From: a virus | Lineage: Duplodnaviria > Caudoviricetes | Virus record (IMG/VR): IMGVR_UViG_3300031992_004562 | Location: 47,626 to 111,625 of that record | Strand: one strand, 5' to 3' | Length of the DNA stretch: 64,000 nt | Shown: positions 1 through 64,000 of the stretch, in pieces | Position numbering within the stretch: the first letter of the stretch is position 1 | Layout of the letters: each line of letters begins with the position of its first letter | Made by a program: the position numbers and the translations under genes | Notes under the pieces: model-generated | The model's input: only the letters and a program-made list of their open reading frames with translations | The model's database searches: none | Told to the model about the DNA's origin: nothing

Positions 1-663
1 ATTAGAAATTCAGATAAATTTATTGATGCAAATACTAAAGTTCGAAAAGATCGAGAACTTTGGTTATTTGAGGGTGCATCTGCTGCAAGTTGTTTCCGTG
101 TAGCAAGAAATCCACAAACTCAAGCAGCTTATCTTTTAAGAGGAAAACCATTAAACACCATTTCTCTTGGCCCAAGTAAGATTATGTCAAATCAAGAGTT
201 CAGTGATATTATTACTATATTAGGTTTGCAATGGGGAGAGAAAAATAAAGTTGATGGATTAAACTTTGGAAAAATAGTTTTCTGTTCTGATGCTGATGAG
301 GATGGAAGTAGTATTTGTGGATTATTGTTAACATTCTTTGGAATCCATTTCCCAGAATTATTTGATGAAGGAATGATTTGTAGAGCAATTTCTCCAATTA
401 TTGTTGCTGAAAAGGGAAAAGATTATAAAGCTTATTATAAATTGGAAGATTATAGAAAAGAGATGAATTCTCTTAAAGGCTATAAAATTAAATATGTTAA
501 AGGTCTTGGTACATTATCAACACCAGAATTTAAAGAAATGATGCAAAAACCAATTTATCATTATTTCACTAAAGATGATATGTATGAATTGAGTTTAAGA
601 TCATGGTTTGGTAAAGGTAATGCATCTGAACGTAAAGCAATGTTAAAAGAAGACGTAGAATAA
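1..663 (+). CDS. DNA topoisomerase II large (GyrB/gp39-60-like) subunit, C-terminal TOPRIM part; 5' end outside window
   Basis: Frame open from base 1; LFEGASA, LLRGKPLN, DADEDG and KGLG motifs. Confidence 0.93.
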   Translation: MRNSDKFIDANTKVRKDRELWLFEGASAASCFRVARNPQTQAAYLLRGKPLNTISLGPSKIMSNQEFSDIITILGLQWGEKNKVDGLNFGKIVFCSDADEDGSSICGLLLTFFGIHFPELFDEGMICRAISPIIVAEKGKDYKAYYKLEDYRKEMNSLKGYKIKYVKGLGTLSTPEFKEMMQKPIYHYFTKDDMYELSLRSWFGKGNASERKAMLKEDVE

Positions 664-664
664 T

Positions 665-1777
665 ATGAAATGCTATGATTTTTTAATAGTTGGTGCTGGT
701 TTATTTGGTGCAACATTTGCATATAAAGCTAAACAAGCTGGAAAGAAATGTTTAGTTATTGATAAGCGTAAACATCTTGGTGGAAATACTTATTGTGAAA
801 ATATTTACGGAATTAATGTTCATAAATATGGTGCACATATATTTCATACATCAAATAAGGAAATTTGGGACTTTGTAAATTCACTAGTCCCATTTAACAA
901 TTATATTAATTCACCTCTAGCCAACTATAAAGGCGATATATATAATTTACCATTTAATATGAATACATTTCACCAGATGTGGAATATTAATACACCAAAT
1001 GAGGCTGAGAATATAATTAATGAACAAAGAAAAAAATTAAATGGAAAAGAACCTGAAAATTTAGAAGAACAAGCTATATCTTTAGTTGGTAGAGATATTT
1101 ATGATATATTAATTAAAGGTTATACAGAAAAGCAATGGGGAAGAAAATGTTCTACACTTCCAGCATCTATAATTAAACGGCTTCCATTAAGATTCACATA
1201 TAATAATAATTATTTTAATGATACATATCAAGGAATTCCAATTGGTGGATATAATAAGTTAATTGAAAAATTATTGGAAGGTGTAGATGTTAAATTAGAT
1301 TGTAATTTCTTTGATCATAAAACTGGTGCACTTGCAGATAAAATAATTTATACTGGTCCAATAGATGAATTTTATGATTATCAATTTGGACATCTTGAAT
1401 ATAGAACAGTAACATTTACTCATGAAGTTATTTTAGACTATAATTATCAAGGAAATGCTGTTATTAATTATACAGATAAAAAGACTCCATATACAAGAAT
1501 AATAGAACATAAGCATTTTGAAACATTTGGAGGCAGTGTTTATGATAATCCAGTAACTGTTATTTCAAAAGAATATAGTTTGGAATGGAAACCTGGTATG
1601 GAACCATATTATCCAATTAATGACAATAAGAATAATCGAAAATATAATTTATATAAAGAACTTGCTGATAACGAACCAGATGTGTTCTTTGGTGGAAGAT
1701 TGGCAGAATACAAATATTATGATATGGCACCAACTATAGAAAGTGCAATAAAATTGGCAGAAAAAATAATTAAATAA
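665..1777 (+). CDS. glf: UDP-galactopyranose mutase
   Basis: GAGLFG FAD motif, HKYGAHIFHT, YTEKQWG, EPYYP, GRLAEYKYYDM. Confidence 0.96.
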   Translation: MKCYDFLIVGAGLFGATFAYKAKQAGKKCLVIDKRKHLGGNTYCENIYGINVHKYGAHIFHTSNKEIWDFVNSLVPFNNYINSPLANYKGDIYNLPFNMNTFHQMWNINTPNEAENIINEQRKKLNGKEPENLEEQAISLVGRDIYDILIKGYTEKQWGRKCSTLPASIIKRLPLRFTYNNNYFNDTYQGIPIGGYNKLIEKLLEGVDVKLDCNFFDHKTGALADKIIYTGPIDEFYDYQFGHLEYRTVTFTHEVILDYNYQGNAVINYTDKKTPYTRIIEHKHFETFGGSVYDNPVTVISKEYSLEWKPGMEPYYPINDNKNNRKYNLYKELADNEPDVFFGGRLAEYKYYDMAPTIESAIKLAEKIIK

Positions 1778-1782
1778 AATAT

Positions 1783-2538
1783 ATGGAACAAAAATTTTTA
1801 TATTCAATATTAACAGTTAACACAAATCATTATGAAAAAATACATGAGGTTCAAAATCCAAATCCTAATGTAGAGTATGTATGTGTAACAGATGATGAAA
1901 CATTAACATCTAAAACATGGAAACTTATTTATAAAAAAGATATTTGGTTTCTTGATGTAAAGCATAATGTATTTGATTATGTTTCTACAGATGTTTGCTT
2001 ATGGCTTGATGGAAGTTATCAAATAACTGATGACCCAACAGAAGAATTTGTTATGCCATTTATAAAATCAGATAAAGAAATGATGATATCATTGCATAAT
2101 TGGCGAACAAATGTCTTTGATGAATTATGCCAATGGTGGATTGGCAGAAATGTTCAAACAAAAAATGTAAAAGCCCTATGTTCTATATTATGTAAAAATG
2201 ATATGTCAGGAAAGGATATTTTATTCCAAACATCATGTTATTTAGTAAAGAAAACTGAAAGTGTTATAAAATTATATAATACTATTAGAGAAGTAGAAAA
2301 GGTATGTAGTATTGATGGACCATATAGAGATGACCAAGTTATTACATCAATGTGTATTGCAAAATTATTCCCAAATTGGAATAAATTAGTATTAATGGAT
2401 TTTGGACATATTTCAAATAACAAATATTTCCATATGTGTGCGCATGGTAGTGACCAAGCATATCGTTTTACAGCACTTAAAAACAGATGTTGGGATAAAG
2501 AACAACACTTATATAAAATTGGGCAGCCTTTTGATTAA
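1783..2538 (+). CDS. DUF616-like GT-A glycosyltransferase
   Basis: YVCVTDD, CLWLDGS, HxxR..DE and RDDQ motifs; directly follows glf. Confidence 0.65.
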   Translation: MEQKFLYSILTVNTNHYEKIHEVQNPNPNVEYVCVTDDETLTSKTWKLIYKKDIWFLDVKHNVFDYVSTDVCLWLDGSYQITDDPTEEFVMPFIKSDKEMMISLHNWRTNVFDELCQWWIGRNVQTKNVKALCSILCKNDMSGKDILFQTSCYLVKKTESVIKLYNTIREVEKVCSIDGPYRDDQVITSMCIAKLFPNWNKLVLMDFGHISNNKYFHMCAHGSDQAYRFTALKNRCWDKEQHLYKIGQPFD

Positions 2539-2658
2539 TCATGTTTTGGAAATTGTTATGTTAGGTGCATTTATATTTTTAGTTTTAGGAATTGCTTTTA
2601 TATATTGGATTGCGTATAAAAATGGAGACATTTAAAATAAGTCTCCATTTTATTTTGT

Positions 2659-2685
2659 AAACATTTATGTAAATATGAATATAAT
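2659..2685 (+). promoter_or_regulatory. Putative middle-class promoter AAAC-N17-TATAAT
   Basis: Same spacing recurs at 7133, 12108, 17115, 25884, 32486, 46826, 62807. Confidence 0.6.
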
Positions 2686-2701
2686 CTTTAAAAATTAAAT
2701 T

Positions 2702-3274
2702 ATGATAATTATGGGAGAACCAAAAAAGCCATATACATTAAAAATATCTAAATTATATTTAGAAAGATGGGGTGGTTGGTATTTTCAAAAATATTTAAAT
2801 GAAATTCAACAAACCATTGATAAAATTTATGTTTCAAAAGATGATGGAAATGTCGATAAAGTATTAAAAATTGATTTAATTAATACTGATAATGATGATT
2901 TAACACAGGAAGATATCGATAATAGAAAAGAAAAAGGGCTTATTACTGGAAATGTAAAAACCCATGAATTTCGCTATCTAAATAGTTTTTCATTTCATAG
3001 ATTGGAATTAGATAACAATGATTGTTTAATTTTTTATGAAAAAGCATTTGATGAAAATCAAATCATAAAAGAAAAATATATAGAAAATGAAAATAAACTA
3101 GTTAATTATTTATGGGGAAGTAATGTATATGTAATTTCAACTAATGATATTAAAGAACTTATGAAAGATCCTAAAAACAATATTAATGATAGAGGATCAA
3201 ATGGTGAATTTTTTGGTATTCCATTAAGTTGTGTAAAAGAACATTCACATGCATATAAATTTGGAGAAAAATAA
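2702..3274 (+). CDS. Hypothetical protein, possible PD-(D/E)xK-like fold
   Basis: DKVLKIDL...NVKT resembles the 10017 protein. Confidence 0.5.
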   Translation: MIIMGEPKKPYTLKISKLYLERWGGWYFQKYLNEIQQTIDKIYVSKDDGNVDKVLKIDLINTDNDDLTQEDIDNRKEKGLITGNVKTHEFRYLNSFSFHRLELDNNDCLIFYEKAFDENQIIKEKYIENENKLVNYLWGSNVYVISTNDIKELMKDPKNNINDRGSNGEFFGIPLSCVKEHSHAYKFGEK

Positions 3275-3286
3275 AAATGAAAATAT

Positions 3287-3772
3287 ATGAGCGAAAATAT
3301 TTATTTTTCAAAATCAATTAAACTTTTAGATATTAAAAAGAAATGTAAACAACTAAAAGTTGGAAAGCAAGAAAATTTATATGGAGATTCTGACATTCCA
3401 ACATATTCTATAACGCATAAAGAATTTCCAAACGAGAAGGTTTATGTTATTTTTAATAGGTATAAAGATAAATCATTAGATGCAAAATTAGGTGAAAATT
3501 GTGATGATAAAGAATTTTGTGAAGTAGAAAGATTTTATGAAAATGGTGATTATCATATTTTATTAATTTTAGCTGGAACATTTGACATTGAATATATTAC
3601 TGAAATTGATGAATGGAGTGAAGGAAATTTTGATAGATTTGTTTTACAGCCACATGTTAATAATGAATTTGCACCTATATTTGAAAAAGTTAATTTTCAT
3701 ACATTTTTTAAAGAAAAAGATGAGATTCCATATGAAGGAAGTCCAAAACCTGTAGAAAATTTATTTGAATAA
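3287..3772 (+). CDS. Hypothetical protein
   Basis: 161 aa ORF in co-directional cluster. Confidence 0.7.
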   Translation: MSENIYFSKSIKLLDIKKKCKQLKVGKQENLYGDSDIPTYSITHKEFPNEKVYVIFNRYKDKSLDAKLGENCDDKEFCEVERFYENGDYHILLILAGTFDIEYITEIDEWSEGNFDRFVLQPHVNNEFAPIFEKVNFHTFFKEKDEIPYEGSPKPVENLFE

Positions 3773-3774
3773 TT

Positions 3775-3999
3775 ATGGATAAATCTGAATTAAGAGCGCA
3801 AGCTGCTATATCTATATTAAATAGTTTATTGGAAACAACATCTCATTCAGTAATTGAATGTATAGCCATTAAAGAAATATATGCAAAGATTGCAGTTATG
3901 TATGCAGATGAATTAATAAAAGCTTTAGATACACCAGAAATTAATATAAAAGATGTAGAAAAAAGGCTAAAAGAAATAATTAAAAATAAAGGAGTTTAA
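3775..3999 (+). CDS. Hypothetical protein
   Basis: 74 aa ORF, tight spacing. Confidence 0.7.
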   Translation: MDKSELRAQAAISILNSLLETTSHSVIECIAIKEIYAKIAVMYADELIKALDTPEINIKDVEKRLKEIIKNKGV

Positions 4000-4010
4000 T
4001 GAAAATTAAA

Positions 4011-4050
4011 CTTCTATTTTTTCGTATAAATAAAAAGGATTAATTTTACA
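4011..4050 (+). promoter_or_regulatory. Variant copy of the CTTCTATTTTT early-promoter motif; also contains TATAAATA
   Basis: CTTCTATTTTTTCGTATAAATAAAAAGGATTAATTTTACA aligns with four other copies. Confidence 0.5.
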
Positions 4051-4070
4051 CAAATTAAAATTATAAAATT

Positions 4071-5600
4071 ATGGAAAGCAGTTTAAAAAATTTGATTAAT
4101 TATCTTCAAGACAATGTTATTGATCTTAATGATGATAATGAAATATCTGAAACATTAGTTAAATACATTGAAAATGATAAAAATTATTGTGAGAAAATTA
4201 AAAATATAATTAATTCTCATAAGGATGATGATTGGGAAGGCGCAGAATTTGTTGATGAGTTTAATGATGATTTTGGAATAGAGCTTCCAAATTATGATGT
4301 ATTGGATGCAATGGAGACAAATGAAATTCCAAATGAATTTGCAATTAATATTATTTCACCAGACGAGTGTTTTAAAACATTAAATGTTACATTAAAAGAT
4401 AATAATGGAGTATTGGAAATTGAAGATAAAACTCCTGGTTCTCAAATTAACATAAAAAATAATCAAGACAATGATACACGTTTGGCTGATTATTATTATG
4501 ACCTTGGTGTAAAGACTGGTCAAAAAATGTATTTTGAAATGGCCAAACGTTTAAAAGACCAAGCAAATATGCAAGCATTAAATGACATTCTTAAAAGAGC
4601 TGAAAATACGCCTGATGACGAAGATGATGAAGATGAAGATATTGATACAAGTGATATTGATGAAGACAATAAATTTGTAATGGAAGTTATTACTAAAGAT
4701 TATATTTGTAATGAAGAAGGATATTGGGGTAAAGATGATTGGGATGATTTAGTAAATGATGGTAATATCTTATGTTATATTTATGATGCTAATGAAGAAC
4801 CAATTACAGATTTTTCACCTGATTGGTTATATAAGATATTAGGAAAATATGAGAATATTCCTGGAGGATATTGCTTAGAAGATATGGAAAGCACATTTAT
4901 AGTATCAAAAGAAACATATGATGCATTGGCAAAAGACCCTCATTGCGATAGTGCAGATGATTATACAGAATGTGGATATAATTATAATGAAGATAATGAA
5001 GATGATGAAAATTCAGATTTAAGTGATATTGTTTTCAAAGGATGGAATCTTCACATGCCAATAAAACACGGTGGCAGAAAAGCACCAAAAGGTGGTAAAG
5101 AACATCTTGAATTTCTTAGGTATGATAGAAATTGTAATTTTTATAATTTCCTTTTAAGCGATGAAACTGATGATTTTGATGGGCATGGAAAACATGTTAA
5201 TCTAACAACAATGAATAAATGGGCATTAAAAGATATAGATGAGAAAATAAATTGGAGTGCTGAAAATGCTGAGATTATTCAATTTGGAACAACTAAATCT
5301 GGTATTGATTATGTTGCTGGTTGGGTTTGCATGGATTATGGATTGCCAATGGTAATATTCTTATATTGGGATGGTAAACATATTAGAGCATTTGTTCCAT
5401 ATCGTGGAAACTGTGTCGATACTGTAAGCAAATGTATGATTAATGAAGATTATGATAATAGTGCATACTTCAAAAAATATTATAATATTGATATGGGCCC
5501 TGATTTCATTTATGATTTGGGAGAAATGCTAGGGTCCGGTGATCAATTTAATTTTAAAGATTGCTTAGAAGAATTCGAAGCTCGTTTGGAAGCAATTTAA
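4071..5600 (+). CDS. Acidic hypothetical protein
   Basis: 509 aa D/E-rich ORF. Confidence 0.8.
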   Translation: MESSLKNLINYLQDNVIDLNDDNEISETLVKYIENDKNYCEKIKNIINSHKDDDWEGAEFVDEFNDDFGIELPNYDVLDAMETNEIPNEFAINIISPDECFKTLNVTLKDNNGVLEIEDKTPGSQINIKNNQDNDTRLADYYYDLGVKTGQKMYFEMAKRLKDQANMQALNDILKRAENTPDDEDDEDEDIDTSDIDEDNKFVMEVITKDYICNEEGYWGKDDWDDLVNDGNILCYIYDANEEPITDFSPDWLYKILGKYENIPGGYCLEDMESTFIVSKETYDALAKDPHCDSADDYTECGYNYNEDNEDDENSDLSDIVFKGWNLHMPIKHGGRKAPKGGKEHLEFLRYDRNCNFYNFLLSDETDDFDGHGKHVNLTTMNKWALKDIDEKINWSAENAEIIQFGTTKSGIDYVAGWVCMDYGLPMVIFLYWDGKHIRAFVPYRGNCVDTVSKCMINEDYDNSAYFKKYYNIDMGPDFIYDLGEMLGSGDQFNFKDCLEEFEARLEAI

Positions 5601-5606
5601 ATTTAA

Positions 5607-5633
5607 AAAGAGGATATTTAAATCCTCTTTTTT
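5607..5633 (+). terminator. Intrinsic terminator
   Basis: AAAAGAGGAT-loop-ATCCTCTTTT followed by T run. Confidence 0.7.
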
Positions 5634-5665
5634 AATAAATAATAAAATAAAGCTTTATTTAAAAT

Positions 5666-6235
5666 ATGAATAATAAACATTTATACAATAAAATTATAAA
5701 TGCTATAAATGAAAGTGTCTAGAATGCATTAAATGAATATAACAAATATGAAAATTCTGATCATCATCGTGGTGGCAATATTCATGATTTAAAATTTCTT
5801 GCATAGGTACTAACTAATAAATATGGTTATAAAGCATATCCTGTATCATCTACACTTGGAAAACCATATTAGTTAATTTTAAGAAGAGAAAGTGGAGTAA
5901 GAAAAAATGTTTATGTTCAACAACGAAAAAAGGGAACAACTTCAGGAAATATTGCATTAAGACTTAAAAAATATGGTGAAACATTATCATTATTAGACAA
6001 TCCAGAAATTAATGAAATTTGTTTGATATGCCCGCCTGTAATGAATTATGATCCAAGAGGTGAAGTAGTTGATAATACTAAAGCTTGTTTTTTTGAAAAA
6101 GATTATTTAAAAGATAAAGTTGAACATGGGGAAATTCCAATAACAAAAACACGAGATGGTGAAATGTTAATGCTTTCAGAAAAATGGATAAAAGAAAATG
6201 CAAAACAAATTATTTCATATAAATATATACGATAA
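5666..6235 (+). CDS. Hypothetical protein with variant leader B (MNNKHLYNKIINAINESVQNALNE), code 15
   Basis: ATG at 5666, three in-frame TAG, joins ORF 6023..6235; AATAAATA upstream. Confidence 0.75.
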
Positions 6236-6260
6236 AGAGAGTTTAAAAACTCTCTTTTTA
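6235..6260. terminator. Bidirectional terminator
   Basis: AAAGAGAGTTT/AAACTCTCTTT inverted repeat between convergent genes. Confidence 0.7.
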
Positions 6261-6263
6261 TTT

Positions 6264-7115
6264 TTATAAATTTATTACTGGACGAACGCTAAAACCAATA
6301 TAACGATTGTTAGTGAATACACGGATATTGTCTGAATAGAAATGCAAGTACCAAGCGTAATTGGGAACGCCTAAATAAAGACTTGAAGACCACAAGTTAC
6401 AGCCAGAACCAATGCCGTAGATATCAGAATCATTATGATAACCAGCTGCAGGAATAAACAATTGATTTCCATTCTTTCCTTTAAATATCCTGCCATTTAA
6501 TCCTTGAATTCCTCCATCAACTTTTAGATTATGCTTTATTTTATTAGGATTATAATTATTAACCCAATAACTATGAGTATAATTTATTAATTCTATATAC
6601 TGTTCTTCAGTTGGAATATGAAATTTAAAATTATGTAATTTTTTATTCTAGTAAGCAGCATCATCTTCAGGCAGTAATTCTGTTAAATTATCAGTAAATC
6701 CCCAAGTTTTTGTTATTTGATTATATCCCTTTTGAGGATTATTACAATATTTTGTTAAACAATCTTTTTCAGATAAATCTGTATAGTGTTCTGCATATTT
6801 ATATGTAGACCAACTGAATTCTGGTTTATTTGGTTTCAATTCGCCCCATGCATAATATCCACCATACCAATCTTCGGCTTTAGACAACTAATTCTAATTA
6901 ACTCCTAAATTATATTTGCACCATAAAGTGCCTGAAGGCAAACCTAAATCAACAACTTCTTTTATTAAATCATATTTCTATTTAATAACATCTTCTGCAT
7001 TAATGACATCATTATGTTGAGATAATGAACTAATTGGTTCATTATCTTCAAAATCATCAAGTGCAAGTTTAATGCCTCTATTTACAGCTTCTAATATCTG
7101 TTTATAATTTTTCAT
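6264..7115 (-). CDS. Leader A + DUF1566/FISUMP-like (C-type lectin-fold) protein, code 15; candidate DGR target
   Basis: MKNYKQILEAVNRGIKLALDDFED..VDLGLPSGTLW..YYAWGE..FIPAAG..GFSVRPV; continuous 283 aa with TAG=Q. Confidence 0.85.
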
Positions 7116-7183
7116 AATTCAATATATTTATTAAACAAAATAACAATTTATTCATATAATTTAAAAATAATAGAGTGCTTTAA

Positions 7184-8143
7184 ATGAAAATATTACAACC
7201 AAGTTTTTAGATATTAGAACAAGAACCAGGATTAAAAGGTATTTATAAAGCAATTGAATATCCTGGACGTATTTGCTATAATTCAACAGATAAAATAACA
7301 GAAGATTCTGCCGAAGAATTTGTTCATAATAGGTTAGAAGCATCTAATCATGGTGCACCTATGGAACATGGCGCAGTTTATTTGTATATTACTAGAAATG
7401 TTGATTATGATGAATGGCTTTCCCCTAGTCCAGAATATGGCAAGTATGATGAACTTTTAGAATTTTATAGTGATAACAAATATTCAAAAGTTGAAGAACG
7501 AGTATGTGTAGATTTAAAAGATCATTTATATATTTCGACTAATTATAGAGTTTTATTTGAGAATAATAGATTAGATGACTTAAAATATTTATGTGAACCA
7601 ACAGAATATCACCATAAAAGAGTAACTGTTAAATTCACTTGCAATATTGGAGTATCTCGTGAATTTAATAGACATCGTGCGGATTCTATTAATGAGGAGT
7701 CAACAAGATATTGTAATTATTCAAAAGATAAGTATGGTAATGAGATTTCTATAATTCAAAATAACAATAAACTGAGCAGATTTGATTTTAGTGCAGGAGT
7801 TAGAGAGTTTATTGATTATTGCAAGATAATTGTAGATAATGATAAAGAATATAATAACCCAAGAAATGGTTTTGGAGAAATAGATTATTGGCTATTTTCT
7901 AATGAAGCAGCTGAATGGTCATATATTGGTTTGACACAATACTGTGGCTGGAATGCACAAGATGCAAGAGATGTATTACCATTGGATACCAAATCTATAT
8001 TGGTTCATAGTGCATTTATAGATGATTGGAAGCATTTCTTCGATTTGAGAGCCATTGGAACTACTGGTGCACCTCATCCTCAAGCAAAAGAATTAGCATC
8101 GCCATTAATGGAAGAATTTAAGAAAAGAAATTTAATTGATTAA
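7184..8143 (+). CDS. thyX: FAD-dependent thymidylate synthase ThyX, code 15 (TAG at codon 9)
   Basis: GRICYNS, HGAPMEHG, SREFNRHR, EESTRYCNY, ARDVLP; N-terminus restored by reading TAG 7208-7210. Confidence 0.93.
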
Positions 8144-8146
8144 ATT

Positions 8147-8431
8147 ATGGATGTAAATACGTATAAATTAACTCATAAAAAGCCAGAGAAAAGTTTTGAA
8201 TATATTGGCATAGATGGAGAATATATTAAATATTTTTGTTGGAATCAAAATGGTTTTAATAATGCATTATATGATCATTTTGCAGGGGAAGAGATAAAAG
8301 ATAGTGAGAAAAAAGATATAAGAGAAAAAGCATGTTATAATTATCCTTTACATTATCCATGCATTATGAAAATACATACTTATAATTCATTTGAAGCTGG
8401 AAGATTAATAGCAGAATTTGAATATGAATAA
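8147..8431 (+). CDS. Hypothetical protein
   Basis: ORF in operon. Confidence 0.7.
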   Translation: MDVNTYKLTHKKPEKSFEYIGIDGEYIKYFCWNQNGFNNALYDHFAGEEIKDSEKKDIREKACYNYPLHYPCIMKIHTYNSFEAGRLIAEFEYE

Positions 8432-8453
8432 TGAATAAAAATAATTTAAAGTT

Positions 8454-9023
8454 ATGAAACAATTAGATTGGAAACATATTGAAAAATTATCAGAAGACGA
8501 TCATTTAAAAAATATTGAATTAGCAGAATCTGAATATAAAAAGATTTTTAAGAAATATAGAGAATATGATGATAAGCTTCACAATATAGAATCATATATG
8601 TATAATATACATTATCAATATATGTTAAAATATGTGAGATATAAAGACAAATATATTAAAATTGATTTACCTCGAAAAACAATATATATGTATGTTATGC
8701 ATGAAACATTTGAAACATACAAAGATAAAGATGGGAAACAATGTTATGAATATGAATTAAGAGGTGAAGGCTATATTCATGAAAAAGAAGCACTTCAAAA
8801 ATTTATATATCCTGAAAAAGATTGTTACACAGATGATGAGGTAAAAAGAATATTGTATGATGGATATAATATATCAAATCATTTACAAATATATGTGTCA
8901 AATGATAAAGGAAAAATTGGTCCACGCAAGCCAGAAGATATTGAAATAATTTCTAAAGAAGAATATGAAAATAATGTAAAAACATATTTAAAAAAGCTAT
9001 TAAAAAATTATGAGTCAAATTAA
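8454..9023 (+). CDS. Hypothetical protein
   Basis: ORF in operon. Confidence 0.7.
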   Translation: MKQLDWKHIEKLSEDDHLKNIELAESEYKKIFKKYREYDDKLHNIESYMYNIHYQYMLKYVRYKDKYIKIDLPRKTIYMYVMHETFETYKDKDGKQCYEYELRGEGYIHEKEALQKFIYPEKDCYTDDEVKRILYDGYNISNHLQIYVSNDKGKIGPRKPEDIEIISKEEYENNVKTYLKKLLKNYESN

Positions 9024-9312
9024 AATTGGTGAAAATGGGCCAAGATTTAGAATTGATAATGAATATGAAACTTGGAGAACAGATAAAGAATATTGGGTTG
9101 ATAAGTTTAATGAAATTAAAGATTCATATGATTTAGCATTTCCAGATCAACAAACACTTGCTGATTTAAGATATAAATTGCATAGATGGCAAATGTATGT
9201 TAATATGGCATTTAATATTCATAATTGTGATGCAATTAATGTTTCATTTGATTATGATACATGCACATTATATATTCATATGAATGAAGAACTTCAAAAA
9301 ATATTTGATTAA
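9010..9312 (+). CDS. Hypothetical protein
   Basis: ORF overlapping previous stop. Confidence 0.7.
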   Translation: MSQIKIGENGPRFRIDNEYETWRTDKEYWVDKFNEIKDSYDLAFPDQQTLADLRYKLHRWQMYVNMAFNIHNCDAINVSFDYDTCTLYIHMNEELQKIFD

Positions 9313-9317
9313 ATATT

Positions 9318-9509
9318 ATGAGCGTAAAAATTTTAAATAAAAAACCAGGATATAATGCTAAAACATGCAGCCAATGTGGTACAGTATTTAGTTATAATGA
9401 TAATGATATTCAAACTGAATACTATGACGTAGCTGCCTGGTGGGGAGACGACCCTTATAGTTATTACATTAAATGTCCAAAATGTGGACATAAAATTCAA
9501 TTAGGATAA
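9318..9509 (+). CDS. Small zinc-ribbon protein
   Basis: CSQC ... CPKC. Confidence 0.75.
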   Translation: MSVKILNKKPGYNAKTCSQCGTVFSYNDNDIQTEYYDVAAWWGDDPYSYYIKCPKCGHKIQLG

Positions 9510-9510
9510 T

Positions 9511-9969
9511 ATGAAAATTTTAGATCAATATGAATATTACAAGTTTCTTAAAATAAAAAGAAAATATTATAAGAGACATTGCATAAAAAGAATAGATCAT
9601 TTTAATGGTAAACGATTTGTTTCTTATTGGGAAAAAGAAGATTGGATTGGTTATGTAATTCCATCTTATTTATCATATACATTAGATAAATCTATTGCTA
9701 AAGAAGTAAAATGTGTAATTGGTTCAGAATTTTATGATAGTACTTTAGATACAGTAAAAGATTTATATGACAATATTTGGAAACAATATAAATTTTATTA
9801 TGATAATCCTGTAACAAATGAAAGAAATGAATATATAGGATATTTTATTGGAGTTATATTAACTAATAGAGATGCATATTTCTTAGCTAGTGATAAACAA
9901 TATTCTAAAAATAAAAATGATTATCAATTAGTTCCAATGTGGTGGAACGTAAAAGAACTAAATGAATAA
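9511..9969 (+). CDS. Hypothetical protein
   Basis: ORF in operon. Confidence 0.7.
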   Translation: MKILDQYEYYKFLKIKRKYYKRHCIKRIDHFNGKRFVSYWEKEDWIGYVIPSYLSYTLDKSIAKEVKCVIGSEFYDSTLDTVKDLYDNIWKQYKFYYDNPVTNERNEYIGYFIGVILTNRDAYFLASDKQYSKNKNDYQLVPMWWNVKELNE

Positions 9970-10016
9970 TATACGCTGATAACAAATAAAATAAATATAA
10001 AAATAAATTTTATATC

Positions 10017-10577
10017 ATGGAAGAAAAACAAATATATCAATTATCAAGAAAAGCAATAGAACCTATTATTGGAGTTATTGCCGAAAAATTATTTGGTGTT
10101 GAATTAGAACAAACTTCTGATGCAGAAGATAAAGCGTATAAAATAGATTTAAAAACAAATGATTTAAGTTTTAATATACAAGTTAAAACTAAAAAAACTA
10201 TCAATAATCATTATTACTATAAATCTGAAAAAGAAATCGAAAATAATACATATATTGCATTTTTAAAGGCTCCTATTAATGATGATATCATTGATTCATT
10301 AGGCTTGTTATATAATAAAAATGCAATTAAAAAGTACTTATTAGATAATCCAACAATATATTTTGTTGATACTGAATACCTTAAAATGCTTGTAAATGAA
10401 GAAGAAGTTGAATATAAAAAACAATATAATGAATTTTGGATAAAAGATTTTAATAATATTGAACATTATTATGATACTGAATATTATAAAACAACAAATG
10501 AACCATATGTAACAGAATATAAAATAACAAATGAAGATTTGAATATTTTAGATTTAACATATACACATATGAGATAA
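10017..10577 (+). CDS. Putative PD-(D/E)xK nuclease-fold protein
   Basis: E...EDKAYKIDL...IQVKT pattern. Confidence 0.5.
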   Translation: MEEKQIYQLSRKAIEPIIGVIAEKLFGVELEQTSDAEDKAYKIDLKTNDLSFNIQVKTKKTINNHYYYKSEKEIENNTYIAFLKAPINDDIIDSLGLLYNKNAIKKYLLDNPTIYFVDTEYLKMLVNEEEVEYKKQYNEFWIKDFNNIEHYYDTEYYKTTNEPYVTEYKITNEDLNILDLTYTHMR

Positions 10578-10659
10578 TGAGGAAAACATTTTCCTCATTA
10601 TTTTTTTAAACTTTGTTGTTAGTATTTAATAAAATTAATTAAACTAATGAATTATTAAT

Positions 10660-11187
10660 ATGGATAAAGATGACGAAATTTTTTATAATCCTGACAAAGC
10701 AGGAGAAATATTTACTAAGCCTCATATAGTAAATTATGAAACTGTTCATCTTAAAGGCGATTTATTTCATTATGATAAACCATTCTGTGGAAGAGTATAT
10801 GATAAAAATGCAATGAAGCGTGCAATTAATAAATTTAGAAAACAATTAAAGATGGGTGAATTAAATCATAAACCAATGTTTGGTAGTTTTAATAAAGATG
10901 CTAAAACCATTGAGGATTTTATAGGTACTGCTTTTGATGTTGGTCTTGAACATATTTCCCATAGAATTAATGATGTATATAATAAAGGTGATAAAGCATA
11001 TGTAGATTTAGATATTTTAAATACACCTGCAGGTGATGATATTAAAAAATTATTAGATGCTGGTATGAAATTACATGCATCACCTGAACTTATTGTAAAT
11101 GGAGATAAAGTTATACAATTGGTTTCTATTGGTCTTTATCCAGATACAATAAATAATCAAAATTTACCACCATTAGAAAAAGTATGA
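10660..11187 (+). CDS. T4 gp21-like prohead protease homolog (degenerate)
   Basis: GRVYD..MGELNH..ISHRI..ILNTPAGDDIKKLLDAG; the SSRG motif is replaced by ASPE. Confidence 0.7.
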   Translation: MDKDDEIFYNPDKAGEIFTKPHIVNYETVHLKGDLFHYDKPFCGRVYDKNAMKRAINKFRKQLKMGELNHKPMFGSFNKDAKTIEDFIGTAFDVGLEHISHRINDVYNKGDKAYVDLDILNTPAGDDIKKLLDAGMKLHASPELIVNGDKVIQLVSIGLYPDTINNQNLPPLEKV

Positions 11188-11498
11188 GTAAACAAAAAGA
11201 ATATATACCAGCATATATGTACAAAGATCAAATCTGGAAAGTATATGATAATGGGAAAGAAGAAATGATATGGGAAAATTCACTACGAGAAGATAGTTGG
11301 GGAAGTGATAGTGCACCAGATTCCGAATATAATAAAATGATGGAGCTTGAAAGAGAAACAGATTTTTGGAAGGAATGGGAAGATTTGGACTGGTGGTTTG
11401 AACATAGAACCATTAGAGTATCGATGAAAGGAAAAGATAAAGGTAAAGAACAAGTAATTAAATATGAATCTTTATTAATAGAATTTGCAAATACATAA
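11184..11498 (+). CDS. Hypothetical protein
   Basis: ATGA overlap with previous gene. Confidence 0.7.
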   Translation: MSKQKEYIPAYMYKDQIWKVYDNGKEEMIWENSLREDSWGSDSAPDSEYNKMMELERETDFWKEWEDLDWWFEHRTIRVSMKGKDKGKEQVIKYESLLIEFANT

Positions 11499-11512
11499 AA
11501 TAAAAATGAGAG

Positions 11513-12070
11513 TTAATTAAACTCCCATTTTTTTAATTCTGGATTTTCAAAATATCCAATTTCATGTGTATAATAAAATTTAACTAAATCACAATGCATT
11601 ATTCCTTTACATAATGTAGCAGAATATTCATCAATATCACCATTTGGCATTTTAATTTTATCTGACATATAAATTAGTAAAGGATACTTATTTAAATAAT
11701 CAATAATAGTTTTTAAATCTTCTGATGATAAATCATTAATATGAATTTTCCCACCAATTTCTGTACCATTTTTATCACGTTTCATATAAACAATTGATTT
11801 TTCCTCGGTGCAAAATGCAATAACGTTATTGTCATTCATAAAATTTTTAATCCAATCTGGTTCATTAATCCATAAACGTTTAATACAACGCTTATTTAGC
11901 AAATAATCCATAAAATTGGATAATAAAATTCTAGAATTATTAACAGCCCATATATCATTTAAATTAGATATATCATATTCAAATGACTTTTGAGATGGTG
12001 TAATTAATTTAACCACACCATTTATTGTATCTGTAATATTATTTGCAAACTGTTTAAATACATTTACCAT
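11513..12070 (-). CDS. Hypothetical protein
   Basis: 185 aa ORF with AAAC...TATAAT upstream. Confidence 0.7.
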   Translation of the reverse strand: MVNVFKQFANNITDTINGVVKLITPSQKSFEYDISNLNDIWAVNNSRILLSNFMDYLLNKRCIKRLWINEPDWIKNFMNDNNVIAFCTEEKSIVYMKRDKNGTEIGGKIHINDLSSEDLKTIIDYLNKYPLLIYMSDKIKMPNGDIDEYSATLCKGIMHCDLVKFYYTHEIGYFENPELKKWEFN

Positions 12071-12158
12071 ATTAATTATAAATTAAATAAAGATAAAAGT
12101 TTCATAAAAACTTATGTTGCATTTTAACTATAATTTATAAAATAGGTTTAGTAAAGAT

Positions 12159-13580
12159 ATGCCAATTAGAAGAAAGTTAAATAATTTAGATGCAAGTTAT
12201 AAAGTAAGTACTGGAAACAAAATTACCAGAACAATTACTGATTTTTTAAATACTGAATATAGAGAATATTCAAATTATGTTATATCTACACGTGCTCTTC
12301 CATCATTATGGGATGGAATGAAAGTTGGCGGTAGAAAAATTCTTTATTCAGCATTTGTTGGTGGTTTAAAAGATGGTTCAGAAAAGAAGCTTTTGAACTT
12401 AATTGGTGATGTTTATAATAAAACATTATATGCTCATGGCGATGCATCACTTATAGGTGCATCTTTGACACTTGGTTCATATTATTCAGATAATTTAAAT
12501 CCAATTGAGATTGTTGGCCAAGGCGGCAGTTTAAGAAATTCACAAGCAGCCGCAGCTCGTTATCTTTATTGCAAATTATCTAAATATGCAAAGCTTCTTT
12601 ATAAGGTTGATGAGGATCTTCTCCAATATGTTTTTGATGAAGGTGAGTATCTTGAGCCTGAACATTTCCTTCCAATAATTCCACTTGTTTTAACTGCAAG
12701 AACAGAGGGATTGGCACCAGGATATAAATTTTCTTCATTTTCATATAATCCAATAGATATAATAGATGGGTGCACAGAAGTGATTAAGAATGGCCATCTA
12801 GAGAAAACTATTATTAGACCATATGTTAGAGGAATCAAACAAGATAAATTTGGTTTCGATAAAGATTCTAATAAATGGTATAATGTTGGTGAATGGTCAA
12901 TAGATGAAAAAAATGATATTTTAAGAATTACTGATCTTCCATATGATGTTCAATTTGATAAGTTTGAAAAGAAATTGAATTCATATATTGAAAATGGATA
13001 TATCAAAGAATGGAAGAACTTTTCACATGATAATGATTTAGATTATAGAATTTTATTTGATAAATCTAAATTAGCAAGAGAAGCTCAACCAGATAAAAAG
13101 GAACAATTGCTTAAGAAGTTTATGCTTCAAACAAATATTCCAAATGATTTATTATATGTTTTGGATGAAAATAAAAAAGTTAAGCATTTTCAAACTAAAG
13201 AAGATTTATTAGAGCATTTTGTTAAAATTCGTTTAGAGAAATATAATGATCGCAAAGATAGATTAGTATCAGTAAAAGAAAAACAACTGGAAGAAAATTC
13301 TAATTTATGCAAATTCATTGAACTTGTAACATCTGGAAAATTAGTTCTTAATAATAGAAAAATGGCAGATGTTAAAAAAGATTTAGATGCACATAAACTT
13401 CCATATAATGTATTAACAATTCAAGTTTCAAAATTAACTCAAGAAGAAAAGGAAGAAATTCTTAAAAAGAATAAAGAGATAGAACAAGAACTTGAATATA
13501 TTAAGAATACTACAATTGAACAAATGTATCTTGATGATTTAAAGAATTTAAAAAAAGAACTTATTAAAGATTTTGAATAA
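12159..13580 (+). CDS. DNA topoisomerase II medium (GyrA/ParC/gp52-like) subunit
   Basis: RALPSLWDGMK..RKILY, YAHGDASL, AAARY catalytic Tyr, EPEHFLPIIP. Confidence 0.95.
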   Translation: MPIRRKLNNLDASYKVSTGNKITRTITDFLNTEYREYSNYVISTRALPSLWDGMKVGGRKILYSAFVGGLKDGSEKKLLNLIGDVYNKTLYAHGDASLIGASLTLGSYYSDNLNPIEIVGQGGSLRNSQAAAARYLYCKLSKYAKLLYKVDEDLLQYVFDEGEYLEPEHFLPIIPLVLTARTEGLAPGYKFSSFSYNPIDIIDGCTEVIKNGHLEKTIIRPYVRGIKQDKFGFDKDSNKWYNVGEWSIDEKNDILRITDLPYDVQFDKFEKKLNSYIENGYIKEWKNFSHDNDLDYRILFDKSKLAREAQPDKKEQLLKKFMLQTNIPNDLLYVLDENKKVKHFQTKEDLLEHFVKIRLEKYNDRKDRLVSVKEKQLEENSNLCKFIELVTSGKLVLNNRKMADVKKDLDAHKLPYNVLTIQVSKLTQEEKEEILKKNKEIEQELEYIKNTTIEQMYLDDLKNLKKELIKDFE

Positions 13581-13607
13581 TTGTAACAAAAACAAATATA
13601 AATGAAT

Positions 13608-14174
13608 ATGAGACCAATAGATGAAGTATTAAAACAAGAACCAACTTTTAGCTTAGATTAGGAACAAGTTGAAGCAATTTGTGATTCTATTCATGGGAAA
13701 CTAATTGATAATCTTATGCCTAAATTAAAAGAAGAGGTTATAGAAGAAGTTAAAGATTATTTAATAAAAGACTTTGCAAATGGTGTTCAAAAATGGGTTT
13801 GTGAAGAATTTGCGCCAGAAGTACAAAATTGGGTAGTTAATGAATTTTCTCCAGAAATTGAAAAATGGGCAAAAGATTATATGAATGATAAGCGTACTCA
13901 ATTACATATTAAAGATTTTTGTGTAAATGATGATGATAGATGTGGACAATGTGTAACAACTGAAGAAATAGAGGATCCTATTAGAAAAATGGGAACTGTA
14001 GAACCAGAATGGAATGATGAGAAACATTTAATTACTAAAGCTGGTAGTATTCAAGATGATGCACTTGCATTTATTTATGGTGCCATTAAGAAATATGGTC
14101 AAAAGCCAGAATTATTTAATGATTTAAAAGAATATATTATTAAAGAAGCAAATTATATTGGAAAAATAATATGA
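13608..14174 (+). CDS. Hypothetical protein with 12-aa W repeats, code 15
   Basis: ATG 13602/13608, one in-frame TAG; VQKWVCEEFAPE/VQNWVVNEFSPE repeats. Confidence 0.7.
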
Positions 14175-14530
14175 ACTGGAAATACGATAAACATAATTGG
14201 TATATATCATGGTATAATTTGGATAATTTACCAGAAGATAGTTATGAGAAAACATTTGCTCGTAAAGATATAACAGATAAAGGTGATAAAGATTGGAGAA
14301 AAATATTTAATTTTAGATATAAAGTTAAAGACTATATGCAAGATGGATATATGGAATCTGAATATGTCGGTTTGCAATATGTAAATGATTATGCAGAAAC
14401 ATCTTTAACTTGGATTGGAAGATATAAGATTTATAGATTATTTTTTAGAGATTCCTTTAGTTATCGTGATAAAGGCAAATGGTGTTTAAAATATAAATCA
14501 TGGAGAAATGACCACGTATGTGGTGGATAA
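14171..14530 (+). CDS. Hypothetical protein
   Basis: ORF overlapping previous stop. Confidence 0.7.
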   Translation: MNWKYDKHNWYISWYNLDNLPEDSYEKTFARKDITDKGDKDWRKIFNFRYKVKDYMQDGYMESEYVGLQYVNDYAETSLTWIGRYKIYRLFFRDSFSYRDKGKWCLKYKSWRNDHVCGG

Positions 14531-14547
14531 AATAATTATGTTTAATT

Positions 14548-15423
14548 ATGGAAAAATAGATATTTGAAGAATTATCAATATCAGATGAAATAAAATTAGA
14601 AGCTGAAAATTTAGCAAAAGTTATATTAACTGATTCTAAATTAAATGCTTATATTATTAAAAGAAATGGATTTAATAATATATTAAAACACGAATTTGTT
14701 ATTAAATTATTTGGTGTTGATTATAACATAATTTATTACATATATAGTATTGATAATATTTCAGAATTAGATATTAAATTATATAAAAACCTCATATCAA
14801 TAACAAAAAATAATGAAAATGAAATATTATTAAATCTTTTGTTTGTTTCAAATAATCCAGATAAAGAATATTTTTATAGTTCAATTTATCATGAATTAAC
14901 ACATGTATATCAATATATTAAATCTAAAAATGATGTTTTAAAAAATATAAAAATAAAAAATTTATATAATCTTATTAAAGATATTAAAAATAATAGTCAA
15001 TCTGAATTAGATATATTATTTACAAATGCTATATATGCATGTTTTGATTTTGAACAAGATGCTTTACTTCATGAAACATATTGTGAATATATGAAATCAT
15101 ATCAAATATATCACCTTAATTTTGATATAGAAGATTCTAATGCATATAAATTTATAGAAGATTTAAGAAATGCGATTAATAATATAGATAAATTAGATGA
15201 AAAACTATTTAAAAATTCACAAGATTTTTATTTAAATTTGTTCACCAAAAAACTTAAAAGATTTGAAACTAAATTTGGAAAACTTATAATAAAAATCAAA
15301 AAAGATTTTTATGAAAATCATTTAAATGAGGGTTTGCTGCCTGGAAATTTTAGAGCAATTTCATTAATAATAAAAGATGATAGTAATGAAATTAATAATT
15401 ATATAGATGATGAAATATTTTAA
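14548..15423 (+). CDS. Putative zincin (HExxH) metalloprotease, code 15
   Basis: ATG 14548, TAG at codon 4, then open; IYHELTHVYQ and downstream FEQDA. Confidence 0.65.
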
Positions 15424-15435
15424 AAAAGGTTCTAA

Positions 15436-16374
15436 TTACTTAGAACCTTTTTCAATTTCTTCACGATTTGCATTGTACCATTCATTGAACTTGTAATATT
15501 CATCAATTCCAACTTGGTGAATTGCTGCATCAAGTTCTGCATAATCACAATGCTTAATCTTTACAATAATTCGTTTTCCACGAGGATCCTTAATAGGAAC
15601 AATAGGACGTGCTACAATACCTTCCTCAAGATAATCGGGATTTGATGGGCAAGGAACACGGGTCTTAAAGCCCTTACGAACCATTGCTTCTGCTTGGTCG
15701 ATTGTCATTTGGCCAATATAAGGTGCCCAAGGCAATTCAAGCTTTACGCAGTAATCCATCATCATATCCTTTGGTACATACCAGCCTTGTACACAGATAT
15801 CAAATACAGCGAAACGGTTATTATCCTTGTCATAGTTGCCACCAGCCTGGATTTTCTTACCATAGAATTCACCGTAAATATATACTGGTGCCTCCTCATA
15901 TTCAACTACGTACACGCCTTCATGCGTTGATTTATCAATTGGCTCATTTGGACGATAACCTTCAGCTACATCAAATTCATACATAACCGGAAGATTCTTA
16001 TCATTCATTTTTGGTACAAACTTAGCAGACGATGCAGGGAACAATTGTGCCAAAGTAGGCTTAATTCGTTCAATAATTGCATCAATGAAAGCCTTTTGTC
16101 CAGTACCAATAATATTAGCATTATCAGTTTTACCAGAACAGAAACATTCACCAGTAGAAGGATAGTACACAATCTTAGTGTTAGTGCCATCAATCTTAGA
16201 GAAGCAATCATACATCAAATCCTTGATATATGCCATATGTTCATCAGAGTAATCACCCATGATGATTTTGTTTTGGAACACCTTCCATACTGGATTAGGA
16301 AGAGTTACTTTACCAAGGTTTTGATAACGCTTGTACAGCGTGTTAATTTTTGTGTAAGTTTGAGTTTTTGTCAT
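15436..16374 (-). CDS. RNA ligase, Rnl2-like
   Basis: SKIDGTN (I), YGEFYG (III), FAVFDI (IIIa), EEGIVARP (IV), VKIK (V). Confidence 0.88.
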   Translation of the reverse strand: MTKTQTYTKINTLYKRYQNLGKVTLPNPVWKVFQNKIIMGDYSDEHMAYIKDLMYDCFSKIDGTNTKIVYYPSTGECFCSGKTDNANIIGTGQKAFIDAIIERIKPTLAQLFPASSAKFVPKMNDKNLPVMYEFDVAEGYRPNEPIDKSTHEGVYVVEYEEAPVYIYGEFYGKKIQAGGNYDKDNNRFAVFDICVQGWYVPKDMMMDYCVKLELPWAPYIGQMTIDQAEAMVRKGFKTRVPCPSNPDYLEEGIVARPIVPIKDPRGKRIIVKIKHCDYAELDAAIHQVGIDEYYKFNEWYNANREEIEKGSK

Positions 16375-16508
16375 AACTTCATTTAAATTTTTTGGTTAAT
16401 ACTGTTAATTGTTCTCCACCAATTTGGAATTAACCAAATACTTTTGCGATCAAATAACCTGCCGCGAGACATACAATACATTTAAACATATTTTTATAAA
16501 TTTTAAAG

Positions 16509-16787
16509 TTAATTTTCTTTTTTCCAATAGCCTTTATGAATTTCCCAAATAACTTTTTCTGCCAGTGCTTCAAAGTTTTTTGCATAAATTCCATATTCAT
16601 GAACTTCATTTTCATTTGGTTTAAATGTAGCACCAAATTTCATATTATATTTTGGTGCAACCCATTTAACACCAAATTTTTCAGAAATAAAGGATTTGAT
16701 ATTTTCTTCATTCCACTCACCTTCATAACCATGTTCTTTTAAAAGGTGAAATGCAAATCCTTTCATCATTTCTAAATTTCGTTTCAT
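16509..16787 (-). CDS. Hypothetical protein
   Basis: ORF in early operon. Confidence 0.65.
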   Translation of the reverse strand: MKRNLEMMKGFAFHLLKEHGYEGEWNEENIKSFISEKFGVKWVAPKYNMKFGATFKPNENEVHEYGIYAKNFEALAEKVIWEIHKGYWKKEN

Positions 16788-16795
16788 ATTATAAA

Positions 16796-17041
16796 TTAAA
16801 TTGCTATAAAAGTTTCAGTTACTTCAAAAACTTTAAGTGTATCAGGTTTTAATACTACTGGATCAAACATTCCATTTGGGCGGACAATCCAACCATTTTT
16901 CTTCCAAAAATCAACCTCTTTCTCGGAAAGATTAATCATTTCACCTTTTCGAAGTGTATAATGGTCTTTGTTAAAACCTTTAATGCAAACACCTTTAAAT
17001 GATTTAGTTTCAATTTTGTTTTTAGTAAAATCTACTTTCAT
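16796..17041 (-). CDS. Hypothetical protein
   Basis: First ORF after early-promoter motif. Confidence 0.7.
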   Translation of the reverse strand: MKVDFTKNKIETKSFKGVCIKGFNKDHYTLRKGEMINLSEKEVDFWKKNGWIVRPNGMFDPVVLKPDTLKVFEVTETFIAI

Positions 17042-17062
17042 ATTATGTCCTTTTTAAATTAA

Positions 17063-17106
17063 CGATACAAAATTAATATTTTTATTTTAAACCAAAAAAT
17101 AGAAGC
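17063..17106 (-). promoter_or_regulatory. Early promoter (CTTCTATTTTT box + Bacteroidetes TAnnTTTG -7 element)
   Basis: GCTTCTATTTTTTGGTTTAAAATAAAAATATTAATTTTGTATCG on minus strand; repeated motif. Confidence 0.7.
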
Positions 17107-17147
17107 TAATAAATAAACAAAATATAAAACAATTTTATAATTTTTAT

Positions 17148-18026
17148 ATGGCAAATTATTATCAAAAAGAAGATAAAACAGAGTTTTTTAGAACACCTGA
17201 TTGGATAGTTGAAAAGTGTTATGAAATGATTCCTAATGCAAAAACAATTTTAGATCCATGCGCAGGTGATTGTGGTCTTGAAGATTTTACTAGAGATGTT
17301 GATTACACTTTATTAGATTTAAATCCAAGAAGTTCAGTTATTGAAAAAGCTGATTTTTTAAATTGGACATCTAATAGAAAATTTGATGCAGCAATTTGCA
17401 ATCCACCTTTTGGTTTAAAAAATGAATTTATTGAACATCTTTTTGAATTTACAAATAATATAATTCTTATTGCACCATTAAAATCTGTTATTAATGAATG
17501 GTTCACTAATATAAAAGATATTTACTTAGATTGGCGAATTCCATTTTTTGGATTTGGAATATTAACAAGTGTTGCTATATTTCATTTAACAAAAGAATCT
17601 AATGGAATGACAAGAGATGAAATAAAACAAAAATATCTTTTACCACCAACCACAGGATTAGATGTTATTACAGTATGGGAACCTCGCCATTTAAAACTTG
17701 ACAAATGGGGTTTATATGTTCCAATTACAAAGGCAAACATTGTACGTAATAATGAATTATTAAGAGAAGAATATATTTTTGAACCAGGAGATGATTCTAT
17801 TTTTATTGCAAAGAAAGCATCAATCAATAATCAAGCAGGTGATAGAGTTTATAGACATGTAATATATACAGACACTCGAGAAGATGCATTAGCAATTATT
17901 CAAAAATATAAAGAAAATGACGAATATATAAGAAATTATGCATATCAATATGGAAATAATATTTTAGATTTAAGATATGTTCCAGCATTGATAGATGATA
18001 TATATAAAATTCATAGTTTATTTTAA
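17148..18026 (+). CDS. N6-adenine DNA methyltransferase
   Basis: FRTP, ILDPCAGDCG (motif I), CNPPF (motif IV). Confidence 0.85.
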   Translation: MANYYQKEDKTEFFRTPDWIVEKCYEMIPNAKTILDPCAGDCGLEDFTRDVDYTLLDLNPRSSVIEKADFLNWTSNRKFDAAICNPPFGLKNEFIEHLFEFTNNIILIAPLKSVINEWFTNIKDIYLDWRIPFFGFGILTSVAIFHLTKESNGMTRDEIKQKYLLPPTTGLDVITVWEPRHLKLDKWGLYVPITKANIVRNNELLREEYIFEPGDDSIFIAKKASINNQAGDRVYRHVIYTDTREDALAIIQKYKENDEYIRNYAYQYGNNILDLRYVPALIDDIYKIHSLF

Positions 18027-18182
18027 ATGAAAAACTTTTTATTAAAATTTTGTGCATACTCACTTAAAGCGATTGGAGTTATTATTGGTATTCCAGGAAT
18101 TATTTTATCTGCAATTGGTTTAGGCCTATCAGATGTGTGTGAATCAATAGTTGATTATTGTGAATTAGAAAATGAAAAATAA
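18027..18182 (+). CDS. Small membrane protein (51 aa)
   Basis: MKNFLLKFCAYSLKAIGVIIGIPGIILSAIGLGL..; fills the gap exactly. Confidence 0.6.
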   Translation: MKNFLLKFCAYSLKAIGVIIGIPGIILSAIGLGLSDVCESIVDYCELENEK

Positions 18183-18184
18183 TT

Positions 18185-18550
18185 ATGTGGTGTTTAGAAA
18201 ATAAAATAGTTAATGGTATGTTTTTTAAACAAACCTGTGCAATTGCACCTGAGCAATATGATGTTTTTCTTGATGAAAAATATGTTGCATATGTTAGATG
18301 CCGTTGGGGTAAATTAAAAGTTAATCCAGTAAATATTGAATTAACTATTCCAAATATTGTTAATATATCAGATTTTGATTATGAAAAAATAATGGAAGAT
18401 AACAGACAATATGAAATTGGAATAGATTTTAATACACAAATTTATTTCAAAGAATGGAAAGACGATGAATTTAAATCAGATATTCCAAAAGAAGAATTTT
18501 TAAATATCGCAGATGCAATATATAAACATTTAGGAGTTGCTAATATTTAA
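18185..18550 (+). CDS. Hypothetical protein
   Basis: QTCAIAPEQYDVF..AYVRCRWG. Confidence 0.7.
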   Translation: MWCLENKIVNGMFFKQTCAIAPEQYDVFLDEKYVAYVRCRWGKLKVNPVNIELTIPNIVNISDFDYEKIMEDNRQYEIGIDFNTQIYFKEWKDDEFKSDIPKEEFLNIADAIYKHLGVANI

Positions 18551-18634
18551 AAAGAAGAGAATTGTTTCTCTTCTTTTTATTTAAATAATATTTTCATTCG
18601 TCTTATCATTACAGTATTAAATTTTTGATAATAA

Positions 18635-19726
18635 TCAAAAATCTTCAACATCATCAAGAGCCAATTGAATTCCTCTATTAACGGCTTCTAATAATGAATT
18701 TTCAAATTTTAAATTTAATATAAAGCTTTCAGATAATTTTTCTATATTTTCTTTTGAAAATGCTACAAATTTTTCAACAATTGAATTTACAAAATTTCTA
18801 TCAAGCCATGGATATTTTTCATATAAATATGTTGTGTTTATCCAGGTAAATGGCTATTTTTCGCCTGATGGTGTTATTGCAGTTCCTGTCATATATAATA
18901 TATTTTCAAGTGCAAATTCATTTTCAGATTTAGATTTATCTAATAATTGTTGTAAATCTGCAAGAAATTCTTTTTCGTCATCTGCAATTTCCTATATTGC
19001 CTCTTTAACTCTATGAACAGAATATTCTGTTCTTAAAAATCTTAATACATAATTATTAAGTTTTTCAGCTGTACCATCTTCATCTATAAAATACCATTCA
19101 GGCCTATCAGCTAATGATAAATCTGTAAATTGTCTAAATGCCATTTTATTTGGATCATTTGGATCTCTAAATAAACCACTTTGACCAATAGATTGTGTAT
19201 ATTTTTTAGTATGTGTTCTATTTTCATCTTTTGTTCTAGATGCATTTAAACCTTGATATTCTGGTTTACGTCTCCAATCATTTTCTGGATAATCGGTTTC
19301 AGCTTTGCCAAAACCATGTCTTAGACGAATATTCTATTCTTCATCACCCCATTCATGATATTTTGATAGAAATCTGCCATTTTGCATCCAACGGATAACT
19401 GTACGGCTAATCTTAATAATATGTACATCACCTTCAATATCCATTGGTGCAGAATTTCTTTGTCCTGCCAACACCTATGAATATTTTTCAGAATCTTTAA
19501 AAGATTGTAAACGACTTTTAAATCTTGGAGAATTTTCTAATTCTTTTCCAGAAAGATATCCAGTTAGTTTTTTATCATTTTCAATATTAACTTTCTTTCT
19601 TGAACGAGGCCCATATGATAATGCCCCATCATTTAAATAACCAATTGACACAAATAAATCATTTGGCAGTATGTTTTTTGTTAAAAATGGAATTATATCT
19701 TTACCAACTAATATACGTTCTTTCAT
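18635..19726 (-). CDS. Hypothetical protein with leader-A motif at its C-terminus, code 15
   Basis: 363 aa continuous frame with four TAG, ending LLEAVNRGIQLALDDVEDF-TGA. Confidence 0.82.
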
Positions 19727-19782
19727 ATATTTTTATACATTATATTCTTTTATTATTTATCATAATGTAATAAATATATTGA

Positions 19783-20736
19783 ATGGAAATAATTAATAAG
19801 AAAATAATAGAATCTGTTAATAGAGGCATATAGTTGGCATTAGATGATTTTGAAGATATTGATAATATATCATCTAATAAAAATGACATAGTGTCTTCTA
19901 GTAACTTTGATGAATATGTCAAATTTAGAAACATTATTAAAAAGATTTTAAATCATGATAGAGATCTTCCAAGAAAATTAGATGAAATTCGTGTATATAA
20001 AGAAATGATTAAATTACATGATGATTATGGTTTTCTTTATAAAGTTAATACATTAGATGAATTAAAATCTATTATTGAAAGATTTATAGATATTTGGCCA
20101 GTTGCCACAAATAATTTTAACTGGCTAGATGTTTCTTCGTTAACAAGTTTGCAATATGCATTTAGTTCAGCATCTATAAGAGATAAAATTGGCAAAGTAA
20201 TTATAGATGAATGGAATGTTTCTAATGTAAAAGATATTCAATTTATGGCATGGCAATGCGCATATTTTGAAGCAGATTTATCTAAATGGAATGTATCTAA
20301 TCTTGAATATGCAGGCGGTGCATTTTTAGGATGTAAAAAATTTAATTCAGACTTATCTAATTGGAATGTTTCAAATTTATATGATGCATCTTCAATGTTT
20401 TTATATTGTGATAATTTTAATTCTGATTTATCTAGATGGAATGTTTCTAATTTAGTAGATGCATCTTAGATGTTTAAAGAATGCAAAACATTTAATTCAG
20501 ATTTATCTAATTGGGATGTTAGTAATGTGCAAAATGCTAATATGATGTTTTATGATTGTGAAGCTTTTAATTAGGATTTGTCTAAATGGAATTTAGCAAA
20601 ATGCAATAATGGAAATAGAGATTAGTGGTTTAGATAGGTATTTGCATATACACCAATGGAACATGAATATGATTTATATCCAGATAAATTATTAACTGAT
20701 AATATGAGAATATAGGCTACAATGAAAAAGAAATGA
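19783..20736 (+). CDS. Leader A + DUF285/BspA-like leucine-rich repeat protein, code 15
   Basis: MEIINKKIIESVNRGI(Q)LALDDFED; FNSDLSNWNVSNL repeats; FN(TAG)DLSKWN = FNQDLSKWN. Confidence 0.88.
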
Positions 20737-21473
20737 AAAAATTTAATAAACATATATTAGAAGCAGTAAATAGAGGTATCTAGTTAGCTTTAGATGATTT
20801 TGAAGATATAGAAGATAATAATACTTTATCTTCAAAAAATGATGTTATAGATAGTGAAGATGTTATTAAAAACAAAATTGATTTATAGAATTTTGTTGAT
20901 CTTGGTCTACCATCTAAAACATTGTGGTATAAAAGAACATTAGGTGAAACTGATAATACTTTTGGTGAATGGTACGCATGGGGAGAAATAAAACCTAAAA
21001 ATGTATATGCTTGGCATAATTACAAATATGCAAAAAGAAATGAAGAGAATTTAACTAAATATTGCAATGATAAAGTTGATGGATATAAAGGATTTACAGA
21101 TAATAAAGAAACTTTAGATTTATGCGATGATATTGCATATTTAACAAATAAACATTTTAGAATTCCTTCAAGTAATGATTTTGAAGAATTATTAGATAAT
21201 TGTAACTATGAATGGATAACTGGTGATACAATTGGAATCATATTTAGGTCAAGAAAGAATGGAAATGAATTATTTTTTCCTGCATCTGGATTTATTAACG
21301 ATTATGGATAGGTTGCAGAACGTGGAAAAACTGGATTATTTTGGGCAAATAATATTTCCAGTGACGCATTGCCAGAATAGGCGTATTGCTTAAGTATTGA
21401 ACAGGCAAGTAATGCAGTTATAATGGCAGATAGATGTTTAGGCTTATAGATTAAACCAATATGGGTATGGTAA
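20733..21473 (+). CDS. Leader A + DUF1566/FISUMP-like protein, code 15
   Basis: MKKFNKHILEAVNRGI(Q)LALDDFED..VDLGLPSKTLW..YAWGE..FFPASG; ATGA overlap with previous gene. Confidence 0.87.
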
Positions 21474-22258
21474 AGAATAATAAAATATTAGAAGCCATTA
21501 ATAGAGGTATATAGTTGGCACTTGATGATTTTGAAGATATAGAGAATAATAATTCTGTATCTCAATTAAGTGATGTCATAAATAGTGATGATGTAATTAA
21601 AAATAAGATAGAATTTAATAAATTCTTTGTTGATATGGGATTTCCATCTGGAACTATATGGGCTAAATACAATTTAGGTGTTAATCCATATAGAGGACTA
21701 TTTATACCTCAATCTTATTATGGTAATTATTATGCATGGGGCGAAACTAAACCAAAAAATAATTATGATTGGAGAAATTATAAATTCATTTCTAGTATAA
21801 GTCCTCTTAAATTTAAAAAATATAATGGTAACAGAAAAGATAGAGAAACTCTTGATTTGCGTGATGATGCGGCATTTGTTAATAACCCATATTCAAATAT
21901 CAATGTTAGAGTGTGCCTTCCAACACCTGAACAAATTATTGAATTACAAATACATACAGATAGAGAACTTGTACATAATTACAAAGGTATTGCAGGATTA
22001 AATGTTGTAATTTTAACATCTAGATGCAATGGTAAAAAATTGATGTTTCCTCTTGGAGGATTTAAAGATGAAGAACAAACGAAATATGTTGGTGAAACTG
22101 GTTTTATAATGTCAAAATATATGGATAAACAATATAATCATAGGGCATATGGAATTAGTTTTTAGATTAAATACACTGGAGGAAAACATTTGGATTTTAA
22201 ATTTGATTATATTGGGAAAAAGACTGGTGTAAATGTAAGACCAGTAATAATGAAATAA
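21467..22258 (+). CDS. Leader A + DUF1566/FISUMP-like protein, code 15
   Basis: MVKNNKILEAINRGI(Q)LALDDFED..VDMGFPSGTIW..YAWGE..GVNVRPV. Confidence 0.87.
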
Positions 22259-22286
22259 AAAGGACTCTAAATTATAGAGTCCTTTA
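22258..22286. terminator. Bidirectional terminator
   Basis: AAAGGACTCTA/TAGAGTCCTTT inverted repeat. Confidence 0.75.
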
Positions 22287-22289
22287 ATT

Positions 22290-23528
22290 TTATCGTCTAA
22301 CTGAACCAGAACTTCTAGAACCACCACTTGATCTTGAGCCTCCTGAATATCCACCACCTCTACTTGAACTTCCACTGCTTGGTCTTGAGCCACCATATGA
22401 ACCAGATGGTCTTGAAACTGAACCACTTGACCTATATGAAGACTGTGTAGGTGTACTTTGTCTAGTAGGCATACTAGTTGTTCGTGTTGAAGTAGATGAA
22501 CTTCTTTGAACAGTTGATGTTTGTGTAGTACGTGTAGGAGTGTCTGTTCTATTAATATTTGTATTTGACGTACGTGTAGGTTGTTGTATTCTTGAAGAAC
22601 TTTGAGTATTTGTACTTCTTTGTGTAACACCTGTACTTCTTTGTGTAGAAGTTGTCGATGTACGTTGTGTAGAATTTACAGATGTTCGTTGAGATTCTGC
22701 TGAACGTGTTGATACTGTATTCCTACTATCAAATGTTCTGGCTGAATTAAAATTAGGTTGCCTTGCTGAACCATCTCTATGGGATACACCTGTTCTCTTT
22801 AAATCACCTGCATTTCTATATCCAGTATTTCTTACACTAAATGAATTCGTTGGATGTGCTGTTGCATAATCTCTACGTGTTACTCCACTATGTATTGTAT
22901 TATATCCATGATGTGGATGGCGCCCATGATGGAATGAACAATAATGATGGTGATGATGGAATCTATAGCATCTATCCCAGTACCATCTATATGTGTAGCA
23001 AGGACGATAATACCACCATCTTGGATAATATCCCCAATACCAAGGAGATTCCCAACAATACCAATGTGATGACCAGAACCAATTATAAATTACAGGCTTA
23101 TAAATATATACCGGTTCAATAATATAATTTGTACCGTAGATATATTCATCACCAATAATTTGAACTGACACTTCTTGTGTCTGATTATCTTTTTCAACAT
23201 AGATAGATGCAACGTCTTGATATATGTCTTTTGCAAGAACAGCTTGAATAACAATTAATTTATTATCTGCTGTGCCTGCTTCAACAACTCTCAAATAATC
23301 AATTTGATTGTCACCATTCAGGTCAAGATTTGAAAATGCACTATCAGGATTATTAAGCATATTCTCAAATTGTTCTGTAGTACTTGCTTCTGCAAAAAGT
23401 TTAGCCACTACTCTAAGATCTAAACTTTGTGAAATGTCTTCACTATTAGCAGAAACGGTAATTGTCTCTTGTGCAAATGTTAATACTCCAATTAACATCA
23501 TTGCTAAATATAAAAATACTCGTTTCAT
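22290..23528 (-). CDS. Host-like (Bacteroidetes) secreted protein with EF-hand-like DLNGD motif and long S/T/R/G low-complexity tail
   Basis: Signal peptide MKRVFLYLAMMLIGVLTFA; DLNGDNQIDYL; W/Y/H-rich segment; no TAG. Confidence 0.8.
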   Translation of the reverse strand: MKRVFLYLAMMLIGVLTFAQETITVSANSEDISQSLDLRVVAKLFAEASTTEQFENMLNNPDSAFSNLDLNGDNQIDYLRVVEAGTADNKLIVIQAVLAKDIYQDVASIYVEKDNQTQEVSVQIIGDEYIYGTNYIIEPVYIYKPVIYNWFWSSHWYCWESPWYWGYYPRWWYYRPCYTYRWYWDRCYRFHHHHHYCSFHHGRHPHHGYNTIHSGVTRRDYATAHPTNSFSVRNTGYRNAGDLKRTGVSHRDGSARQPNFNSARTFDSRNTVSTRSAESQRTSVNSTQRTSTTSTQRSTGVTQRSTNTQSSSRIQQPTRTSNTNINRTDTPTRTTQTSTVQRSSSTSTRTTSMPTRQSTPTQSSYRSSGSVSRPSGSYGGSRPSSGSSSRGGGYSGGSRSSGGSRSSGSVRR

Positions 23529-23540
23529 AATAGTTAGGAT

Positions 23541-23819
23541 TTAATTTTTTAATATATTTTCTGGTATGTTTAACAATTTAATTAATTTTTTAGGCGCCGG
23601 ATGATAACAATCTGATTGATCGACTGTTAATGTTCCACCTTCCCAATCATCCCATTGTTGAGAAATTATTGGTTTACCACGTTTTTTAAAATACACATTC
23701 CACCATTGTTTATATGGTATTGGCTTATATGTACGATAATCATAATCTTCTGCCAATAATACGGCTGTGCCAAAATTATCTATAACAACAGTGTTCTTTT
23801 TAAAAATGTAATGTCCCAT
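23541..23819 (-). CDS. Hypothetical protein
   Basis: First ORF after early-promoter motif. Confidence 0.7.
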   Translation of the reverse strand: MGHYIFKKNTVVIDNFGTAVLLAEDYDYRTYKPIPYKQWWNVYFKKRGKPIISQQWDDWEGGTLTVDQSDCYHPAPKKLIKLLNIPENILKN

Positions 23820-23836
23820 ATATTTTAATGTTTTAA

Positions 23837-23880
23837 CGATACAAAATTAATATTTTTATTTTATAATAAAAAATAGAAGT
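23837..23880 (-). promoter_or_regulatory. Early promoter motif copy
   Basis: ACTTCTATTTTTTATTATAAAATAAAAATATTAATTTTGTATCG on minus strand. Confidence 0.7.
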
Positions 23881-23915
23881 TAATTTTTGATTATTTATTG
23901 TTTATAATTATATAC

Positions 23916-23933
23916 TACAAAAAGTGTGCCAAA
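23916..23933 (-). promoter_or_regulatory. Sigma-54 (RpoN)-like -24/-12 promoter
   Basis: TTTGGCACACTTTTTGTA: TGGCAC-N5-TTG(T)A with GG-N10-G spacing. Confidence 0.5.
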
Positions 23934-24028
23934 CTTTTTTGAATATTAATAAGAGATAATAAAATATTAAAAAATGAAAACTAGAACCTAAGCTCTAGTT
24001 TTCAAATAAAAATATTTAATATGAATTA

Positions 24029-24790
24029 TTAATTTACATTTTGATATGCAACTACAATAACTGTATAATATGAAGTAGTAGTTTGTTGTCCACCTTTAAC
24101 TTCTCTACTTATATATGATTGATTGCTAATTGTTTTAAATTGTAAAGCATATTTGTTAATTGCATCTTCACCATAAAGATGTTTTATATTATTTTCTGCA
24201 TCTTCCTGAGCCAATCTTTTAGCCTCACTTTCTGTATTTGCACAACCTACACCAGATGCAGCATAACGATTATCACTATCATCATCTAATGCATATAAAA
24301 CTTTAACAAAATCTGCTGCAGCTTGTTTTTTAACAGCTTCTAATTCTTCACCACTTTGTATTCCTCTTGCATGTGTCATATTAACAGTAGATGTTACCAT
24401 ACTATTACGAAGACTATCATCAAATTGTTGATTTGTTATTGCATTTGCAGAAAATGTACTTGATAATAAAGTTATTGTTGTTAAAACACCATATAAAGTT
24501 TTTTGACCTTTAGATGCAGCTTTCTTTACTACATCTGCAATAAATTTGCAAGATTTATTTCCAAATTTATTTTTAACTTTATTTAATGTTTTATTTAATG
24601 GCTCTTTAAATTTCTAAAAAATGTTTGTAGATTCACCTTCATTTAATGCAAATATATATGATAAACCATATTCTTCTAATAAATTTGCAGAAGATGATTC
24701 TTTATCCATTTCAGTTAAAGCTTTTTTGACTTCTTTGGCAACAGAAGTCATAATGCTTTCATATAATGCTTTTTTATTATAATTTTTCAT
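24029..24790 (-). CDS. Leader B + internal signal-like segment + LPP20-like domain, code 15
   Basis: MKNYNKKALYESIMTSVAKEVKKALTE; one TAG; KTLYGVLTTITLLSSTFSANA; YAASGVG..EAKRLAQEDA. Confidence 0.8.
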
Positions 24791-24807
24791 AATTAAAAAT
24801 TAATTTA

Positions 24808-25137
24808 TTATTCTTCATTATCATTATCAAATTCTTCTTCTGTCTCATCAAATGGGCCTTCCATTCCTGACAATATATCAGCAGCTTCACCTAAGCCATC
24901 TGCTAATTCACGAACATAATCAGATAATTCTTCATATGTTTCACAACTTGTGAAAGCACCACGACGGCATGATTCGACTTCATACTTCAAATCATAGATT
25001 TTATCTAAGACTTCAGTTAAGAAATCTAATTCATTCTCATCCCATCCATCCATTGTAGATTCATTAAGAGCTTTTTTAACATGGGTTGATACCGCTTTCA
25101 TAACGCTCTCAAATATTTTTTTATTTTCTCTAGTCAT
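24808..25137 (-). CDS. Leader B + acidic hypothetical domain
   Basis: MTRENKKIFESVMKAVSTHVKKALNE; ATG at 25137. Confidence 0.8.
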   Translation of the reverse strand: MTRENKKIFESVMKAVSTHVKKALNESTMDGWDENELDFLTEVLDKIYDLKYEVESCRRGAFTSCETYEELSDYVRELADGLGEAADILSGMEGPFDETEEEFDNDNEE

Positions 25138-25163
25138 AATTATATAAAAATATCTTTTTATTT

Positions 25164-25844
25164 TCAATCTTCACCTCTTTCCCATTGTTCATCTTTCCAA
25201 CGATCATACGCATCATCGTCATCATCATTGAAATATTCTTCATCGTAGTTATTATCTACGATTTCACTGATTTCATCAACGAAACAATCATCTAATTTAT
25301 TTTTAACAATTTCTTCTTTTGTTAAAACTGTATGATTATTATTGACATCTACGACATCTATTTCAACACCGGTAATAGTAATAGTATCAACTTCTCCATA
25401 TCCTCCCTCTGGTGGTTGATAGTAGTCGCCTGGACGATAAGGAACATAATCCCATGTAACATCAAAATCAACATTAATAGTTATATCTGAACATGGTACC
25501 TATACATAAATTGTTCCACCGCTCATTTCTGTATCTGAATCATAAATATAATTTTCATAATAAGAATATGCATTTGGATAGAATTTCTTATATTGTCTAG
25601 CCATTATAGACCAATCTATATTAGCAACAAAATTAATCAATTCATCTCTTGACATATTTTCAGCCAAAACATATTTTTCACCATCTCTGATTGTTTTGAA
25701 ATTTGCTGGCAATTCGTCAAAATGAATTGCATCCAATTCGGCTTCATGATAGCTAGAATATATTTTTTCTTCTTCCAATAATGCCTTTTTAACTTCTTTT
25801 GCTACAGCTGACATTATTGATTCATATAGTTCTTTTTTATTCAC
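25164..25844 (-). CDS. Leader B + acidic hypothetical domain, code 15
   Basis: GTG start, NKKELYESIMSAVAKEVKKALLE; one TAG at 25500-25502; ends TGA. Confidence 0.78.
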
Positions 25845-25883
25845 AATAATCCTATATTTGTTTTTATATTTATTTTTGTAAAA

Positions 25884-25920
25884 AAACATTTTTGGGTTAC
25901 TATGTTATAATTAATAAATA
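25884..25920 (+). promoter_or_regulatory. Tandem middle (AAAC-N18-TATAAT) and late (AATAAATA) promoter motifs upstream of suppressor tRNA
   Basis: AAAC 25884-87, TATAAT 25906-11, AATAAATA 25913-20. Confidence 0.55.
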
Positions 25921-25930
25921 TTAAAAATAT

Positions 25931-26003
25931 TGCCCCATTGCATAATGGCAGTGCGCATGACTCTAAATCATGGTCAGTCTCGGTTCGATTCCGAGTGGGG
26001 CTG
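25931..26003 (+). tRNA. Amber suppressor tRNA (anticodon CUA), probably Gln-charged; CCA not encoded
   Basis: Cloverleaf: GCCCCA/TGGGGC acceptor, GCAT/GTGC D-arm, CATGA-CTCTAAA-TCATG anticodon arm, CTCGG-TTCGATT-CCGAG T-arm, G73. Confidence 0.93.
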
Positions 26004-26052
26004 CAAATAAAACAGATAAATTTTTATATTTATCTGTTTTAATTTTTAATAA

Positions 26053-26358
26053 ATGCAATTAACAAAAGAAAATATAGATACATATATTGGAGAAATATTT
26101 AGAAATCGTGGATATATGTCAACATCATCACAAAAAAATTCTCCATGGGGCAAAAGATGGAATGAATGGGAATTGTTAATTCATATTACGGGTGACACGC
26201 AATATATAGATATTAATAAGGTATTTACACCTGACAAGATAGATTGTGAAGAACAAAATGAATTATTACTTCCACGAAATACTTTACTTCGTTTAGATAG
26301 TTATAAAATAATGCGAAATAAGGAAAAAACTTATTTGCTTGAGATGTCTATAATTTAA
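26053..26358 (+). pseudogene. C-terminal fragment of a VIP2/Alt-like ADP-ribosyltransferase
   Basis: GYMSTS and EQNELLLPRNT motifs present; N-terminal Arg motif absent; in-frame TAA TAA just upstream. Confidence 0.6.
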
Positions 26359-26375
26359 AACAAAGTTTAATTTTA

Positions 26376-26741
26376 ATGATAACTTTTGAATATAATGGAA
26401 AAATTTATAAACCTTCAAATCTTGAAAATAAATTGAAAAAGTTAGGTATTACAATAAATGATGTAAAGATTATTGATGATACTAAAACAAATGCAGAAAA
26501 AGAAAGAGAAGAAAGAAGCCAACAAATTTCTAATAATGAAGAAACTGTTGATGTTTATTGGGATAATAGATGTAAAGGCTGGTTTCTCGTAGATAGAAGA
26601 TTTCCATATTCAACAGATTGGGGAATAAGATTTTTTCAAGAAATTGAAAATGGAAGATATAAATTAGTTCAACATGATGTAAATAAAAATAATTTATATG
26701 AGTTTTTTGAAGAAAATTTTAAAAAGGTTATAGCTATTTGA
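26376..26741 (+). CDS. Hypothetical protein
   Basis: 121 aa ORF. Confidence 0.7.
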   Translation: MITFEYNGKIYKPSNLENKLKKLGITINDVKIIDDTKTNAEKEREERSQQISNNEETVDVYWDNRCKGWFLVDRRFPYSTDWGIRFFQEIENGRYKLVQHDVNKNNLYEFFEENFKKVIAI

Positions 26742-26791
26742 AGCAAATAAACTTTTTAATAATAAATAACATATAATAATTGATAATAGAA

Positions 26792-26866
26792 AATTCTTCT
26801 ATGACATCGGGATTGATTTAGATCCTTTGAGAATTGTTAAAGATTCAAAGATGCCGTAGAGAAGTT
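26792..26866 (+). ncRNA. Candidate structured 5' leader RNA (three-way junction)
   Basis: TCTATGACATC/GATGCCGTAGA outer stem enclosing GGGATT/GATCCT and TTTGA/TCAAA hairpins. Confidence 0.4.
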
Positions 26867-26889
26867 ATAAAAATAAATTTAAATGACTT

Positions 26890-27780
26890 ATGAAAAAGAC
26901 TAATTATTCAAACATTGCAGCTATTGCTGTTGACAAATCTCTCTTAAAAGAGTATCAAACTTCTTACGGAAGAACAGTTTATCTTGACAAAGATTCCGAA
27001 TTCCAAATTAAATTATTTAATCCTTATTCATTTACTGTTGGTGCTGAAATTATCATCAATGGTAAATCTCTTGGTGACACATTGATTATTAAACCTGGCC
27101 AATTAATTTGGTTAGAGCGTTATTTTAATGAAGCACGCAAATTCAGATTTGATGTTTATGAGGTTGACGCACAGGCAGAAGAAGTAAAACAAGCCATTAA
27201 AAACAATGGTGATATTGTAATAAAGTTTTATAAAGAAAAGGAACATGTAAGACGAGGTCTTGATATTTGGGCATCTAATGCACCAGTATATAATGGGTAT
27301 AATATTAATGGTACTACATATACTAATGGAATACCAGATATTTGTAAAAATATGACATTTAGTGCAACTGATATGGTTAACACTACATATACAAATAATG
27401 TTCCAGATGGTGCTCTTAGATGTGAACTTTCTGCATCAAGTTGTAATTATTCAAATTCACAACCAATTTCCCAACCTATAAGTAAAGGATTTGGTAATTT
27501 AAATTTAAATAAATTGCGTAGTGCTACAATGGATAGTGCTACAATGGAAACTGGCCGAGTAGAAAAAGGTGGTTATTCTGATCAAAGATTTATGACAGTA
27601 GATATTGATTTAGAATCTTGGCCATTTGTAACTGAAGAAATTAAGTTATTGCCTAAATCTCAAAAACCAGTTTATAAAGAGGACTTGGAAAAATTATATT
27701 GCCCACAATGCGGTCGTAAAGTTAAAACAAAATTTAAATATTGTCCATTCTGTGGTGGAAAACTTTAGGAAATATTCTAA
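26890..27780 (+). CDS. Hypothetical protein with C-terminal double zinc ribbon (ends 27768 if TAG is read as stop)
   Basis: CPQCG..CPFCGG; TAG followed by GAA ATA TTC TAA. Confidence 0.8.
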
Positions 27781-27831
27781 AAATATTTAAAATATTATAA
27801 ACAAAAATAGAGGCGGGTAATAAAATTATCA

Positions 27832-27875
27832 GCTTCTATTTTTCTATTTAAGATAAAAGTATTAATTTTGTAACG
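27832..27875 (+). promoter_or_regulatory. Early promoter motif copy, overlapping the upstream terminator hairpin
   Basis: GCTTCTATTTTTCTATTTAAGATAAAAGTATTAATTTTGTAACG. Confidence 0.7.
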
Positions 27876-27893
27876 AAATTAAAAGTAAAATAT

Positions 27894-28301
27894 ATGAACA
27901 AGTTACATTGTATTTATATTGATAGTGACTATCCAAGTCTTGGAAGGATGATTGAAAAGTTTGACAAAGGAATACTTCGTCCAGATGATGGTACTTTCAA
28001 TATTCCTTCTCAATTACATGGATTAAATGACGAATACTTATGGATTTTGTTGAATGGACGAATGATTCACATATTCATTGTAGATTGGGTTGACGAAGAA
28101 ACACATCAACATAGTCAATATACTAATGGAGAAGATATTGAAATCCTTAAAAGATTTGCATATGATCCTAATGCAGAATTTGCTGAAAAACTTGGTAGAT
28201 TATCATGTCTGGTAACGCAGTCTGTTATAAATCTTGATTCAATTGACAAAGAACGTGTAAAAACATTTTGGAATGACTATTATAATCATAATTTAAAATA
28301 A
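27894..28301 (+). CDS. Hypothetical protein
   Basis: First ORF after early promoter. Confidence 0.72.
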   Translation: MNKLHCIYIDSDYPSLGRMIEKFDKGILRPDDGTFNIPSQLHGLNDEYLWILLNGRMIHIFIVDWVDEETHQHSQYTNGEDIEILKRFAYDPNAEFAEKLGRLSCLVTQSVINLDSIDKERVKTFWNDYYNHNLK

Positions 28302-28308
28302 AAATAAT

Positions 28309-28593
28309 ATGGCTACAAAATTTCAAAAAGTATGTAATAAATTGAATAAGATTCTTGAGAATCGTCCTGAGAATCGTGAAGAATTTATTAATATGATCAA
28401 TGATATAATTGAAAAAGAAGTATTTAATAAGGGAGGTGATTTATATTGGGGTAGAGAATTATTCATTGATTCGAATTTTGACACTGAAGAGTGTAGAAAA
28501 AAGATACATCGAACTGATGTGATGTTTAGAGATACTAGAGATCCGGTTGAACATCCTGGAATTACACTTTGTTATAAATCAGAAGAAGCATAA
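28309..28593 (+). CDS. Hypothetical protein
   Basis: ORF in operon. Confidence 0.7.
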   Translation: MATKFQKVCNKLNKILENRPENREEFINMINDIIEKEVFNKGGDLYWGRELFIDSNFDTEECRKKIHRTDVMFRDTRDPVEHPGITLCYKSEEA

Positions 28594-28597
28594 GAAT

Positions 28598-28843
28598 ATG
28601 AAAACATTTGATTGGAAAAATGCAAAAGAGGAATTACCAAAAGAGGCATGTCATTATCCTGAGATTTGGTGTTCTCAACAAGTTTTAACGAGAAAAAAGT
28701 TTAAAACCAAAGAAGGCATTGAACGATATCATTATGAGGTTTGTATGTATAATTTTGATCATGGCGGAAGTTGGATGATTCTTAATAATCAGTTTAAATT
28801 CTATGAACCAGACGAATGGTGTGAACTTGAAATTTTTGCATAA
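28598..28843 (+). CDS. DUF551-like small protein
   Basis: MKTFDWKNAKEELP...PDEWCEL pattern; ATG at 28598. Confidence 0.55.
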   Translation: MKTFDWKNAKEELPKEACHYPEIWCSQQVLTRKKFKTKEGIERYHYEVCMYNFDHGGSWMILNNQFKFYEPDEWCELEIFA

Positions 28844-28860
28844 AAATAAAATAAACTAAT

Positions 28861-30168
28861 ATGAAAAAGGAAACATTTGACGAAGTTAAAAAATCTGGTA
28901 GATTGATTTATCAATATATTAGAGGTTCTCATGCATATGGACTTAATATTGAGACTTCTGATATTGATACTGGCGGTGTGTACATCACTACAAATGATGT
29001 TCTTCTTGGACTTCGTTCTGGTTATTGCGAGCAAATTGCAGATGCAAAGAATGATAATGTTTGGTATGAAGTTGGCCGTTTCCTTGAATTGTTAATGGCA
29101 TCTAATCCAAATATGTTGGAAGCATTATTTGTTCCTGAGAGATGTATTATTTACAAACATCCTGTAATGGATTATATTCTTGAGAACAAACATAAGTTTT
29201 TAACTAAAAAGGCATTTAATGCATTGGTTGGCTATTCAATTCAACAAATTGCCAAGGCCCGTGGTCTTAATAAGAAAATTGTTAAGCCGGTTAAGGTACG
29301 TAAAACACCTATTGATTTTTGCTATACCTTTAAAAATCAAGGTTCTGAGTCCGTAATGGAATTTTTGAATCGTCATGGTCTTAAACAAATCTATTGCGGT
29401 CTTGTGCATGTAGATAATATGGATCAGGCCTATGCAGCCTTTTATGACTGGGAACAACATATTCGTATGGAATGGAAAACCGCCGAGGAATTTGCAGATT
29501 TTCTTGTAGACGTAGTAATTAATGATAAAGAAAGTAAATTCATTGATAGCATTAAAGAAATGAATTATGACTTATGGTTCCAATTTATGCCACATATCAA
29601 ACATTGGACTGACGCTCAATACATTAGTGATGCTAGAGAACAATGGATTCGAAGGTATAATGAAATCAAACCCAAAGGCTATCATGGTATTCAAAAAGAA
29701 GATGGTTCTTCTAATGATGTACATCTTGATAGTGTAGTTAAAGGCGAAAAACCATTATTCCATCTTTTGTACAACAAAAATGGCTATGCATCTCATTGTC
29801 GAGAATATAAAGATTATAAAGACTGGGAGAAAAATCGTAACCAAGCACGTTATGAATCTAATCTTGATAAGAACTATGATTCTAAAAACATTATGCATTG
29901 TATTCGTCTTATTCAGATGGGCATTGAACTTGCAAAAACAGGTGAGCTTAATGTTGATAGAAGTGTAATGGGTGATAGAGAATTTCTGCTTGATGTTAGA
30001 AATCACAAATATGAATATGATTATTTGATTGATTACTGCGAACAGAAAAAAGCAGAAATGGATGAAGCCATTAAAACTACATCTCTTCCTGATGAAATTG
30101 ATAGGGAATTCGTAAATGAATTGCTATTAAGAGTACGAAAAGTATTTGATTATGCAGAAAATCGATAA
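28861..30168 (+). CDS. RlaP/YcgL-like nucleotidyltransferase (Pol-beta superfamily)
   Basis: RGSHAYGLNIETSDIDTGGVY, NPNMLEAL, YDSKNIMHCIRL. Confidence 0.88.
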   Translation: MKKETFDEVKKSGRLIYQYIRGSHAYGLNIETSDIDTGGVYITTNDVLLGLRSGYCEQIADAKNDNVWYEVGRFLELLMASNPNMLEALFVPERCIIYKHPVMDYILENKHKFLTKKAFNALVGYSIQQIAKARGLNKKIVKPVKVRKTPIDFCYTFKNQGSESVMEFLNRHGLKQIYCGLVHVDNMDQAYAAFYDWEQHIRMEWKTAEEFADFLVDVVINDKESKFIDSIKEMNYDLWFQFMPHIKHWTDAQYISDAREQWIRRYNEIKPKGYHGIQKEDGSSNDVHLDSVVKGEKPLFHLLYNKNGYASHCREYKDYKDWEKNRNQARYESNLDKNYDSKNIMHCIRLIQMGIELAKTGELNVDRSVMGDREFLLDVRNHKYEYDYLIDYCEQKKAEMDEAIKTTSLPDEIDREFVNELLLRVRKVFDYAENR

Positions 30169-30189
30169 GATTAATTTCTTATCGATTTT

Positions 30190-30981
30190 TTATTTCATTA
30201 AAACTGGTCTTACAAAAACACCATGTTCTCTTGCTATTGTATCAATACGTATTCTATTATCTTTTTCAATTTGCATACAATAATATAACCAATCAAACGC
30301 TTCAGGATATATATAACTTGTCATATAATATCCATAATTTAAATTTGTTAAGTTTACATTAATTGAATTTTCATTCTAAAGATACCCATGTATTGGAAAT
30401 ATTATTTCATTTCCATTTATTTTAGAGGTTAATTTACAAACATATAAATTTAAAACACCATTGTATGTATAATGAAAAGATTTTATTGTATTGGCTAATA
30501 ACTCTTCATATTGATCTATAGTTGGTACACAAATATTTACATGATATTTTTTATATAAATTGGAATTATATGCTGGGTCATCGCATAATTCTAATTTCAT
30601 TAATTTATCATCTTTATTATATTTAATATAATGATCTATAATATTTCTATTATTAATAGTTCGTTTTTCTAAAAATTTATACTATGTTGTTATTTTAGGT
30701 TTTAATTCACCAAATGCATAATAATCTCCATACCAATCAGCAGCTATTTCTAAATTATTAGGATTAACACCAAGATTATATTTTGACCACAACGTTTTAG
30801 ATGGAAGACCTAAATCGACAAAATTTTTCATTAACTCTATTTTATCATTGATGACATCATTTACATCTATAACATCATTACTCTAAGATATAGAATTATT
30901 ATCTTCCATATCTTGATAATCATCAAGTGCCAACTAAATACCTCTATTGACTGCCTCTAATATTTGTTTGTAATTTTGCAT
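30190..30981 (-). CDS. Leader A + DUF1566/FISUMP-like protein, code 15
   Basis: MQNYKQILEAVNRGI(Q)LALDDYQD..VDLGLPSKTLW..YYAFGE..GVFVRPV; 263 aa. Confidence 0.87.
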
Positions 30982-32438
30982 TATCTTAAAGTGTTGAATG
31001 ATTTTGCATAAACATTATATCCAAACATATATGCACAATTTGATGACGCATTAAATATTTCAAAAGGATTATTATAATTATCAATCACTATATCATTTGT
31101 AAGATTGATAGATGTATTACAGTTATTTAATATTGTAATATTTTTTACTGTGTTTATAGTGTTATTAAGTGTTAAATTATTTGATGAATTTATATATAAT
31201 TCATTAATATCATTAATATAAGTCGTAGCTGCAGCATTAATATTTATATTATTATCATTATTAATATACAAATTATTTAAAACAACACTATTTCCACTAA
31301 TATGAATATTATTATCATTATTTATTAGTGCATTTTTCATTACTGTAACAAGGCTGTCTGCATAAATAGTATTTTTATTTCCAATAATATTATTATTAAA
31401 CTATAATAATGGTGGATCTGCGTTTGTTTTTGTTCTTTTAATAAATATTGAACAATCATAACCAATATAATTATTTGATATTTCTCCACGACTAATAGCA
31501 TTATTTGAATAAAAAATTGGCATACATTTTGTTATATATGGGTTGGTTTTAATTATATTATTATAATAATCAACATTATTAAATGTTAAACGGAAACTAT
31601 CACCAGGATGTTTATATGTTAAATTACAAAAATCATATGGCGCTTCATTTCCACTACTATCTTTTAATAGTGTAATCTTTATTTCATATTTGGCGCCATT
31701 TTGAACTATATCATATGTTCCATAAACATTTAATGAATTTCCACTATGATCATACATATTATATAATTTACCATTAAATGTTGATGTATCATTTGCTTTA
31801 ACTAATAAACTTAATGAATTATAACTTAATGGACCACTAAAATTAAATCCAGGCATTGCCATACAACCATTAGTGTCTGTAGGTTCTGATTTATAATAAT
31901 CAGTAATTAAATAAAATTTATTTGGAATAAATGGTTTAGCATTTAATATCTATTTTAATGTTCCAACTGATGTATTTAACGCATCATATAATTTATTAAC
32001 ACTGCTATCTAACCCACCAATATGTTCATTAATATCATTAATTGACGCATTGAATAAATCACGTGTAGTATAATGTGTAAGAATTTCTGATAAATTATAG
32101 TTTTTAACATTTAACTATCTATATGTTGTTCCAGGAATAATATTTGTAGATATATTAGAAACAACAATATCTTCATTTGTATCTTTATCAACCAATTTAT
32201 AGTCTGGATATGGGCTTACTGAATATGTTGACCATGCTATAGATCCAATATTTGTACTTATATCAGGATCAATATTAACAGCAACTGGGAATCCAGAATA
32301 GACATACTTTCTTGCAATAATACTAGTATCATTATATTTACGTTCGACCTCATAATATAATGAAGTTAAATCTGTTGTTGGCGAAATATTAATACCACTG
32401 GCATCAATAAGTTGTAAACTTTTTGCGGTTGTTTGCAT
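30981..32438 (-). CDS. Putative tail fibre/structural protein with Asn-rich C-terminus, code 15
   Basis: Three ORF fragments in one frame joined through TAGs; paralog of 39336..40736. Confidence 0.72.
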
Positions 32439-32518
32439 AATTATAAAATTTAATCAATTTATTTCTATATTATTTATTTTTATTGAAACTTTTTATCATT
32501 TAAAGATATAATATTAGA

Positions 32519-32737
32519 ATGAAGAAATATCATGCACATAGAATAGATAAATGGATCTATGAATATAGAGGATTTAGAATTGAATGTGTGGGTTATTATA
32601 ATCCAGATCATAAAATTGCATGGGAAGCAGTTGACAAAGATGGATATGGATTTGCGCATGCATTTACATTAAAAGAATGTAAAAAGTGGGTAGATTATGA
32701 AATAGAAAAAAATCAAGAAAATAATGAAGAAAATTAA
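32519..32737 (+). CDS. Hypothetical protein
   Basis: ORF after AAAC-N17-TATAAT. Confidence 0.7.
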   Translation: MKKYHAHRIDKWIYEYRGFRIECVGYYNPDHKIAWEAVDKDGYGFAHAFTLKECKKWVDYEIEKNQENNEEN

Positions 32738-32780
32738 CTTCTATTTTTCTTATTAAAATAAAAATATTATTTTTGTAACA
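32737..32780 (+). promoter_or_regulatory. Early promoter motif copy
   Basis: ACTTCTATTTTTCTTATTAAAATAAAAATATTATTTTTGTAACA. Confidence 0.7.
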
Positions 32781-32800
32781 AATTTAAAAATTGAAATTAT

Positions 32801-34690
32801 ATGAATACACAACTTATCAAATTATTTAATGTAGCATTAGTAGAGAATGAAAAAATGTCTATGTCTCAATTTAAAGAGATTAATCAGCTTGCAGCTCAAG
32901 TTGGATATTTTGTTCATCCTGACGTATGTAATCAATCAGTTCTTGTTTTTTTAAAAGAGCAAGTCATCAATCCTAATGCAACATTTTATAAGAGTTGGAT
33001 TGATGTAACTTCTAAAACACGTTTGGAATTGTTGTTTGATCAACTTTTTCATTATCTTACAACATATGGAACAAACTTTGCACTTGGTAATGGCTACGTT
33101 CCTAATGATGGTGATAATGATGCACCGCTTTTGGATTATAGTTTATTTAAAACTATTATGCCAATCTCTCGTGAAGAACTTTATGATAAGTGTCTTGGTA
33201 TGCTTACATCAGGTGTGGCTCTTAAGAAAGAAACAATGAGAGCTTGTGCAGACTTTGTTATTGAAGAAGTTCATAATGGTGCATTAATCAACGTTGATGA
33301 AATTAAGAATCGTGAGGCATTGGTTTATATTTGTACTAGCCTTAATATTTGGCCATCTAATGCAATGAATTTGTTTAGAACACTTATGTATCTTACAACA
33401 GATGATACATTAATTGTTAATAATGATGCAACTATTAACAAGATTAAGAGAAGTTCACACCCATTTAATTTTAATAAGTTGGGTGAAAATGATTTGGTAC
33501 GTTTATCATCAATTTTCTTAAGATTTAAGAATTTATTCTTGGCATTTAAACATAATACAAATATTGATAATAAGTCTGTTATTAATAAGCTTCGTAAATT
33601 GGCAGTTACATATCATAGACCATTCATTGCAGGGTTTTGGCAAACTTTATTTTCTGAGCCAAAAATTGAAGAAGAGATTAAGCTTCATCTTGGTGAATTA
33701 ACAACTTTTAAAAAGGTTGCATTAATGCAAACATGCCTTGAGAGAATTGGTAATGTTGATAATAAAATTTATGTTATTAGAAATGGCAAAATTTTCTTCA
33801 AAGAGGGTTGTCAAGCACAAATGCCATATGTAACATATTATGTTCAAGTTTATAACATTTTAAGAGAAAGTGTTATTGAAACATTAAAAGCTAATTCTCA
33901 AAAGGAAGTAATTGTTGCAGATATTGAAACAGAAGGTGTTGAGCCTACTGTAACAACCATTAAGAAACCTAAAGTTATTAAAGTTTATAATGGTATGTCT
34001 GTAGCATTGCCAACTTCTGAAAAATCATATATTGGAAACTATCCATTTGGAACTTCATATGAACTTACAAATAATAATTTTGTAGCGTGTTATTGGAGAA
34101 ATGAGTGGGGAACACATGATTATGATTTATCTTTGACAGATGATCGTGGCGAAAAAATTGGCTGGAATTCAAGGTATTACAATGGTGCACAAAATATCAT
34201 TTATTCTGGTGATATGACTGAAGCACAACCTGAGGCATGTGAGGTTATCAAAATTTTTGATCCAACAGATTTTATGGCAGTAGTAAAAATCAACCAATAT
34301 AGAGGCAATGCAAAATCTAAATTTGAATTATTGTTTGGGCAAACAACTAAGGAATATGAAGCATATCAAAACTTCATGGTAGATCCAAATGAAATTAAAT
34401 TTAGAGCCACTATTGAGCATGAAGATAAGAAAGAACTTCAAATCGCATTAATTGCTAATAATAAAGTTACTCTTATGGAAGTGCATAGTGGAAATTCCAT
34501 TGTAAGCCGAGCATTTGGCAAGTCAAAAGAGTATATGAATGCGCTTGCAGATAAAACAAGATATTTTGTAGATGCAGCAGAACTTTTAAAAGAGGCTGGG
34601 TATGAAATTGTAGATGAAACATATACAGGTGATGTAGATGTTGACTTTGCAAATTTGGAAAAAGATTCATTGATTAAGCTTATGGCTTAA
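32801..34690 (+). CDS. Large hypothetical protein with TerD-like C-terminal region
   Basis: W..DYDLS..IGWN..YSGDMT pattern; no TAG. Confidence 0.65.
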   Translation: MNTQLIKLFNVALVENEKMSMSQFKEINQLAAQVGYFVHPDVCNQSVLVFLKEQVINPNATFYKSWIDVTSKTRLELLFDQLFHYLTTYGTNFALGNGYVPNDGDNDAPLLDYSLFKTIMPISREELYDKCLGMLTSGVALKKETMRACADFVIEEVHNGALINVDEIKNREALVYICTSLNIWPSNAMNLFRTLMYLTTDDTLIVNNDATINKIKRSSHPFNFNKLGENDLVRLSSIFLRFKNLFLAFKHNTNIDNKSVINKLRKLAVTYHRPFIAGFWQTLFSEPKIEEEIKLHLGELTTFKKVALMQTCLERIGNVDNKIYVIRNGKIFFKEGCQAQMPYVTYYVQVYNILRESVIETLKANSQKEVIVADIETEGVEPTVTTIKKPKVIKVYNGMSVALPTSEKSYIGNYPFGTSYELTNNNFVACYWRNEWGTHDYDLSLTDDRGEKIGWNSRYYNGAQNIIYSGDMTEAQPEACEVIKIFDPTDFMAVVKINQYRGNAKSKFELLFGQTTKEYEAYQNFMVDPNEIKFRATIEHEDKKELQIALIANNKVTLMEVHSGNSIVSRAFGKSKEYMNALADKTRYFVDAAELLKEAGYEIVDETYTGDVDVDFANLEKDSLIKLMA

Positions 34691-34734
34691 GCCTTGGACC
34701 TTGTACAATCAGAATTAGAAAATGAATAGTATGG

Positions 34735-34768
34735 AGAAACTTCGATGAGATATCGAGGTTTCTTTTTT
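34735..34768 (+). terminator. Intrinsic terminator
   Basis: AGAAACTTCGAT/ATCGAGGTTTCT followed by T run. Confidence 0.7.
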
Positions 34769-34784
34769 AATAAATATATTGAAT

Positions 34785-35783
34785 ATGAAAAGATTTAATA
34801 AGCAAATATTAGAAGCAATCAATAGGGGTGTTTAGTTGGCACTTGATGATTTTGATTATAATGAAGATATAACAAAATCTAAAACTGATATAATTAATAC
34901 TGAAGAATATGCATTTAGTATTATAAACACATTATATAAAAAACTAACATCTGAAATATTAACTGTTTAGGAATTAGACCGTTTGGTACAATATTATCAA
35001 ATAACAAAGCAAAAATATAAAGTTTATTCTAGACAAGAGCTAAAAAGAATTATTGATTATGTAATTGGTGTTTATCAATCTGGTGATTTTGTTAAAGGAC
35101 TTAATCCTGATATAAAAACATTAAATTGGATAGATGTTTCTGAAGTAAAATATATGGATGAACTATTTAAAGGATTATAGTTTACATCAGATATTTCTGA
35201 ATGGGATGTTTCTAATGTTTTAACAATGTCAAATATGTTTGAAAACGCTACATTCACTTCAGACATTTCAAAATGGAATGTTTCTAAAGTTACAACAATG
35301 TATGGAATGTTTTCAGCATGTAATTTTGAAAGTGAATTATCTGATTGGGATGTTTCCCATGTAACTGATATGGGACATATGTTTTTCATTTCACCATTTA
35401 ATGGAGATATTTCAAAATGGAATGTTAAAAATGTAACTAATATGCCATATATGTTTTATGCAGCTGTATATTTTAATCAACCAATTGGAAAATGGAATAT
35501 GTCCAAAGTTAATAATATTGATGGTATGTTTAATATGGCTAGTAGTTTTAATTAGGATATTTCTAAATGGAATATTTCTAATGTTAAATCTTCTGAGCTT
35601 GCGTTTAGCAAATCTGGATTTGATTAGGATTTATCTAAATGGGATGGCGGAAATTTATCAATGACTACATTTAAAGGCAGTAAGATTTCTTCAAATCATT
35701 TACCAAAGTTTTGGCAAGAAAATGAAATGAATTTAGATGGCAAAAGAATATTAAATACATATTTACCAAAAGATTGGAATTAA
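34785..35783 (+). CDS. Leader A + DUF285/BspA-like LRR protein, code 15
   Basis: MKRFNKQILEAINRGV(Q)LALDDFD; FNGDISKWNVKNV repeats; FN(TAG)DISKW. Confidence 0.88.
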
Positions 35784-36502
35784 TGAAAAATTATAATAAA
35801 ATATTAGAAGCCGTTCATCGTGGTATTTAGTTAGCACTCGATGATTTTGAAGATATAGAAGATAATAATTCTATATTTTAGAGTAATGATGTCATTGATA
35901 CAGATGATTATATAGATGATAGAGTTACATATAATAAATTATTAGAAAAGTTTTTTGATTAGATGAGTGATAGCTTAGTTATAAAAGTATCTAAAGATGA
36001 TTTAAAAAAACTTGCAAATTTATCCAAAAATCTTGGTATGAAATTTAAAGTTGAAGATAATAGATTTTTACAAGATATAATTAAAACTGTTTGTAGAATA
36101 GATAAGTCTGCAAATTTAAATTGGATTGACACATCAGAAGTAACCAATTTTGAAAATCTATTTAATATGACACTATTTCATGGTGATATTTCAGAATGGG
36201 ATACACATAATGTCAAAAACATGTATTCATGCTTTGCTTATTCTCAATTCAATGGCGATATATCAAGATGGGATGTATCAAATGTTGAAAATATGAATTG
36301 GATGTTTTAGGGTTCTTGGTTTAACAAACCAATTGAAAATTGGAATGTAGCTAAAGTAAAAAGTATGAATGGAATGTTTAGTGAATCGCATTTTAATTAG
36401 AATATATCTAAATGGAATGTTGCAAATTGTAAAGGTTATATAAAATTTAATAATAAAAGCACATTAAAAAAATCTAATATACCACCAAAATTTAGAAAAT
36501 GA
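35783..36502 (+). CDS. Leader A + DUF285/BspA-like LRR protein, code 15
   Basis: MKNYNKILEAVHRGI(Q)LALDDFED; FNGDISRWDVSNV; TAATG coupling to previous gene. Confidence 0.88.
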
Positions 36503-36504
36503 TT

Positions 36505-36909
36505 ATGGACTCAAATAAGAAAAAACAATTATATGAATAGATTATGACTTCAGTTTCTAAAGAAGTCAAAAAAGTTTTAAATGAAGCACGTGCTAAAAAA
36601 TATGAATTCTCTAAAAAAGATTTAGATGAAATCAAAAAGTATATACTAAATGATGAAGATTTTTATAAAACATATTGTCAATATGCAAATTTAGATAGAT
36701 ACGATTCATATGAAGAAGCAGTAGATGATGTAATGAATTTTTTAGAATAGGATGTGTATACGGGTGATCCAGAAGATGATTTAGTAGTCCATAAATGGTA
36801 TATGTTAGATGAGCCTGATTTAGGGTGTTCATGGATGCAATTAAAATCTGGCAAAATTGCAAATTTAGATAATATATATAAAGAATTCAAAGGAATGATT
36901 GAAGAATAA
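36505..36909 (+). CDS. Leader B + hypothetical domain, code 15
   Basis: MDSNKKKQLYE(Q)IMTSVSKEVKKVLNE; two TAG. Confidence 0.8.
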
Positions 36910-36943
36910 AATAAGTTCTAGATTCACTTCTAGAACTTATTTT
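36908..36943. terminator. Bidirectional terminator
   Basis: AAAATAAGTTCTAGA/TCTAGAACTTATTTT inverted repeat. Confidence 0.75.
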
Positions 36944-37007
36944 TCTTATATAGTAGTTTATATGTTTTTAACTTTAAAATGCACCAGATTTAACAAGATT
37001 AACTTGA

Positions 37008-37376
37008 TTATTGGTTCATTACTATACCAAGGCATTTTAATTGATTTATTGAAATATTAATAACAGCATAATCAGATTTATTATAATGATCCTTTCCAAA
37101 ATCTACAGTTACATCAACATTAAACTTATCTCTATCATATGAAATATTTGATAAAATTGTGGTTTTAACTAATTCTGTAATTTCTTCTTGATTATAACTT
37201 AAATTAAAAATATATTTCTTAATATTTGCACCAAAATATGGAGCACCAAGAACATCACCATATGATGTTCCTAATATCATCTTTATCTATGATAATATTT
37301 GTTCCATTTCATTAGTTGTCTCAACTAATGGAACATATTGCTAATCTGATGCTAATCTATTATAAATATCAATCAT
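37008..37376 (-). CDS. Baseplate wedge subunit, T4 gp25-like, code 15
   Basis: ILS(Q)IKMILGTSYGDVLGAPYFGANIKKYIF; ATG 37376. Confidence 0.72.
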
Positions 37377-37377
37377 A

Positions 37378-39303
37378 TTATGTTAATGGTGTATATTTTG
37401 TAAGTGTTCTTGATAATTTATTTGATTTCTTTTCTTCAAATTTAATATTAAATGCTGAAATTCCAGATATGCTTTGTTTTTCTGAATATTGTGTTCCATT
37501 TTTATCTAAGAACCCACCTCTAACTAATGGAAGAATGTCTTTAACATTCATTATTTGTCCATTATTGTCTTTAATGGTTCTTGTTAAAATAATATCTCCA
37601 TATCCATCAATACCATCAAAATTATTTCCATAGATATTTTTATTATTTACATCTGCAACAAATTGTGCTTTAACAGAATCTACTCCAGGAACATCATTTT
37701 CAAATATAGAAATAATATCAGAAATAGGAATCATATCTTTACGTTCTCTATTTATAAAGTATTCTGATAATTTATCTAATGCAGCTGCATATACTTCTTG
37801 TTCATCATAATTTTCCCAAATTTTAACTTGAACATTTAATGCAAATCTTGCAATTTTTGGTTGAATTATTCTATTTTCAAGTGTTATAATTCGTTGACCA
37901 GATGCATTAATTAAATTAATAATATTTTCTTGTTCATCTTCTGATAACCAGAATAATGATTCATCACATGTAAAATAATTTGAAGATGATGGCATACGTT
38001 TTTTAATATCTGGAACTAAGAAAATATAAATTGTATTATCTCTATATGTGTTATCTGATAATTTTGTAGATGTGTATTTATACATCTAATATTTCTTTTC
38101 CATTTCTTTATGAGCCTACGCAACTTCTTCACTACCTTCACCATAAATATTAATCGCATCGTTATATAATGCTCTGGCATCGGTATAATCTTTATAAGCT
38201 TTATCACTTGCTAATTGCATAACAGATGAGCCATTAACAGTATATGATCCTCTAAATATTTCAATATCAGAAAACATATTCATTCGTCTAAAGAAATAAT
38301 TATAATTTACTTCAGATGCTAAAACATATGAACGACTAACATGTGGAGCAATTAATTGTGTTAATGCAAGATCTTCACCATATGTTCCAAATATAATATC
38401 AGTTGTCAATCTAATTTTGAAATTTCCATTTAATTTAACAGCCTCACCTGTAGGAAGAACACCAGTTCCATCCCATTCCCAATTATCTGCAATATTTACA
38501 TCATTCATAAATAAGTTGGAGTTTTCACCATCTGTGACAATATATTCAATAATAATTGTAGATGATTGAGGAGGAATTGCACCCATTGCACCATTTCCAA
38601 AAAATACATCAAGACCGGAATTAATGCCTGTACGAACTACACATCCTTTTTGATTAAATCCTAAATCTAAAATAGATTTATAAATTTCCCATGGTTCACC
38701 ATTTACATATACATTAATATAATATTGATCAACTTCTTGATAATTTCTTTCTGCAAAATTATATGATTGTAGTGGTTCACCTGTACCTGTTGCCTATTGA
38801 AGTTTAATTTCACCCTAAATTAAATTTGCATCAATATAATTGCCTGCATTCATTGTTATTTTTGCATTATTAGCACCAAATAAAAGTGTATAAGTTAAAC
38901 CATTTCTTTTACTAATTACCTTAGTTTTATTTGGAATATAACAAACACCACCATTTAATTGATAGTTTCCCGTATCAACATAATAAATTTGACATGCACC
39001 GCGAGCAGAAATTGGCCGTGAAGTATCATGCCCAGCCAACTATGCCAAACCTTTAACTTGGTCTGGACGGTATGCAGTACGAATATTTAAACCCGTAATA
39101 GAATCTTCAATATAATAAAATATCATTCTTCCAAGATGAAGAATAACTTGAAGCAATTGGCCAAAAGGTGATGCAGTATTAAATTCTTGCCCTGCAGCCT
39201 TATAAGTTGACTTGATATAAGCCAATGCGTCATAATACAATTCACTAAATTTTATTCTATTTAGTTTAAAAATTTTTATTTCTTTATCATCTTTATTAGC
39301 CAT
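37378..39303 (-). CDS. Baseplate wedge protein, T4 gp6-like, code 15
   Basis: Four ORF fragments in one frame; LA(Q)LAGH..AR; VFFGNGAMGAIPP..IEY; 641 aa. Confidence 0.8.
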
Positions 39304-39335
39304 ATGTAAGCCAATTTAATTTTACTTTTTATTTA

Positions 39336-40736
39336 TCATCTTAATGATGCATATCCCATTGTGTATACACTTACATTATTTGTATCGCTGCCAAATAATA
39401 TAGTACTTGAACATAATTTTTGATGTTCGTATGCCATTCTAGCTGCATCACTAAAAAATAATCTTGTATTATTTAATATTGATGTATCTAATGGTACTGG
39501 ATTTGTATCATTGGCACCAATAATAATATTATTATATCCTAAATTAAGATTCTAATTTGTAAGATTAATTAAAACATTATTATTTCCTTCAATATTAATA
39601 GAACAATCATTACAATTTATAAGAACATTATTATTTCCAACAATAACTACACTACAATCATCTACAAACTCATATGTAGCATTATTTATTGAATTATAAA
39701 TTTTATTAGATGATCCATTTGATATACATATGCCTGAGCTATAATATACATTATTATTTGAGCATTTTTTACTAAATGTAATTTTATCTGAATCATATAT
39801 TTCATTATTACTATAATAATATTCATTTTGATATGATAGAGCATATGTAAAATATATAGATGAATCATTTGGATCAAAATATAATTTATTATTTACAAAG
39901 CGTTTAATATTGCCCATATTAGAATTAGGATCAAATATTAAATAATGTATAGATGAATTTGTAAAATCAAAATTTCCTTCATTTCCATATTCATCTTTTA
40001 AATATGTAATTTTATTGGATGCTGTATCATAATGAAACTCTCCATATGTTTTATTATAATATGATGCATCATCTAAAGATACCTAAGAACAATCACCATT
40101 TATAGAAATATTCTAAACTTTAATACTCATAATTGGTGTATTCCAACTACGTGGCTCATAATCAATAAAATATATGTCATTTTCTTCTTCAGGAACTACT
40201 TTATCATTATTATAAATTAGTTCATGTAAATGACTCATAACTTCTTCACATTTTTTAACACTTGCATCCAAAGAACTCGTATTAATTGATGAAAGACTTG
40301 CATTAATATTTTGAATAGATGCATCAAAATAATATAATTGTTGATAATGATTTAATAATTCATGCAAATCTACATATGTATTATTAACAACACTAAATAA
40401 ACTAGAATTATACCAAAACTTATTTTTGTCTTTGTCATATGGATTATGTTCATCAACTGTATAAAGAGATGTATTTATATATACATGTGGATCGTTATTA
40501 GATAATTCATATACTGCATCAAATGATAAAGATTCTAATTCGTAAGGGGCAGTGTTAACAAATTTAAAATCTTTATTAAATTGCACAGGCATATTTTTAA
40601 CAAAAGACTTTCTATGAATAACTATTTTGCCATCTTCTTTTTTAGCCTATTCATAATATAGTGAATCAATATTCGTTATAGGAGAAATTTTGTTAAATCT
40701 ATTATCTAAATACTATACCTTTTTACTAGTAAACAT
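39336..40736 (-). CDS. Putative tail fibre/structural protein, code 15
   Basis: 466 aa continuous frame; ISPITNIDSLYYE and LKDEYGNEGNFDF shared with 30981..32438. Confidence 0.72.
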
Positions 40737-40753
40737 TCAATTATCAATTATTT

Positions 40754-40999
40754 TTACCATTTTTTCTATGGGCATCCGTCAATTGATACTCCATTTTCAT
40801 CCTCTGGGTAATCAACTCTAACTTTTGCCTTTATAATACATCCACATAATTCACAAATTCCATCTTTATTATGTGTGCAATTATTACATATTTCTAATCT
40901 TTCTTTTGCCTTCTATTTAGTTTTTCCAGAAATAATATTCCAAGTCCATACTAAATACCCAGCAATAATATAACATATATGTTTAAAAAAATTTTTCAT
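40754..40999 (-). CDS. Small Cys-rich protein (RLxICxxC..CxxCGC..AK..CPxxKW; DUF6171-like), code 15
   Basis: 81 aa with two TAG; absent from ORF track. Confidence 0.75.
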
Positions 41000-41001
41000 T
41001 T

Positions 41002-42957
41002 TTAAGCTTTCCATTCAACTTTGCCTTCATATAATGTTGAATTTTGTGTATCATCATTATCAATCATTAATGAGAAATATCTTTCTGATGCTGGCACACT
41101 CATAATAGCGCCTGCATTATCTTTACTAATATAGAATGATAATGATCCATTTCCATAATTTGTCTTATCATTGTCCAAATTTGCAAATATATCAAGAGTT
41201 CCACCTGATATTGATGGGAAAACTAATTTATATTTCCAAGGGCCTGTTAAATCATATGGAACACGTGTATTGTCCTAATTAAGTGTATATAATTTAATTA
41301 AATAATTAGATCCACTATGATTTAATTTAAGTGTAAGTTTTCCTTGTGCATATATATTTTCAGAACCATCATTTGCAACTAATTCTGTAACATCATAAAA
41401 TTCTCTAATAATTTTTGCATTAACAGATTTTTGTTCTTGGCTAGATATTATTGCATTTTGTTTTTCAATTTTATTAACAATTTTATAATTAATTACATTA
41501 GTTGTATCTATTGATGTTAATACATATTTGTAAGGATTTTTAATTGTCATTGATGCAGAACGAACAATATCAGTATTATTCATTCTATTATATAAATGAC
41601 AATTATATTGAATAACAATTGATTTGCAATTCATATTCAATCTCTCTTTAATATATGGAACAAATTTTGTAATATAAAAATCTCCATCATCTACAGTCTT
41701 TCCTGTATAATCAATTGTATTTGTATAATAATCTGTATATGATTCTGTTCCAGTATCTTCGCCACTGTTAGAATTATCAAGATGATAGATTCTATTATAA
41801 TTGTAAGTAACTGATAATTCATTAATGACAATCCATTTAAATACATCTTCACCATACATTTCAATAAAATCATCCATACCCTGATTAGCTGAATCATATT
41901 CACTATAATTTGTTAATGGAATTTCACCATTATTAAACTTAGTCATTATTTCAATATTTACTGGCTATACATTAAAACCATCACCATATGTTGGATGATA
42001 TATGATTGAATGTGTTGTAACATCTTCATATAATTTTACACCAAAATTATTTGCATTTGATTCTGGATAAATTGACATTTGCTTAATATTATCCAAAATA
42101 AATGTTGATGGACCATTTGAATTATGAGTATCTTCTAATTCAATATTATCAGGTGTAACTGTTGCAAATTCAACAATTATATTTGATGATCTATCAATTG
42201 TACCACGTAAATATATTTTATTCCCATCTTCATCTTCATCTTCATAAAGATAATCAATATCTCTATGATTAACTGCAATATCCTATGCAGATGGAAGTGT
42301 AATTTCAATATATCTATCATAAAATTTACTATTAAGATATAAAGGAGACTCTAACCAATGAATATTGTCTTTTAATTCTTCTTTTGGCATATACCAATTT
42401 AAAAGATAAACATAATCATCAATGCGTTTTACTAATGTTTGATCTTCTCCTGTTTCTTCATCTTGAAATTTTGTAGAAACTCTAAGAACTTTACCTTTTA
42501 CTTTTACAGAATATCCACCAATACTATTCATTACATATCCAGTTAAAAGATAAAGTCTAATTGTATCACAATATATTTGGTCTTCTCTATCTTCTTTTGG
42601 TGTTTCATCTGTATTTTTAATTATTGTTCCAGCAGTAAAATCAGTTTCAACTAATTCTTCTCCGTCATAATAATCTACAAATATATTACTTCCATATTGG
42701 TCAGTTTGGCTATTATAGCCTTTTGTTATTAATGAATTTTTACCACCGTAATATTGTGTAAATTTATCAGATTTCTAATATAATCCATGTTTCTAATTTT
42801 CATTTAACAAACAATATTGATTACCATCAATACCTTTATACATTATGAAATTTTTATTTTCTTTGCCAGAAGAATTTCTAAGTATAACATATTGATCTGT
42901 TTTATATTCTAATAATACTTGACCTGTTAATTGAAAAAACTTTGATTGTACAGCCAT
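41002..42957 (-). CDS. Putative structural protein, code 15
   Basis: ATG 42957; ORF fragments in one frame to TAA 41002; AATAAATA upstream. Confidence 0.72.
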
Positions 42958-43061
42958 AATAAACTATATATAAAATATTTTCTTTTATTATTTATTTTGC
43001 AAAAATAAAAGACCACTATTTTCACAGTGGTCTTAAAATATACTAATATTTTAATTTAAAA

Positions 43062-43676
43062 TTATTTTTTACCTGGGCGAATATTATTTTCATTTAAGAA
43101 TTTTGTAAATCTACCTGCGTTAAAATTGCGTGCTTCTTGAACCTTTTTATTTTCTCCACAACTTTCGCCACATTCTTTTCCTTCACATTGGCAAGGATTT
43201 TTTCCACATTTATCACAAACTTTGCCTTCTTTACATTCTTTTCCTTCATTTTTAGATTGGTTAGCCTATTCAGGTTGTTTGCCTTTTTGTTCACCATATG
43301 CATTACGAACTTCTTTAGCAAGGAAATTTGCTGTATATTGAATATCTTCATTTTGCATTTCTGGCAATTTATCTTGAATAGTTTTATCGCATCTATTCAA
43401 AATAGCATTTGCCAATTGAACAATATTAGCAATTTTTACTGGGTTTTCACCAATTTTTTTGCCTTTAATAAGACGTCCCATACCACGAAGAACATTTGCC
43501 CAATCATCTGGATTGGCGTTCTTAACAATGTTTTGAATTTGTTTGTCTTTCTTTACTAATTCAAGAAGTTTATCTGCAACTTCTGTATCATCAAATTGAA
43601 AATCTTCATTAAGAGTTTTTTTCAATTCTTTAGCAACATTATCCATGATGCTTTCATATAATTTTTTCTTATTCAT
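43062..43676 (-). CDS. Leader B + Cys-rich (CDKCGKNPCQC) protein, code 15
   Basis: MNKKKLYESIMDNVAKELKKTLNE; one TAG; ends TAA 43062. Confidence 0.8.
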
Positions 43677-43694
43677 ATAATATATTAATTATTT

Positions 43695-44285
43695 TTAATT
43701 ATCAATTCCTTTAAAACGATAGTTATTATAAATTGCTTCCATTTCTTTTGGTGTTCTATGAGCTGTGCCTAATTTTAGATCATTTAATGCAATTGCCATA
43801 CGATTTAATTCAGCATCAATTTTTTTACGTCTTTCTTTTTCTTCTGGAGAAATATTACTTGGTACACCCAACCAAATATCCCAATTATATAATTGTCTTA
43901 TCATAGTATTCCATCTTCCACCAGTCTCGTCATCATCTACTTCATCTAAAAGTTCTTCATACGAATGTTTATTCCAAACTATAATAAGATTTGTCTAATC
44001 ATCTACAATTTCTGCTGAACCTTCTTTATAATCAGGCCCAAAAATATTTTCACAAATATTGTCTTCAGCTTCAAATGTTTGAATCATAAATTTAATTAAT
44101 GCTTCTGTTAAGATTCTTCCATTTTCAGCTTTAGGGAATTTAATATAATTATAGATATATAGATCACCATCTATAGTTTCTGTTGCATATCTTTTAGCAA
44201 CCCAATATTCTAAGGATTCAAAATTAGCAAATATATAATTATTTACATAATTTTCCCATCTTTCATTACTTTCTTTAGCACTCAT
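43695..44285 (-). CDS. Hypothetical protein, code 15
   Basis: ORFs 43995..44285 and 43695..43904 joined through one TAG. Confidence 0.72.
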
Positions 44286-44652
44286 GAATATTATTATCTT
44301 TTAAGTAATTTTTAATTTTATTTAATATGCTTTGAAAATGCGTAGGTTTTTGATTAAGAATTTCTCTAATTTCAATAAAATCAAGACCCTCTGTATAATA
44401 TGTTGGAGTCTCTGCATTTTCATCTTCTATCATAACGGTTACAGCTGAATACCATACACCATTGTGTCTATTATTATCAACTATAAAAGGCTTTTTATTA
44501 TTTTTATCTTTGTCTTTATTTGCCTTTTTTGAAATTTTATCATTTAGGTATGCATATGATTTTAATGCAATTACTTCACCTACTTTATTATTAGTTGTTA
44601 AAACTAAATCGCCTATTTTTAAATCTGAAAAACTAAATTTTTGTTTGGCCAT
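44275..44652 (-). CDS. Hypothetical protein (KOW/SH3-like N-terminus)
   Basis: LKIGDLVLT..GEV. Confidence 0.6.
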   Translation of the reverse strand: MAKQKFSFSDLKIGDLVLTTNNKVGEVIALKSYAYLNDKISKKANKDKDKNNKKPFIVDNNRHNGVWYSAVTVMIEDENAETPTYYTEGLDFIEIREILNQKPTHFQSILNKIKNYLKDNNIHEC

Positions 44653-44683
44653 TATGTATAACTATATCTAATTTTTATATTTA

Positions 44684-46765
44684 TCAAATTTTATTATCAA
44701 TATTTGTAAAGATTGTTGAAAGCATTTTAATAATAGAAGTCATATTTAACACTTTAAGATTTGGTTTGTTATTTAAACTAAATTCATTATTAATAGAGTT
44801 TGTTATGGCTTCATGATTACTAGAATAATCTGTCATTCCATTTACTCTTAATAATCTTTCTTTTGAATCGCATGCCCAACCAAGATTTGGGCAGTGAATA
44901 TCATATCCATTTTCAATTGCATATGAAATATATGTTAAGAATTTATATAATTGATTATATGTATTTAATTTCATGCCAATATCACCAAAATTAAATGGAT
45001 AGTAGCCACCAACTGTTGAATAATAACCATATTCAACATAATTAAATCTCATATTATATAATAATGAAATATTAGGTTCTTCAAGTGGTTTTTCGTCCTC
45101 ATTTAAATTTTTATTATAATCCTCAACATATTGTTTATATAAAAGATATATAAATCGTTGAATAATTAAAAATTCATTATATACATGATTATCAACGTCT
45201 GATTCAATTATAGAACCTGGATAATTGCCAAATGCATATAATAATTTTCTACATAAGTATACTAATAATTCATCATTTGGATCATCTAAACGTTGTTTAT
45301 CTATTATTAAATCATTATCTTCCCAAACTAAGTTAGGCTTTATACCAAGCACCAAATCTTTAATCATTGATAATTCATCTTTTGTCAATTCATCAAAATC
45401 ACGTTTTTCTCCATTTTCATCTGTGTATTTTATATTAAATCTGTCATATATAAACAAATTATCAACAATAAAATCATATGTTGGATATACACCATAACTA
45501 TTCATAGAACTATCAACATTTAAACGCTTACAATGTTTATAAAATGTATTGGTAAAATTATAAAATGTTGAAAGCCATTGTTGCTCATAATCATTTGTGA
45601 TTTTATCTACATCAATTCCATTATCTTTTAAAATCAATTTAACTACTGGTAAATCTAATTTGCGATATGGGTCTTTTGACTTACGTTCTTTTGCCATTGT
45701 TCTAATTGATAATAGATTTGGTGATTTTGCATTAATACTTTCAAAGTGTTCAATAACATTCTATGGTAAAATATCTATTAAATAATTTTTTGCAAAATTC
45801 TCAGCTGTTGCAATATTCTATTTCTTTTTTGCTTCAAGATCTAATTTGCTATTTAATCTATTTTCAAATTCAACAATATTTTCATCATATGATGATTTTG
45901 TTAATTCAATGCCAAACTCTGTAAATACTAATGCATTTGCATCACAGAAGATTTTAGTGATTTTTGCAAAATCTTCAAATGAATTAAACATATTATAAAA
46001 TAATGGAATCTTTGTGCCATGTCTTAATTTACTATCAAGACCATTAAAATGCTCAACGAATTCAGATGTTAATTTTAATTCATCATCTATTTCCATTAAA
46101 CTCATACCAGGACGAACATCTGGTAAATAATATCCTTTTTTATTCCATACTGTTCTCCAGAATGTTATATTTTCAGTCACACCAATATATTCTAATGGGA
46201 ACTCAATACCTTTAACTATATCACTTGCAGATACTCTTGTACTAAAAGGCTTATCATAATTTAGACAACCAATATATACAGGCCCATCTTTATAATGTTC
46301 ACATATTTTAATAAGTGGATAACTAATATTTAAAAATTTTGAAGTTTTATATGTTGTACAGTTTCCTATATGTAATTCTTTTGTTTCATCATTTAAATCT
46401 ACATATAAGTCATGTTCATATTTTTTAGAATTACGTTCCTATATAATATTAATATATGCAAAATAATGTTTTTCACCATTAATAGTATATGTTTTCCATG
46501 CACATCTATTTGAAAAAGTTTTTTCATTTCCACTATTTATATCAATATCAACATCAATAGGTTTAAAAACATTTACTTTAAGAAATATTCTAAAATCAAT
46601 TTCAGTATCAATAATATCATCTAATGTACGTGATGACATTGGTTGTGAAGATGACGGATTATCCAATTCTTCATCATCAAAATCATCTAATGATAATGCA
46701 TATGTATGTTGTTTGCTTTCTAAAACTGAATTAAAATCGAATTGTTTTTTATCGAAATTGAACAT
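44684..46765 (-). CDS. Large hypothetical protein with divergent leader-A-like N-terminus, code 15
   Basis: Three ORFs in one frame joined by three TAG (693 aa); VLESKQHTYALSLDDFDD. Confidence 0.75.
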
Positions 46766-46864
46766 AATAAACTTATATATTTATGTATTTTATTATTTAT
46801 TTTTAATTAATACTTAAGCATAATAAAACTAATAGACCCTTATTGCATATAATAAATAGAAAAA

Positions 46865-48049
46865 ATGAGCAAAGAGTTGTTTATGAAAACTAATAAAATT
46901 TTGTTATGTCTTGATTGGAGTAATATCCTATTTAGATCATTATTCATAAATCAACTATATGGCGCTAAAACAACTTATGATAATATAGAAGATTGCCAAT
47001 CTTTTATTTATAAGTTTGCAACAGACGTCTGTTCAATTATTAATATTTTTAAACCAAACAATGTTATTTTATTAACAGATTCTCAACATGCTTGGCGAAA
47101 AGATGTTCTTCCAGGTGAAGATGGCTATAAGTCTAATCGTCAACGTCAAGATGGTGTTAATTGGGATAATATTTTTAAATGCTCAGACGATCTAAAGGAA
47201 ATATTTCATAAAGCTGGTTGCCATGTAGCTGAGTATGAACATAGTGAAGCTGATGATATGGCTGCATTATGTAAAGAAGTGGTATTTGAAAAGTACCATG
47301 ACTATAATATTATTATTGTATCTGCTGATGCTGATTTACGTCAATTGATTGATTTCGATCCATTAACGAATCAATATTGCGCAGTTTATAATACAATAGT
47401 TAAGGGTAAAACCGGCAAACGATTCCTTTATATTACTCAAGAAATGAAAGATTGGATTGATAAAAATGAAGATGTTGATATTTTCTTTAGTAATATTGAT
47501 GAATCAAAACAATACATTAAAGATATTGTTGCACAAAATACCAAAATTGATATTGATATTGAAAATCCAAATGAAGTTCTTCTTCATAAAATTTTCTGTG
47601 GTGATGATGGAGATTGTGTTCCAAGTTTTTATAGTTGGATTCATAATGGTAAAACTGTTAGAATTACTCCAGCTAAAGAAAGAAAAATTAGAGAAACACT
47701 TGGAATTAAAACATTAGGTGATTTAATTCAAGCAAAAGACAATTTAAAACCTTTAATTGAAACCGTTGCTAAAAAGGAAGTAAATGATATTGATATTAAT
47801 GAGCGTTTACAACGGCAAAGAGTTTTAGTTGAATTGAATTCCAAGCTTTTTCCTGAAAACATTCAATCTTATAAGGAAACCATTGACTACATGATTCAAA
47901 TGGAACATGATGGATGTTTTGCCAATCTAAAGGCTGCTAATATATTAAAAGGCACAGAATATGAGAATTCTAATAAACCTAAAGCTATAACTGCAAGTGT
48001 ATTTAAAGATATGGAAAAATATGGATTAACAACAATTCCAATTTTCTAA
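46865..48049 (+). CDS. 5'-3' exonuclease / T4 RNase H-like
   Basis: LCLDWSN, YKSNR, EADD, SADADLRQL, GDDGDCVP. Confidence 0.88.
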   Translation: MSKELFMKTNKILLCLDWSNILFRSLFINQLYGAKTTYDNIEDCQSFIYKFATDVCSIINIFKPNNVILLTDSQHAWRKDVLPGEDGYKSNRQRQDGVNWDNIFKCSDDLKEIFHKAGCHVAEYEHSEADDMAALCKEVVFEKYHDYNIIIVSADADLRQLIDFDPLTNQYCAVYNTIVKGKTGKRFLYITQEMKDWIDKNEDVDIFFSNIDESKQYIKDIVAQNTKIDIDIENPNEVLLHKIFCGDDGDCVPSFYSWIHNGKTVRITPAKERKIRETLGIKTLGDLIQAKDNLKPLIETVAKKEVNDIDINERLQRQRVLVELNSKLFPENIQSYKETIDYMIQMEHDGCFANLKAANILKGTEYENSNKPKAITASVFKDMEKYGLTTIPIF

Positions 48050-48108
48050 TTCTTGTTAAATATGCTAAAAATGAAAATAAATAAGAAAAAATTAATTGAA
48101 AAATTAGT

Positions 48109-49167
48109 ATGAATAATAAAATTGATGAATCTGAATTGGCTGCATATGCACAATCAGTTGAAGGTGATCAAACACCAGAGATTTCAATGCCTATAGAAGA
48201 TGCACCAAAAGTAGAAGAGAAAAAAGAACCTACAGTTCAAGAACAACGTAATCTTGCTGCTCAACGCCAACAAGAAGTTGTAAAAACAACTGCAGAACTT
48301 CATGCAGAACGTGAAGAAGAAATTCGTAAAGAATCTGCCAATCGTGGAATTGGTAATGCAATTGTTCCAGTTGAATCCCTTCCATCTAAAGGTTTATTCT
48401 ACCCAGAAGGAACAAAAATTTGGATTAGTTCAGCATCACTTGGTGATATTAAGCGTTGGTCATCAATGAACGAGGATGATATTCAAGATGTAATGGAAAA
48501 AATGGAAGCAATTCTTGAAAGTTGTTGTTCTATTAATTTTGGTCCTAATTCTACAAAACGTGCTCGTTGGAAAGATCTTCTTGATTTGGATAGACTTTAT
48601 ATTTTATTTGCAATTCATGATTGGACATTTATTGGTGGCAAAAATGAAGTTAAAATTAAAGTTACAGAAAAAGAAGATATTACAATGAAAAAGGAAAATG
48701 TAAAATTCATTGAATTCCCAGAGAAATTAATGAAATTTTACAATGAAGAAAAACGTTGTTTCTCATTCCCAGTTGAAAATAAAGCCTTATTTAAGGATAC
48801 AGATGGAATGATGGATATTTATATGCCAACTATTGGTGTAAGTGATTGGTTAAGAGATTATATGATTGCTGCAAGTCAAAGACGTGATAATATTGATCAA
48901 GATTTCTTATCATACGCATCATTATTAATTCCAGATTGGCGTGACCTTACAACAGTTGATGCATATTATGATTTAATTGATAGAACTGTTGATTGGGGAA
49001 CATATGAATGGTCATTAATTTCTAAGGTGCGTGATATTATTGTAGCTGCAGCTGGAAATCCAACAATTGTTTATGTTGATAAGGGAGGCGTTGAACGAGA
49101 GGTTCCGCTTTACTTTCGAAACGGACTTAAGTCGCTCTTTCAGGTTGAACTCAAGATCGACCTTTAA
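48109..49167 (+). CDS. Baseplate hub/tail assembly protein, T4 gp26-like
   Basis: LPSKGLFYPEG..DRLYILFAI pattern. Confidence 0.6.
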   Translation: MNNKIDESELAAYAQSVEGDQTPEISMPIEDAPKVEEKKEPTVQEQRNLAAQRQQEVVKTTAELHAEREEEIRKESANRGIGNAIVPVESLPSKGLFYPEGTKIWISSASLGDIKRWSSMNEDDIQDVMEKMEAILESCCSINFGPNSTKRARWKDLLDLDRLYILFAIHDWTFIGGKNEVKIKVTEKEDITMKKENVKFIEFPEKLMKFYNEEKRCFSFPVENKALFKDTDGMMDIYMPTIGVSDWLRDYMIAASQRRDNIDQDFLSYASLLIPDWRDLTTVDAYYDLIDRTVDWGTYEWSLISKVRDIIVAAAGNPTIVYVDKGGVEREVPLYFRNGLKSLFQVELKIDL

Positions 49168-49618
49168 TGATCCAACACAAAGAGAAATAACTCTTAGTGA
49201 ATGTTTTGAAAAAATATATGTTGATAGTGCATTATATCCTACAACATATGCATGTTTAAGTTCTAATAATATAACATTTAGAACAAATGGAATTAAAAAG
49301 ACATTGCTCGGTTGTAGTGCAGAAGTATTAAATCCATGTACAGGTTTTAACCTTACACATGATACCTTATTAAATATGATATATTATTTAGTTAAGGAAG
49401 GACATTTTACAATGACAGATTTAATACATACAGATTGGTTTTATGCTGATTTATTTTACGAAAAACTCTATGATGAAATTGAGAAGAAACGTAAACATGA
49501 TGAAGAAGAAAATAAACGCCAAGAACAAGAAATGGCAAACTATCAACAAATGCAAGACTACCAATCAAAGATGATGGAAAATATGAGTCATTATATGCCA
49601 TCCGGCAGTTTTGATTAA
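49073..49618 (+). CDS. gp51-like assembly protein; possibly a frameshift extension of the previous gene
   Basis: +1 frame ORF overlapping about 95 nt; start uncertain. Confidence 0.55.
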   Translation: MLIREALNERFRFTFETDLSRSFRLNSRSTFNDPTQREITLSECFEKIYVDSALYPTTYACLSSNNITFRTNGIKKTLLGCSAEVLNPCTGFNLTHDTLLNMIYYLVKEGHFTMTDLIHTDWFYADLFYEKLYDEIEKKRKHDEEENKRQEQEMANYQQMQDYQSKMMENMSHYMPSGSFD

Positions 49619-49704
49619 TTGAAATGCTACCATATTTTTGGTAGCATTTCATATTTAAACTTTTATGTGAGATCATTATAAAATATTTAAATATTTTAAT
49701 TTAT

Positions 49705-50097
49705 ATGGTATACGATATTGATTATATTGCAAATGATGGAAATAGATATACATTATTTGATATTGATATTTGGCTAAAACCAAGAGAATGTAAATATGAA
49801 AATGGCAAGTGGATTAAAGATGATGATTGGCATTCAGAATTACAAAAATCTGTAAATAGTCGTTGGATAGCTAAATTTGTTTTTGAACAAATCCATACTA
49901 GAGAAGAGTTAACTGCATTTATCAAAGATTGCGAAAAAATAGATTGGCTACGTGGATATTTACATGAAGAACACACAAATTATTGGTTACCAATGGATCA
50001 AGCTGAATATGCATTATATCATAATCATTTACCAGATATCAAAAAAGTAATTTTTGATTTTGCTGAAAAGTGGAATCTTTCAATAAATGAAGACTAA
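49705..50097 (+). CDS. Hypothetical protein
   Basis: 130 aa ORF. Confidence 0.7.
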   Translation: MVYDIDYIANDGNRYTLFDIDIWLKPRECKYENGKWIKDDDWHSELQKSVNSRWIAKFVFEQIHTREELTAFIKDCEKIDWLRGYLHEEHTNYWLPMDQAEYALYHNHLPDIKKVIFDFAEKWNLSINED

Positions 50098-50115
50098 AAA
50101 TAATTATATAATAAA

Positions 50116-50541
50116 ATGAGTACAAATGAAGATGTAAAACCTGAGGAACTTGACATTACATTACCATCTGAAATTTTAAATTAGGTTGATGAAGATGATG
50201 ATAGTGATATGCCTCTTCCAGAAACTGCAGAATATAAAGAAGTTCGTGGAAATGCAGAAGATAATAGATTGTTAGCACCAACAATTAAATTCTATAAATT
50301 ATTTGAAGATTGTATGGGAAAATTGCCATATGCATCAATTTTGAAAAATGGAAATAATGATCAGATTAAATTAGTTGATTTAATAAGATTTGTTGAATCT
50401 AAAAATTCAACTGGAATCACTATTAAAGAAATGAATACTGTTATTTCATTTGTGGCAACTGCACCACTTGAATATGTAAGACCATTAATGGAAATTATTG
50501 ATTCAAAGGAAAGACAACAAGAACTTTGGTCATTAAAATAA
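50116..50541 (+). CDS. Hypothetical protein, code 15
   Basis: ATG 50116, one TAG, joins ORF 50209. Confidence 0.72.
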
Positions 50542-50624
50542 TTTAATTTAAATTAAATTTTGTCATAAAACTTTAAAAAATAGAGGACTTATAAAGCCCT
50601 CTATTTAATTTTATATTCTAATAA

Positions 50625-52283
50625 TTATGAGAATATTAAATATTTTATTCTAATTGGTACGTCATTTGGATTATAAACTAACATACTTGTTGGAAGATTC
50701 ATTGTATTTGATTGTGGATCATCATCTTTTCCAATAATCATATATGAATTACCAACTTTATCCCATAACATATTATCATTTACATATTGCATATATCTAA
50801 ATAAACCAATAATATCATCTTTCTTTGAATAGTATGTATTACCCATCCATGCTAAATCATCAATAACATCAATATTTGGTCTATATGGATCTAAATAATC
50901 TGTATCAATATCATTAACAGCTTTTTGCTCTTCTGTTTCTTCATTCCACCCATTAGGTAAATTACTTATAGAACTTTCAACTGATGCAGAACCAAATTCA
51001 GGATTCTATTCTCTAAAATCATTTTCTTCTTTTGTTAATGTTGCATTAGATAAAACTCCTACAACTTTTGGCATATATTGTTTTTCTTTAGTTAATTGAT
51101 ATAATTTAACTTTTGATTTAATATGATTAATCCATAATGATGAATATTCATAATCATCAGTATTTGTTGGCCAATCTGGAACAAGCACTATTCCTCTAAA
51201 TGCACCATTAGGATATTTCATTAATGGAATTCTTAAATGTTTATCTTCTTTTAACCAATAGAAATCTTTATAGTATTCATCTAAATCTTTAAATTTTAAT
51301 TTAATATCATTAATAATATTTCTTATTGCTTCGATATTGTTTATATCATATTCATTAAATAAATCAGCATCATATACAGTGTTCTAAATTGCAATATTAG
51401 CTTTAGTTAACCAATACATTTCTTCTTCCTCTGTTGTAGCATTAATAGCATTATGCAAATACTCAATCATTTTATCAAATGAATCAAGGTCTTTTACTGC
51501 ATCTTCATAATTATAAATTAACCATGAATATAAATCACAATTTATATTATATGTTGTTGGATTATATTCTTCACAATTTGGAACTGGATGATACTTATCA
51601 ATTAAATCATACATATATTGTTTTAATCCAGTAATGCTTTTCTTAAATGGTGAGTATGGGTAATCTTCTGATTGGAAATCAATATCTATACGAAGATTAT
51701 TAATATAATAAAAATATCCTTCTTTTTGAGAAATAAATCTTAAATATTGATATGTCTATTTGTCAAAATCATCAAATTGCTCTATTAAATCTGTAGAAAT
51801 TAAAATATTATGTTTCTTTAATTGCTCATTAATTTGCTTAACAAATGATGTATGGCCATCTGCTTCAGTATGAATATGAAATTTCTTTGGTGCAAAATTA
51901 TCATAAACAATATCAAAATCACAATTTAAATAATATTCATATCCTTCTGTTTCTTTAACATGTTTTGGAATAACATAATAATATTCTGCTCTTGCAAAAC
52001 CATATTCTTGTCCTTGAAGAACATAACATGAATGTGGTTGAAGAATTCTAGTTTCTGAATTATATTGTGTTAACCCAGGAACATGTATATTTGTTAAATC
52101 AATATTTGCAATAGGATTACCATTTGAGTCGGTAATTGAACCGGCTGCATTACCAGTTGAATTTACAGTAATATCAAATGATGTATCTTCTTCATCAATT
52201 GCCGAATTACATGTGTATCCTGCAGATACAACATTATTTGATTTAGAATATAAACTATAAAATAAATTTTTATTTGATGACAT
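50625..52283 (-). CDS. Putative structural protein, code 15
   Basis: Four ORFs in one frame joined by three TAG; 552 aa; AATAAATA upstream. Confidence 0.75.
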
Positions 52284-52321
52284 ATTATTTAAATTAAATT
52301 ATTCTTTTTATATTTATTAAA

Positions 52322-55300
52322 TTAGCCCATTTCAACACTGCCAAACAATGCTCTTGGTGATGAATCAAACTTAACAGTAATTTCTTTATTTTGATTAGAC
52401 CAATTATCTAATGCAGATGCTATTGCATTTGCAATATATTGGCTAAATTCTTGCATATTTTCTTTGCGTTTTTCTTCTTTTAACTTTTGTTTTTCTTCAT
52501 TAGTAGCCATTGTTTCGGTATTTGTTACAACCTTCTATACAGTATCTTTAACTTTTTCGGTTGCTTCAACAATTGCAGCTGCACCTTTAGATTTAATAAT
52601 ATCAGATACTGAACGCATTGCATTATATTTGTTCATTAGTCTTAATGAATTATTTAATGTATTATTAAGTTTTTCGATATTATCTGACATATCTCTAAAA
52701 TTAGAAGATATTGATTGAATTGCTTCTGTACGCTTTTCTTCTTTTTCAATTAATTCAACATCAAGCATTTTTAAAGCATGAGCTAAATCACGTATCTAAT
52801 TAGGAGTAGTTGCCAAATATGGTTTAATATGGCCTAAACCTCTAGCCGTATGATACATTGTCCATTCAAAATGATGTGAATTATGTAAGGCTTTATTAAA
52901 CGAAGTAAGTGTCATAAATTTAGTTATTTTTCTTAATCCTGATACTATATGTTTAATATCTTCACTAAATGATTTTCCAATTTTTGTAACATCGAAATCA
53001 TCACTTAATAAGTGTTTAGTACCTTTTACAAAACTAATCATTGCCTATTCAAATGCCTATGCATTTCCTGAATAAGTTGTTGTTCTTCTAAATAATCTGC
53101 CTGAACGTACTGAATATCCATTAATTTTACTAAAGTCTGTATCATTTAAGAAACCAACAATTATAAGTAATCCATCAACTAAATTTGCAACATCATCTTT
53201 AAAAAATGAACTAAATTTTGTTATATCAAATCCTTCTTGTAATAATTCTTTAACACCATTTTTAAAGAATCTCATTGCATTTCTAAATCGCATAGAATTT
53301 TTATTTACTGTTCTAAAGAATTTCTTTGTTTCTGGATGTAAGAAATCAGCAATCTATTGAAGACCATTTAAAACATCTCCAATTTGAGTTGGGAAGTTTT
53401 CATTAAGAAGAGATTTTTTATCAAATTCGAATACTGATAATAAATGTTTCATACTCTTTTTGAATCTTCTTAATCCAATTTTAAATAATCTTGCATTTTT
53501 ATCTATGCCATTAAAATCTTTATTTAAAAATTCTACAATTTTTGATCCACCCTGCGTTAATAAATCTAATTTCTTTATTAAACTATCGTCCATTTGAACT
53601 TTAAATTTATCTGCATATTTAAACACTTTAAATAAGTGTTTCATACTCTTTCCAAAGGTTTTAAAGATTTTTCTAATTTTCTTATGTTTAATATCTTTTT
53701 CTGCCAATTCAATTAATGGATCAAACATTGCAGTAATCATATTTGCAATACCTCTGCTTGCATCTGTCATTTTTTCAATATTTACATCATATGCTTTATC
53801 ACCAATCTAGACTTTGCCTGCAGCTAATTGCATAATAGGATCAATTAAATTACAAACACCTGTAATTATTTTATTTAAAGGCCCACTTAATTTTTTCATA
53901 TTTTTTCTAGCCTTTTTATCAATCTTATCAAAACCTTTTCCTAATTCAGTTAAAAATATGCTAAATGATTTTGATAAAGTAACAGCAGCCTTTTTAAAAT
54001 CTGATGGTTTTAATTTAATATAATGTATAGGATTTCCATTTTTATCCCATTTATCTGCAATTTTCATTGATGCCATTTTTTGAACAACATCTACAAATTT
54101 ACTTATTGATTCTATTACTGGACGAATTGATTTACCTATTGCTGCTACTTTAATTGCTGATTTAATTCCAAAGTCATCTAATTTATCAATAATAGTTCTA
54201 AGGCAATCAATCATTCCACCATCTTCTATTATTCTACTTAATGCAGATTTAATATCTGCTTCAGACATACTTTTAACATCTTTTAAAAGTTTAGTAAATA
54301 ATAATAATGCACCAGTTATACTTGCAATCATAATTGATATAGTTTCAACCATTGCGAATCCTGCCCAGAAGAATGGGTCTAATGCTAATGGTGATAATAT
54401 ATGTGCTAAACCAATCATACCAACTATCATTGCTGCTGTAACAGCTACACCCTTAAGAACACCTTTAAGAGATATACCATCCATTTGTTTTAAGAATTTA
54501 GCATATAACATCATTGCAAGTGAAACACCAGCAATCATTAATACAATACCAGCAACACCAATTAAACCATTGATTACTGTTGGTTTTGTAAGTCCTTTTG
54601 AAAGTAACTTAAATAACAATATTGATAATAATGTAAATGCTACTGTTATAGCACCGCCAATTACAATTTCTTTAGCATGTTTTCCAACTGAAATATTAAT
54701 AAGCATTGCCAATGACATTCCAAGGAATAATAATATAACCATGCCTACACCTTCAAGACCATTTTTTCCAGTGGTTTTAAATTTCTTAGAACCTAAAACA
54801 TACATAATTCCAAGTGATAATGCAACTATACCAATTAATAGTCCAGCTCCAATTGCAATTGATTTAACATCAAAGGTTTTTGCAATTAATATCAATAATG
54901 CTAATGTAAGTGTTAATCCACCAATTAACATCATTATCTATTTTGCACCAACAAGTGCCTAATTTGCTTCACGTTTAAATTTCTTAGAACCTAAAACATA
55001 TATAATTCCAAGAGATAATGCAACTATTCCTAATAACATTGCACCACCACCAACCAAATCTTGCCATTTATTCAATTTAAATAATAATACTAATGCAACT
55101 AAACTAAGTGTTAATGTGCCAATCATTGATGAAATTGATAATGCAGCTTTTGCAGCAGCCTATGCTTTAGCTGCACCACTTGGACCTCCAGCCAATTTAT
55201 CAATTAGTGATTGGAAAAATCCTCCAATAGCTGCACCGGTTTTTGGGCCAAGCATTTTTCCCATAAACCATAACTACATTATATCTTTTGGCTTAATTTG

Positions 55301-55882
55301 CAATATTGCAGCCATCATCAATCCTAAATTTGTTAATCGTTTAAGAAATGTTTTATTTTGGACTTTTGAATTTGGTGGAATTACATTAATTGCATCTACC
55401 ATTTGTACTAAAAAGCCTTTAAGCATTCCTTTAGCAAGTATTCCATAAAACTTACCAAGTCGTCTACCTAAAAACCAAGCTTTTATAGGATTAAGTGATA
55501 AAATGCTTTTTATGAAATTATCTGACATGCTCATTATTATGCCATGTATCTATGCAAACGCATTAATAGCATTTCCAACGGCCTATAATGTTTCTTTATC
55601 AATTTTAAATGATTTAATGGCAGCGCCTAAAATTTTTATACCATTTGCAACTGTTTCATATTTATCTTTACCAATTTTAGCTAATGGCGGAATAGCAGTA
55701 GAAAGCACTTTAAGAGAATTACCAAGAACTTCTATATTCTTGGCATCCGCCTATATAATACCAGTACTACTAGGAACATTTGATAACCCAGCATTTTTAG
55801 CGGCTTTTTTATTTTCTTTTATTACACCGTCTAATAAATCCAAGATACTGGCTAAATATTCATCTGAACTTTTCTTCGCCAT
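52322..55882 (-). CDS. Tape measure-like protein with multi-pass hydrophobic region, code 15
   Basis: ATG 55882; seven ORF fragments share one frame (1186 aa); A/G/L-rich helices and TM segments. Confidence 0.72.
54776..55030. repeat. Near-identical ~57 bp direct repeat, 198 bp period (66 aa), inside tape measure-like gene
   Basis: TTTAAATTTCTTAGAACCTAAAACATA(C/T)ATAATTCCAAG(T/A)GATAATGCAACTAT at 54776 and 54974. Confidence 0.8.
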
Positions 55883-55996
55883 ATAAAATAAAGCACTTTA
55901 ATTCTTTTATTATTTATTTTCTAAAATATCACTATTCATGAAAATGATCCAGATTTAATTCTGGATCACTTAAATATTCATATGTATAATTTATTA

Positions 55997-56845
55997 TTAC
56001 ATTTTAAATTCGTTGTCTGCGAATGAAAGAATGGCCAACAAATGTAATCTAGCTATATCTTCTTTACCATAATCAGAACAAAGATATTCACAATCATCAA
56101 TATTAGAATAGAAGAAGTTTTCTGTTAATACTGCAGGAACTGTTGGTTTTCCATTCTTTAATGAAAATTGCTCTGTTTTATAAATAACTGTAAAGTTCTC
56201 TTCCCAGTCACGATCTCCATCAGATTTATCTGTTCTTAGTTTTACTTTAGCTCCACTATTTTTATAAAGTTTTTCTGCTTCATCATAAAAACAATCTGCT
56301 AATTTATCGGAAATATTATTTCCCTTTGTAGTATATGCTGACCAACCTTTAGCTGCATCCCAAGCAGAACCTTTACCATTTGCATTGGCATGAACTGAAA
56401 TAAAGATTCCTTTCTTTCCAGATGCTTTTATTTTATTCCATGCTCTAGTTGCTCTAGTTGTTAAACTTACATCAATATCTTTATCCCTTTCTTCATCAGT
56501 TGTAATGAATACTTCAATTCCATATTCATAAAGCATTTTAGTAAGCATATTACAAATTTCACGATTAAATTTATATTCATAAAAATCTAATGCTGGTTCT
56601 ACTTTGCATGCAGAATAAGGAGAACGTTTTCCTGGTGTAGAAGATGCGTGTCCTGGATCAAGTACAACAATTAAACCAGGATATTGTTTTTTAGTAGATA
56701 AAGGGGTTGATTCCATATTAGTATTTTCTATTTTTTCTTCTGGTTTTTTCTTAACGACAACTGTTTTCTTTTTTATCACAGTTGTAGTTTTTTTAATAAC
56801 AACTGGTTCTTTTTGTTTTGGCTTAAAAATATCTAATAATCCCAT
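55997..56845 (-). CDS. N-acetylmuramoyl-L-alanine amidase (Amidase_3) endolysin
   Basis: VVLDPGH, YE, ISVHANA, VLTENFF; TATAAATA upstream. Confidence 0.92.
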   Translation of the reverse strand: MGLLDIFKPKQKEPVVIKKTTTVIKKKTVVVKKKPEEKIENTNMESTPLSTKKQYPGLIVVLDPGHASSTPGKRSPYSACKVEPALDFYEYKFNREICNMLTKMLYEYGIEVFITTDEERDKDIDVSLTTRATRAWNKIKASGKKGIFISVHANANGKGSAWDAAKGWSAYTTKGNNISDKLADCFYDEAEKLYKNSGAKVKLRTDKSDGDRDWEENFTVIYKTEQFSLKNGKPTVPAVLTENFFYSNIDDCEYLCSDYGKEDIARLHLLAILSFADNEFKM

Positions 56846-56961
56846 ATAATTTTTCAATTAATTTTTTATATTTATAATGAAAAAACTTTTATACACGTGC
56901 GAATTAAAATATTTACCATTGGAAAAATATGACGATAAATAAAACAAATATAAACAAATAA

Positions 56962-57360
56962 ATGGAAATTGATACATCAATAGAAGGCATCAAAGTTAAT
57001 AAAGAAGGAAAAGAATATGTTTCAAATCCCTTTTTGTTTAAAGAGATAATGAAATCAAAAGAATAGGATGAATTAACTGCTGATGCTGTTCAAATGCTAT
57101 TATTAATGATTGAAAACATTTCTGCAAAGAAAACTTATAAAGATAAAGAAGTAGAAAAAGATTGTAAGCAATAGGCAATGCTTGATTGTTTACAATATTG
57201 GCGTGGGTTTGATCCTGAAAAATCAAATAATCCATTTGCATATTTTACGTCTGTTATTACCAATGGGTTGGCAAAAGGGTGGAATGCATTTTATCCACAA
57301 AATAAACAAGTGCCAGGTGCAATATTTACCAGTATTGATAATAACATTTATTCAATTTAA
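56962..57360 (+). CDS. Late-transcription sigma factor, T4 gp55-like, code 15 (two TAG)
   Basis: YVSN..FDPEKSNNPFAYFT hallmark; TAG at 57064 and 57172. Confidence 0.85.
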
Positions 57361-57381
57361 GAAAAATATTATAAAACTAAT

Positions 57382-57960
57382 ATGGAAAACAAAAATTTAG
57401 AATTAGATGCTTTAATTATGGAGCATGGACAAGAATTTGATAGCAATATTAATAAGATTATTAAATCTGAAGAATTATTTGCTAATATGAATAATCTTGC
57501 ATATGAAGATGCACATATCATTCCTGGTGGAAATGCAGTTATGCCAACATCTGAAGAGGTTGCATTAGATAAAGACGGTGCAGAAGAGAATTTAATTCAA
57601 AATGCTGCTATGCTTAAACTTGCTAAGGAACAAGATGAATATAGAAAAATGACAGATGATGAAAAAGTAAAGGATTATATTTGTCAAGCTCAATATTATA
57701 AAGAAACAAATGATTTTTATCATAAATATGGTTATGAAATGTCTGGCAAACAAAAAAGATTCACTAAACGTGCAATTGAAACTGCTTGGAAAAAAGGTAG
57801 GTTTAAAGTTACGCCAGAACAAAGAGAAGATATTTTGTATGAATTGAGCAAAGCTTCTCATCAACAAAGACAAATTCAAGCAGCTGATACACAAAATATA
57901 AATAATTCAAATATATCAGAGCATATTAATGATTTGAATTCATTGATTTTTAGACAATAA
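57382..57960 (+). CDS. Hypothetical protein
   Basis: 192 aa ORF. Confidence 0.75.
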   Translation: MENKNLELDALIMEHGQEFDSNINKIIKSEELFANMNNLAYEDAHIIPGGNAVMPTSEEVALDKDGAEENLIQNAAMLKLAKEQDEYRKMTDDEKVKDYICQAQYYKETNDFYHKYGYEMSGKQKRFTKRAIETAWKKGRFKVTPEQREDILYELSKASHQQRQIQAADTQNINNSNISEHINDLNSLIFRQ

Positions 57961-58038
57961 AACATAATTTTTTATAATTTTAATTTAAAGGGTTGACTAA
58001 ATTAATAGCCAACCCTCAATTTTTATATGTATAATAAA

Positions 58039-60270
58039 TTAAATAATATTGTTATTAATAACTGCCTATGTTTGAGCATCAATATATGATTCTAATAATT
58101 GAATTCGTGCTTCCAAATCTTCAATTTTTGTTTGTAGTGTAACAGTATATGTATTTTCACCATTTGCAGAACGATCTTCATACGCAATATTGTCAGCTGT
58201 ATGGTGGCAATAAACACCAGATACAGAATTTTCATTTGCAATAGAGTCATTCATATGTGCAACTAAACCAAGTTGATTTAAATCTTGACGAATTGCAATA
58301 TGTAATGCATCATCATTAACTTCCTAAACTAAATCTGCCATTGCATTTCTAGTTGTTAAATTACTTGGGAATGAAATAATAATAGGTTCTGACCAATCTG
58401 ATTTTAATGGATTATCAGGATAGCCTGCTTCAGAAATTGTTCTTACTTTAATTTCAACTTTTTCACCTTTTGTTATAGGGATATCAATTTGATTAATATT
58501 AATTTCAGAGCCATCTGCAACATTTTCAGATTTCCAATCAAACATTTCAGTTTCAGAATTCCATATGCGTTGCTTTAATGCACTTTGTGTACAAATCCAA
58601 TCTGTAAATGTTCCAGTAACTATAGTGTTATTAGTACTATCTTTATAATTAAATGTATTTAATTGTACACCTGTATTATCTTCACAGATATAACGGTATG
58701 CAATATCAAAACCAATTACTTCTTCAACTAATGTTTCTGTATCATCTCTAAATCTTGGTTGTGGTAATGGGAAGAATCCTCTAATATGATATTTAGGATC
58801 TTCTACAACTGCTTGATTTTCTTGAACAGATGATTGGAATCTTTTTACTAATGATGAGTATTCAGTTTGTTGAATCTCTAAGTTTTTAGTATTAGTTGCA
58901 ATTTCATCTTGGGCTTTATTATAGTCAACTGTTGATTTAATATTAATTAAGTTAGATTTTTGAGATGCAATTGTCTTTTGTAATGATTCAATAAGTGTTC
59001 TTGTTGATTCAATATCAGCTGCAAGATTTTTAAGGTCAGCATTATTTAATGCAGCATTAACCTATGTATTAATCTAAACAACTCTTAAATCTGTAGCCGC
59101 AATCATTGGCGCATTTGGTTTATGACCATAAAATGCATCAACTCTGCGTTCTTTTGATTCTGCAATCCATTTAGCGCCCCAGTCTGATACAAATGTTGCA
59201 TAATATTTTTTCAAATCAACATTGATATCATTTACATTTAATAATTCATCTGTAGAGAATTGAATTGGATCTGACCAATCATCAGAAAGAAGATTAAATG
59301 CTTCATTGACACCTTTAATATAAATAATGTCATATTCATGAGCACCAATTCTTACATTAATAACTTTACTTCTAAATGGATCTTGATATATTCTAAAAAT
59401 AGAATAAACACCTGGGAATGCTGCACCACTTACAATTTTTAATCTTACTTTATTTTCATTTTGATTAACTTCAATAACAGAGAATAATGAATCATTATAT
59501 GCAAGTCTATCACCAACTGAAAGAATATTATTTCTTCCTTGTTCTGTTCCATTTTCATCTATTGTTTGATATATTAATGTATCAAATGTATACCATGTAT
59601 TTCCATTAATAATTTCTGGATCATACATTACTTGGAAATTTCCAGAAACGGTGTTGCTTATTAAAGGCAATTGAATTTCTTCAATATCTTCAGAATATTG
59701 AATACTATTATATGCTAATACAGATTTTAATGAAACATAATCATATGTATTATTCGCTAAAATATTGCCCCAGAATTGTTGAACTGTTTCATTTTTAGAA
59801 TCCAATATAATTCTAGATATCTTAACTCTATCTGCAGAATCCTCAATTTGAGATGTCAAATCTAATGAAACTGTTAATCCTGGAAACATTAAATCTTCAA
59901 AAAACCAATTACTATCAATATTAAATGTTGTTGGTGTTTCTACACCTGTAATTCTATTTGGTGTTTCTGGAAGTGCAGTTAAAACAATTTGTCTGCGCGA
60001 TCCATCATTTAAAGATAATGTTGAACGGCCAGCAGATAAATTTGACATATTTCTTTCTAATGCCTTTAATCTATTATTAATGCTTGTATAACTTGGTAAT
60101 TGATATCTTACAATAGAGCTATCTTTTAAATTTTCATAATCATATTGAACAATTGTGTCCTTTGTTGAGATAGCTTTCTAAATAGATTCCAATAATGATA
60201 ATGCATTAGTTTGTGCAGTTATGGTTTTTCTCATATTTTCTGCAAAACTATTAATGTTATTACTACTCAT
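58039..60270 (-). CDS. Putative structural protein with coiled coil, code 15
   Basis: ATG 60270; fragments in one frame to TAA 58039 (743 aa). Confidence 0.75.
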
Positions 60271-60368
60271 ATTAAATTAAAAATATAACATTTACTATTT
60301 TTTTATTTATTTTCAAAAATAGACCATTCAAAAATACACAATAAATAATAAAACGATATATTTAATAT

Positions 60369-62816
60369 ATGGCAGAAAATGTTTTTTCATCCGCATAGGA
60401 AAATACATATTAGAGTGTTTCATCAACATATGATACAAGTGATACATCTGTAAATGAAACACATACTAGAATATACGAGTATATGGCATCAACAATTAAA
60501 TTAGATGAAATGTCAATTCCATTAATTGATAATATTGACTCTAATTCAACTATTGATGCATCTACAAATTAGCATAAAGATGCAGTTGAAAGTAATGCCA
60601 ATTCAAATGTATTTGAAACTAAAGGAAACACTTCTCCATCAAAAGCGATGGCTATAGGTTTTACATATCCATTATTACGAATAAATGACCACTATTATAC
60701 AAATAATGATATTGTGTATTTTTCATTAGAAACGACAGGATTTATACCAACAATTATGGTTAAACTTGAATGTTCATATAATGATATATTAAAAGCAAAT
60801 TCAATTAAAGATGGCGATAAATGCTCAGTATTTATAAATCCTGGTCATGGAACAATTAAATCTTATAGAGGCGATTTCTAGATAACATAGGTGAAAGTTT
60901 CAAAAATGGATCAATTTAAAATTCAATCAAAAATTTCTATAAAATTTATTGGTGAATTGTTTATTCCAACAATATATGATGCTACATAGACATTTGCATT
61001 TTCAGGAACATCAAGAGATGCATTAATAGATGCAGCAGAAAAACTTGGTTTAGGATTCTTCTTTAGTGATCCTGAAAATACAAATGATCCACAAATGTGG
61101 TATAGTATGTCAGATGGAGAACAAAAATCTGAATATTTAGAAATGTCTCCAGCAATTGAATACATTCAAAATACAGCAAAACATGCATATAAAAACTTTG
61201 AATCATTTTATGATTGTTGGATCGATCCTCGTTATGCAATAACATTTATTAATGTGGCACAAATGCTTGGTGGCGCCGGTTTAGATGAACCAATTGATTT
61301 AGCATTATATAATTCAACAATTGCAATGGGTAGAAGTGCAGATGCTGAAAATAGAGAATCATCAGATGAAGAAAAGTCTAAAAAACCACGTCCATAGGTT
61401 AAATTATTAACAAATCTTGGTGAAGATGAATCAGCATTAACATCATTTTTAGTAACAAGTTATTCAGAAAATAATGATGGCTCAATAACAAATAAATTAG
61501 GATTATCAAATGCAAATTATTATAGCATTAAAAATACAGGAATTCAAAAAGTTGAAGATAATGCAATTGAAATGAATTTATCTATTCCTGTTAATGCAGA
61601 CAAATTAAAACACGGATTTTATATAATGGCTGGGCCTGGACAAAATCTAACATACACTGAAGGACAAAATGGATCATTTGCTGATTAGCATAAATCTGTT
61701 CAAGGTGGATAGATTGCTGAGACACAATCTGACAATGATGCATAGGATATTCTTGAGTCTGGAAATAATATGTTAGCTTCAGGAAATACTAATAAATTTT
61801 ATGAAACAGCAGATGGACATAATTTATTATGTAATATGTGGTTAAGAAAGAAAACTATTTCTGTTACATTAAATGGATGTAACTTATAGGTAATGAGAGG
61901 TGAAAAAATTCCAATGTTATTAAGAGATAATTTTAATCCAGCAACAACATATGCATAGGCAAAAGATGATAATCAAATGACATATCAAAAAATAATTGCA
62001 TCTGGTACAGGTTGGTTTATTATTAAAGACCTTAAATGGATTTATGATATAAATCATATGCAAAAAGGAACAGCATGGAGAACAGAATTAACATTAACTA
62101 GACGTGAATGGCCAATTCCTGATTGGGTTAAAGATGGCGGTGCAGAAAAAGAAGCAAATAAAAATGGAATAGTTGTTGAAAATGATATATCATCTGGCTC
62201 AATAAAAGAAGGCGCATATAATCAACAAACTTATGCTAAACAACAATAGAATGATGCAACAAATGCTTCAGAACAAGAAACACCAACAACTGGTTTAAAT
62301 CAATATTTGGTAAATATCTACAATGAAATTAAATAGGCTGTAGGTGCAGGTGGCGGTAAAATAGTTCTAGTTTCTGGTAGACGTTGGCCAGTTGATGAAA
62401 ATGATAATGTAGTTGGAACACCTGTTGTATAGGATGGAAATCTTTGGAAATTTAAAAATTCAAAAGGTGATATAGTTTGGTATAGTTCAAAAACATCACC
62501 TCATTCAACAGGTGATGCAATGGATATTATAAATGGTGAAGGAACAACATTTGAAAAAGTTTTGGAATATATTGTATCAGATGATAAAATTTTATATGAT
62601 ATGATAACAAATGGTGTTTATCTTGGTCAGGAAGTTGCAGATGAAGGCTCAAGTGGAATTAAGCATTATCATATAGGAAAGGTTGATAAATCTAATTCTG
62701 ATACATATAAAGCATAGGCTGGTTGGTGGAACCAAGTTTCTAGATATAAAAAATCTATTAAATCAAATGGCCATGAGGTTCAAGTAGGCCAATATTTGGC
62801 ATATTCAAACAAATAA
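60369..62816 (+). CDS. Baseplate hub-like protein fused to C-terminal peptidase M15-like domain, code 15
   Basis: 815 aa TAG-rich frame; GWFIIKDL..TELTLTRREW; SGRR..SPHSTGDAMDI..HYH Zn motif. Confidence 0.7.
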
Positions 62817-62838
62817 TTATTTTTGAATATAATATTAT

Positions 62839-63318
62839 ATGGTAATAGACATTTATAGTGGAGGCAAATATCCAGCAAACATATTATCCAATTTTGCATA
62901 TCACCCATTTGAATTTAGAGGATTTAAAATAAATTCAATGGAGGGTTTAATTGCTGGATTAACATATAAAGATCCAATAGAACAGATGCGAATATTTCTA
63001 TTACATGGCATAGAAGCAAAAAATGCAACTAAACCATGGGAAATGGCCGGCAAAGTTTATTGGCAAGGCACTCCTATAAATAGATGTTCTCAAGATTATC
63101 AAGATTTATTTGATGAAGCATATAATGCATTATATACAAATGCAGATTTTAGAAAAGCCCTTGATTCAACTAAGGGAAATGAAATAAAACATACGATGGG
63201 ATGCAAAGATAGAATGAGAACATTATTAACAGAAAAAGAATTTGTTGATAGATTAATAAGATTAAGAGATACTGGACAAAGTAAAGAAATTAAAATTTCA
63301 CATGATGAATTATTTTAA
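62839..63318 (+). CDS. NADAR-family protein (T4 gp30.3-like)
   Basis: LSNFAYHPF..SMEG..YWQG..FRKAL..T.LTEKEF. Confidence 0.8.
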   Translation: MVIDIYSGGKYPANILSNFAYHPFEFRGFKINSMEGLIAGLTYKDPIEQMRIFLLHGIEAKNATKPWEMAGKVYWQGTPINRCSQDYQDLFDEAYNALYTNADFRKALDSTKGNEIKHTMGCKDRMRTLLTEKEFVDRLIRLRDTGQSKEIKISHDELF

Positions 63319-63322
63319 ATAA

Positions 63323-63352
63323 AAAAGACTGAACCTAAAAGATTCAGTCTTT
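63323..63352. terminator. Bidirectional terminator
   Basis: AAGACTGAA/TTCAGTCTT inverted repeat. Confidence 0.7.
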
Positions 63353-63376
63353 ATTTTTAAATTCTTTAAGGGGGGA

Positions 63377-64000
63377 TTAAAGAATTGCTTCATCAAATGT
63401 ATCAGCCCATAATTGGAATGAGAAACCTTGCCAAATACTACCATTATCATAAGATAATTGTGGATTTGGAATTGGTGCCATTGGGAATAAGTTGTAACAA
63501 ATCCATTGATGAATTGGCTTACCTTCTTTATCGTGAAGAAGAATTGTCATTGCTTTTGCAGTGTAATTCTTTTTGATATTCATCTTACCAGTTAATGGAT
63601 CATATGTTAAATCACTCCAACGACGTAAGAATTTGTAAGTATAGTTATCATTGGTACCATCTGCATTACGTTTAACATTTAATTCAAATGTCATTGTAAG
63701 CTCTAAGTGAGTTTTAGTTGGAGCGCCTCCAGCGAAACCACGATCAGAGTATTTATACTTTTGAGTAGCAGTACCAACACCAGGTTGTGTATCAAGACCA
63801 TTGATTGATCTTAAACCTTCTAATACGATATTTACATCATCTTGGTTATAACCCTATGCTATCATACCATCAGGAAGATCGCTAGCCAATATTTGAGCAG
63901 TAAACAAATTCAAATATATAGGCTCATCTAAATCCATTGATCTTTTTGATGATGTAAAATGACCCCATCTATTGAGTCCTTCACTATTTAATCCTGCCAT
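63377..64000 (-). CDS. Tail tube protein (T4 gp19-like), code 15
   Basis: ATG at 64000, one TAG; EPIY.NLF, LRRWSDLTYDPLTG, YNLFP, LWAD. Confidence 0.75.

Follow-up and report, generated by a model that had tools for sequence, protein, structure and literature searches.

Seven genes in a 64,000-nucleotide stretch of phage DNA (the window) begin with a common N-terminus of about 45 residues, leader A, which is joined to one of two unrelated types of C-terminal domain. What is the function of a leader that is shared by such different proteins? The window belongs to a 111-kb contig that makes up ~22% of a Lak-like megaphage. Lak-type megaphages are frequent in human and animal guts and, to our knowledge, have never been cultured. 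The source phage is a megaphage of the gut, in which TAG is translated as glutamine. This recoding is supported by longer ORFs (the summed residues in ORFs of at least 150 aa increase from 13,000 to 19,366) and by a tRNA with anticodon CUA. TAG codons are found in virion genes and in all of the tagged genes (two to six per gene). The tagged genes and the tRNA are as follows.

6264..7115, minus strand: P0001, leader A (6972-7115) and a predicted C-type-lectin-like (CLec) domain, 283 aa
19783..20736, plus strand: P0002, leader A and DUF285 repeats, 317 aa; first gene of a three-gene array
20733..21473, plus strand: P0003, leader A and CLec, 246 aa; start overlaps the preceding stop
21461..22258, plus strand: P0004, leader A and CLec; the true start is probably 21467
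30190..30981, minus strand: P0005, leader A and CLec, 263 aa; start overlaps the stop of an upstream 485-aa gene
34785..35783, plus strand: P0006, leader A and DUF285 repeats, 332 aa
35783..36502, plus strand: P0007, leader A and DUF285 repeats, 239 aa
25931..26004, plus strand: suppressor tRNA, anticodon CUA, required for reading the TAG codons of the tagged genes

The sequence-only reading had proposed these seven genes and had stated that the ORF track hides their leader. All seven are open from the proposed starts when TAG is glutamine, and standard gene calling does break them at TAG. The common N-terminus was also confirmed (69% mean column identity, 11 invariant columns), and a leader A profile run against the six-frame translation matched each of the seven genes (E-values: 1e-21 to 4e-29). 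Three further tagged genes, two of them diverged, lie in the contig beyond the window, giving 10 among ~116 called genes (~9%). All CLec and DUF285 ORFs of the contig carry leader A or a diverged form of it, and this family, built on two classic binding scaffolds, takes up a large part of the contig's coding capacity.

The leader had been described as portable, and searches with its profile agree. The profile matched 259 protein clusters, almost all from residue 1, including 34 matches in one 380-kb relative. Among the best 150 of these 259 clusters, the full-length members carry CLec or DUF285 cargo, with the exception of one odd chimeric protein; the 95 full-length representatives have only these two cargo types. 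Leader A had no match in 185,579 prokaryotic species genomes or among Pfam, PHROG, NCBIfam and PDB sequences, and so it is specific to phages rather than part of a known cellular domain. A search for longer fused forms of the leader found none, which is weak evidence. Across the cargo classes, the leaders are 58% identical and the cargoes 18%. The leader of P0007, a gene with DUF285 cargo, is nearer to those of the CLec class. Although the leader tree is poorly resolved overall, its best-supported branches require at least three changes of cargo.

The two cargo types differ in how readily they can be classified. P0002, P0006 and P0007 have the conserved domain PF03382 (DUF285; 157, 187 and 93 bits, respectively, cut-off 25; E-values: 1e-26 to 1e-55), as had been proposed, and P0002 also matches TIGR02167 (59 bits, cut-off 30). 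The other four genes had been assigned DUF1566/FISUMP-like lectin-fold domains. The sequence family was not recovered: P0001 is below the cut-offs for both Lcl_C/DUF1566 (PF07603; 18 bits, cut-off 34.9) and FISUMP (TIGR02145; 21.9 bits, cut-off 41.65), and P0003, P0004 and P0005 match neither PF07603 nor TIGR02145. The fold part of the assignment stands. P0003, the one CLec member modelled with AF2, has pLDDT values above 90 over residues 52-246, and C-type-lectin-like domains account for almost every one of the 50 best VIA-align rows for this model. It is most similar to the C-terminal domains of Bdellovibrio Bd2740 and Legionella Lcl (Z 7.4 for both), followed by the phage tropism determinant Mtd (Z 6.8), TvpA (Z 6.4) and tetranectin (Z 6.2). 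A Foldseek search of the PDB with the same protein gave nothing significant. On the basis of this model, the CLec cargo is predicted to have a C-type-lectin-like fold.

The CLec cargo has a hypervariable C-terminal part that is punctuated by fixed anchor residues, which fits a set of differing binding sites. The cargo had been called a library, and it is indeed much diversified, but on only two scaffolds. Variable proteins of diversity-generating retroelements (Mtd, TvpA and TaqVP; Z 6.3-6.8) share the fold class and a variable C-terminal binding region; unlike in these systems, the variety here comes from many paralogs. A retroelement was considered and rejected: no template repeat for the end of P0001 was found in the 111-kb contig apart from the paralogs, and no reverse transcriptase domain (RVT_1) was found in four related records (fragments, 24-76% complete).

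Leader A is predicted from the AF2 model of P0003 to form a helix, followed by a disordered linker of acidic character and then a second, short helix. The motif ILEAVNRGIQLALDDF, 16 residues long, is its core; the tag starts within residues 1-3 in 124 of 139 representatives. In 139 of 150 cluster representatives, twelve of the 16 core positions hardly vary, with no helical periodicity, and there is almost no variation on any face of the predicted helix. This near-invariance persists among clusters with no more than 50% overall identity, and the synonymous sites of the leader codons differ between copies. Leader A is thus under protein-level selection. Because the core is near-invariant without periodicity while its codons vary synonymously, the core peptide itself is likely to be specifically recognized. 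A membrane or Sec signal was ruled out, as the acidic leader helix lacks any hydrophobic stretch; no secretion signal was found in the CLec or DUF285 ORFs of the contig. The leader also occurs within fused proteins and at one C-terminus:

18635..19726, minus strand: 363-aa protein, no known family; the leader A core is copied in its ~21 C-terminal residues (18638-18700)

Structure prediction for this protein gave a pLDDT of 40, too low for use, and a protein atlas searched with a relative (P0020) returned no usable match.

At the head of the tagged arrays stands a conserved late-promoter cassette of the T4 type, which runs up to the ATG. An exact 16-mer of this cassette, noticed in the sequence-only reading, occurs three times (0.01 expected), in every case just ahead of the gene that opens an array.

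7117..7132, minus strand: late-promoter cassette, one base upstream of the P0001 ATG
19769..19784, plus strand: late-promoter cassette, overlapping the P0002 ATG and heading the three-gene array
34769..34784, plus strand: late-promoter cassette, directly before the P0006 ATG

The cassette travels with the leader, as had been claimed. The motif ATAAATA is found upstream of 23 of 56 TAG-containing genes versus 8 of 60 TAG-free genes, and the tagged genes belong to the late, TAG-containing class.

The earlier proposal of virion targeting fits this late class and the genes that lie near tagged arrays (capsid protein and prohead protease in relatives, the baseplate block in the window); its leader and cassette components hold, while the likeness to T4 internal proteins is limited. 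In the preferred model, which we hold tentatively, leader A is a docking tag that would fix binding heads to the exterior of the particle. The motif ILEAVNRGIQLALDDF would bind one conserved phage structural partner, with the acidic flexible linker following it. Binding to this partner would attach small, late-made heads (CLec or DUF285) to the virion exterior. With some 35-45 heads per genome, the result would be an adhesin repertoire for glycans and proteins of host and gut surfaces. If this model is correct, the tagged genes are likely determinants of host range or mucus adhesion.

Three points of gene context, all related to the tail, count in favour of docking. P0006 and P0007 adjoin a gp25-like/gp6-like baseplate block, and the other two points involve the following genes.

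30981..32438, minus strand: 485-aa late protein upstream of P0005 and overlapping it; a paralog of a 466-aa baseplate-block protein (39336-40736; 26% identity, E-value: 1e-12)
44684..46765, minus strand: 693-aa protein in the tail/baseplate block; at its N-terminus, leader A is represented by the acidic second half alone (weak, E-value: 0.018)

The best structural matches of the CLec cargo are adhesin or receptor-binding domains, which is also counted for docking. So are the strong DUF285 matches, the constraint on the core, the presence of the leader on all CLec and DUF285 ORFs of the contig, the late class of the genes and the hypervariable region of the CLec cargo. Modular phage receptor-binding proteins and the chimeric fibres of Bdellovibrio have a conserved N-terminal anchor and swappable C-terminal binding tips. 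The tagged proteins share the conserved N-terminus and exchangeable tip, and the CLec tip matches Bd2740 itself, but those fibres are long and trimeric with shafts, whereas here only a ~45-residue tag precedes the head. A precedent, likewise counted for docking, is found in the jumbo phage Goslar, a chimallivirus, where ten virion proteins have a common N-terminal DUF7941 module, three of them add carbohydrate-binding, hydrolase or LRR domains, and a baseplate fibre cloud for host recognition has been proposed (bioRxiv 10.64898/2026.04.21.720040). Like leader A, DUF7941 (the gp22/gp23 family of Goslar) is a clade-specific N-terminal module with a disordered linker, shared by many proteins, some of them with carbohydrate-binding or LRR cargo. 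DUF7941 is globular and forms head-to-tail filaments, while leader A consists of one short helix, and no sequence relation between the two could be detected. Goslar has ten members, and one relative of the present phage has 34 matches. The likeness lies in function alone.

Several observations count against docking. Some arrays in relatives adjoin head genes (capsid protein, prohead protease) rather than tail genes, and arrays are scattered: over 37 related loci, no recurrent neighbour from outside the family, which could have been a clue to the partner, was found. The tagged proteins are small and lack a fibre shaft, and 35-45 distinct heads would require many docking sites. Docking also leaves unexplained the invariant Ile-Leu-Glu-Ala near the N-terminus of leader A (139 representatives), which fits a T4-type prohead-protease site with cleavage between Glu and Ala.

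This last feature is counted for the strongest rival, in which leader A would act as a T4-like propeptide for capsid targeting and load the tagged proteins into the head via the prohead core. The S77 prohead protease would then cleave behind Ile-Leu-Glu, and injection of the binders along with the DNA could, for example, neutralise host defence proteins. We regard this explanation as somewhat less likely than docking. In T4, the tag MKTYQEFIAE has ~10 residues with one gp21 cut and is the sole shared feature of diverse internal proteins (PMC8442874, PMC3012670, PMC5694885). As in T4 IPI, IPII, IPIII and Alt, a short N-terminal tag is common to otherwise unrelated late proteins, starts with Met-Lys-x-Tyr and contains an (I/L)xE site followed by Ala. 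These phages have T4-type late promoters and, in relatives, a gp23-type capsid protein and an S77 protease; the protease is encoded by two of four related records and by one 498-kb contig that carries leader genes. One tagged array is separated from the protease gene by 3.5 kb in two genomes, another lies 1.1 kb from the capsid gene, and capsid protein N-termini have comparable sites (Ile-Asn-Glu before Ala, Leu-Asn-Glu before Ala or Ser). The tag position within residues 1-3 is as expected for such a propeptide. Loading of cargo into HK97-fold shells can be directed by a tag at either terminus, as in encapsulins. In the giant phage SPN3US, head paralogs fall into families that can reach 20 members, and conserved N-termini are seen in some of them (PMC5694885). 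These families resemble the tagged family in size and in having some identical N-termini with protease motifs (PMC5694885), but they were placed in the head by mass spectrometry, while a head location of the present family is putative, and the two have no sequence relation.

The likeness to T4 is nevertheless confined to about six residues, which is too short for statistics, and ~35 conserved residues extend past the putative cut site, so that ~45 residues are conserved here compared with ~10 in T4. The occurrence of the tag at a C-terminus and within fused proteins also differs from the T4 pattern. Sites of the form (I/L)xE are common by chance (an estimated ~1.4 per 120 residues). The internal proteins of T4 are highly basic (PMC3012670). 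They are also small and few in number; the cargo here has 190-290 residues, lectin-like or LRR folds and mixed charge (pI 4.9-9.5, five of seven below 7.5), with 35-45 genes per genome. Either cargo fold is one typically seen in surface adhesins, and no prohead protease gene was found in the present 22%-complete contig. A fuller form of the same explanation, which we consider less likely still, is that the tag loads 35-45 LRR or lectin-fold binders plus ~20 proteins with leader B into the head, to be injected as antibody-like inhibitors of defence. Head loading would then amount to the T4 internal-protein strategy on a far larger scale, and the early in-frame TAG would restrict production of the proteins to the late phase. 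If head loading is correct, the tagged genes represent a new kind of injected arsenal. Under either docking or head loading, the 16-residue core is a compact, sequence-defined handle for finding a partner (co-folding, pull-down), and it also helps to identify family members in metagenomes despite TAG-broken gene calls.

Roles other than outer docking or head loading are, taken together, somewhat doubtful. One of them, which appears improbable, is that the leader is a non-virion assembly or regulatory element, either a self-association neck or an adaptor to a host or phage machine in the cell. A neck would increase the avidity of soluble lectins freed at lysis, as does the coiled coil of tetranectin and collectins. 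The hydrophobic residues of the leader have a heptad-like 3-4 spacing, tetranectin (a coiled coil with a C-type lectin domain) is among the structural matches, and the genes are scattered amid non-structural genes. The conservation of all faces, including an invariant Gly and Asp-Asp, nonetheless exceeds the needs of a simple coiled coil, and late expression argues against a host take-over inside the producing cell. Self-association was also probed by co-folding P0025, a relative used as a stand-in, in three copies together with aligned database relatives; the score of 0.00 speaks neither for nor against it. The weakest explanation, also improbable, is that the leader has no separate function and is the conserved N-terminus of an expanded paralog family with one cargo exchange and gene conversion: the limitation to two cargo types among the 95 representatives, the poorly resolved leader tree and the tandem arrays (which favour conversion) agree with it, but conversion alone is insufficient in view of the synonymous differences between copies, and the near-invariance across diverged clusters, the repeated cargo changes and the core at the C-terminus of the unrelated 363-aa protein also oppose it.

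Homology between leaders A and B was considered and rejected, as profile comparison gave a probability of 3.9%; no family was found for the leader B cargo. A relation between the two leaders is hinted at only by their pattern and by the interchange of A-like and B-like tails at the C-terminus of the 363-aa family. One gene of the window has a leader whose pattern lies between the two:

5666..6235, plus strand: 189-aa protein, in which the leader is diverged (weak)

The seven window genes proposed in the sequence-only reading to share an N-terminal leader (leader A) are all open at the proposed positions when TAG is read as Gln, and an alignment of the N-terminal ~45 residues has 11 invariant columns. 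Between cargo classes, the leaders are 58% identical and the domains behind them 18% identical. The two proposed cargo types fared differently: DUF285 (LRR) is strong in three proteins (P0002, P0006 and P0007), but the DUF1566/FISUMP assignment of P0001, P0003, P0004 and P0005 stands at fold level only: the Lcl_C and FISUMP profiles score below cut-off (P0001 being the sole match at all), and these cargoes are C-type-lectin-like (CLec) by fold. An AlphaFold model of P0003, built with 62 relatives (pLDDT 88.8), has structural matches that are nearly all C-type-lectin-like domains:

Bd2740, Z 7.4
Lcl C-terminal domain, Z 7.4
Mtd, Z 6.8
TvpA, Z 6.4
tetranectin, Z 6.2

In the modelled leader, a helix spans residues 2-24 (pLDDT ~70), residues 27-37 are disordered and acidic, and a second, short helix covers 41-51; the folded domain begins at residue 52. 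For the C-terminal end of P0001 (window 6264-6461), a search for signs of a diversity-generating retroelement found neither a template repeat in the contig nor a reverse transcriptase in four related partial genomes.

The window covers bases 47626-111625 of a 111,625-bp record (GC ~27%) with a CheckV completeness of 22%. When TAG is counted as a sense codon, the combined length of ORFs of 150 aa or more is 19,366 residues (13,000 otherwise) and the longest ORF extends from 631 to 1,191 residues. TAG codons are concentrated in a subset of genes, including a gp6-like baseplate wedge and a weak gp25-like protein. Two features are relevant here:

25931-26004, suppressor tRNA with anticodon CUA
37378-39303, TAG-containing gene for the gp6-like baseplate wedge (match E-value: 6e-14)

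One tagged gene has a cargo with 30% identity to Prevotella Lak megaphages, and the relatives in which leader A occurs are 120-498 kb contigs that encode a gp23-type capsid protein and an S77 prohead protease. Based on the ORF gain with TAG, the CUA tRNA, the Lak match and the relatives' capsid and protease genes, the contig can be classified as part of a TAG-recoded, Lak-like megaphage whose morphogenesis genes are of the T4 type.

Searching the six-frame contig translation with a leader profile recovered three extra N-terminal copies beyond the window, two of them diverged. The contig encodes six CLec and four DUF285 ORFs in total, and the leader is present in every one. Leader A is mostly, though not strictly, N-terminal, because an unrelated 363-aa protein (18635-19726, minus strand) also ends in the leader core (~21 residues, E-value: 2e-9) and because the database relatives P0050 and P0128 are each a single ORF holding a tandem pair of complete leader and DUF285 units. 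The internal leader of one of these is partly decayed: of the core, the first half is gone and the acidic half is kept. Orthologs of the 363-aa protein have a C-terminal tail that is A-like, B-like (see leader B below) or absent.

An HMM search with the leader, a check of the kind suggested by the sequence-only reading, returned 259 cluster representatives among 1.84 billion proteins (E-value ≤ 1e-3), with the match beginning at residue 1 in nearly all. Among the best 150, the 95 full-length representatives comprise 64 with CLec, 30 with DUF285 and one odd chimeric protein, and 12 of the 16 positions of the core motif ILEAVNRGIQLALDDF are near-invariant in 139, with no helical periodicity. Synonymous sites vary between leader copies, indicating that it is the peptide that is under selection. 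The leader tree is poorly resolved; on it, the cargo label takes 20 changes (26.6 when shuffled), and well-supported branches require three or more, so that leader and cargo have partly separate histories. All 37 IMG/VR leader loci are on large recoded contigs, and a 380-kb record has 34 leader matches. That the leader is simply part of a known cellular domain was not borne out: no family matched it in Pfam, PHROGs, NCBIfam or PDB sequences, and pattern scanning of 185,579 prokaryotic species genomes yielded no relatives. DUF285, lectins and paralogs went unmentioned in three Lak papers searched for these terms. That a single tag can serve many cargoes is already known from T4 and chimalliviruses; notable in leader A are the family size, the two binding scaffolds and the promoter-plus-leader cassette.

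The shared upstream 16-mer is indeed present in three exact copies in the window (0.01 expected), with a fourth elsewhere in the contig, and every exact copy is directly 5' of an array's first gene. In relatives the cassette precedes array after array, with downstream genes overlapping start-to-stop. The T4 late-promoter consensus is TATAAATA, which the ATAAATA of the cassette fits. Of 56 TAG-containing genes, 23 have ATAAATA upstream, versus 8 of 60 TAG-free genes; in leader cassettes the motif stops just 8-10 bases 5' of the ATG, and the transcripts may therefore be nearly leaderless. Seven N-terminal copies have Gln at this place in the core, and every one encodes it by TAG (e.g. window 19831-19833 and 20781-20783); in relatives 23 of 33 copies of this kind do so, whereas TAG accounts for 31-49% of Gln codons generally. 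The C-terminal copy on the 363-aa protein has CAA. As the copies are related to one another, this preference is suggestive only. The core TAG may be a translational gate that delays translation until there is suppressor tRNA to read it. A 240-aa gene located beyond the window (G000:C1:16275-16997) has the same cassette and ~10 leader-like residues followed by an unrelated protein, and a normal leader-A CLec gene comes after it; it looks like a recombination breakpoint within the leader. Just past the three-gene array of the window is a 412-aa TAG-free ORF (22290-23528, minus strand) with a Sec-signal-like N-terminal stretch, for which no protein family matched.

The leader is a short peptide conserved on all faces, it is confined to one phage clade, and its genes are of the late class. 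These facts speak for a specific contact of the leader with a conserved partner from the phage while particles form. Docking of the cargo on the virion outside is tentatively preferred, because both cargo folds are typical of adhesins, the P0005 gene overlaps the stop of a gene whose product is paralogous to a baseplate-block protein, and P0006 and P0007 adjoin the baseplate block. The Goslar DUF7941 family, an N-terminal module common to carbohydrate-binding and LRR virion proteins, is a recent precedent (bioRxiv 10.64898/2026.04.21.720040). Loading into the head is a slightly less probable alternative. It would account for the invariant Ile-Leu-Glu|Ala of the leader, the similar sites in the capsid protein N-terminus and the resemblance of the leader start to the T4 tag (PMC8442874, PMC3012670, PMC5694885), and large head paralog families are known in giant phages (PMC5694885); but the leader is conserved over a long stretch, its cargoes are mixed in charge and chance alone often yields (I/L)xE motifs. 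Arrays also adjoin protease and capsid genes in relatives, which favours head loading. A 204-kb relative has a four-gene leader-A array, with two CLec and two DUF285 members, whose transcription diverges from that of the gp23-type capsid gene at a distance of 1.1 kb, and the 380-kb record has a leader match about as far from its capsid gene:

L019:2132-4051, minus strand, and L019:5161-9000, plus strand, array and gp23-type capsid gene region of the 204-kb relative

A leader role without virion targeting is improbable, and a leader with no separate function is the least probable reading.

Five small window proteins, with unrelated cargo of no known family, begin with a second helical tag, leader B (core KKLYESIM, then a basic helix):

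24029-24790, minus strand, leader-B protein
24808-25137, minus strand, leader-B protein
25164-25889, minus strand, leader-B protein
36499-36909, plus strand, leader-B protein
43062-43676, minus strand, leader-B protein

One copy is within the baseplate block and another overlaps the P0007 stop. Unlike leader A, leader B rarely contains TAG; four related records have 5-18 copies each. Prevotella phage Lak-A1 (MK250016.1) encodes a homolog of the CLec cargo with a recognisably diverged leader (L040:3896-4654), and a leader-B-like helix opens the next gene; described Lak phages may therefore share the tag principle. T4 small prohead-core proteins are encoded directly after the prohead protease. 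An 84-aa leader-B protein of the 380-kb relative (L054:3315-3569) has this same position, directly after a 593-aa S77 prohead protease (L054:1512-3293), and a 498-kb contig has the same order of S77 protease and 84-aa gene.

Follow-up and report, generated by a model that had tools for sequence, protein, structure and literature searches.

A DGR-like variable lectin region in a gene family of recoded ruminant-gut megaphages, found without a DGR in the related phage DNA searched

A gene near the start of the window, the 64-kb (64,000-nucleotide) stretch of phage DNA analysed here, ends in a segment whose codons differ from those of the rest of the gene, and this locus raises the question of whether the segment was written by a diversity-generating retroelement (DGR) and whether it is still being rewritten. 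We know of no natural system other than DGRs that directs hypermutation to particular proteins of prokaryotes or their viruses. The earlier note on this DNA had taken the segment for a DGR-like variable lectin region, the remote target of a DGR located elsewhere, and had proposed that the leader-tagged gene set to which it belongs may be actively hypermutated. The window makes up the final 64 kb of a 111,625-bp IMG/VR record (IMGVR_UViG_3300031992_004562; GC ~27%), which is ~22% complete by CheckV, whose figures are estimates.

The focal open-reading frame stays open only if TAG encodes an amino acid, as is the case for many other genes of the record, and its homologs on ENA contigs match the query only under a TAG=Q translation. 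With four in-frame TAG codons, expression of the gene depends on a suppressor tRNA, and one with the matching anticodon is encoded in the window (Table 1). Metagenome runs containing the window DNA come from sheep, bovine and goat gut, and relatives were found on contigs of up to 491 kb bearing a T4-type portal gene. Together, the recoding, the ruminant-gut runs and the T4-type portal on the relatives' contigs indicate a stop-codon-recoded, T4-like megaphage of the ruminant gut. The sequence ATAAATA lies ~10 nt 5′ of the focal start codon (7125-7131, read from the sequence), and in the 491-kb relative the portal gene is directly preceded by two genes of the family. The TAG dependence, the ATAAATA motif, the portal-adjacent relatives and the lectin fold described below suggest that the protein is made late, may be part of the virion and binds glycans or surfaces. 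On the strength of this fold and sequence context, the focal protein is probably late and virion-associated, and it presumably binds a host-surface or glycan ligand.

Table 1. Features of the focal gene and of related loci, in window positions
Feature	Position	Strand	Remarks
Focal gene	6264..7115	(-)	283 aa with TAG=Q
N-terminal leader A module	6954..7115	(-)	~54 aa, predicted helical; from tblastn, translations and alignment
C-type-lectin-like domain, Lcl_C/DUF1566/FISUMP type, residues 55-283	6267..6953	(-)	predicted; AF2 model and structural matches
Variable region, codons 226-277	6285..6440	(-)	~25 hypervariable codons between adenine-poor scaffold codons
3′ flank CGTCCAGTAATAAATTTATAA, codons 278-283 and stop	6264..6284	(-)	candidate recombination junction or IMH-like boundary
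In-frame TAGs of the focal gene, codons 46, 74, 76, 156	6978-6980, 6894-6896, 6888-6890, 6648-6650	(-)	
Hairpin	6234..6257		between convergent genes 5666-6235 (+) and 6264-7115 (-); terminator-like
Leader-A FISUMP-like paralog, no signature	20733..21473	(+)	C-ending codons in last 50: 4
Leader-A FISUMP-like paralog, no signature	21461..22258	(+)	C-ending codons in last 50: 1
Leader-A FISUMP-like paralog, no signature	30190..30981	(-)	C-ending codons in last 50: 0
Suppressor tRNA, anticodon CUA	25931..26004	(+)	required for the focal gene's four TAG codons

Across codons 232-276 of the focal gene (6422-6288, minus strand), the third position is C in 15 codons, T in 22, G in 4 and A in 4. The earlier note's count of 15 C-ending and 4 A-ending codons was thus exact, as was its list of the C-ending ones, and its remark that the rest of the gene is far more A/T-ending was borne out by the remaining 239 codons, where 10 end in C and 93 in A (Fisher's test between the two sets of codons, P = 1.1e-7 for C and P = 5e-5 for A). 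Of the record's ORFs with a length of 100 aa or more, only three hold a denser 45-codon block, and all three were rejected as real genes, each being the antisense shadow of a longer gene. The peptide motif described for the C-terminus was likewise present in the translation. The block first reported (6288-6422) falls inside the variable region delimited here from the wider family (6285-6440). On its 3′ side, the 21-nt flank CGTCCAGTAATAAATTTATAA is conserved at the nucleotide level in most family members, synonymous sites included (mean variability 0.03-0.11), and occurs once in the 111-kb record. This flank is AT-rich and is followed by a hairpin with the look of an ordinary terminator; an IMH or IMH* is definable only with a template.

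The focal gene shares its N-terminal leader with other genes of the record that carry FISUMP-like or BspA/DUF285-like repeat domains. Judged by eye from the sequence, this leader, MKNYKQILEAVNRGIKLALDDFED, is charged and helical and has no hydrophobic stretch or lipobox, and the lipoprotein/secretion signal typical of bacterial FISUMP proteins is absent from the focal N-terminus. In their last 50 codons, the three window paralogs and one further paralog upstream of the window have 0-4 C-ending codons compared to 13 in the focal gene, which confirms that the paralogs lack the skew. With the signature limited to a single leader-bearing gene of the record, hypermutation of the tagged library as a whole is not supported.

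In the AlphaFold2 model, residues 55-283 form a confidently predicted C-type-lectin-like domain closest to the Lcl C-terminal domain (pLDDT 93.6 with a 136-row alignment; 41 with 37 close relatives). Exhaustive structural alignment of the model returned a list of matches nearly all of the CLec fold, including many animal CTLDs. The closest solved structures were the C-terminal domain of Bdellovibrio Bd2740 (8oks, Z 7.5) and that of Lcl (8q4e, Z 7.3), which superpose with an rmsd of 2.5-2.8 over 96-103 residues (2.5 over 103 residues for 8q4e) at 10-14% identity; both are bacterial surface/adhesion proteins, and neither is a known DGR target. Solved DGR targets were also among the matches, namely Mtd (Z 6.0), TvpA (Z 5.8) and TaqVP (Z 5.2). 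All of these Z values are below 8 and weak singly, and the fold assignment rests on the consistency of the list. Foldseek with the focal model gave no significant match in the PDB, and a profile search of PDB sequences gave noise only. The domain type is in keeping with family models that the focal protein matches under their curated cut-offs, TIGR02145 (FISUMP) at E = 2e-4 (21.9 bits; cut-off 41.65) and PF07603 (Lcl_C) at E = 4e-3 (18 bits; cut-off 34.9). TIGR02145 was matched by 25 of 37 close relatives (best E = 2e-6). A profile built from six paralogs retrieved 28,028 representative proteins, and five of the six that were checked contain Pfam Lcl_C, three of them above the cut-off; two of these five also have a dockerin, one of them together with Big_2.

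Variable regions of the DUF1566/DUF823/Fib_succ_major type, such as that of Legionella LdtA, make up category d (CLec2) of DGR targets, about half of which are short, single-domain proteins (Wu et al. 2018, PMC5758913). The focal gene belongs with this class. Like LdtA and its kin, the focal protein is short and single-domain, has an Lcl_C/FISUMP-like domain with the variable region at the extreme C-terminus, and shows hypervariable codons that look AAY-derived set in an adenine-poor scaffold; the last ~52 residues are the variable binding face of the C-type-lectin-like domain. It differs from category d in that no cognate template repeat, RT or Avd was found for it, in carrying a phage-specific leader instead of a lipoprotein/secretion signal, in having an AT-rich 3′ boundary rather than a GC-rich IMH, and in belonging to a family that is numerous, tandem and mosaic in a TAG-recoded phage of ~0.5 Mb. 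With BPP-1 Mtd, Treponema TvpA and Thermus TaqVP it shares the CLec fold and the C-terminal placement of the variable residues within the domain, although sequence identity is merely 8-14%, Z is middling, and those three represent Mtd/FGE-sulfatase branches, each with a demonstrated template and RT. The Bacteroides phage p00 (Hankyphage, BK010646), a phage of gut Bacteroidales, also has a variable C-terminal region, in a structural-type protein, but unlike the focal phage it has an adjacent template and RT and uses the standard code, and its variable scaffold has no sequence relationship to the one described here.

A search with residues 160-283 returned 530 proteins, the best of which are 60-72% identical and all leader-bearing; among the best 120, every one is a metagenome protein of phage type that has this leader and is without Pfam annotation. 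Single contigs of 491 kb or 275 kb hold several family members, and the signature is common to >500 relatives from ruminant-gut megaphages. The focal protein had no tblastn match among GenBank phages. The bodies of the family proteins are conserved as far as '...GKNGNQLFIPAAGY', after which come the ~52-residue variable segment and the terminal 'RPVINL'. Within the segment, invariant scaffold positions alternate with hypervariable ones. Among 119 proteins, entropy reached at least 2 bits in 25 of 52 variable-region columns compared to 18 of 225 columns upstream, and K, E, Q, M and W accounted for 5.7% of residues in the hypervariable columns of the region compared to 27% in the variable columns upstream. 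The hypervariable codons encode almost solely NNY-type residues (N, Y, D, S, H and C); in the codon alignment they are A-rich at positions 1-2 and nearly all C or T at position 3, with a preference that is specific to the column (~70% C in some, ~95% T in others). All 31 distinct variable-type DNA copies have 7-20 C-ending codons in their last 50, and the non-variable paralogs have 0-4.

Synonymous codon choice changes at the same place. Gly is GGT in 109 of 153 codons inside the variable region and GGA in 104 of 155 upstream, Arg is CGT or CGC in 77 of 89 inside and AGA in 28 of 35 upstream, and Ala is GCT in 62 of 88 inside and GCA in 21 of 34 upstream. Over eight multi-codon amino acids, A-containing codons make up 34% inside and 62% upstream (P = 5e-24), and among N, D, Y, H, C and F codons 35% end in C inside the region compared to 5% upstream. 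The coding strand has 23.6% A in the variable region and 41.5% upstream, and GC is ~37% in the variable module and 26% upstream. In known DGR templates, AAC is the commonest codon and the template adenines sit at codon positions 1-2 (PMC5758913). Adenine-free codons at fixed residues combined with NNY codons at variable ones follow the logic of a DGR template, and the codon structure, as read from these alignments, is the one expected if AAY template codons underwent adenine mutagenesis.

Given this fingerprint, parts of a DGR were sought in the record (111,625 bp) and in four relatives of 380,519 (76% complete), 262,727, 204,228 and 52,713 bp, 1.01 Mb in all. The claim that the window contains no RT or template extends to the whole 111-kb record. 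RVT_1 was absent from this record and from eight related IMG/VR records, and was not found within 10 kb of four variable-type genes in a 491-kb ENA genome that is probably complete (ERZ28613555, STEW19-1_SAMEA5383844_METAG-scaffold_1; 491,481 bp) and has at least five such genes; the same search detected the RT of Hankyphage p00 at E = 2e-13. With the p00 RT as query, phmmer --max on six-frame ORFs gave noise only across the 1.01 Mb, and an additional 0.5 Mb of assorted related loci held no homolog. Avd (PF05635) had no match in the five records; Avd is not present in every DGR.

The search for a template gave the same result. An adenine-tolerant scan of the 111-kb record turned up A-rich low-complexity noise only, BLAST of a variable region against the five records found only other variable-type gene ends, and an FFT adenine-tolerant scan with 31 variable regions on both strands of the 1.01 Mb recovered only the genes themselves. 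As a control, the p00 template and its variable repeat mismatch at template adenines in 14 of 14 positions. In IMG/VR, the loose pattern CTTNTGGNCTTCNANTCTT gave mostly chance matches among the matches listed and no template among them, a tighter 17-base core pattern gave known variable-type genes and two chance matches only, and a hypothetical template pattern in which the variable codons were set to AAY gave zero matches. GC-rich hairpins 3′ of the stop codons at loci L015, L016 and L167 were considered as DGR target hairpins and rejected, as they are followed by T-runs and are terminator-like. The template and RT whose recovery the earlier note had anticipated were thus found neither in the record nor in its four relatives; this absence covers 1.01 Mb, and as completeness is ~22% for the record and 76% for the best relative, unsampled DNA could still contain a DGR cassette. 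A literature search for papers that link DGRs with Lak phages or giant recoded gut phages found none in the library searched.

The alleles themselves were compared within and between genomes. Five variable-type paralogs in one 204-kb record agree in third position at 13 of 58 codons, and the five variable regions of the 491-kb genome agree pairwise at 60-78% of third positions, no better than they agree with the focal gene. Such low agreement among paralogs of the same genome indicates that they are not copies of one current template, and one shared template for the five regions of the 491-kb genome was rejected on these figures. Over all pairs, third-position identity is 0.59 in the variable region and 0.74 upstream, and the two are unrelated. 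In six clusters of proteins at least 90% identical, the variable region was less variable than the rest in five and about equal in one (in one example, 2 of 51 columns vary in the region and 63 of 208 elsewhere), although clustering at 90% identity would itself drop fully re-diversified alleles and so biases this test towards stability. In one such cluster, 13 of 15 members have the same variable sequence on differing N-termini, indicating that the variable module persists across diverged strains.

Variable modules also appear to move as units. Identical ones occur on different middle modules in three sets of proteins (P0018/19/20, P0014/16 and P0009/12/15). A 49-kb contig of run X4 follows the window collinearly at 95-98% identity except where 278 unlike letters replace 6287-6576, a block that exceeds the variable region and has the conserved flanks at its ends. 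Between loci L006 and L144, 414 upstream bases are identical and one base differs in the variable region. The gene of L001 that ends at 17648 differs from its counterpart in L154 at 8 variable-region codons, all at positions 1-2 and none at position 3; 7 of the 9 changed bases involve A, and the upstream parts differ mainly at third positions. This pair looks like recent DGR-style change. The Logan contigs are interrupted near the gene and include paralog sequence, and the lower unitig depth (24.8 compared to ~32) is given no weight here.

The reading that we prefer, with a probability of roughly 0.45, is that DGR-type mutagenesis made the variable face, that the phages sampled lack the generator, have lost it or use it only rarely, and that the alleles are now spread by recombination. 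Adenine-specific errors in the copying of an AAC/AAT-rich template would have produced the diversity of the lectin face; DGR-type mutagenesis would account for the NNC/NNT codons, for the near absence of Lys, Glu, Gln, Met and Trp, and for the adenine-poor scaffold codons. The region would now be an orphan cassette, with its alleles stably inherited and no RT or template in the available DNA, and homologous recombination at the conserved flanks ('YWVNNY...FIPAAGY' upstream and 'RPVINL-stop' downstream) would swap alleles between strains and paralogs. A DGR is the most likely source of the diversity, and we infer that this generator has been lost or acts only rarely. Of the claim of a DGR-like variable lectin region, then, the codon structure and the CLec fold stand, and a DGR acting now is not supported, with no parts of one found in 1.01 Mb; nor do the assembled contigs and related records support active hypermutation of the focal region. 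A fossil signature should decay under the strong AT pressure of these genomes, yet C-ending codons still stand at 35%, which hints at continued or recent input.

It is a good deal less probable that no DGR was ever involved, and that long-term diversifying selection, together with recombination between paralogs and strains, made the diversity. The codon skew would then be a by-product of a preference for Tyr, Asn, Asp, Ser, Gly and Cys combined with a local mutation or gene-conversion bias. The mosaic modules and the block replacement fit this explanation, as does the failure to find DGR parts, and a third-position identity of 0.59 in the variable region against 0.74 upstream, uncorrelated with backbone relatedness, is expected of old alleles on homogenised backbones. 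It leaves unexplained, however, why synonymous codons switch (GGA to GGT, AGA to CGT, GCA to GCT) exactly inside the region, why A-containing codons fall from 62% to 34% (P = 5e-24), why 35% instead of 5% of codons for the same amino acids end in C, and why Asp, Asn and His are common when Glu, Lys and Gln, each a single step away from one of them, are rare. Non-variable paralogs with this fold make free use of K, E and Q and of A-ending codons at the corresponding place.

Slightly less likely again is a live remote target, in which a DGR elsewhere in the ~0.5-Mb phage genome, with RT, template repeat and perhaps Avd, periodically rewrites 6285-6440 by mutagenic retrohoming. The whole codon signature and the CLec fold would follow from it, the C-ending codons persist despite AT pressure, the A-linked changes of the L001/L154 pair fall at positions 1-2 only, and merely ~22% of the phage genome is represented by the window's record; DGR action in trans and on non-adjacent targets is known (PMC5758913). 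Its difficulty lies in what five related records, one of them 76% complete, do not contain, which is any RT, Avd or template in 1.01 Mb, and in the lack of RVT_1 within 10 kb of four of the variable-type genes in the 491-kb genome. The alleles also speak against it, since five variable regions of one genome disagree at 22-40% of third positions and variable regions are stable across diverged strains, with L006 and L144 differing there by a single base.

We give little credence to a third possibility, that phage lectin genes were diversified from AAY templates without a phage-encoded DGR and the products spread as cassettes through a tagged family of ~0.5-Mb recoded phages; here a host or co-resident element may supply RT and template in trans, or a non-RVT_1 mutagenic mechanism may be at work. 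Least credible is recent recombination of the 3′ module from a higher-GC donor, such as a bacterial FISUMP/DUF1566 gene, followed by incomplete amelioration: the module does fit the canonical FISUMP motif better than the paralogs do, its GC is ~37% compared to 26% upstream, and its CGT, GGT and roughly half C at two-fold sites resemble what we take to be Bacteroidales usage, but every one of the best 120 matches to residues 160-283 is phage-type and leader-bearing, there is no enrichment of G-ending codons, the AT-rich flanks are specific to the phages, and a signature present in hundreds of diverged phage alleles would need many separate recent transfers.

The preferred reading, of a DGR-made face whose generator is lost or rarely active, concerns a large family (a single search gave >500 proteins, and a ~0.5-Mb genome has several copies) that bears the DGR fingerprint with the machinery missing from >1 Mb. 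Earlier surveys did not expect phage DGRs to serve many distant targets (PMC5758913), and should a DGR come to light, a single phage DGR would be serving many such targets. If no DGR exists, the family would show that recombination can keep up the diversity made by a DGR after the DGR itself has gone, and screens for the codon signature would pick up 'fossil' targets overlooked by RT-anchored searches. In both cases, the family offers good candidates for the host- or glycan-recognition proteins of ruminant-gut megaphages.

The variable module of the focal gene was also found on proteins that lack leader A, the shared N-terminal module of ~54 aa. At two such loci of related phages, L015 and L016, a conserved GC-rich hairpin and then a T-run lie downstream of the module, and the strongest signature was that of L015, with 20 C-ending and 2 A-ending codons among the last 50. 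In the 491-kb relative, two tandem variable-type lectin genes, that is, family genes whose C-terminal module carries the DGR-like codon signature, immediately precede a small ORF and a T4-type portal gene (Portal_T4). In the same genome, one variable-type lectin gene has a TnpB-like gene (OrfB_IS605) at a distance of 2 kb, and intein-like ORFs interrupt the family B DNA polymerase; locus L004, at 1-4806 and 12976-14220, covers the polymerase and TnpB-like observations.

Features of the window and of related phage loci (strand where given)
Feature	Location	Strand	Remark
Tandem variable-type lectin genes by portal	L219 10001-11670 and L217		ENA STEW19-1 scaffold_1, about 102.8-104.5 kb
Variable module, protein without leader A	L015 9818-10660		
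Variable module, protein without leader A	L016, ORF ending at 10969		
Variable module, protein without leader A	L011, ORF ending at 10768		659 aa
Leader A + BspA/DUF285-like 'WNVSNV' repeats	window 19783-20736	+	leader at N-terminus
Leader A + BspA/DUF285-like 'WNVSNV' repeats	window 34785-35783	+	leader at N-terminus
Leader A + BspA/DUF285-like 'WNVSNV' repeats	window 35783-36502	+	leader at N-terminus
363-aa gene	window 18635-19726	-	leader motif copy at extreme C-terminus
Neighbour of focal gene	window 7361-8143	+	ThyX-like motif (RHR...ESTRY)
tRNA, anticodon CUA	window 25931-26004	+	ARAGORN label tRNA-Pyl

Comparison of assembled contigs revealed that, in a related strain (run X4), window 6287-6576 is swapped for a different 278-nt block. 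Joints running from family gene end to gene start (7119 to 6262) were present on contigs of three of the four runs compared (X1, X3, and X5), so close paralogs are arranged in tandem at other places in these phage populations, and this holds for the source sample too.

Approximately 40 of the 66 listed window ORFs of at least 120 aa require TAG read-through which, together with the CUA tRNA, indicates that the phage is TAG-recoded. The ThyX-like motif of the ORF adjoining the focal gene suggests a flavin-dependent thymidylate synthase, and this ORF lengthens to 7184 if TAG is read as Q. One allele of the variable region at loci L006 / L144 contains an internal TAG codon (GGT TAG TCA), a site that is TTT or TAT in other alleles.

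The focal lectin domain falls within a very large superfamily, with 28,028 representatives in a profile search (the source of proteins P0208-P0357), some members of which are giant proteins carrying 3-19 copies in tandem. Dockerin domains were present on two of the six superfamily proteins checked, one of which also carried Big_2, suggesting that such members sit on the cell surface of bacteria from the gut or rumen.

Follow-up and report, generated by a model that had tools for sequence, protein, structure and literature searches.

A short peptide, leader A, heads seven genes in the 64,000-nucleotide stretch of DNA analyzed here (the window) and nine genes in the whole 111,625-bp viral contig from which the window is taken, the contig being derived from a giant Prevotella-type (Lak-like) phage. 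A copy of the same peptide also forms the last 20 residues of P0001, the product of a gene on the opposite strand to its leader A neighbor. The question raised by this locus is what a peptide known from the start of proteins does at the end of one, i.e. whether it is a working part of P0001, a leftover of recombination, or an element that acts in DNA or RNA. The features that bear on this question are listed in Table 1.

Table 1. Features of the window around the C-terminal leader A copy and the other tagged genes
Feature	Position	Strand	Evidence or remark
P0001 gene, late	18635..19726	-	363 aa, 4 in-frame TAG=Gln, stop TGA; megaphage family without annotation
C-terminal leader A copy, P0001 residues 343-363	18638..18700	-	profile, blastp-short, codon table
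Divergent spacer between P0001 gene and first leader A gene, with ATAAATA motifs for both directions	19727..19782	.	56 nt
Leader A + DUF285/BspA-type LRR gene	19783..20736	+	Pfam DUF285 1.6e-46
Two leader A genes, lectin-like (Fib_succ/Lcl_C-like) cargo	20733-21473, 21461-22258	+	
Suppressor tRNA, anticodon CTA, makes TAG readable	25931..26004	+	ARAGORN
Leader A gene, lectin-like cargo	30190..30981	-	
Leader A gene, Lys (AAA) replacing TAG-Gln, weak Lcl_C-like cargo	6264..7115	-	
Two leader A + DUF285 genes	34779-35783, 35774-36502	+	beside leader B gene and baseplate module
Baseplate wedge (T4 gp6-like)	37378-39303	-	phrog_219, 5.6e-14

Many long frames in the window are open only if TAG is read as glutamine, and the closest P0001 homolog on record is also encoded 'with_TAG=Q'. 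Translated in this way, P0001 has ...LLEAVNRGIQLALDDVEDF at its C-end, the stop codon being TGA. The late promoters of T4 have the sequence TATAAATA, and a late-type ATAAATA motif is located at position -34 of the P0001 gene and at -13 of the gene starting at 19783, against a background of 0.04 per 70 nt. The upstream motif and the four TAG codons point to late expression of P0001. The two genes are divergent, as the earlier note on this DNA had stated, and only 56 nt lie between them. At the other end of the P0001 gene, a 9-bp hairpin with a T-run behind it can be seen at 18552-18576, between the convergent ends of P0001 and a 121-aa gene (18185-18550), though a terminator scan of 18400-19900 called nothing.

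The body of P0001 belongs to no Pfam or PHROG family, and the bodies of the 40 family members scanned gave no match to these collections either. An AlphaFold2 model, computed with an alignment of relatives as input (pLDDT 89, pTM 0.82), predicts an alpha/beta body followed by a single long helix at residues 310-362. In this model the tag forms the last turns of the 50-residue helix and protrudes at its end, with a pLDDT of 67-80 that is below the rest. The predicted fold has no convincing counterpart among known structures: the best Foldseek match in the PDB has E 0.2, the wide VIA search reached Z 4.9 for a partial Sm-like barrel, BFVD returned weak matches only, to uncharacterized phage proteins, and the sequence profile found nothing in the PDB below E 0.5.

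The similarity between the tail and the N-terminal leaders was established in two ways. By blastp-short against six-frame segments of the window, the tail matches all seven leaders (starting at 7115-, 19783+, 20733+, 21461+, 30981-, 34779+ and 35774+) with E-values of 1e-8 to 2e-11, and the next-best unrelated matches in the same search have E > 2. An HMM built from the N-terminal copies only matches P0001 residues 342-363 with E 7.7e-12; the best reversed-sequence control has E 2. The tail is identical to the commonest N-terminal form in 17 of 19 residues. Together with the translation, these searches confirm the original observation that gene 19726-18635 ends in a leader A copy. One further, diverged copy is present in the contig beyond the nine N-terminal ones.

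A conserved glutamine is encoded by CAA in the tail and by TAG in each of the six N-terminal copies with Gln at this site, the seventh having Lys (AAA), so that the codon difference described earlier holds for every copy with Gln. Among the 21 TAG-containing, presumed late genes of the window that were counted, TAG accounts for 98 of 321 Gln codons (30%). The invariant TAG of leader A may gate translation on the suppressor tRNA; alternatively, it may be mutationally trapped, since the route from TAG to CAA leads via the rare CAG or a stop codon. Synonymous sites next to the TAG vary freely among the six copies (19783-19863, 20733-20816, 21461-21550, 30900-30981(-), 34779-34870 and 35774-35860).

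At the DNA level the leader A copies are 73-83% identical. Comparison of the tail with the seven N-terminal copies gives pS 0.58 and pN 0.13 (pN/pS 0.22), and for the first 15 codons of the tail pS 0.66 and pN 0.07 (pN/pS 0.11). The longest exact DNA run that the tail shares with any other copy is 9-14 nt, which shows that gene conversion has not taken place recently. Thus, the tail peptide is under purifying selection; it is neither a decaying remnant nor the product of a chance fusion, nor is it a site at which recombination now occurs. The possibility raised in the earlier note, a chance fusion to a decayed leader A gene, is contradicted by this ratio as well as by the orthologs described below, which keep the tail.

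The tag helix is strongly amphipathic, with an Eisenberg hydrophobic moment (muH) of 0.58-0.61 (0.58 for the P0001 copy). The usual place of leader A is after the initial Met and a short basic stretch, the N-terminal copies starting with M-K-x-[YF]-N-K...[IL]-x-E. In all 41 public leader A proteins (135-431 aa, the size range searched) the tag starts at residues 4-20, and in P0001 it is the end of the protein. Because these 41 proteins uniformly carry it at the N-terminus, placement behind a body appears to be specific to the P0001 family. The P0001 frame stops after DDVEDF, without the acidic linker and cargo that are both present in its 63%-identical relative P0002. A minimal core of about 19 aa had been proposed on the basis of the P0001 copy, and this estimate proved too long. 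An 87%-identical ortholog on a 2.1-kb contig (L010) keeps only LLEAINKGI..AL before its stop codon, and P0022 keeps SEAINTGV..AL. Judging from these two reduced tags, the conserved core is about 13-15 aa, with the acidic DDFED part acting as a linker to the cargo.

Downstream of leader A in the window, the cargo is a DUF285/BspA-type leucine-rich repeat (LRR) or a lectin-like domain. The leader A and leader B genes at 34779-36909 directly adjoin the baseplate module. Leader B (K-K-A-L-Y-E-S-I-M...) heads five window genes and about 20 genes in each Lak genome, where its cargoes are mostly small acidic proteins. The gene starting at 19783 is of particular relevance to P0001: apart from the first seven residues, its product is colinear throughout with the C-terminal half of P0002, a fused relative (residues 8-297 aligned with residues 346-624, E 2e-18).

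Relatives of P0001 were collected with phmmer from 1.84 billion representatives. This search yielded 51 homologs, many of them full length and the best with 63% identity (E 4e-149), so that the family considered here has 52 members, namely P0001 and 51 cluster representatives. By tblastn, each of the 15 Prevotella Lak megaphage records proved to contain a single homolog. A search of IMG/VR with P0001 alone gave no match, and scans of IMG/VR and metagenomes with the alignment recovered only Lak-A/B/C-type loci and one close 2.1-kb contig. Profiles of leaders A and B built from N-terminal copies are significant in 12 of the 52 members, P0001 included, and always after the body; reversed-sequence controls across the family have E 0.8 or worse. 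Leader A stands behind the body in P0001 (at the C-end) and in P0002 (internally), and leader B in seven members at the C-end and in three internally, there followed by a cargo of 85-117 aa. The members with an internal tag and cargo are P0002 (leader A and DUF285) and P0014, P0015 and P0029 (leader B). The C-end of P0003 is an A/B hybrid, and in several other members a weaker helix resembling A or B stands at the C-end. No tag is recognizable in about half of the family.

Whether orthologs keep the C-terminal motif had been named as the check on its significance, and they do. The orthologs in Lak-B8, Lak-C1 and Lak-A1, whose bodies are about 30% identical to that of P0001 in full-length alignment, end in leader B and are the only C-terminal leader B copies in these genomes; 11 further representatives carry leader A or B after the body. 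At first look, leader A was not found in Lak-B8, Lak-C1 and Lak-A1, where leader B served as a positive control. P0002, which has the same synteny as P0001 and is also encoded with TAG=Gln, consists of the body joined exactly at the tag to a complete leader A DUF285 protein. In P0019 the body is followed by KKLNES and then by the cargo that stands behind leader B in the window (E 2e-21). The window gene in question (24811-25137(-)) has a small Cys-containing cargo that shares 48% identity with the P0019 C-terminal domain. Since the same cargo is found after the P0019 body via KKLNES, it could be delivered either by a tag or by the body.

A quick maximum-likelihood tree divides the family into two clades with 98% SH-aLRT support. 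In clade 1 the tag is behind the body, and the members with leader A (P0001/P0002) are nested among those ending in leader B. Members of clade 2 have a third helix (E-L-x-K-M-K-x-L-M-x-R-M-D) in front of the body. A profile of this helix built from N-terminal copies matches P0048 (E 7.6e-5) and P0044 (E 0.007) at their extreme C-ends, and both proteins belong to the tag-behind-body clade. The third helix is seen at the N-termini of P0028-P0050, often followed by L-N-E-S/A, and its carriers are standard-code relatives. Within one family, therefore, a tag helix occurs before, behind or between domains and changes class. The tag type also tracks the tag repertoire of each phage. The string EAVNRGIQLAL is common to the tail and the N-terminal leaders in the window; GIRLALDDF is found in tail and leaders alike in L042, and EAINTG in L046, a 660-kb Lak phage (JS_HB1_S134) whose ortholog ends in its own leader A variant. 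The family gene of L046 (10001-11200) sits among eight tagged paralogs, most of them in tandem (L046:3169-15906). The paralogs are about 310 aa long and start with M-K-D-L-Y-K-K-L-Y-E-A-I-N-T-G-I-Q-K-A-L; none of them belongs to a Pfam family.

Taken together, the tag is an autonomous helical module that is under selection independently of its position. A signal confined to N-termini could equally be a translation or mRNA feature, and a tag behind the body removes this ambiguity: copies at the 3' end and inside ORFs exclude a role limited to translation start or mRNA, and since a conserved family carries the same tags behind its body, the information must sit in the peptide. The earlier interpretation of the motif as a protein-level one that does not need the N-terminal place is thus borne out, its further element, a docking helix, being putative, and the relatives that also keep the tag behind the body argue for a position-independent label. 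The narrower wording of this claim, that the motif works at either end, holds insofar as the motif is not bound to the N-terminus, but 'behind the body' fits better, given the internal copies in P0002, P0014, P0015 and P0029. Our preferred reading, in which our confidence and our doubt are about equal, is that the P0001 tail is a functional, selection-kept leader A copy, an autonomous amphipathic helix that serves as a protein-level address or docking label anywhere in the chain.

Several other explanations of the C-terminal copy were weighed against this reading. The C-terminal helix of P0001 could be an adaptor that bundles in parallel with the N-terminal leader A helices of the DUF285 and lectin-like proteins, P0001 being a constant virion anchor (e.g. 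at the baseplate or fibers) for swappable binding domains. P0002 would then be the covalent version of the complex, a Rosetta-stone fusion whose order of body, helix and cargo fits a parallel bundle. The family gene adjoins leader A genes in four phages (the window, L010, L042 and L046) and the tail co-varies by lineage with the neighboring leaders, but both adjacency and co-variation could also stem from shared descent and local recombination, and a family member in L045 has no tagged neighbor. The amphipathicity of the helix and the tag protruding from it are in line with bundling, and the cargoes are typical ligand binders, two of the leader A genes being located beside the baseplate wedge gene. 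The Lak-A/B/C orthologs, however, carry leader B, which for the most part heads small acidic proteins and not binding domains, and in many family members the C-end is occupied by other domains and there is no tag. We consider an adaptor role unlikely on balance. A recombination scar is less probable still. By this account, recombination of leader A cassettes joined a gene, at its 3' end, to an unrelated leader or whole leader-cargo gene, and the window copy is a functionless leftover after loss of the cargo. Three close relatives differ exactly at the joint: the window gene stops after the tag, P0002 continues into DUF285 within the same flanking synteny, and the L010 ortholog stops mid-tag, its second tag half degenerated, and is followed directly on the same strand by leader A genes, the first in another frame. 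From this comparison the body-tag joint clearly looks like a rearrangement hot spot. A functionless leftover is nevertheless difficult to reconcile with the purifying selection described above, the more so as synonymous sites are near saturation, and with the recurrence of a tag behind bodies of about 30% identity, with switches between A, B and the hybrid; moreover, no other family with such a scar is present among the 41 public leader A proteins of the size range searched (135-431 aa).

An element of DNA or RNA was also considered, in which the tail and the leader at 19788-19860 are the inverted repeats of an invertible segment that switches P0001 onto the DUF285 gene, or in which the leader is a mere translation or mRNA signal. 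An inverted repeat (I15) with arms at 18638-18710 and 19788-19860, 73% complementary, does flank the P0001 gene, and an in-frame fusion of body, tag and DUF285 exists in P0002. Inverted repeats inside coding sequence, where alternative C-terminal binding domains meet a constant N-terminal part, are known from the Mu G segment, the P1 C segment and the R64 shufflon, and the arrangement here is similar in this respect. Unlike in those systems, the arms have no more than 11 identical bases in common, and what is conserved is the peptide, the identity falling at non-synonymous positions. The longest exact run of 11 nt, the lack of an identical crossover core and the lack of an invertase or other recombinase among the scanned neighbors speak against an invertible segment. 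The retention of TAG in all six Gln-bearing N-terminal copies, though TAG makes up only 30% of Gln codons, could speak for a signal in the mRNA, but a signal for translation start would have nothing to do at the 3' end or within ORFs. Any explanation of this kind is highly improbable, and I15 results from the fact that the two divergent genes code for one and the same peptide.

If the tag is an address label, as we prefer to think, it would direct late proteins into the assembling virion, most likely into the prohead core, in the manner of T4's capsid targeting sequence (CTS). According to the account in PMC8442874, which cites Mullaney & Black 1996, the CTS of the internal proteins IPI-III and Alt is about 10 aa long, is cut by the prohead protease gp21 and is sufficient to load foreign proteins. 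Like the CTS, leader A is a short peptide common to otherwise unrelated late proteins (nine other copies in the contig, all N-terminal), and its N-terminal start is close to the 10-aa CTS in length and pattern. The Lak lineage also encodes a gp21-type Peptidase_S77, and [LI]xE motifs, as candidate cut sites, are found at the tag borders. Unlike the CTS, which is known only at N-termini, the tag is C-terminal in P0001 and internal in relatives; leader A as a whole has about twice the length of the CTS, and the stretch that is conserved best comes after the candidate cut site. The leader A cargo includes LRR and lectin-like binding domains. Cargo of this kind and the baseplate neighbors are more reminiscent of binding proteins displayed on the outside than of proteins inside the head, which counts against loading into the head.

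The head protease is the second component of the proposed mechanism. Peptidase_S77 (PF03420, gp21-type) was identified in Lak-B8 and Lak-C1 with 56-58 bits, above the Pfam cut-off, and no head protease, capsid or scaffold gene was found on the 111-kb contig, which is 22% complete by CheckV. The Lak-C1 protease (L043:205-1959(-), 584 aa) is composed of the protease domain, a very acidic low-complexity region and a C-terminal domain. In its ORF, LNE|A stands near residue 21, and INES/LNES directly follow the catalytic domain; the presence of [LI]NE[SA] on both sides of the protease domain suggests self-processing. The same motif marks the joints of the P0001 family. It occurs 18 times in 2,699 tail residues, six times in 1,031 residues of N-terminal extensions and once in 13,599 body residues, the composition-based expectation being 0.009 per 100 aa; the enrichment at the joints is about 60-fold. 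Three instances are found in the whole contig, all within the first 30 residues of an ORF. One of these ORFs (5666-6235(+)) starts with a leader B-like helix and has INES at residue 14. Every Lak leader B ends in [KR][KR][LI]NE. P0001 itself contains no [LI]NE[SA], and LLE|AV precedes its helix; leader A has no LxE at its end, and its best-conserved part comes after the only candidate site.

It can be proposed from these motifs that the tag is removed by the gp21-type head protease of the Lak phages, which would cut after [LI]-x-E. The candidate cut sites are LLE|AV, with which the P0001 copy begins and where this protein would lose its tag, and LNE|S, found where leader B ends and where body and cargo meet. 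The fused relatives with the order body, tag and cargo would then be small polyproteins. A similar processing is described for the giant phage SPN3US, of the SPN3US/phiKZ type, in which some head proteins have N-terminal propeptides of 20-24 aa that are cut by the gp21-like protease gp245 (PMC10052503). The cuts there are made behind A-x-E, Ser being favored at P1', and a propeptide is also removed from the C-terminus of the protease (PMC10052503). Short propeptides, x-x-E cleavage with Ser at P1' and a C-terminal propeptide are thus features that the two systems would share. The motif there is A-x-E, as opposed to [LI]-x-E here; no portable tag across unrelated proteins is described for that group, and no fusions of body, tag and cargo are known from it.

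Encapsulin cargo-loading peptides and the encapsulation peptides of bacterial microcompartments are comparable to each other, and the latter offer a further parallel to the tag. They are amphipathic helices of about 18 aa, found at either terminus and joined by a poorly conserved linker to unrelated cargo, and this description resembles the P0001 tag, a predicted amphipathic helix set off from the folded domain with N-terminal, C-terminal and internal copies. In CcmN the C-terminal peptide follows a disordered linker, as stated in PMC13185644 with reference to Aussignargues 2015. Encapsulation peptides bind a shell component, whereas for the tag binding to a shell is only putative. They further differ in that they have no sequence relation to the tag, serve a metabolic compartment rather than a virus particle and are not removed by a protease.

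Combining these elements, it can be speculated, with rather more doubt than conviction, that Lak-like megaphages possess a modular, bidirectional cargo-address system. Its tags (A, B and the third helix) would be interchangeable and could stand before, behind or between domains, and the P0001 family would be a carrier whose body-tag-cargo precursors are cut by the head protease at [LI]xE[SA] inside the particle. Such a system, if it exists, would unite in a phage the equivalent of microcompartment encapsulation peptides with the processing of polyproteins, and it would explain how dozens of different proteins are loaded into Lak-like particles. We found no description in the literature of such tags in Lak or other huge phages. 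New in this analysis are a tag behind the body that is conserved at the family level, switches class and is sometimes internal, a third class that moves between the ends, the motif enrichment at the joints and the core of about 13-15 aa. The P0001 family itself consists of widespread, unannotated megaphage proteins that are predicted to fold well. For experiments, the locus provides a natural pair of N- and C-terminal copies of one tag, the fused P0002 along with the unfused P0001, and a candidate cleavage motif.

Tag-like starts were also noticed in other proteins near these loci. In the baseplate region of the window, a 693-aa ORF (44684-46765(-)) without a Pfam or PHROG match has a diverged leader A-like start (..LSLDDFDDEELDN..). 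Upstream of the Lak-B8 ortholog (L001:1201-2415), a 404-aa protein has a leader B-like start, followed by a hydrophobic segment and a C-terminal half that is lysozyme-like by eye.

Follow-up and report, generated by a model that had tools for sequence, protein, structure and literature searches.

Genetic code 15, in which TAG is reassigned to Gln, has been described for late, structural and lysis genes of Lak megaphages and crAss-like phages (bioRxiv 10.1101/2021.08.26.457843; PMC8346664), and its proposed role is to delay the translation of late genes until the phage suppressor tRNA has been made (Borges et al., bioRxiv 10.1101/2021.08.26.457843; Crisci et al., PMC8346664). In the published work on Lak and crAss-like phages the ambers are taken gene by gene, and we found no analysis in it of the position of the amber within the gene. 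Here, in contrast, the amber occupies a set residue in the leader of dozens of paralogs, and unlike in the gene-by-gene treatment its persistence can be measured against that of the flanking codons. Our search of the literature yielded no account of this leader or of a positional amber bias.

Source phage and genetic code

The DNA analysed here (64,000 nt, referred to as the window) comes from a longer fragment, 111 kb in length, that belongs to a Lak-like megaphage of animal, more precisely ruminant, gut origin, whose AT-rich genome has a size of approximately 500 kb according to the CheckV estimate. The named Lak phages are related to it only distantly: the sole matches in a phage collection were Prevotella Lak phages, with 32% identity in one domain. 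Related contigs range from 204 to 380 kb, with a CheckV completeness of 41 to 76%. As in the recoded Lak and crAss-like phages, in-frame TAGs are present in a subset of the genes, the phage carries a tRNA(CUA) gene and TAG is found opposite Gln. Full-length, conserved ORFs were restored once TAG was read as a sense codon, and in alignments with TAG masked Gln was present opposite TAG at 10.2 to 11.5 times expectation in both lineages, which rules out that TAG stands for Lys in this lineage. The tRNA gene lies within the window and has an ATAAATA-like late-type motif directly upstream:

25931..26004, plus strand: suppressor tRNA, anticodon CUA (ARAGORN; Rfam tRNA, 51 bits)

Because of the restored ORFs, the TAG/Gln alignments and the encoded tRNA(CUA) we conclude that TAG is a sense codon here, translated as Gln by the phage's own tRNA.

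Leader-A copies in and near the window

Seven genes in the window start with a copy of the same leader, termed leader A, and an eighth copy forms the end of a further ORF. Codons are counted from the nearest ATG.

19768..19782, plus strand: upstream 15-mer TAATAAATATATTGA, abutting the ATG and holding a late-type ATAAATA core
19783..20736, plus strand: leader-A gene 1; helix in codons 1-26; amber at 19831-19833 (codon 17), six TAGs in total; C-terminal DUF285/PARCEL repeat
20733..21473, plus strand: leader-A gene 2; amber at 20781-20783 (codon 17); C-terminal domain of the family's CLec-like type
21461..22258, plus strand: leader-A gene 3; amber at 21512-21514 (codon 18 from the first ATG); one other TAG at about codon 233
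30190..30981, minus strand: leader-A gene 4; amber at 30934-30936 (codon 16); structure modelled
34785..35783, plus strand: leader-A gene 5; amber at 34833-34835 (codon 17); C-terminal DUF285/PARCEL; the same 15-mer upstream at 34768-34782 (plus strand)
35783..36502, plus strand: leader-A gene 6; amber at 35828-35830 (codon 16); C-terminal DUF285/PARCEL; adjoins the baseplate module
6264..7115, minus strand: leader-A gene 7; Lys codon AAA at 7068-7070, first amber at codon 46; the same 15-mer upstream at 7119-7133 (minus strand)
18635..19726, minus strand: ORF of 363 aa and of no known family, with a leader copy as its last 24 residues; CAA at 18665-18667

A first-pass annotation of this DNA had noticed six N-terminal copies with an early TAG and a seventh with AAA at the same site and a TAG at codon 46. 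Both observations were confirmed: the six TAGs are all in frame, at codons 16 to 18, and each is located right after N/H-R-G-I/V and right before L-A-L-D-D. Synonymous variation, which had been reported for nearby sites, is indeed seen for Gly (GGC/GGT) and Ile (ATA/ATC/ATT), with one Val GTT, but the reported GGG is no Gly codon here and was probably taken from AGG-GGT in the copy of gene 5. Missed at the time were the C-terminal eighth copy, two copies upstream of the window and the further TAGs of each gene. The two upstream copies, located in the contig's 47 kb ahead of the window, carry one TAG and one Ser AGT, and the leader-A genes of the window contain between one and five additional in-frame TAGs apiece.

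Genes 1 and 2 belong to a tandem array, as gene 2 starts before gene 1 has ended. The leader of gene 1 and the C-terminal tag of the neighboring 363-aa ORF make up an inverted repeat of 73 nt (18638-18710 and 19788-19860); with the exception of the 24-residue tag, no orthologs of this ORF were found in the four related contigs. Identical contigs from a single RNA-library run span 20754-21048 and 21033-21828, which does not by itself prove transcription.

Domains and structure of the leader family

The leader is an amphipathic N-terminal helix common to a family of roughly 40 late genes with adhesin-like C-termini, which consist of domains with a predicted C-type-lectin fold or of DUF285/PARCEL domains. 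The DUF285/PARCEL domains were recognized by PF03382 with 157, 187 and 93 bits (cut-off 25) and by TIGR02167 with 59 bits (cut-off 30). The FISUMP and Lcl_C profiles, to which gene 7 gave weak matches, stayed below their curated cut-offs (TIGR02145 21.9 vs 41.65, PF07603 18 vs 34.9), and for the leader portion of these proteins there was no match among the Pfam, PHROGs and NCBIfam profiles. In the model of the gene 4 product a helix (residues 4-23) is followed by a disordered linker (24-37), a second helix (40-51) and a C-type-lectin-like fold (52-263). Comparison of the modelled residues 46-263 with solved structures gave Z scores of 7.5 (8q4e), 7.1 (8oks), 6.9 (2y3c), 6.8 (1yu0) and 6.3 (5vf4); the best matches were Lcl_C, Bd2740, TvpA and Mtd, with middling Z scores of 6.8-7.5, followed by many C-type lectins, while a Foldseek search of the PDB returned nothing usable for the family protein. 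The modelled fold may be like that of the C-type-lectin-fold adhesins, such as Mtd of Bordetella phage BPP-1, the DGR variable proteins TvpA and TaqVP, the C-terminal domain of Legionella Lcl and the fibre tips of Bdellovibrio, although the structural similarity is middling and the sequence profiles do not reach their cut-offs.

Conserved N-terminal modules on otherwise variable phage proteins are known from the anchors of branched receptor-binding proteins and from the capsid targeting sequence of T4. By analogy, the leader may be compared to such anchor modules, with a short conserved segment, a flexible linker, interchangeable C-terminal domains and many paralogs per genome, some of them beside baseplate genes; unlike these modules, it is also found at a C-terminus. 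The leader helix probably serves the docking or assembly of the family proteins on the virion. On this amphipathic helix codon 16 is a position that tolerates Gln as well as Lys.

TAG frequency at the leader site

In this phage lineage TAG accounts for 26 of the 30 Gln codons at the leader site (7/8 in the genome G000, 19/22 in G001). This is clearly above the background: the TAG share is 39% among the family's other Gln codons, 31% among the Gln codons of late genes and 21% where Gln stands in a fully conserved context. The leader types differ in this respect, with about 24 of 34 in type B1 and 5/12 to 7/13 (7 TAG, 6 CAA), or about half, in type C, which shows no TAG excess and stays at the expected level. 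Pooled over the three leader types, TAG makes up approximately 72% of the Gln copies at the site. For the window on its own, 6/6 TAG compared to the family background of 39% corresponds to P ~0.004 if the copies are assumed to be independent; the binomial and likelihood tests all treat them so, yet leader types evolve in concert within genomes.

Persistence of the amber in comparison with its flanks

Where Gln is conserved among recoded orthologs, P(TAG|TAG) was 0.43 and P(TAG|CAR) 0.23, a memory of 0.20 as compared to 0.21 at four-fold sites, and in fully conserved contexts the two probabilities were 0.38 and 0.39. The notion that TAG is sticky, being two steps away from CAA, is ruled out by this agreement between TAG/CAR and four-fold-site memory. 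At the leader site the memory was 0.94 in type A, with 0.31 in the flanks (P<1e-4), and 0.52-0.63 in type B1, with 0.26 in the flanks (P 0.0006-0.047). The retention of TAG at the site thus exceeds what would be expected from neutral TAG/CAA turnover, and ancestry alone does not account for it.

Recent duplication, which the first-pass annotation had considered as another source of the pattern, is ruled out as its cause, since the C-termini of the paralogs have a median identity of 35% (maximum 65%) and the flanking synonymous sites are scrambled, with differences of 0.367 between TAG/TAG copies and 0.365 between TAG and non-TAG copies. Judged by Gln background and recent duplication, the two grounds on which that annotation had been prepared to give it up, its claim of a selected amber survives for this lineage and is partly supported. 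Two other candidates were tried and rejected, namely GC-biased conversion (there is only a slight rise in GC3 near the site) and a linked ATC-TAG haplotype (no association, 22/55 vs 14/41).

Copies and sister lineages without the amber

The amber had originally been described as fixed, which does not hold. CAA or CAG is present at the site in about 28% of the Gln copies and in every leader type, 10 of 36 type-A copies have Lys, and the C-terminal copy has CAA. In the sister lineage G003 all 16 copies carry Lys (AAA or AAG), and the first amber of the 16 family genes there is located at a median codon 94; no site amber was found among 42 copies of the K-F leader lineage, which comprises G003 and its relatives and has Lys at the site throughout. 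A second leader family of the same phage, family B, contains no amber at all. All 60 family genes examined have at least one TAG, and the leader amber is the sole one in 1/60; in four genes the leader TAG is the only amber or the only early one. The amber is dispensable, with CAA or Lys as a substitute in sister lineages and other ambers in nearly all family genes, and as sister phages manage without the leader TAG it is not an obligatory switch.

The 15-mer TAATAAATATATTGA precedes three of the seven N-terminal copies in the window, the remainder being located within tandem arrays. ATAAATA is found upstream of 42% of the TAG-containing genes and of 14% of the TAG-free genes, and is a general feature of TAG-containing genes, so that the picture of a promoter, gate and tag in one cassette has to be abandoned. 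What stands of the view that selection keeps the amber is that it lies above background and outlasts its flanks; fixation and the cassette do not. Family genes also adjoin a baseplate module (37008-39303), which, together with the distribution of ATAAATA, speaks for their being late genes.

Possible explanations

The explanation that we lean towards, at slightly less than an even chance, is an inherited, weakly favoured early amber that is read as Gln and has a fail-early role. The amber would have spread across the paralogs along with the leader, and its persistence would reflect weak selection for an amber close to the start of the ORF. Where the host code still applies, or where suppression fails, RF1 would release a peptide of 15 residues and not a long truncated protein, and the early amber would amount to an inexpensive, fail-early variant of the gating of late genes that has been proposed for phages with a recoded stop. 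Several observations count against this: the missing excess in type C, the amber-free K-F leaders and the share of Lys among type-A copies. The site TAG is moreover followed by T and often preceded by C, which is atypical compared to the other ambers of the phage, and the late-type motif upstream of the suppressor tRNA has to be counted here as well.

Neutral hitch-hiking is conceivable, although we regard it as rather unlikely. Here a TAG haplotype would have spread by gene conversion or leader swapping, TAG and CAA would be functionally equal, and the excess would result from non-independent copies. Consistent with this, the leader type follows the genome even where the C-termini are orthologous: gene 41103 of G002 with a Q-L leader and gene 101535 of G003 with a K-F leader both encode 227 aa and share their downstream sequence. 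The G003 leaders are homogenised (ATT 16/16, TTA 15/16), with a synonymous difference of 0.264 as compared to ~0.37 elsewhere. Two-codon haplotypes exist (CAA-CTA, AAA-CTT), CTN following TAG in 3/55 and other codons in 17/41 cases; in other Gln columns of the family the skew runs the opposite way (CAA 20/23 at codon 6, 15/18 in column 51), and the type C share is what would be expected. The founder signal in the flanks of type A is, however, far below that of the site, and beyond the codon immediately following the flanks are unassociated with TAG. TAG/CAA turnover elsewhere is as fast as that of four-fold sites, and deep C-terminal Gln columns of these paralogs have a mixed composition (8/20, 4/9, 7/12).

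A signal at the nucleotide level, either the binding site of a regulator or a candidate recombination core for leader swapping, might fix several leader codons including TAG 16, and we consider this improbable. A constraint unrelated to gating is possible because other leader codons are frozen too, such as CAA at codon 6 and ATA-TTA at codons 7-8. The latter pair does not vary in any lineage (38/38, 35/35, 14/14, 9-10/10), whereas in the respective codon usage ATA stands at 36% and TTA at 65%; the block AAATATTAGAAGC is confined to leaders, and codons 11 and 15 of types A, B1 and C show an excess of rare codons ending in C, regardless of the codon at the site. Yet the invariant block is universal and TAG lineage-specific, and RNAalifold predicts no pairs around the amber. 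A 7-bp hairpin, ATCTAGT/ACTAGAT, was rejected: of the G001 copies 9/19 form it perfectly, of the G000 copies none (0/7), and there is no covariation (paired cells 81.5% vs 81.6% in shuffles). Avoidance of the restriction-like CAATTG, which CAA-TTG would create, was likewise ruled out, with 78 sites observed and 63 expected in these genomes.

The obligatory gate originally suggested, in which an amber fixed by selection silences any cargo until the code switch, is very unlikely: a TAG in every family gene examined, the four genes that depend on the leader TAG for an early amber and the late-type motif abutting the ATG of three window copies would fit it, but the Lys and CAA/CAG copies, the CAA of the C-terminal copy, the amber-free leader family B and the four window copies without the upstream motif do not, and among the first few codons of the sister lineages there is no other obligatory amber to take its place.

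Early ambers beyond the leader and their possible meaning

A wider reading, which we put forward as doubtful, is that ambers of these megaphages are placed by selection and enriched in the first 30-50 codons of recoded genes, the TAG at leader codon 16 being the clearest case of a fail-early gate maintained in the face of neutral TAG/CAA turnover. Among genes whose starts are conserved in orthologs, 54 carry a TAG in the first 30 codons as compared to 40.6±4.0 expected from within-gene shuffles, a pooled figure in which orthologs are counted more than once; per lineage the enrichment is 1.2-1.3 fold and not significant by itself. For Lak and crAss-like phages, late-gene regulation by recoding has so far been a hypothesis, based on which genes hold ambers. 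If the wider reading is true, the present case would be the first comparative evidence from within genes that recoded stop codons are positioned to control late proteins and are not merely tolerated. In this family a single amber in one protein setting is replicated naturally dozens of times, with CAA and Lys alleles in the same and in sister genomes, which makes the family a ready-made test bed. If an early amber is truly favoured, its position counts as well as its presence; if it is not, the family illustrates that a leader evolving in concert can give the false impression of codon selection.

Genetic code and affiliation of the phage

The window spans bases 47626-111625 of a viral contig (111,625 bp, completeness 22% according to CheckV) and has a G+C content of about 27%. 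Many fragmented ORFs become full-length once TAG is read as Gln, and in ortholog alignments with TAG masked, both phage lineages compared have Gln opposite TAG 10-11 times as often as expected. Searching the phage collection gave matches exclusively to Prevotella Lak megaphages (32% identity, one domain), and the same DNA was found again in gut runs of sheep, bovine and goat. From these alignments, the Lak matches, the recurrence in ruminant guts and a tRNA with anticodon CUA we conclude that the phage is a Lak-like megaphage of ruminants in which TAG encodes Gln. For comparison we used four related megaphage contigs, each over its full length or short of it by at most some hundreds to thousands of bases at the end; the related contigs, of 204-380 kb, are themselves incomplete.

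The leader family

The leader, a short N-terminal module common to many paralogs, was searched with a degenerate DNA pattern carrying NNN at residue ~16 (hereafter the site) and was located in 48 viral and >100 metagenomic loci. The present 112-kb fragment carries 10 copies, the 380-kb contig 29 and the 204-kb contig 16, which corresponds to roughly 40 copies per genome. The first-pass annotation had placed a TAG at the site in six window copies, and all six positions are correct and in frame, directly preceded by N/H-R-G-I/V and followed by L-A-L-D-D. Its description of the flanking Gly and Ile codons as variable and of a seventh, deviating copy was likewise accurate; an eighth copy and two further ones upstream of the window had been overlooked. 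Features in the window are:

6264-7115, minus strand: seventh leader gene, AAA at the site and TAG at codon 46
18635-19726: ORF with the eighth leader copy at its C-terminus, CAA at the site
25931-26004: tRNA, anticodon CUA
30190-30981, minus strand: leader gene whose product was modelled
30981-32438, minus strand: Asn-rich repeat protein (485 aa, 3 ambers), directly upstream of the preceding gene
24029-25889, 36499-36909 and 43062-43676: second N-terminal leader family

In the AlphaFold model of the 30190-30981 product (mean pLDDT 81) the leader forms a helix (residues 4-23), followed by a disordered acidic linker (24-37) and a second helix (40-51). At Z 6.3-7.5 the structures closest to its domain are the Lcl C-terminal domain, a Bdellovibrio fibre tip, TvpA, Mtd and TaqVP, with many C-type lectins below them. 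Three window genes carry DUF285/PARCEL repeats in place of this domain, and a baseplate module adjoins two leader-family genes. We infer that the products are adhesin-like late proteins, which the leader helix would dock or assemble. The Asn-rich protein matched no family and is reminiscent of a fibre or spike.

A 73-nt inverted repeat (18638-18710 and 19788-19860, 73% complementary) has for its arms the C-terminal leader copy of ORF 18635-19726 and, in the neighboring gene, which is divergently oriented, the leader itself. Recombination between the arms would flip about 1.1 kb and join the body of this ORF to a DUF285 domain.

Leader types, set by the region C-terminal to residue 16, track the genome even where the C-termini are orthologous. 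The 227-aa orthologs L096 (G002, 41103) and L070 (G003, 101535) are nearly identical beyond residue 50, and their leaders are of the Q-L ('qNIKSKq') and K-F ('QGQVNTKV') kind, respectively. Such genome-specific types on orthologous C-termini show concerted evolution, the types being swapped or homogenised within genomes.

Codon usage at the site

Codons at the site by contig
G000 (this phage): TAG 7, CAA 1, AAA 1, AGT 1
G001 (380 kb): TAG 19, CAA 1, CAG 2, AAA 6, AAG 1
G002: TAG 4, CAA 1
G004: TAG 1, CAA 3, TCT 1
G003 (204 kb): AAA 14, AAG 2

Leader types, with site codons (all sources pooled, duplicates removed), flank memory, site memory and P
A (this phage and the 380-kb contig): TAG 24, CAG 1, Lys 10; 0.31; 0.94; <1e-4
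B1 (Gln-Leu at residues 16-17): TAG 24, CAA 9, CAG 1; 0.26; 0.52-0.63; 0.0006-0.047
C (Gln-Leu at residues 16-17): TAG 7, CAA 6; 0.38; 0.24-0.42; not significant
B2 (Lys-Phe at residues 16-17): Lys 39

The background share of TAG among Gln codons is 39% at the other positions of the leader family, 31% in late genes and 21% in fully conserved contexts; measured against these shares, TAG is over-represented at the site in this lineage. The paralogs are old, with a median C-terminal identity of 35%, and flanking synonymous differences are the same among TAG copies (0.367) as between TAG and non-TAG copies (0.365). Memory, the persistence of a codon state, was estimated for the flanks from rare codons taken as founder-haplotype relics. 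Both the excess and the memory tests presume independent copies, a premise that concerted leader evolution weakens. While real in this lineage, the excess is smaller or lacking in others.

A generally 'sticky' TAG was ruled out as the cause, since, where recoded orthologs conserve a Gln, TAG and CAA/CAG turn over as fast as four-fold sites do (memory 0.20 vs 0.21; in conserved contexts 0.38 vs 0.39). Neither RNA structure nor restriction-site avoidance accounts for the TAG or for the frozen block AAATATTAGAAGC at leader codons 6-9 (e.g. 19801-19812, 20751-20762 and, on the minus strand, 30955-30966). Within this block Gln codon 6 is CAA in 20/23 copies, and across all lineages Ile codon 7 is ATA in 86/87 (ATA usage 36%) and Leu codon 8 TTA in 83/85 (TTA usage 65%).

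Among all leader copies TAG showed no association with flanking codons except the next one: a CTN Leu codon follows in 3/55 TAG copies vs 17/41 non-TAG copies. Genome-wide, A precedes 57% of ambers vs 41% of CAA codons, and T is less frequent after ambers.

Ambers are shifted towards the 5' end of genes

Shuffling the TAG label among Gln codons within genes, with the leader family excluded, showed that ambers are generally displaced to the 5' end: 178 genes carry TAG in the first 30 codons vs 125±7 expected, and 54 vs 40.6±4.0 where starts are trusted by ortholog conservation. Enrichment in single lineages is 1.2-1.3 fold and not significant alone. In recoded genes of this and the four related contigs the TAG share of Gln codons falls from 36-39% in codons 0-30 to 19% past codon 400, and TAG is scarcer at well-conserved positions (21% vs 30%). 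The shift fits a cost argument, early failure being cheap, as well as a gate.

The site is not a fixed gate

The first-pass annotation had interpreted the TAG as fixed and the cassette as promoter, gate and tag in one. Whole lineages carry Lys at the site, with their first amber at median codon 94, and CAA and TAG alleles occur side by side in the same genomes. All 60 of 60 family genes contain at least one TAG, and in only one is the leader TAG the sole amber. Just 3/7 window copies have the upstream 15-mer immediately before their ATG, the others starting inside tandem arrays. The core of this 15-mer, ATAAATA, precedes 42% of TAG-containing vs 14% of TAG-free genes; it is a late-type signal of general occurrence and does not belong to a cassette. 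The second leader family of this phage has no conserved amber. It comprises 18 members with unrelated C-termini in this and the 380-kb contig (consensus about MNKKKLYESIMSSVAKEVKKALNE), some starting with MKNYNK as leader A does.

Upstream of the suppressor tRNA, within 25900-25930, lies TTAATAAATATTAAAAATA, which includes an ATAAATA-type motif. Judged from this shared motif, the decoder and the genes it decodes may belong to one promoter class.

The interpretation stands in part: in this lineage the amber exceeds its expected share and persists to an unusual degree, but it is neither fixed nor obligatory, nor a piece of a promoter-gate-tag unit. On the simplest reading it is an early amber that is weakly favoured and comes with the leader by inheritance, along with which it would pass between paralogs.

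What the first reader, a model, noticed from the sequence alone, without database searches (positions are those of the whole stretch)
24029..43676. Second portable leader (B): KxLYESIMxxVAKEVKKALNE on unrelated proteins
Seen: genes starting at 24790-, 25137-, 25844-, 36505+, 43676- and a variant at 5666+ share a ~25 aa amphipathic N-terminus ending L(N/T/L)E, followed by unrelated and mostly acidic domains. Three are tandem beside the suppressor tRNA. Established: T4-type prohead proteases cut after LxE. Inference: a cleavable capsid-targeting propeptide marking internal head proteins injected with the DNA. With leader A this suggests a two-address sorting code.
Basis: partly seen in the sequence, partly recalled or inferred. 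Interest (0 to 1): 0.82.

Follow-up and report, generated by a model that had tools for sequence, protein, structure and literature searches.

The report
Capsid-loading leader peptide of Lak megaphages
Six unrelated small proteins of this giant gut phage start with the same 24-27-residue peptide, which ends in the motif its relatives' T4-type head protease probably cuts, so it is most likely a removable tag that loads proteins into the phage head for injection, though no experiment shows this.

Summary
Observation confirmed. Read with TAG as a sense codon, six genes (starts 24790-, 25137-, 25844-, 36505+, 43676-, 5666+) open with [N/K]KKxLYESIMxxVAKEVKKAL(N/T/L)E. A profile of the six scores 43-48 bits on them and at most 8 bits elsewhere in the 111.6-kb contig. 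The six bodies are unrelated.

The contig is a fragment of a Lak-like megaphage. The leader occurs in 13-19 genes in each of three related contigs, in at least 1,270 protein clusters, and among 50,697 GenBank phages only in Prevotella Lak phages. It sits at the N-terminus, and similarity stops after an invariant L-x-E, nearly always LNE. Synonymous codons vary freely, so selection acts on the peptide.

New support for cleavage comes from relatives, which have a T4 gp21-type protease and gp23-type capsid protein. Hydrophobic-N-E is 6-7 times over-represented in the protease-scaffold proteins. KSLNE|A is conserved in the capsid protein's N-terminal region. One leader gene starts 22 nt after a protease gene. 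Cargo includes a complete sigma-70 factor.

Verdict: a long, clade-specific counterpart of the T4 capsid targeting sequence (confidence 0.6). Cleavage and packaging are not shown, and this fragment lacks the head genes. The "two-address code" is untested. The scan noted this leader before on other DNA (e1-5708154).

The parts
24029..24790 (-). Leader-B gene 1 (253 aa, 1 in-frame TAG). The leader is residues 1-27 (24710-24790) and ends ALTE. A second LNE lies at residues 49-51, and a hydrophobic stretch at about 101-119.
24808..25137 (-). Leader-B gene 2 (109 aa, no TAG). The leader is residues 1-26 (25060-25137) and ends ALNE. The cargo has pI 4.05. Orthologues at 46-49% identity in relatives keep the leader.
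25164..25844 (-). Leader-B gene 3 (226 aa from the GTG at 25844, 1 TAG). The leader is residues 1-24 (25773-25844) and ends ALLE. The cargo has pI 4.05.
25931..26004 (+). Suppressor tRNA (anticodon CUA), facing away from the tandem leader genes. It is the basis for reading TAG as sense.
   Evidence: in the leader alignment TAG alternates with CAA (Gln) at one column
36505..36909 (+). Leader-B gene 4 (134 aa, 2 TAG). The leader is residues 1-27 (36505-36585) and ends VLNE. It follows two leader-A genes and precedes the baseplate block. Its cargo is conserved at 57-62% identity in at least 8 relatives, always with the leader.
43062..43676 (-). Leader-B gene 5 (204 aa, 1 TAG). The leader is residues 1-24 (43605-43676) and ends TLNE. 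It lies on the same strand inside the late structural block that holds a baseplate-wedge-like gene at 37378-39303.
5666..6235 (+). Divergent leader-B gene 6 (189 aa, 3 TAG). The leader is residues 1-24 (5666-5737), reads MNNKHLYNKIINAINESVQNALNE, and is intermediate in sequence between leaders B and A.

Best explanation
Leader B is a capsid-targeting propeptide, the Lak-megaphage counterpart of the T4 capsid targeting sequence (CTS). The proposed mechanism has four steps, all inferred. (1) The basic helical leader (pI about 9.5) docks the newly made late protein onto the assembling prohead core, probably on the very acidic scaffold-like tail fused to the prohead protease. (2) When the prohead is complete, the gp21-type serine protease cuts after the Glu of the terminal L-N-E. 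It cuts the same h-N-E motif in the capsid protein's N-terminal region and many times in its own scaffold tail. (3) The leader and scaffold fragments leave the capsid, and the unrelated cargo domains stay inside with the DNA. (4) The cargo is ejected into the host, where members such as a complete sigma-70 factor, a helix-turn-helix protein, a YbaK-type tRNA-editing domain and many small acidic proteins act in takeover or counter-defence. What the data show directly: the leader family, its strict N-terminal position, its sharp L-N-E boundary, peptide-level selection, restriction to the Lak clade, T4-type head genes in close relatives, and specific enrichment and conservation of h-N-E in those head proteins.
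For: Family and boundary:
- There are six members here and none weaker.
- Three related contigs hold 13-19 copies each.
- 857 representatives at 50% identity and at least 1,270 clusters at 90% identity carry the leader.
- 228 of 238 leaders start within six residues of the N-terminus. P3-P2-P1 is LNE in 234 and L-x-E in 238 of 238. P1' is variable.
- Glu is the only invariant column in 57 full-length proteins.
- 54 cargos fall into 42 unrelated clusters.

Peptide-level selection:
- All 57 leader DNAs differ. Identity by codon position is 0.78, 0.85 and 0.585.
- Ser is encoded by both codon families and Leu by five codons.
- The DNA upstream of the six genes is not conserved.

Head machinery:
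- Pfam Peptidase_S77 matches G001 at 59.7 bits, above the cut-off. G001 is 35% identical to T4 gp21 over 124 residues, and GELDHP and VSSR align with T4 His85 and Ser140.
- The complete 673-kb G003 has an orthologue.
- The Gp23-family capsid protein is present in G001, G002 and G003.
- G002 and G003 are true relatives of this contig: the window's baseplate protein is 73% and 55% identical, with conserved gene order.

Motif:
- [LIVM]NE occurs 10 times against 1.5-1.8 expected in the G001 protease-scaffold protein, and 6 times against 0.8 in G003. No shuffle reached the observed count (P < 0.001), also with shuffles inside 40-residue blocks. Control tripeptides are not enriched, and five sites sit at aligned positions.
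- The protease N-terminus reads KKLNE|G, comparable to T4 gp21 LIE-9.
- The capsid protein has MINE|A and KSLNE|A conserved in all three relatives, upstream of the core. T4 gp23 is cut at LTE-65.

Other:
- One leader-B gene starts 22 nt after the G001 protease gene.
- Five of six window genes and 36 of 54 relatives carry in-frame TAG, which marks late expression.
- The T4 precedent (L/I-x-E rule, 10-residue CTS on unrelated internal proteins) is in PMC9026906, and IPII and IPIII both begin MKTYQEFIAE|A.
Against: - There is no proteomic, structural or expression evidence.
- This contig (22% complete) holds no protease or capsid gene, so the link rests on relatives.
- LNE is not depleted inside cargo domains (5 observed, 4.4 expected). 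A depletion might have been expected if every site were cut, although T4 mature proteins also keep uncut motifs.
- The leader has no significant sequence similarity to the T4 CTS and is 2.5 times longer.
- The helical hydrophobic moment is not significant against shuffles (p = 0.15), so 'amphipathic' is not established.
- The AlphaFold model draws the leader as a helix (residues 3-28) but at pLDDT about 44.
- Leader genes in the window and in G003 lie nearer baseplate genes than head genes.
- The sigma-factor member has no TAG codon, so its timing is open.
Confidence: 0.6

Rival explanations
1. Leader B is an uncleaved docking helix. It would tether diverse proteins to one shared partner, such as a virion hub, scaffold, tail or baseplate component, or a host protein. 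The terminal LNE would then be part of the binding surface and not a cleavage site.
For: Two window members and four G003 members lie beside baseplate genes. Leader A, a possible distant homologue, carries lectin-type binding domains that would make more sense outside the capsid. LNE is not depleted in the cargo.
Against: The two best-conserved positions are exactly P3 Leu and P1 Glu at the very end of the leader. The same tripeptide is specifically enriched in the protease-scaffold protein and conserved at the expected capsid-protein maturation region. Cargo such as sigma-70, a tRNA-editing domain and a helix-turn-helix protein acts in the cytoplasm and is not built into a structure.
Confidence: 0.15
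2. Leader B is a regulatory pro-sequence, like those of pro-sigma factors. It would keep proteins inactive or unstable until a protease removes it, timing their activity inside the infected cell, with no packaging into the capsid.
For: Full sigma-70 factors carry the leader in several Lak lineages. From established knowledge, Bacillus pro-sigma-E and pro-sigma-K carry N-terminal pro-sequences of about 20-27 residues that are removed by proteolysis. The L-x-E end fits a protease site.
Against: More than 1,000 unrelated and mostly tiny cargos would all need the same control. From established knowledge, T4-type prohead proteases become active only inside assembled proheads, so cleavage at h-N-E implies residence in the prohead. 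No second candidate protease was identified.
Confidence: 0.1
3. Leader B is a localisation helix for the infected cell, for example binding a membrane or a replication compartment. It would be unrelated to the virion.
For: It is a Lys-rich helix with hydrophobic residues spaced at i and i+4. One cargo has a hydrophobic segment.
Against: The hydrophobic moment is not significant. There is no hydrophobic core of the Sec type. This reading does not explain the invariant terminal L-x-E or its match to the head-protein motifs.
Confidence: 0.07
4. The similarity is a DNA-level module, a recombination or gene-start cassette (promoter, ribosome-binding site and first codons) that spreads by gene conversion, and the peptide has no function.
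For: The genes are tandem and dispersed with swappable bodies. Other scan notes describe cassette-like behaviour in a marine megaphage (e1-5373611, not tested here).
Against: Upstream DNA is not conserved. All 57 leader DNAs are unique, the third codon position is only 58.5% identical, and Ser and Leu switch between codon families. The same peptide is kept across genomes whose orthologous cargos are only 30-60% identical.
Confidence: 0.03

Closest known systems
Phage T4 capsid targeting sequence (CTS) on internal proteins IPI, IPII, IPIII and Alt, removed by prohead protease gp21 (Mullaney and Black 1996; reviewed in PMC9026906)
   Same: Both are N-terminal peptides shared by otherwise unrelated, fast-evolving small proteins. 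Both end in L/I-x-E with cleavage expected after Glu. In both, the phage has a gp21-family protease and a gp23-family capsid protein that carry the same motif. Both sets of genes are late and partly tandem.
   Different: Leader B is 24-27 residues long, against 10 in T4. It has no significant sequence similarity to MKTYQEFIAE. P2 is almost fixed as Asn. There are about 13-19 members per related contig, and probably more in a whole genome, against 4 in T4. Cargo includes a full sigma factor. The protease is fused to a roughly 400-residue acidic scaffold-like tail. Nothing has been shown experimentally.
Propeptides of inner-body and ejection proteins of phiKZ, 201phi2-1 and SPN3US, cut by gp175/gp245 at S/A/G-x-E or A-x-E (PMC5694885, PMC9026906)
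   Same: These are giant phages with many head-internal proteins processed after Glu by a diverged gp21 homologue. The protease undergoes self-processing, and some paralogues share identical N-terminal residues.
   Different: Those propeptides are mostly long (about 80-130 residues), belong to paralogue families and are not portable tags on unrelated bodies. P3 is small (S, A or G), not Leu.
Encapsulin cargo-loading peptides
   Same: A short portable peptide addresses diverse cargo to the inside of an HK97-fold shell.
   Different: They are usually C-terminal, are not cleaved, and have an unrelated sequence. No protease is involved. This comparison rests on recall and was not tested here.
Leader A of the same phage (MKxxNKQILEAVNRGIQLALDDFEDIE)
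   Same: It has the same position and the same opening (MKxxNK, hydrophobic residue, then Glu), sits on neighbouring late genes, and the 5666+ copy is intermediate in sequence. hhalign aligns aLnE with ALDD (probability 49%, E 1.7e-4).
   Different: It ends in Asp-Asp rather than h-N-E. It carries lectin-like and binding bodies. Homology to leader B is not established.

Membership tests
T4-type capsid targeting propeptide (functional class) | Extreme N-terminal peptide shared by otherwise unrelated proteins | tested here: met
   Six of six in the window. 228 of 238 database leaders start by residue 6. 54 cargos fall into 42 clusters.
T4-type capsid targeting propeptide (functional class) | Ends in the prohead-protease motif L/I-x-E | tested here: met
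   L-x-E in 238 of 238 leaders, LNE in 234. In the window the endings are LNE four times, LTE once and LLE once. The T4 rule is in PMC9026906.
T4-type capsid targeting propeptide (functional class) | The phage encodes a gp21-family (Peptidase_S77) prohead protease | tested here: inconclusive
   Met in relatives G001 (59.7 bits; 35% identity to T4 gp21 with His and Ser aligned) and G003. Not found in the window's own 22%-complete contig, which gave only a weak 16-bit hit.
T4-type capsid targeting propeptide (functional class) | The same motif is used at the maturation sites of capsid and core proteins | tested here: met
   h-N-E is enriched 6-7 fold in the protease-scaffold proteins, and KSLNE|A and MINE|A are conserved in the capsid protein's N-terminal region. 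The sites are inferred from sequence. Cleavage was not observed.
T4-type capsid targeting propeptide (functional class) | The peptide is necessary and sufficient for packaging and is removed in the prohead | not testable with these tools
   This needs virion proteomics or fusion experiments.
T4 CTS sequence family (MKTYQEFIAE) | Recognisable sequence similarity to the T4 IPII/IPIII leader | tested here: not met
   The T4 leaders were read from AF158101. Only a loose K-x-Y-x-E-x-I resemblance is visible, and the lengths are 10 against 24-27 residues. I compared them by eye and ran no alignment statistics.
Any Pfam or PHROG family | A match of the leader or of the window proteins above threshold | tested here: not met
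   Only a few cargo bodies in relatives match: sigma-70, tRNA_edit and a terminase-small-type helix-turn-helix.
Sec-type signal peptide | Hydrophobic core of about 10-15 residues after a basic N-region | tested here: not met
   The sequence shows charged residues every 2-4 positions throughout the leader.

The most novel reading that the evidence does not exclude
Lak megaphages would carry a packaged and injected protein set that can be read from sequence. Every protein that begins with leader B, dozens per genome and over a thousand kinds in the clade, would be loaded into the head, freed by cleavage after LNE and injected. The set would include a ready-made sigma factor that reprogrammes host RNA polymerase before any phage gene is read. 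Leader A, a possible homologue whose P1 Glu is replaced by Asp, would be a non-cleavable version that keeps its cargo tethered, giving a true two-class address code. In T4 the same Glu-to-Asp change blocks processing but not targeting (PMC9026906).
Probability: 0.15. Interest if true: 0.85.

Novelty: new variant of a known kind. Interest (0 to 1): 0.66.

Why it matters
Lak megaphages are among the largest known phages, are common in animal and human guts, and have never been cultivated, so nothing is known about their virion contents. If the leader is a capsid-loading tag, the packaged and injected proteins of the whole clade can be listed from sequence alone. That list holds over a thousand cargo families, nearly all of unknown function, and is a candidate reservoir of host-takeover and anti-defence proteins. 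An injected sigma factor would be an unreported way for a phage without a virion RNA polymerase to start its programme. The inferred h-N-E specificity also gives a concrete, cheap test: protease domain plus leader-reporter fusion. No paper in the searched library links Lak phages with capsid targeting or propeptides.

Tried and rejected
- **DNA repeat or cassette explanation:** rejected on codon analysis and the lack of upstream conservation.
- **Depletion of LNE or [LI]xE inside cargo:** no signal. This is neutral.
- **Amphipathicity by hydrophobic moment:** not significant, so I do not call the leader amphipathic.
- **AlphaFold2 on the 36505+ family (9 sequences):** mean pLDDT 54, too poor for a fold search. 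Only the helical call for the leader is noted.
- **Searches of solved structures with the relatives' capsid protein, as a single sequence and as a profile:** no hit. I placed the site relative to T4 gp23 by BLASTP and Pfam coordinates instead.
- **Megablast of 20 kb of the window against GenBank phages:** no match.
- **Pfam on ten neighbouring structural genes:** nothing useful.
- **Late promoter-like ATAAATA:** commoner upstream of TAG-containing genes (24 of 58 against 10 of 64), but an exact copy precedes only one of the six leader genes.
Full report
**What the window is.** The window is bases 47,626-111,625 of a single 111,625-bp virus contig. The contig has about 27% G+C and is rated 22% complete. 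It has one tRNA, with anticodon CUA, at 25931-26004. Reading TAG as a sense codon joins many fragmented frames into long genes. An earlier scan note called the contig Lak-like. I checked this in two ways. The leader peptide occurs among 50,697 GenBank phage records only in 15 Prevotella phage Lak genomes. The window's baseplate-wedge-like protein (37378-39303) is 73% identical over its full length to a gene of a 204-kb contig (G002) and 55% identical to one of a complete 673-kb genome (G003), with the neighbouring leader gene in the same place.

**The observation.** Translations from the six stated starts all open with the same peptide:

| Gene start | Leader |
|---|---|
| 24790- | MKNYNKKALYESIMTSVAKEVKKALTE |
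| 25137- | MTRENKKIFESVMKAVSTHVKKALNE |
| 25844- (GTG start) | MNKKELYESIMSAVAKEVKKALLE |
| 36505+ | MDSNKKKQLYEQIMTSVSKEVKKVLNE |
| 43676- | MNKKKLYESIMDNVAKELKKTLNE |
| 5666+ (divergent) | MNNKHLYNKIINAINESVQNALNE |

- A profile built from the six finds only these six in all six frames of the whole contig (42.7-48.1 bits). The next hit scores 8.1 bits.
- After the terminal Glu the proteins share nothing (best pairwise E 0.73).
- None matches a Pfam or PHROG family above threshold.
- Three cargos are strongly acidic, one is neutral and two are basic, so "mostly acidic" holds better for the wider family than for the window.
- Five of the six genes contain in-frame TAG. In a recoded phage this marks genes translated after the suppressor is available, that is, late genes.

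**How wide the family is.**
- Back-translated patterns found the leader in 43 loci of IMG/VR contigs of up to 673 kb.
- These loci hold 65 leader-bearing frames. Nearly all have the leader within six residues of the start codon, with consensus MKKDNKKALYESIMTSVAKEVKKALNE.
- A profile search counts 6 copies in this fragment, 16 in G001 (380 kb), 19 in G002 and 13 in G003.
- Against 1.84 billion representative proteins the 33-position profile gives 857 hits at E of 0.001 or better.
- Against the collection clustered at 90% identity it gives at least 1,270 clusters.
- Of 238 database leaders that reach the end of the model, 228 start by residue 6. The last three residues are LNE in 234, LLE in 2, and LRE and LDE in one each. 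The next residue is variable. These are top-scoring hits, so the bias towards the consensus is partly built in.
- In 57 full-length proteins the only invariant column is the terminal Glu.
- 54 distinct cargos fall into 42 BLASTP clusters.
- Orthologous cargos in relatives, at 30-62% identity, keep the leader, which is better conserved than the body.

**Peptide or DNA element.**
- Upstream DNA of the six genes is not alignable.
- All 57 leader-coding DNAs are different, and identity by codon position is 0.78, 0.85 and 0.585.
- The conserved Ser is written with AGC, AGT, TCA, TCT and TCG. The P3 Leu is written with TTA, CTT, TTG, CTC and CTA.
- Selection is therefore on the peptide, and the recombination-cassette reading is rejected.
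- At one column TAG alternates with CAA, which fits TAG = Gln.

**The link to the head protease.** This fragment has no head genes, so I looked in the relatives.
- G001 has a Peptidase_S77 (T4 gp21) match above the Pfam cut-off.
- The gene encodes 593 residues. Its first 150 or so are 35% identical to T4 gp21. GELDHP aligns with T4 GELNHP (His85) and VSSRA with VSSRG (Ser140).
- The rest is an extremely acidic, scaffold-like tail.
- G003 has a 612-residue orthologue at 42% identity.
- G001, G002 and G003 all have a Gp23-family capsid protein.

**The motif.**
- In the two protease-scaffold proteins, hydrophobic-Asn-Glu occurs 10 and 6 times against 1.8 and 0.8 expected. No whole-protein shuffle in 2,000 reached the observed count, and neither did any of 5,000 shuffles confined to 40-residue blocks.
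- Control tripeptides (hEN, ENh, hND, hNK, hNN, hDE, hKE, hEE) are not enriched. Asn is by far the commonest P2 among h-x-E.
- Five sites lie at aligned positions of the two orthologues.
- The protease N-terminus reads PLKKLNE|GQ in G001 and PLLLE|AV in G003. T4 gp21 has LIE-9 in the same place (PMC9026906).
- The capsid proteins of all three relatives conserve MINE|AW (residues 17-19) and KSLNE|A (residues 51-53), upstream of the segment that aligns with T4 gp23 residues 93-144. T4 gp23 itself is cut after FLTE-65.
- In G001 a leader-B gene starts 22 nt after the protease stop codon.
- So the tripeptide that ends the leader is the one the head machinery of these phages appears to use. This is inference from sequence statistics and homology. 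Cleavage was not observed.

**What the cargo is.** Almost none of the cargo has a known domain. The exceptions are instructive:
- a complete sigma-70 factor (regions 1.2, 2, 3 and 4; phrog_351 at E 6e-43) on contigs of 313-554 kb and in a second lineage;
- a small helix-turn-helix protein of the terminase-small type, and a YbaK-type tRNA-editing domain;
- weak matches to lectin-like and beta-solenoid families.

These proteins act in a cytoplasm and are not built into a particle, which fits ejected proteins better than structural adaptors. The first window gene has a second LNE at residues 49-51 and a hydrophobic segment.

**Tests that did not help.**
- LNE is not depleted in cargo.
- The hydrophobic moment of the consensus is not significant.
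- The AlphaFold model of the 36505+ family is of low confidence. It draws the leader as one helix, residues 3-28, that ends at the LNE boundary.
- The genes cluster no more clearly with head genes than with baseplate genes. In T4 too, ipII and ipIII lie away from the head module.

**Leader A and the "two-address code".** Seven window genes begin MKxxNKQILEAVNRGIQLALDDFEDIE. Profile-profile comparison with leader B gives probability 49% and E 1.7e-4, and it aligns aLnE with ALDD. The 5666+ leader is intermediate between the two. Homology is possible but unproven. Leader A lacks the h-N-E end. In T4, Asp at the P1 position blocks processing but not targeting (PMC9026906), so a cleavable class and a non-cleavable class is an attractive idea. 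Nothing here tests it.

**Comparison with what is known.** The closest system is the T4 CTS on IPI, IPII, IPIII and Alt. IPII and IPIII both begin MKTYQEFIAE|A, and the review notes that the CTS may be an evolutionary device for loading varied proteins (PMC9026906). Leader B works like a CTS on every feature that sequence can test. It is not a sequence relative of the T4 CTS, it is 2.5 times longer, it fixes Asn at P2, and it is used on a far larger scale. The giant phages phiKZ and SPN3US process head proteins after Glu, but with long propeptides specific to paralogue families (PMC5694885). No paper in the library connects Lak phages with capsid targeting or propeptides. The scan itself has noted the same 27-residue leader on another Lak-like genome (e1-5708154) and CTS-like tags in other megaphages. 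Those are unchecked AI notes and I do not count them as evidence.

**Verdict.** The capsid-targeting, protease-cleaved propeptide reading is the best explanation (0.6). It is a new variant of a known kind. The two-address idea is open. Interest is 0.66.

Noticed in passing
window 6264-7115(-), 19783-20736, 20733-21473, 21461-22258, 30190-30981(-), 34785-35783, 35783-36502: Leader A family: seven late genes begin MKxxNKQILEAVNRGIQLALDDFEDIE. A similar ALSLDDFDDEE stretch lies about 20 residues into the 693-aa protein at 44684-46765(-). hhalign against leader B gives probability 49%.
   Followed up: partly
L041/L042/L043 (IMG/VR contigs of 313-448 kb), P0192, P0185, P0083: A complete sigma-70 family protein carries leader B in Lak-size genomes. 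It is a candidate packaged and injected sigma factor, or a pro-sigma factor. This gene has no in-frame TAG.
   Followed up: partly
L044 1423-3204 (G001) and L045 802-2640(-) (G003): The prohead protease of these phages is fused to a roughly 400-residue, extremely acidic, scaffold-like tail (593-612 aa, against 212 aa in T4 gp21). The upstream gene in G001 consists of PER-x-IP-x-Q-type repeats.
   Followed up: partly
P0007 (database protein, 130 aa): One frame holds two leader-B copies, at residues 1-25 and 99-121. It could be a polyprotein, or two tandem genes read through.
   Followed up: no
window 24029-24790(-): After the leader (ALTE) this protein has a second LNE at residues 49-51 and a hydrophobic stretch GVLTTITLLSSTFSANAIT at about residues 101-119 that ends like a signal-peptidase site.
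   Followed up: no
window 43062-43676(-): The cargo holds a Cys-rich stretch (CKEGKVCDKCGKNPCQCEGKECGESCGE) followed by a basic tail. It could be a metal-binding or knotted module.
   Followed up: no
whole contig G000: ATAAATA within 80 nt upstream is commoner for TAG-containing genes (24 of 58) than for TAG-free genes (10 of 64), which fits a late promoter element.
   Followed up: partly
window 25931-26004(+): ARAGORN labels the CUA tRNA as tRNA-Pyl. In the leader alignment TAG alternates with CAA at one column, which fits a Gln suppressor.
   Followed up: partly
window 22290-23528(-): A TAG-free 412-aa protein with a clear N-terminal signal peptide (MKRVFLYLAMMLIGVLTFAQE) lies just beside the tandem leader genes. 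It has no Pfam match.
   Followed up: no
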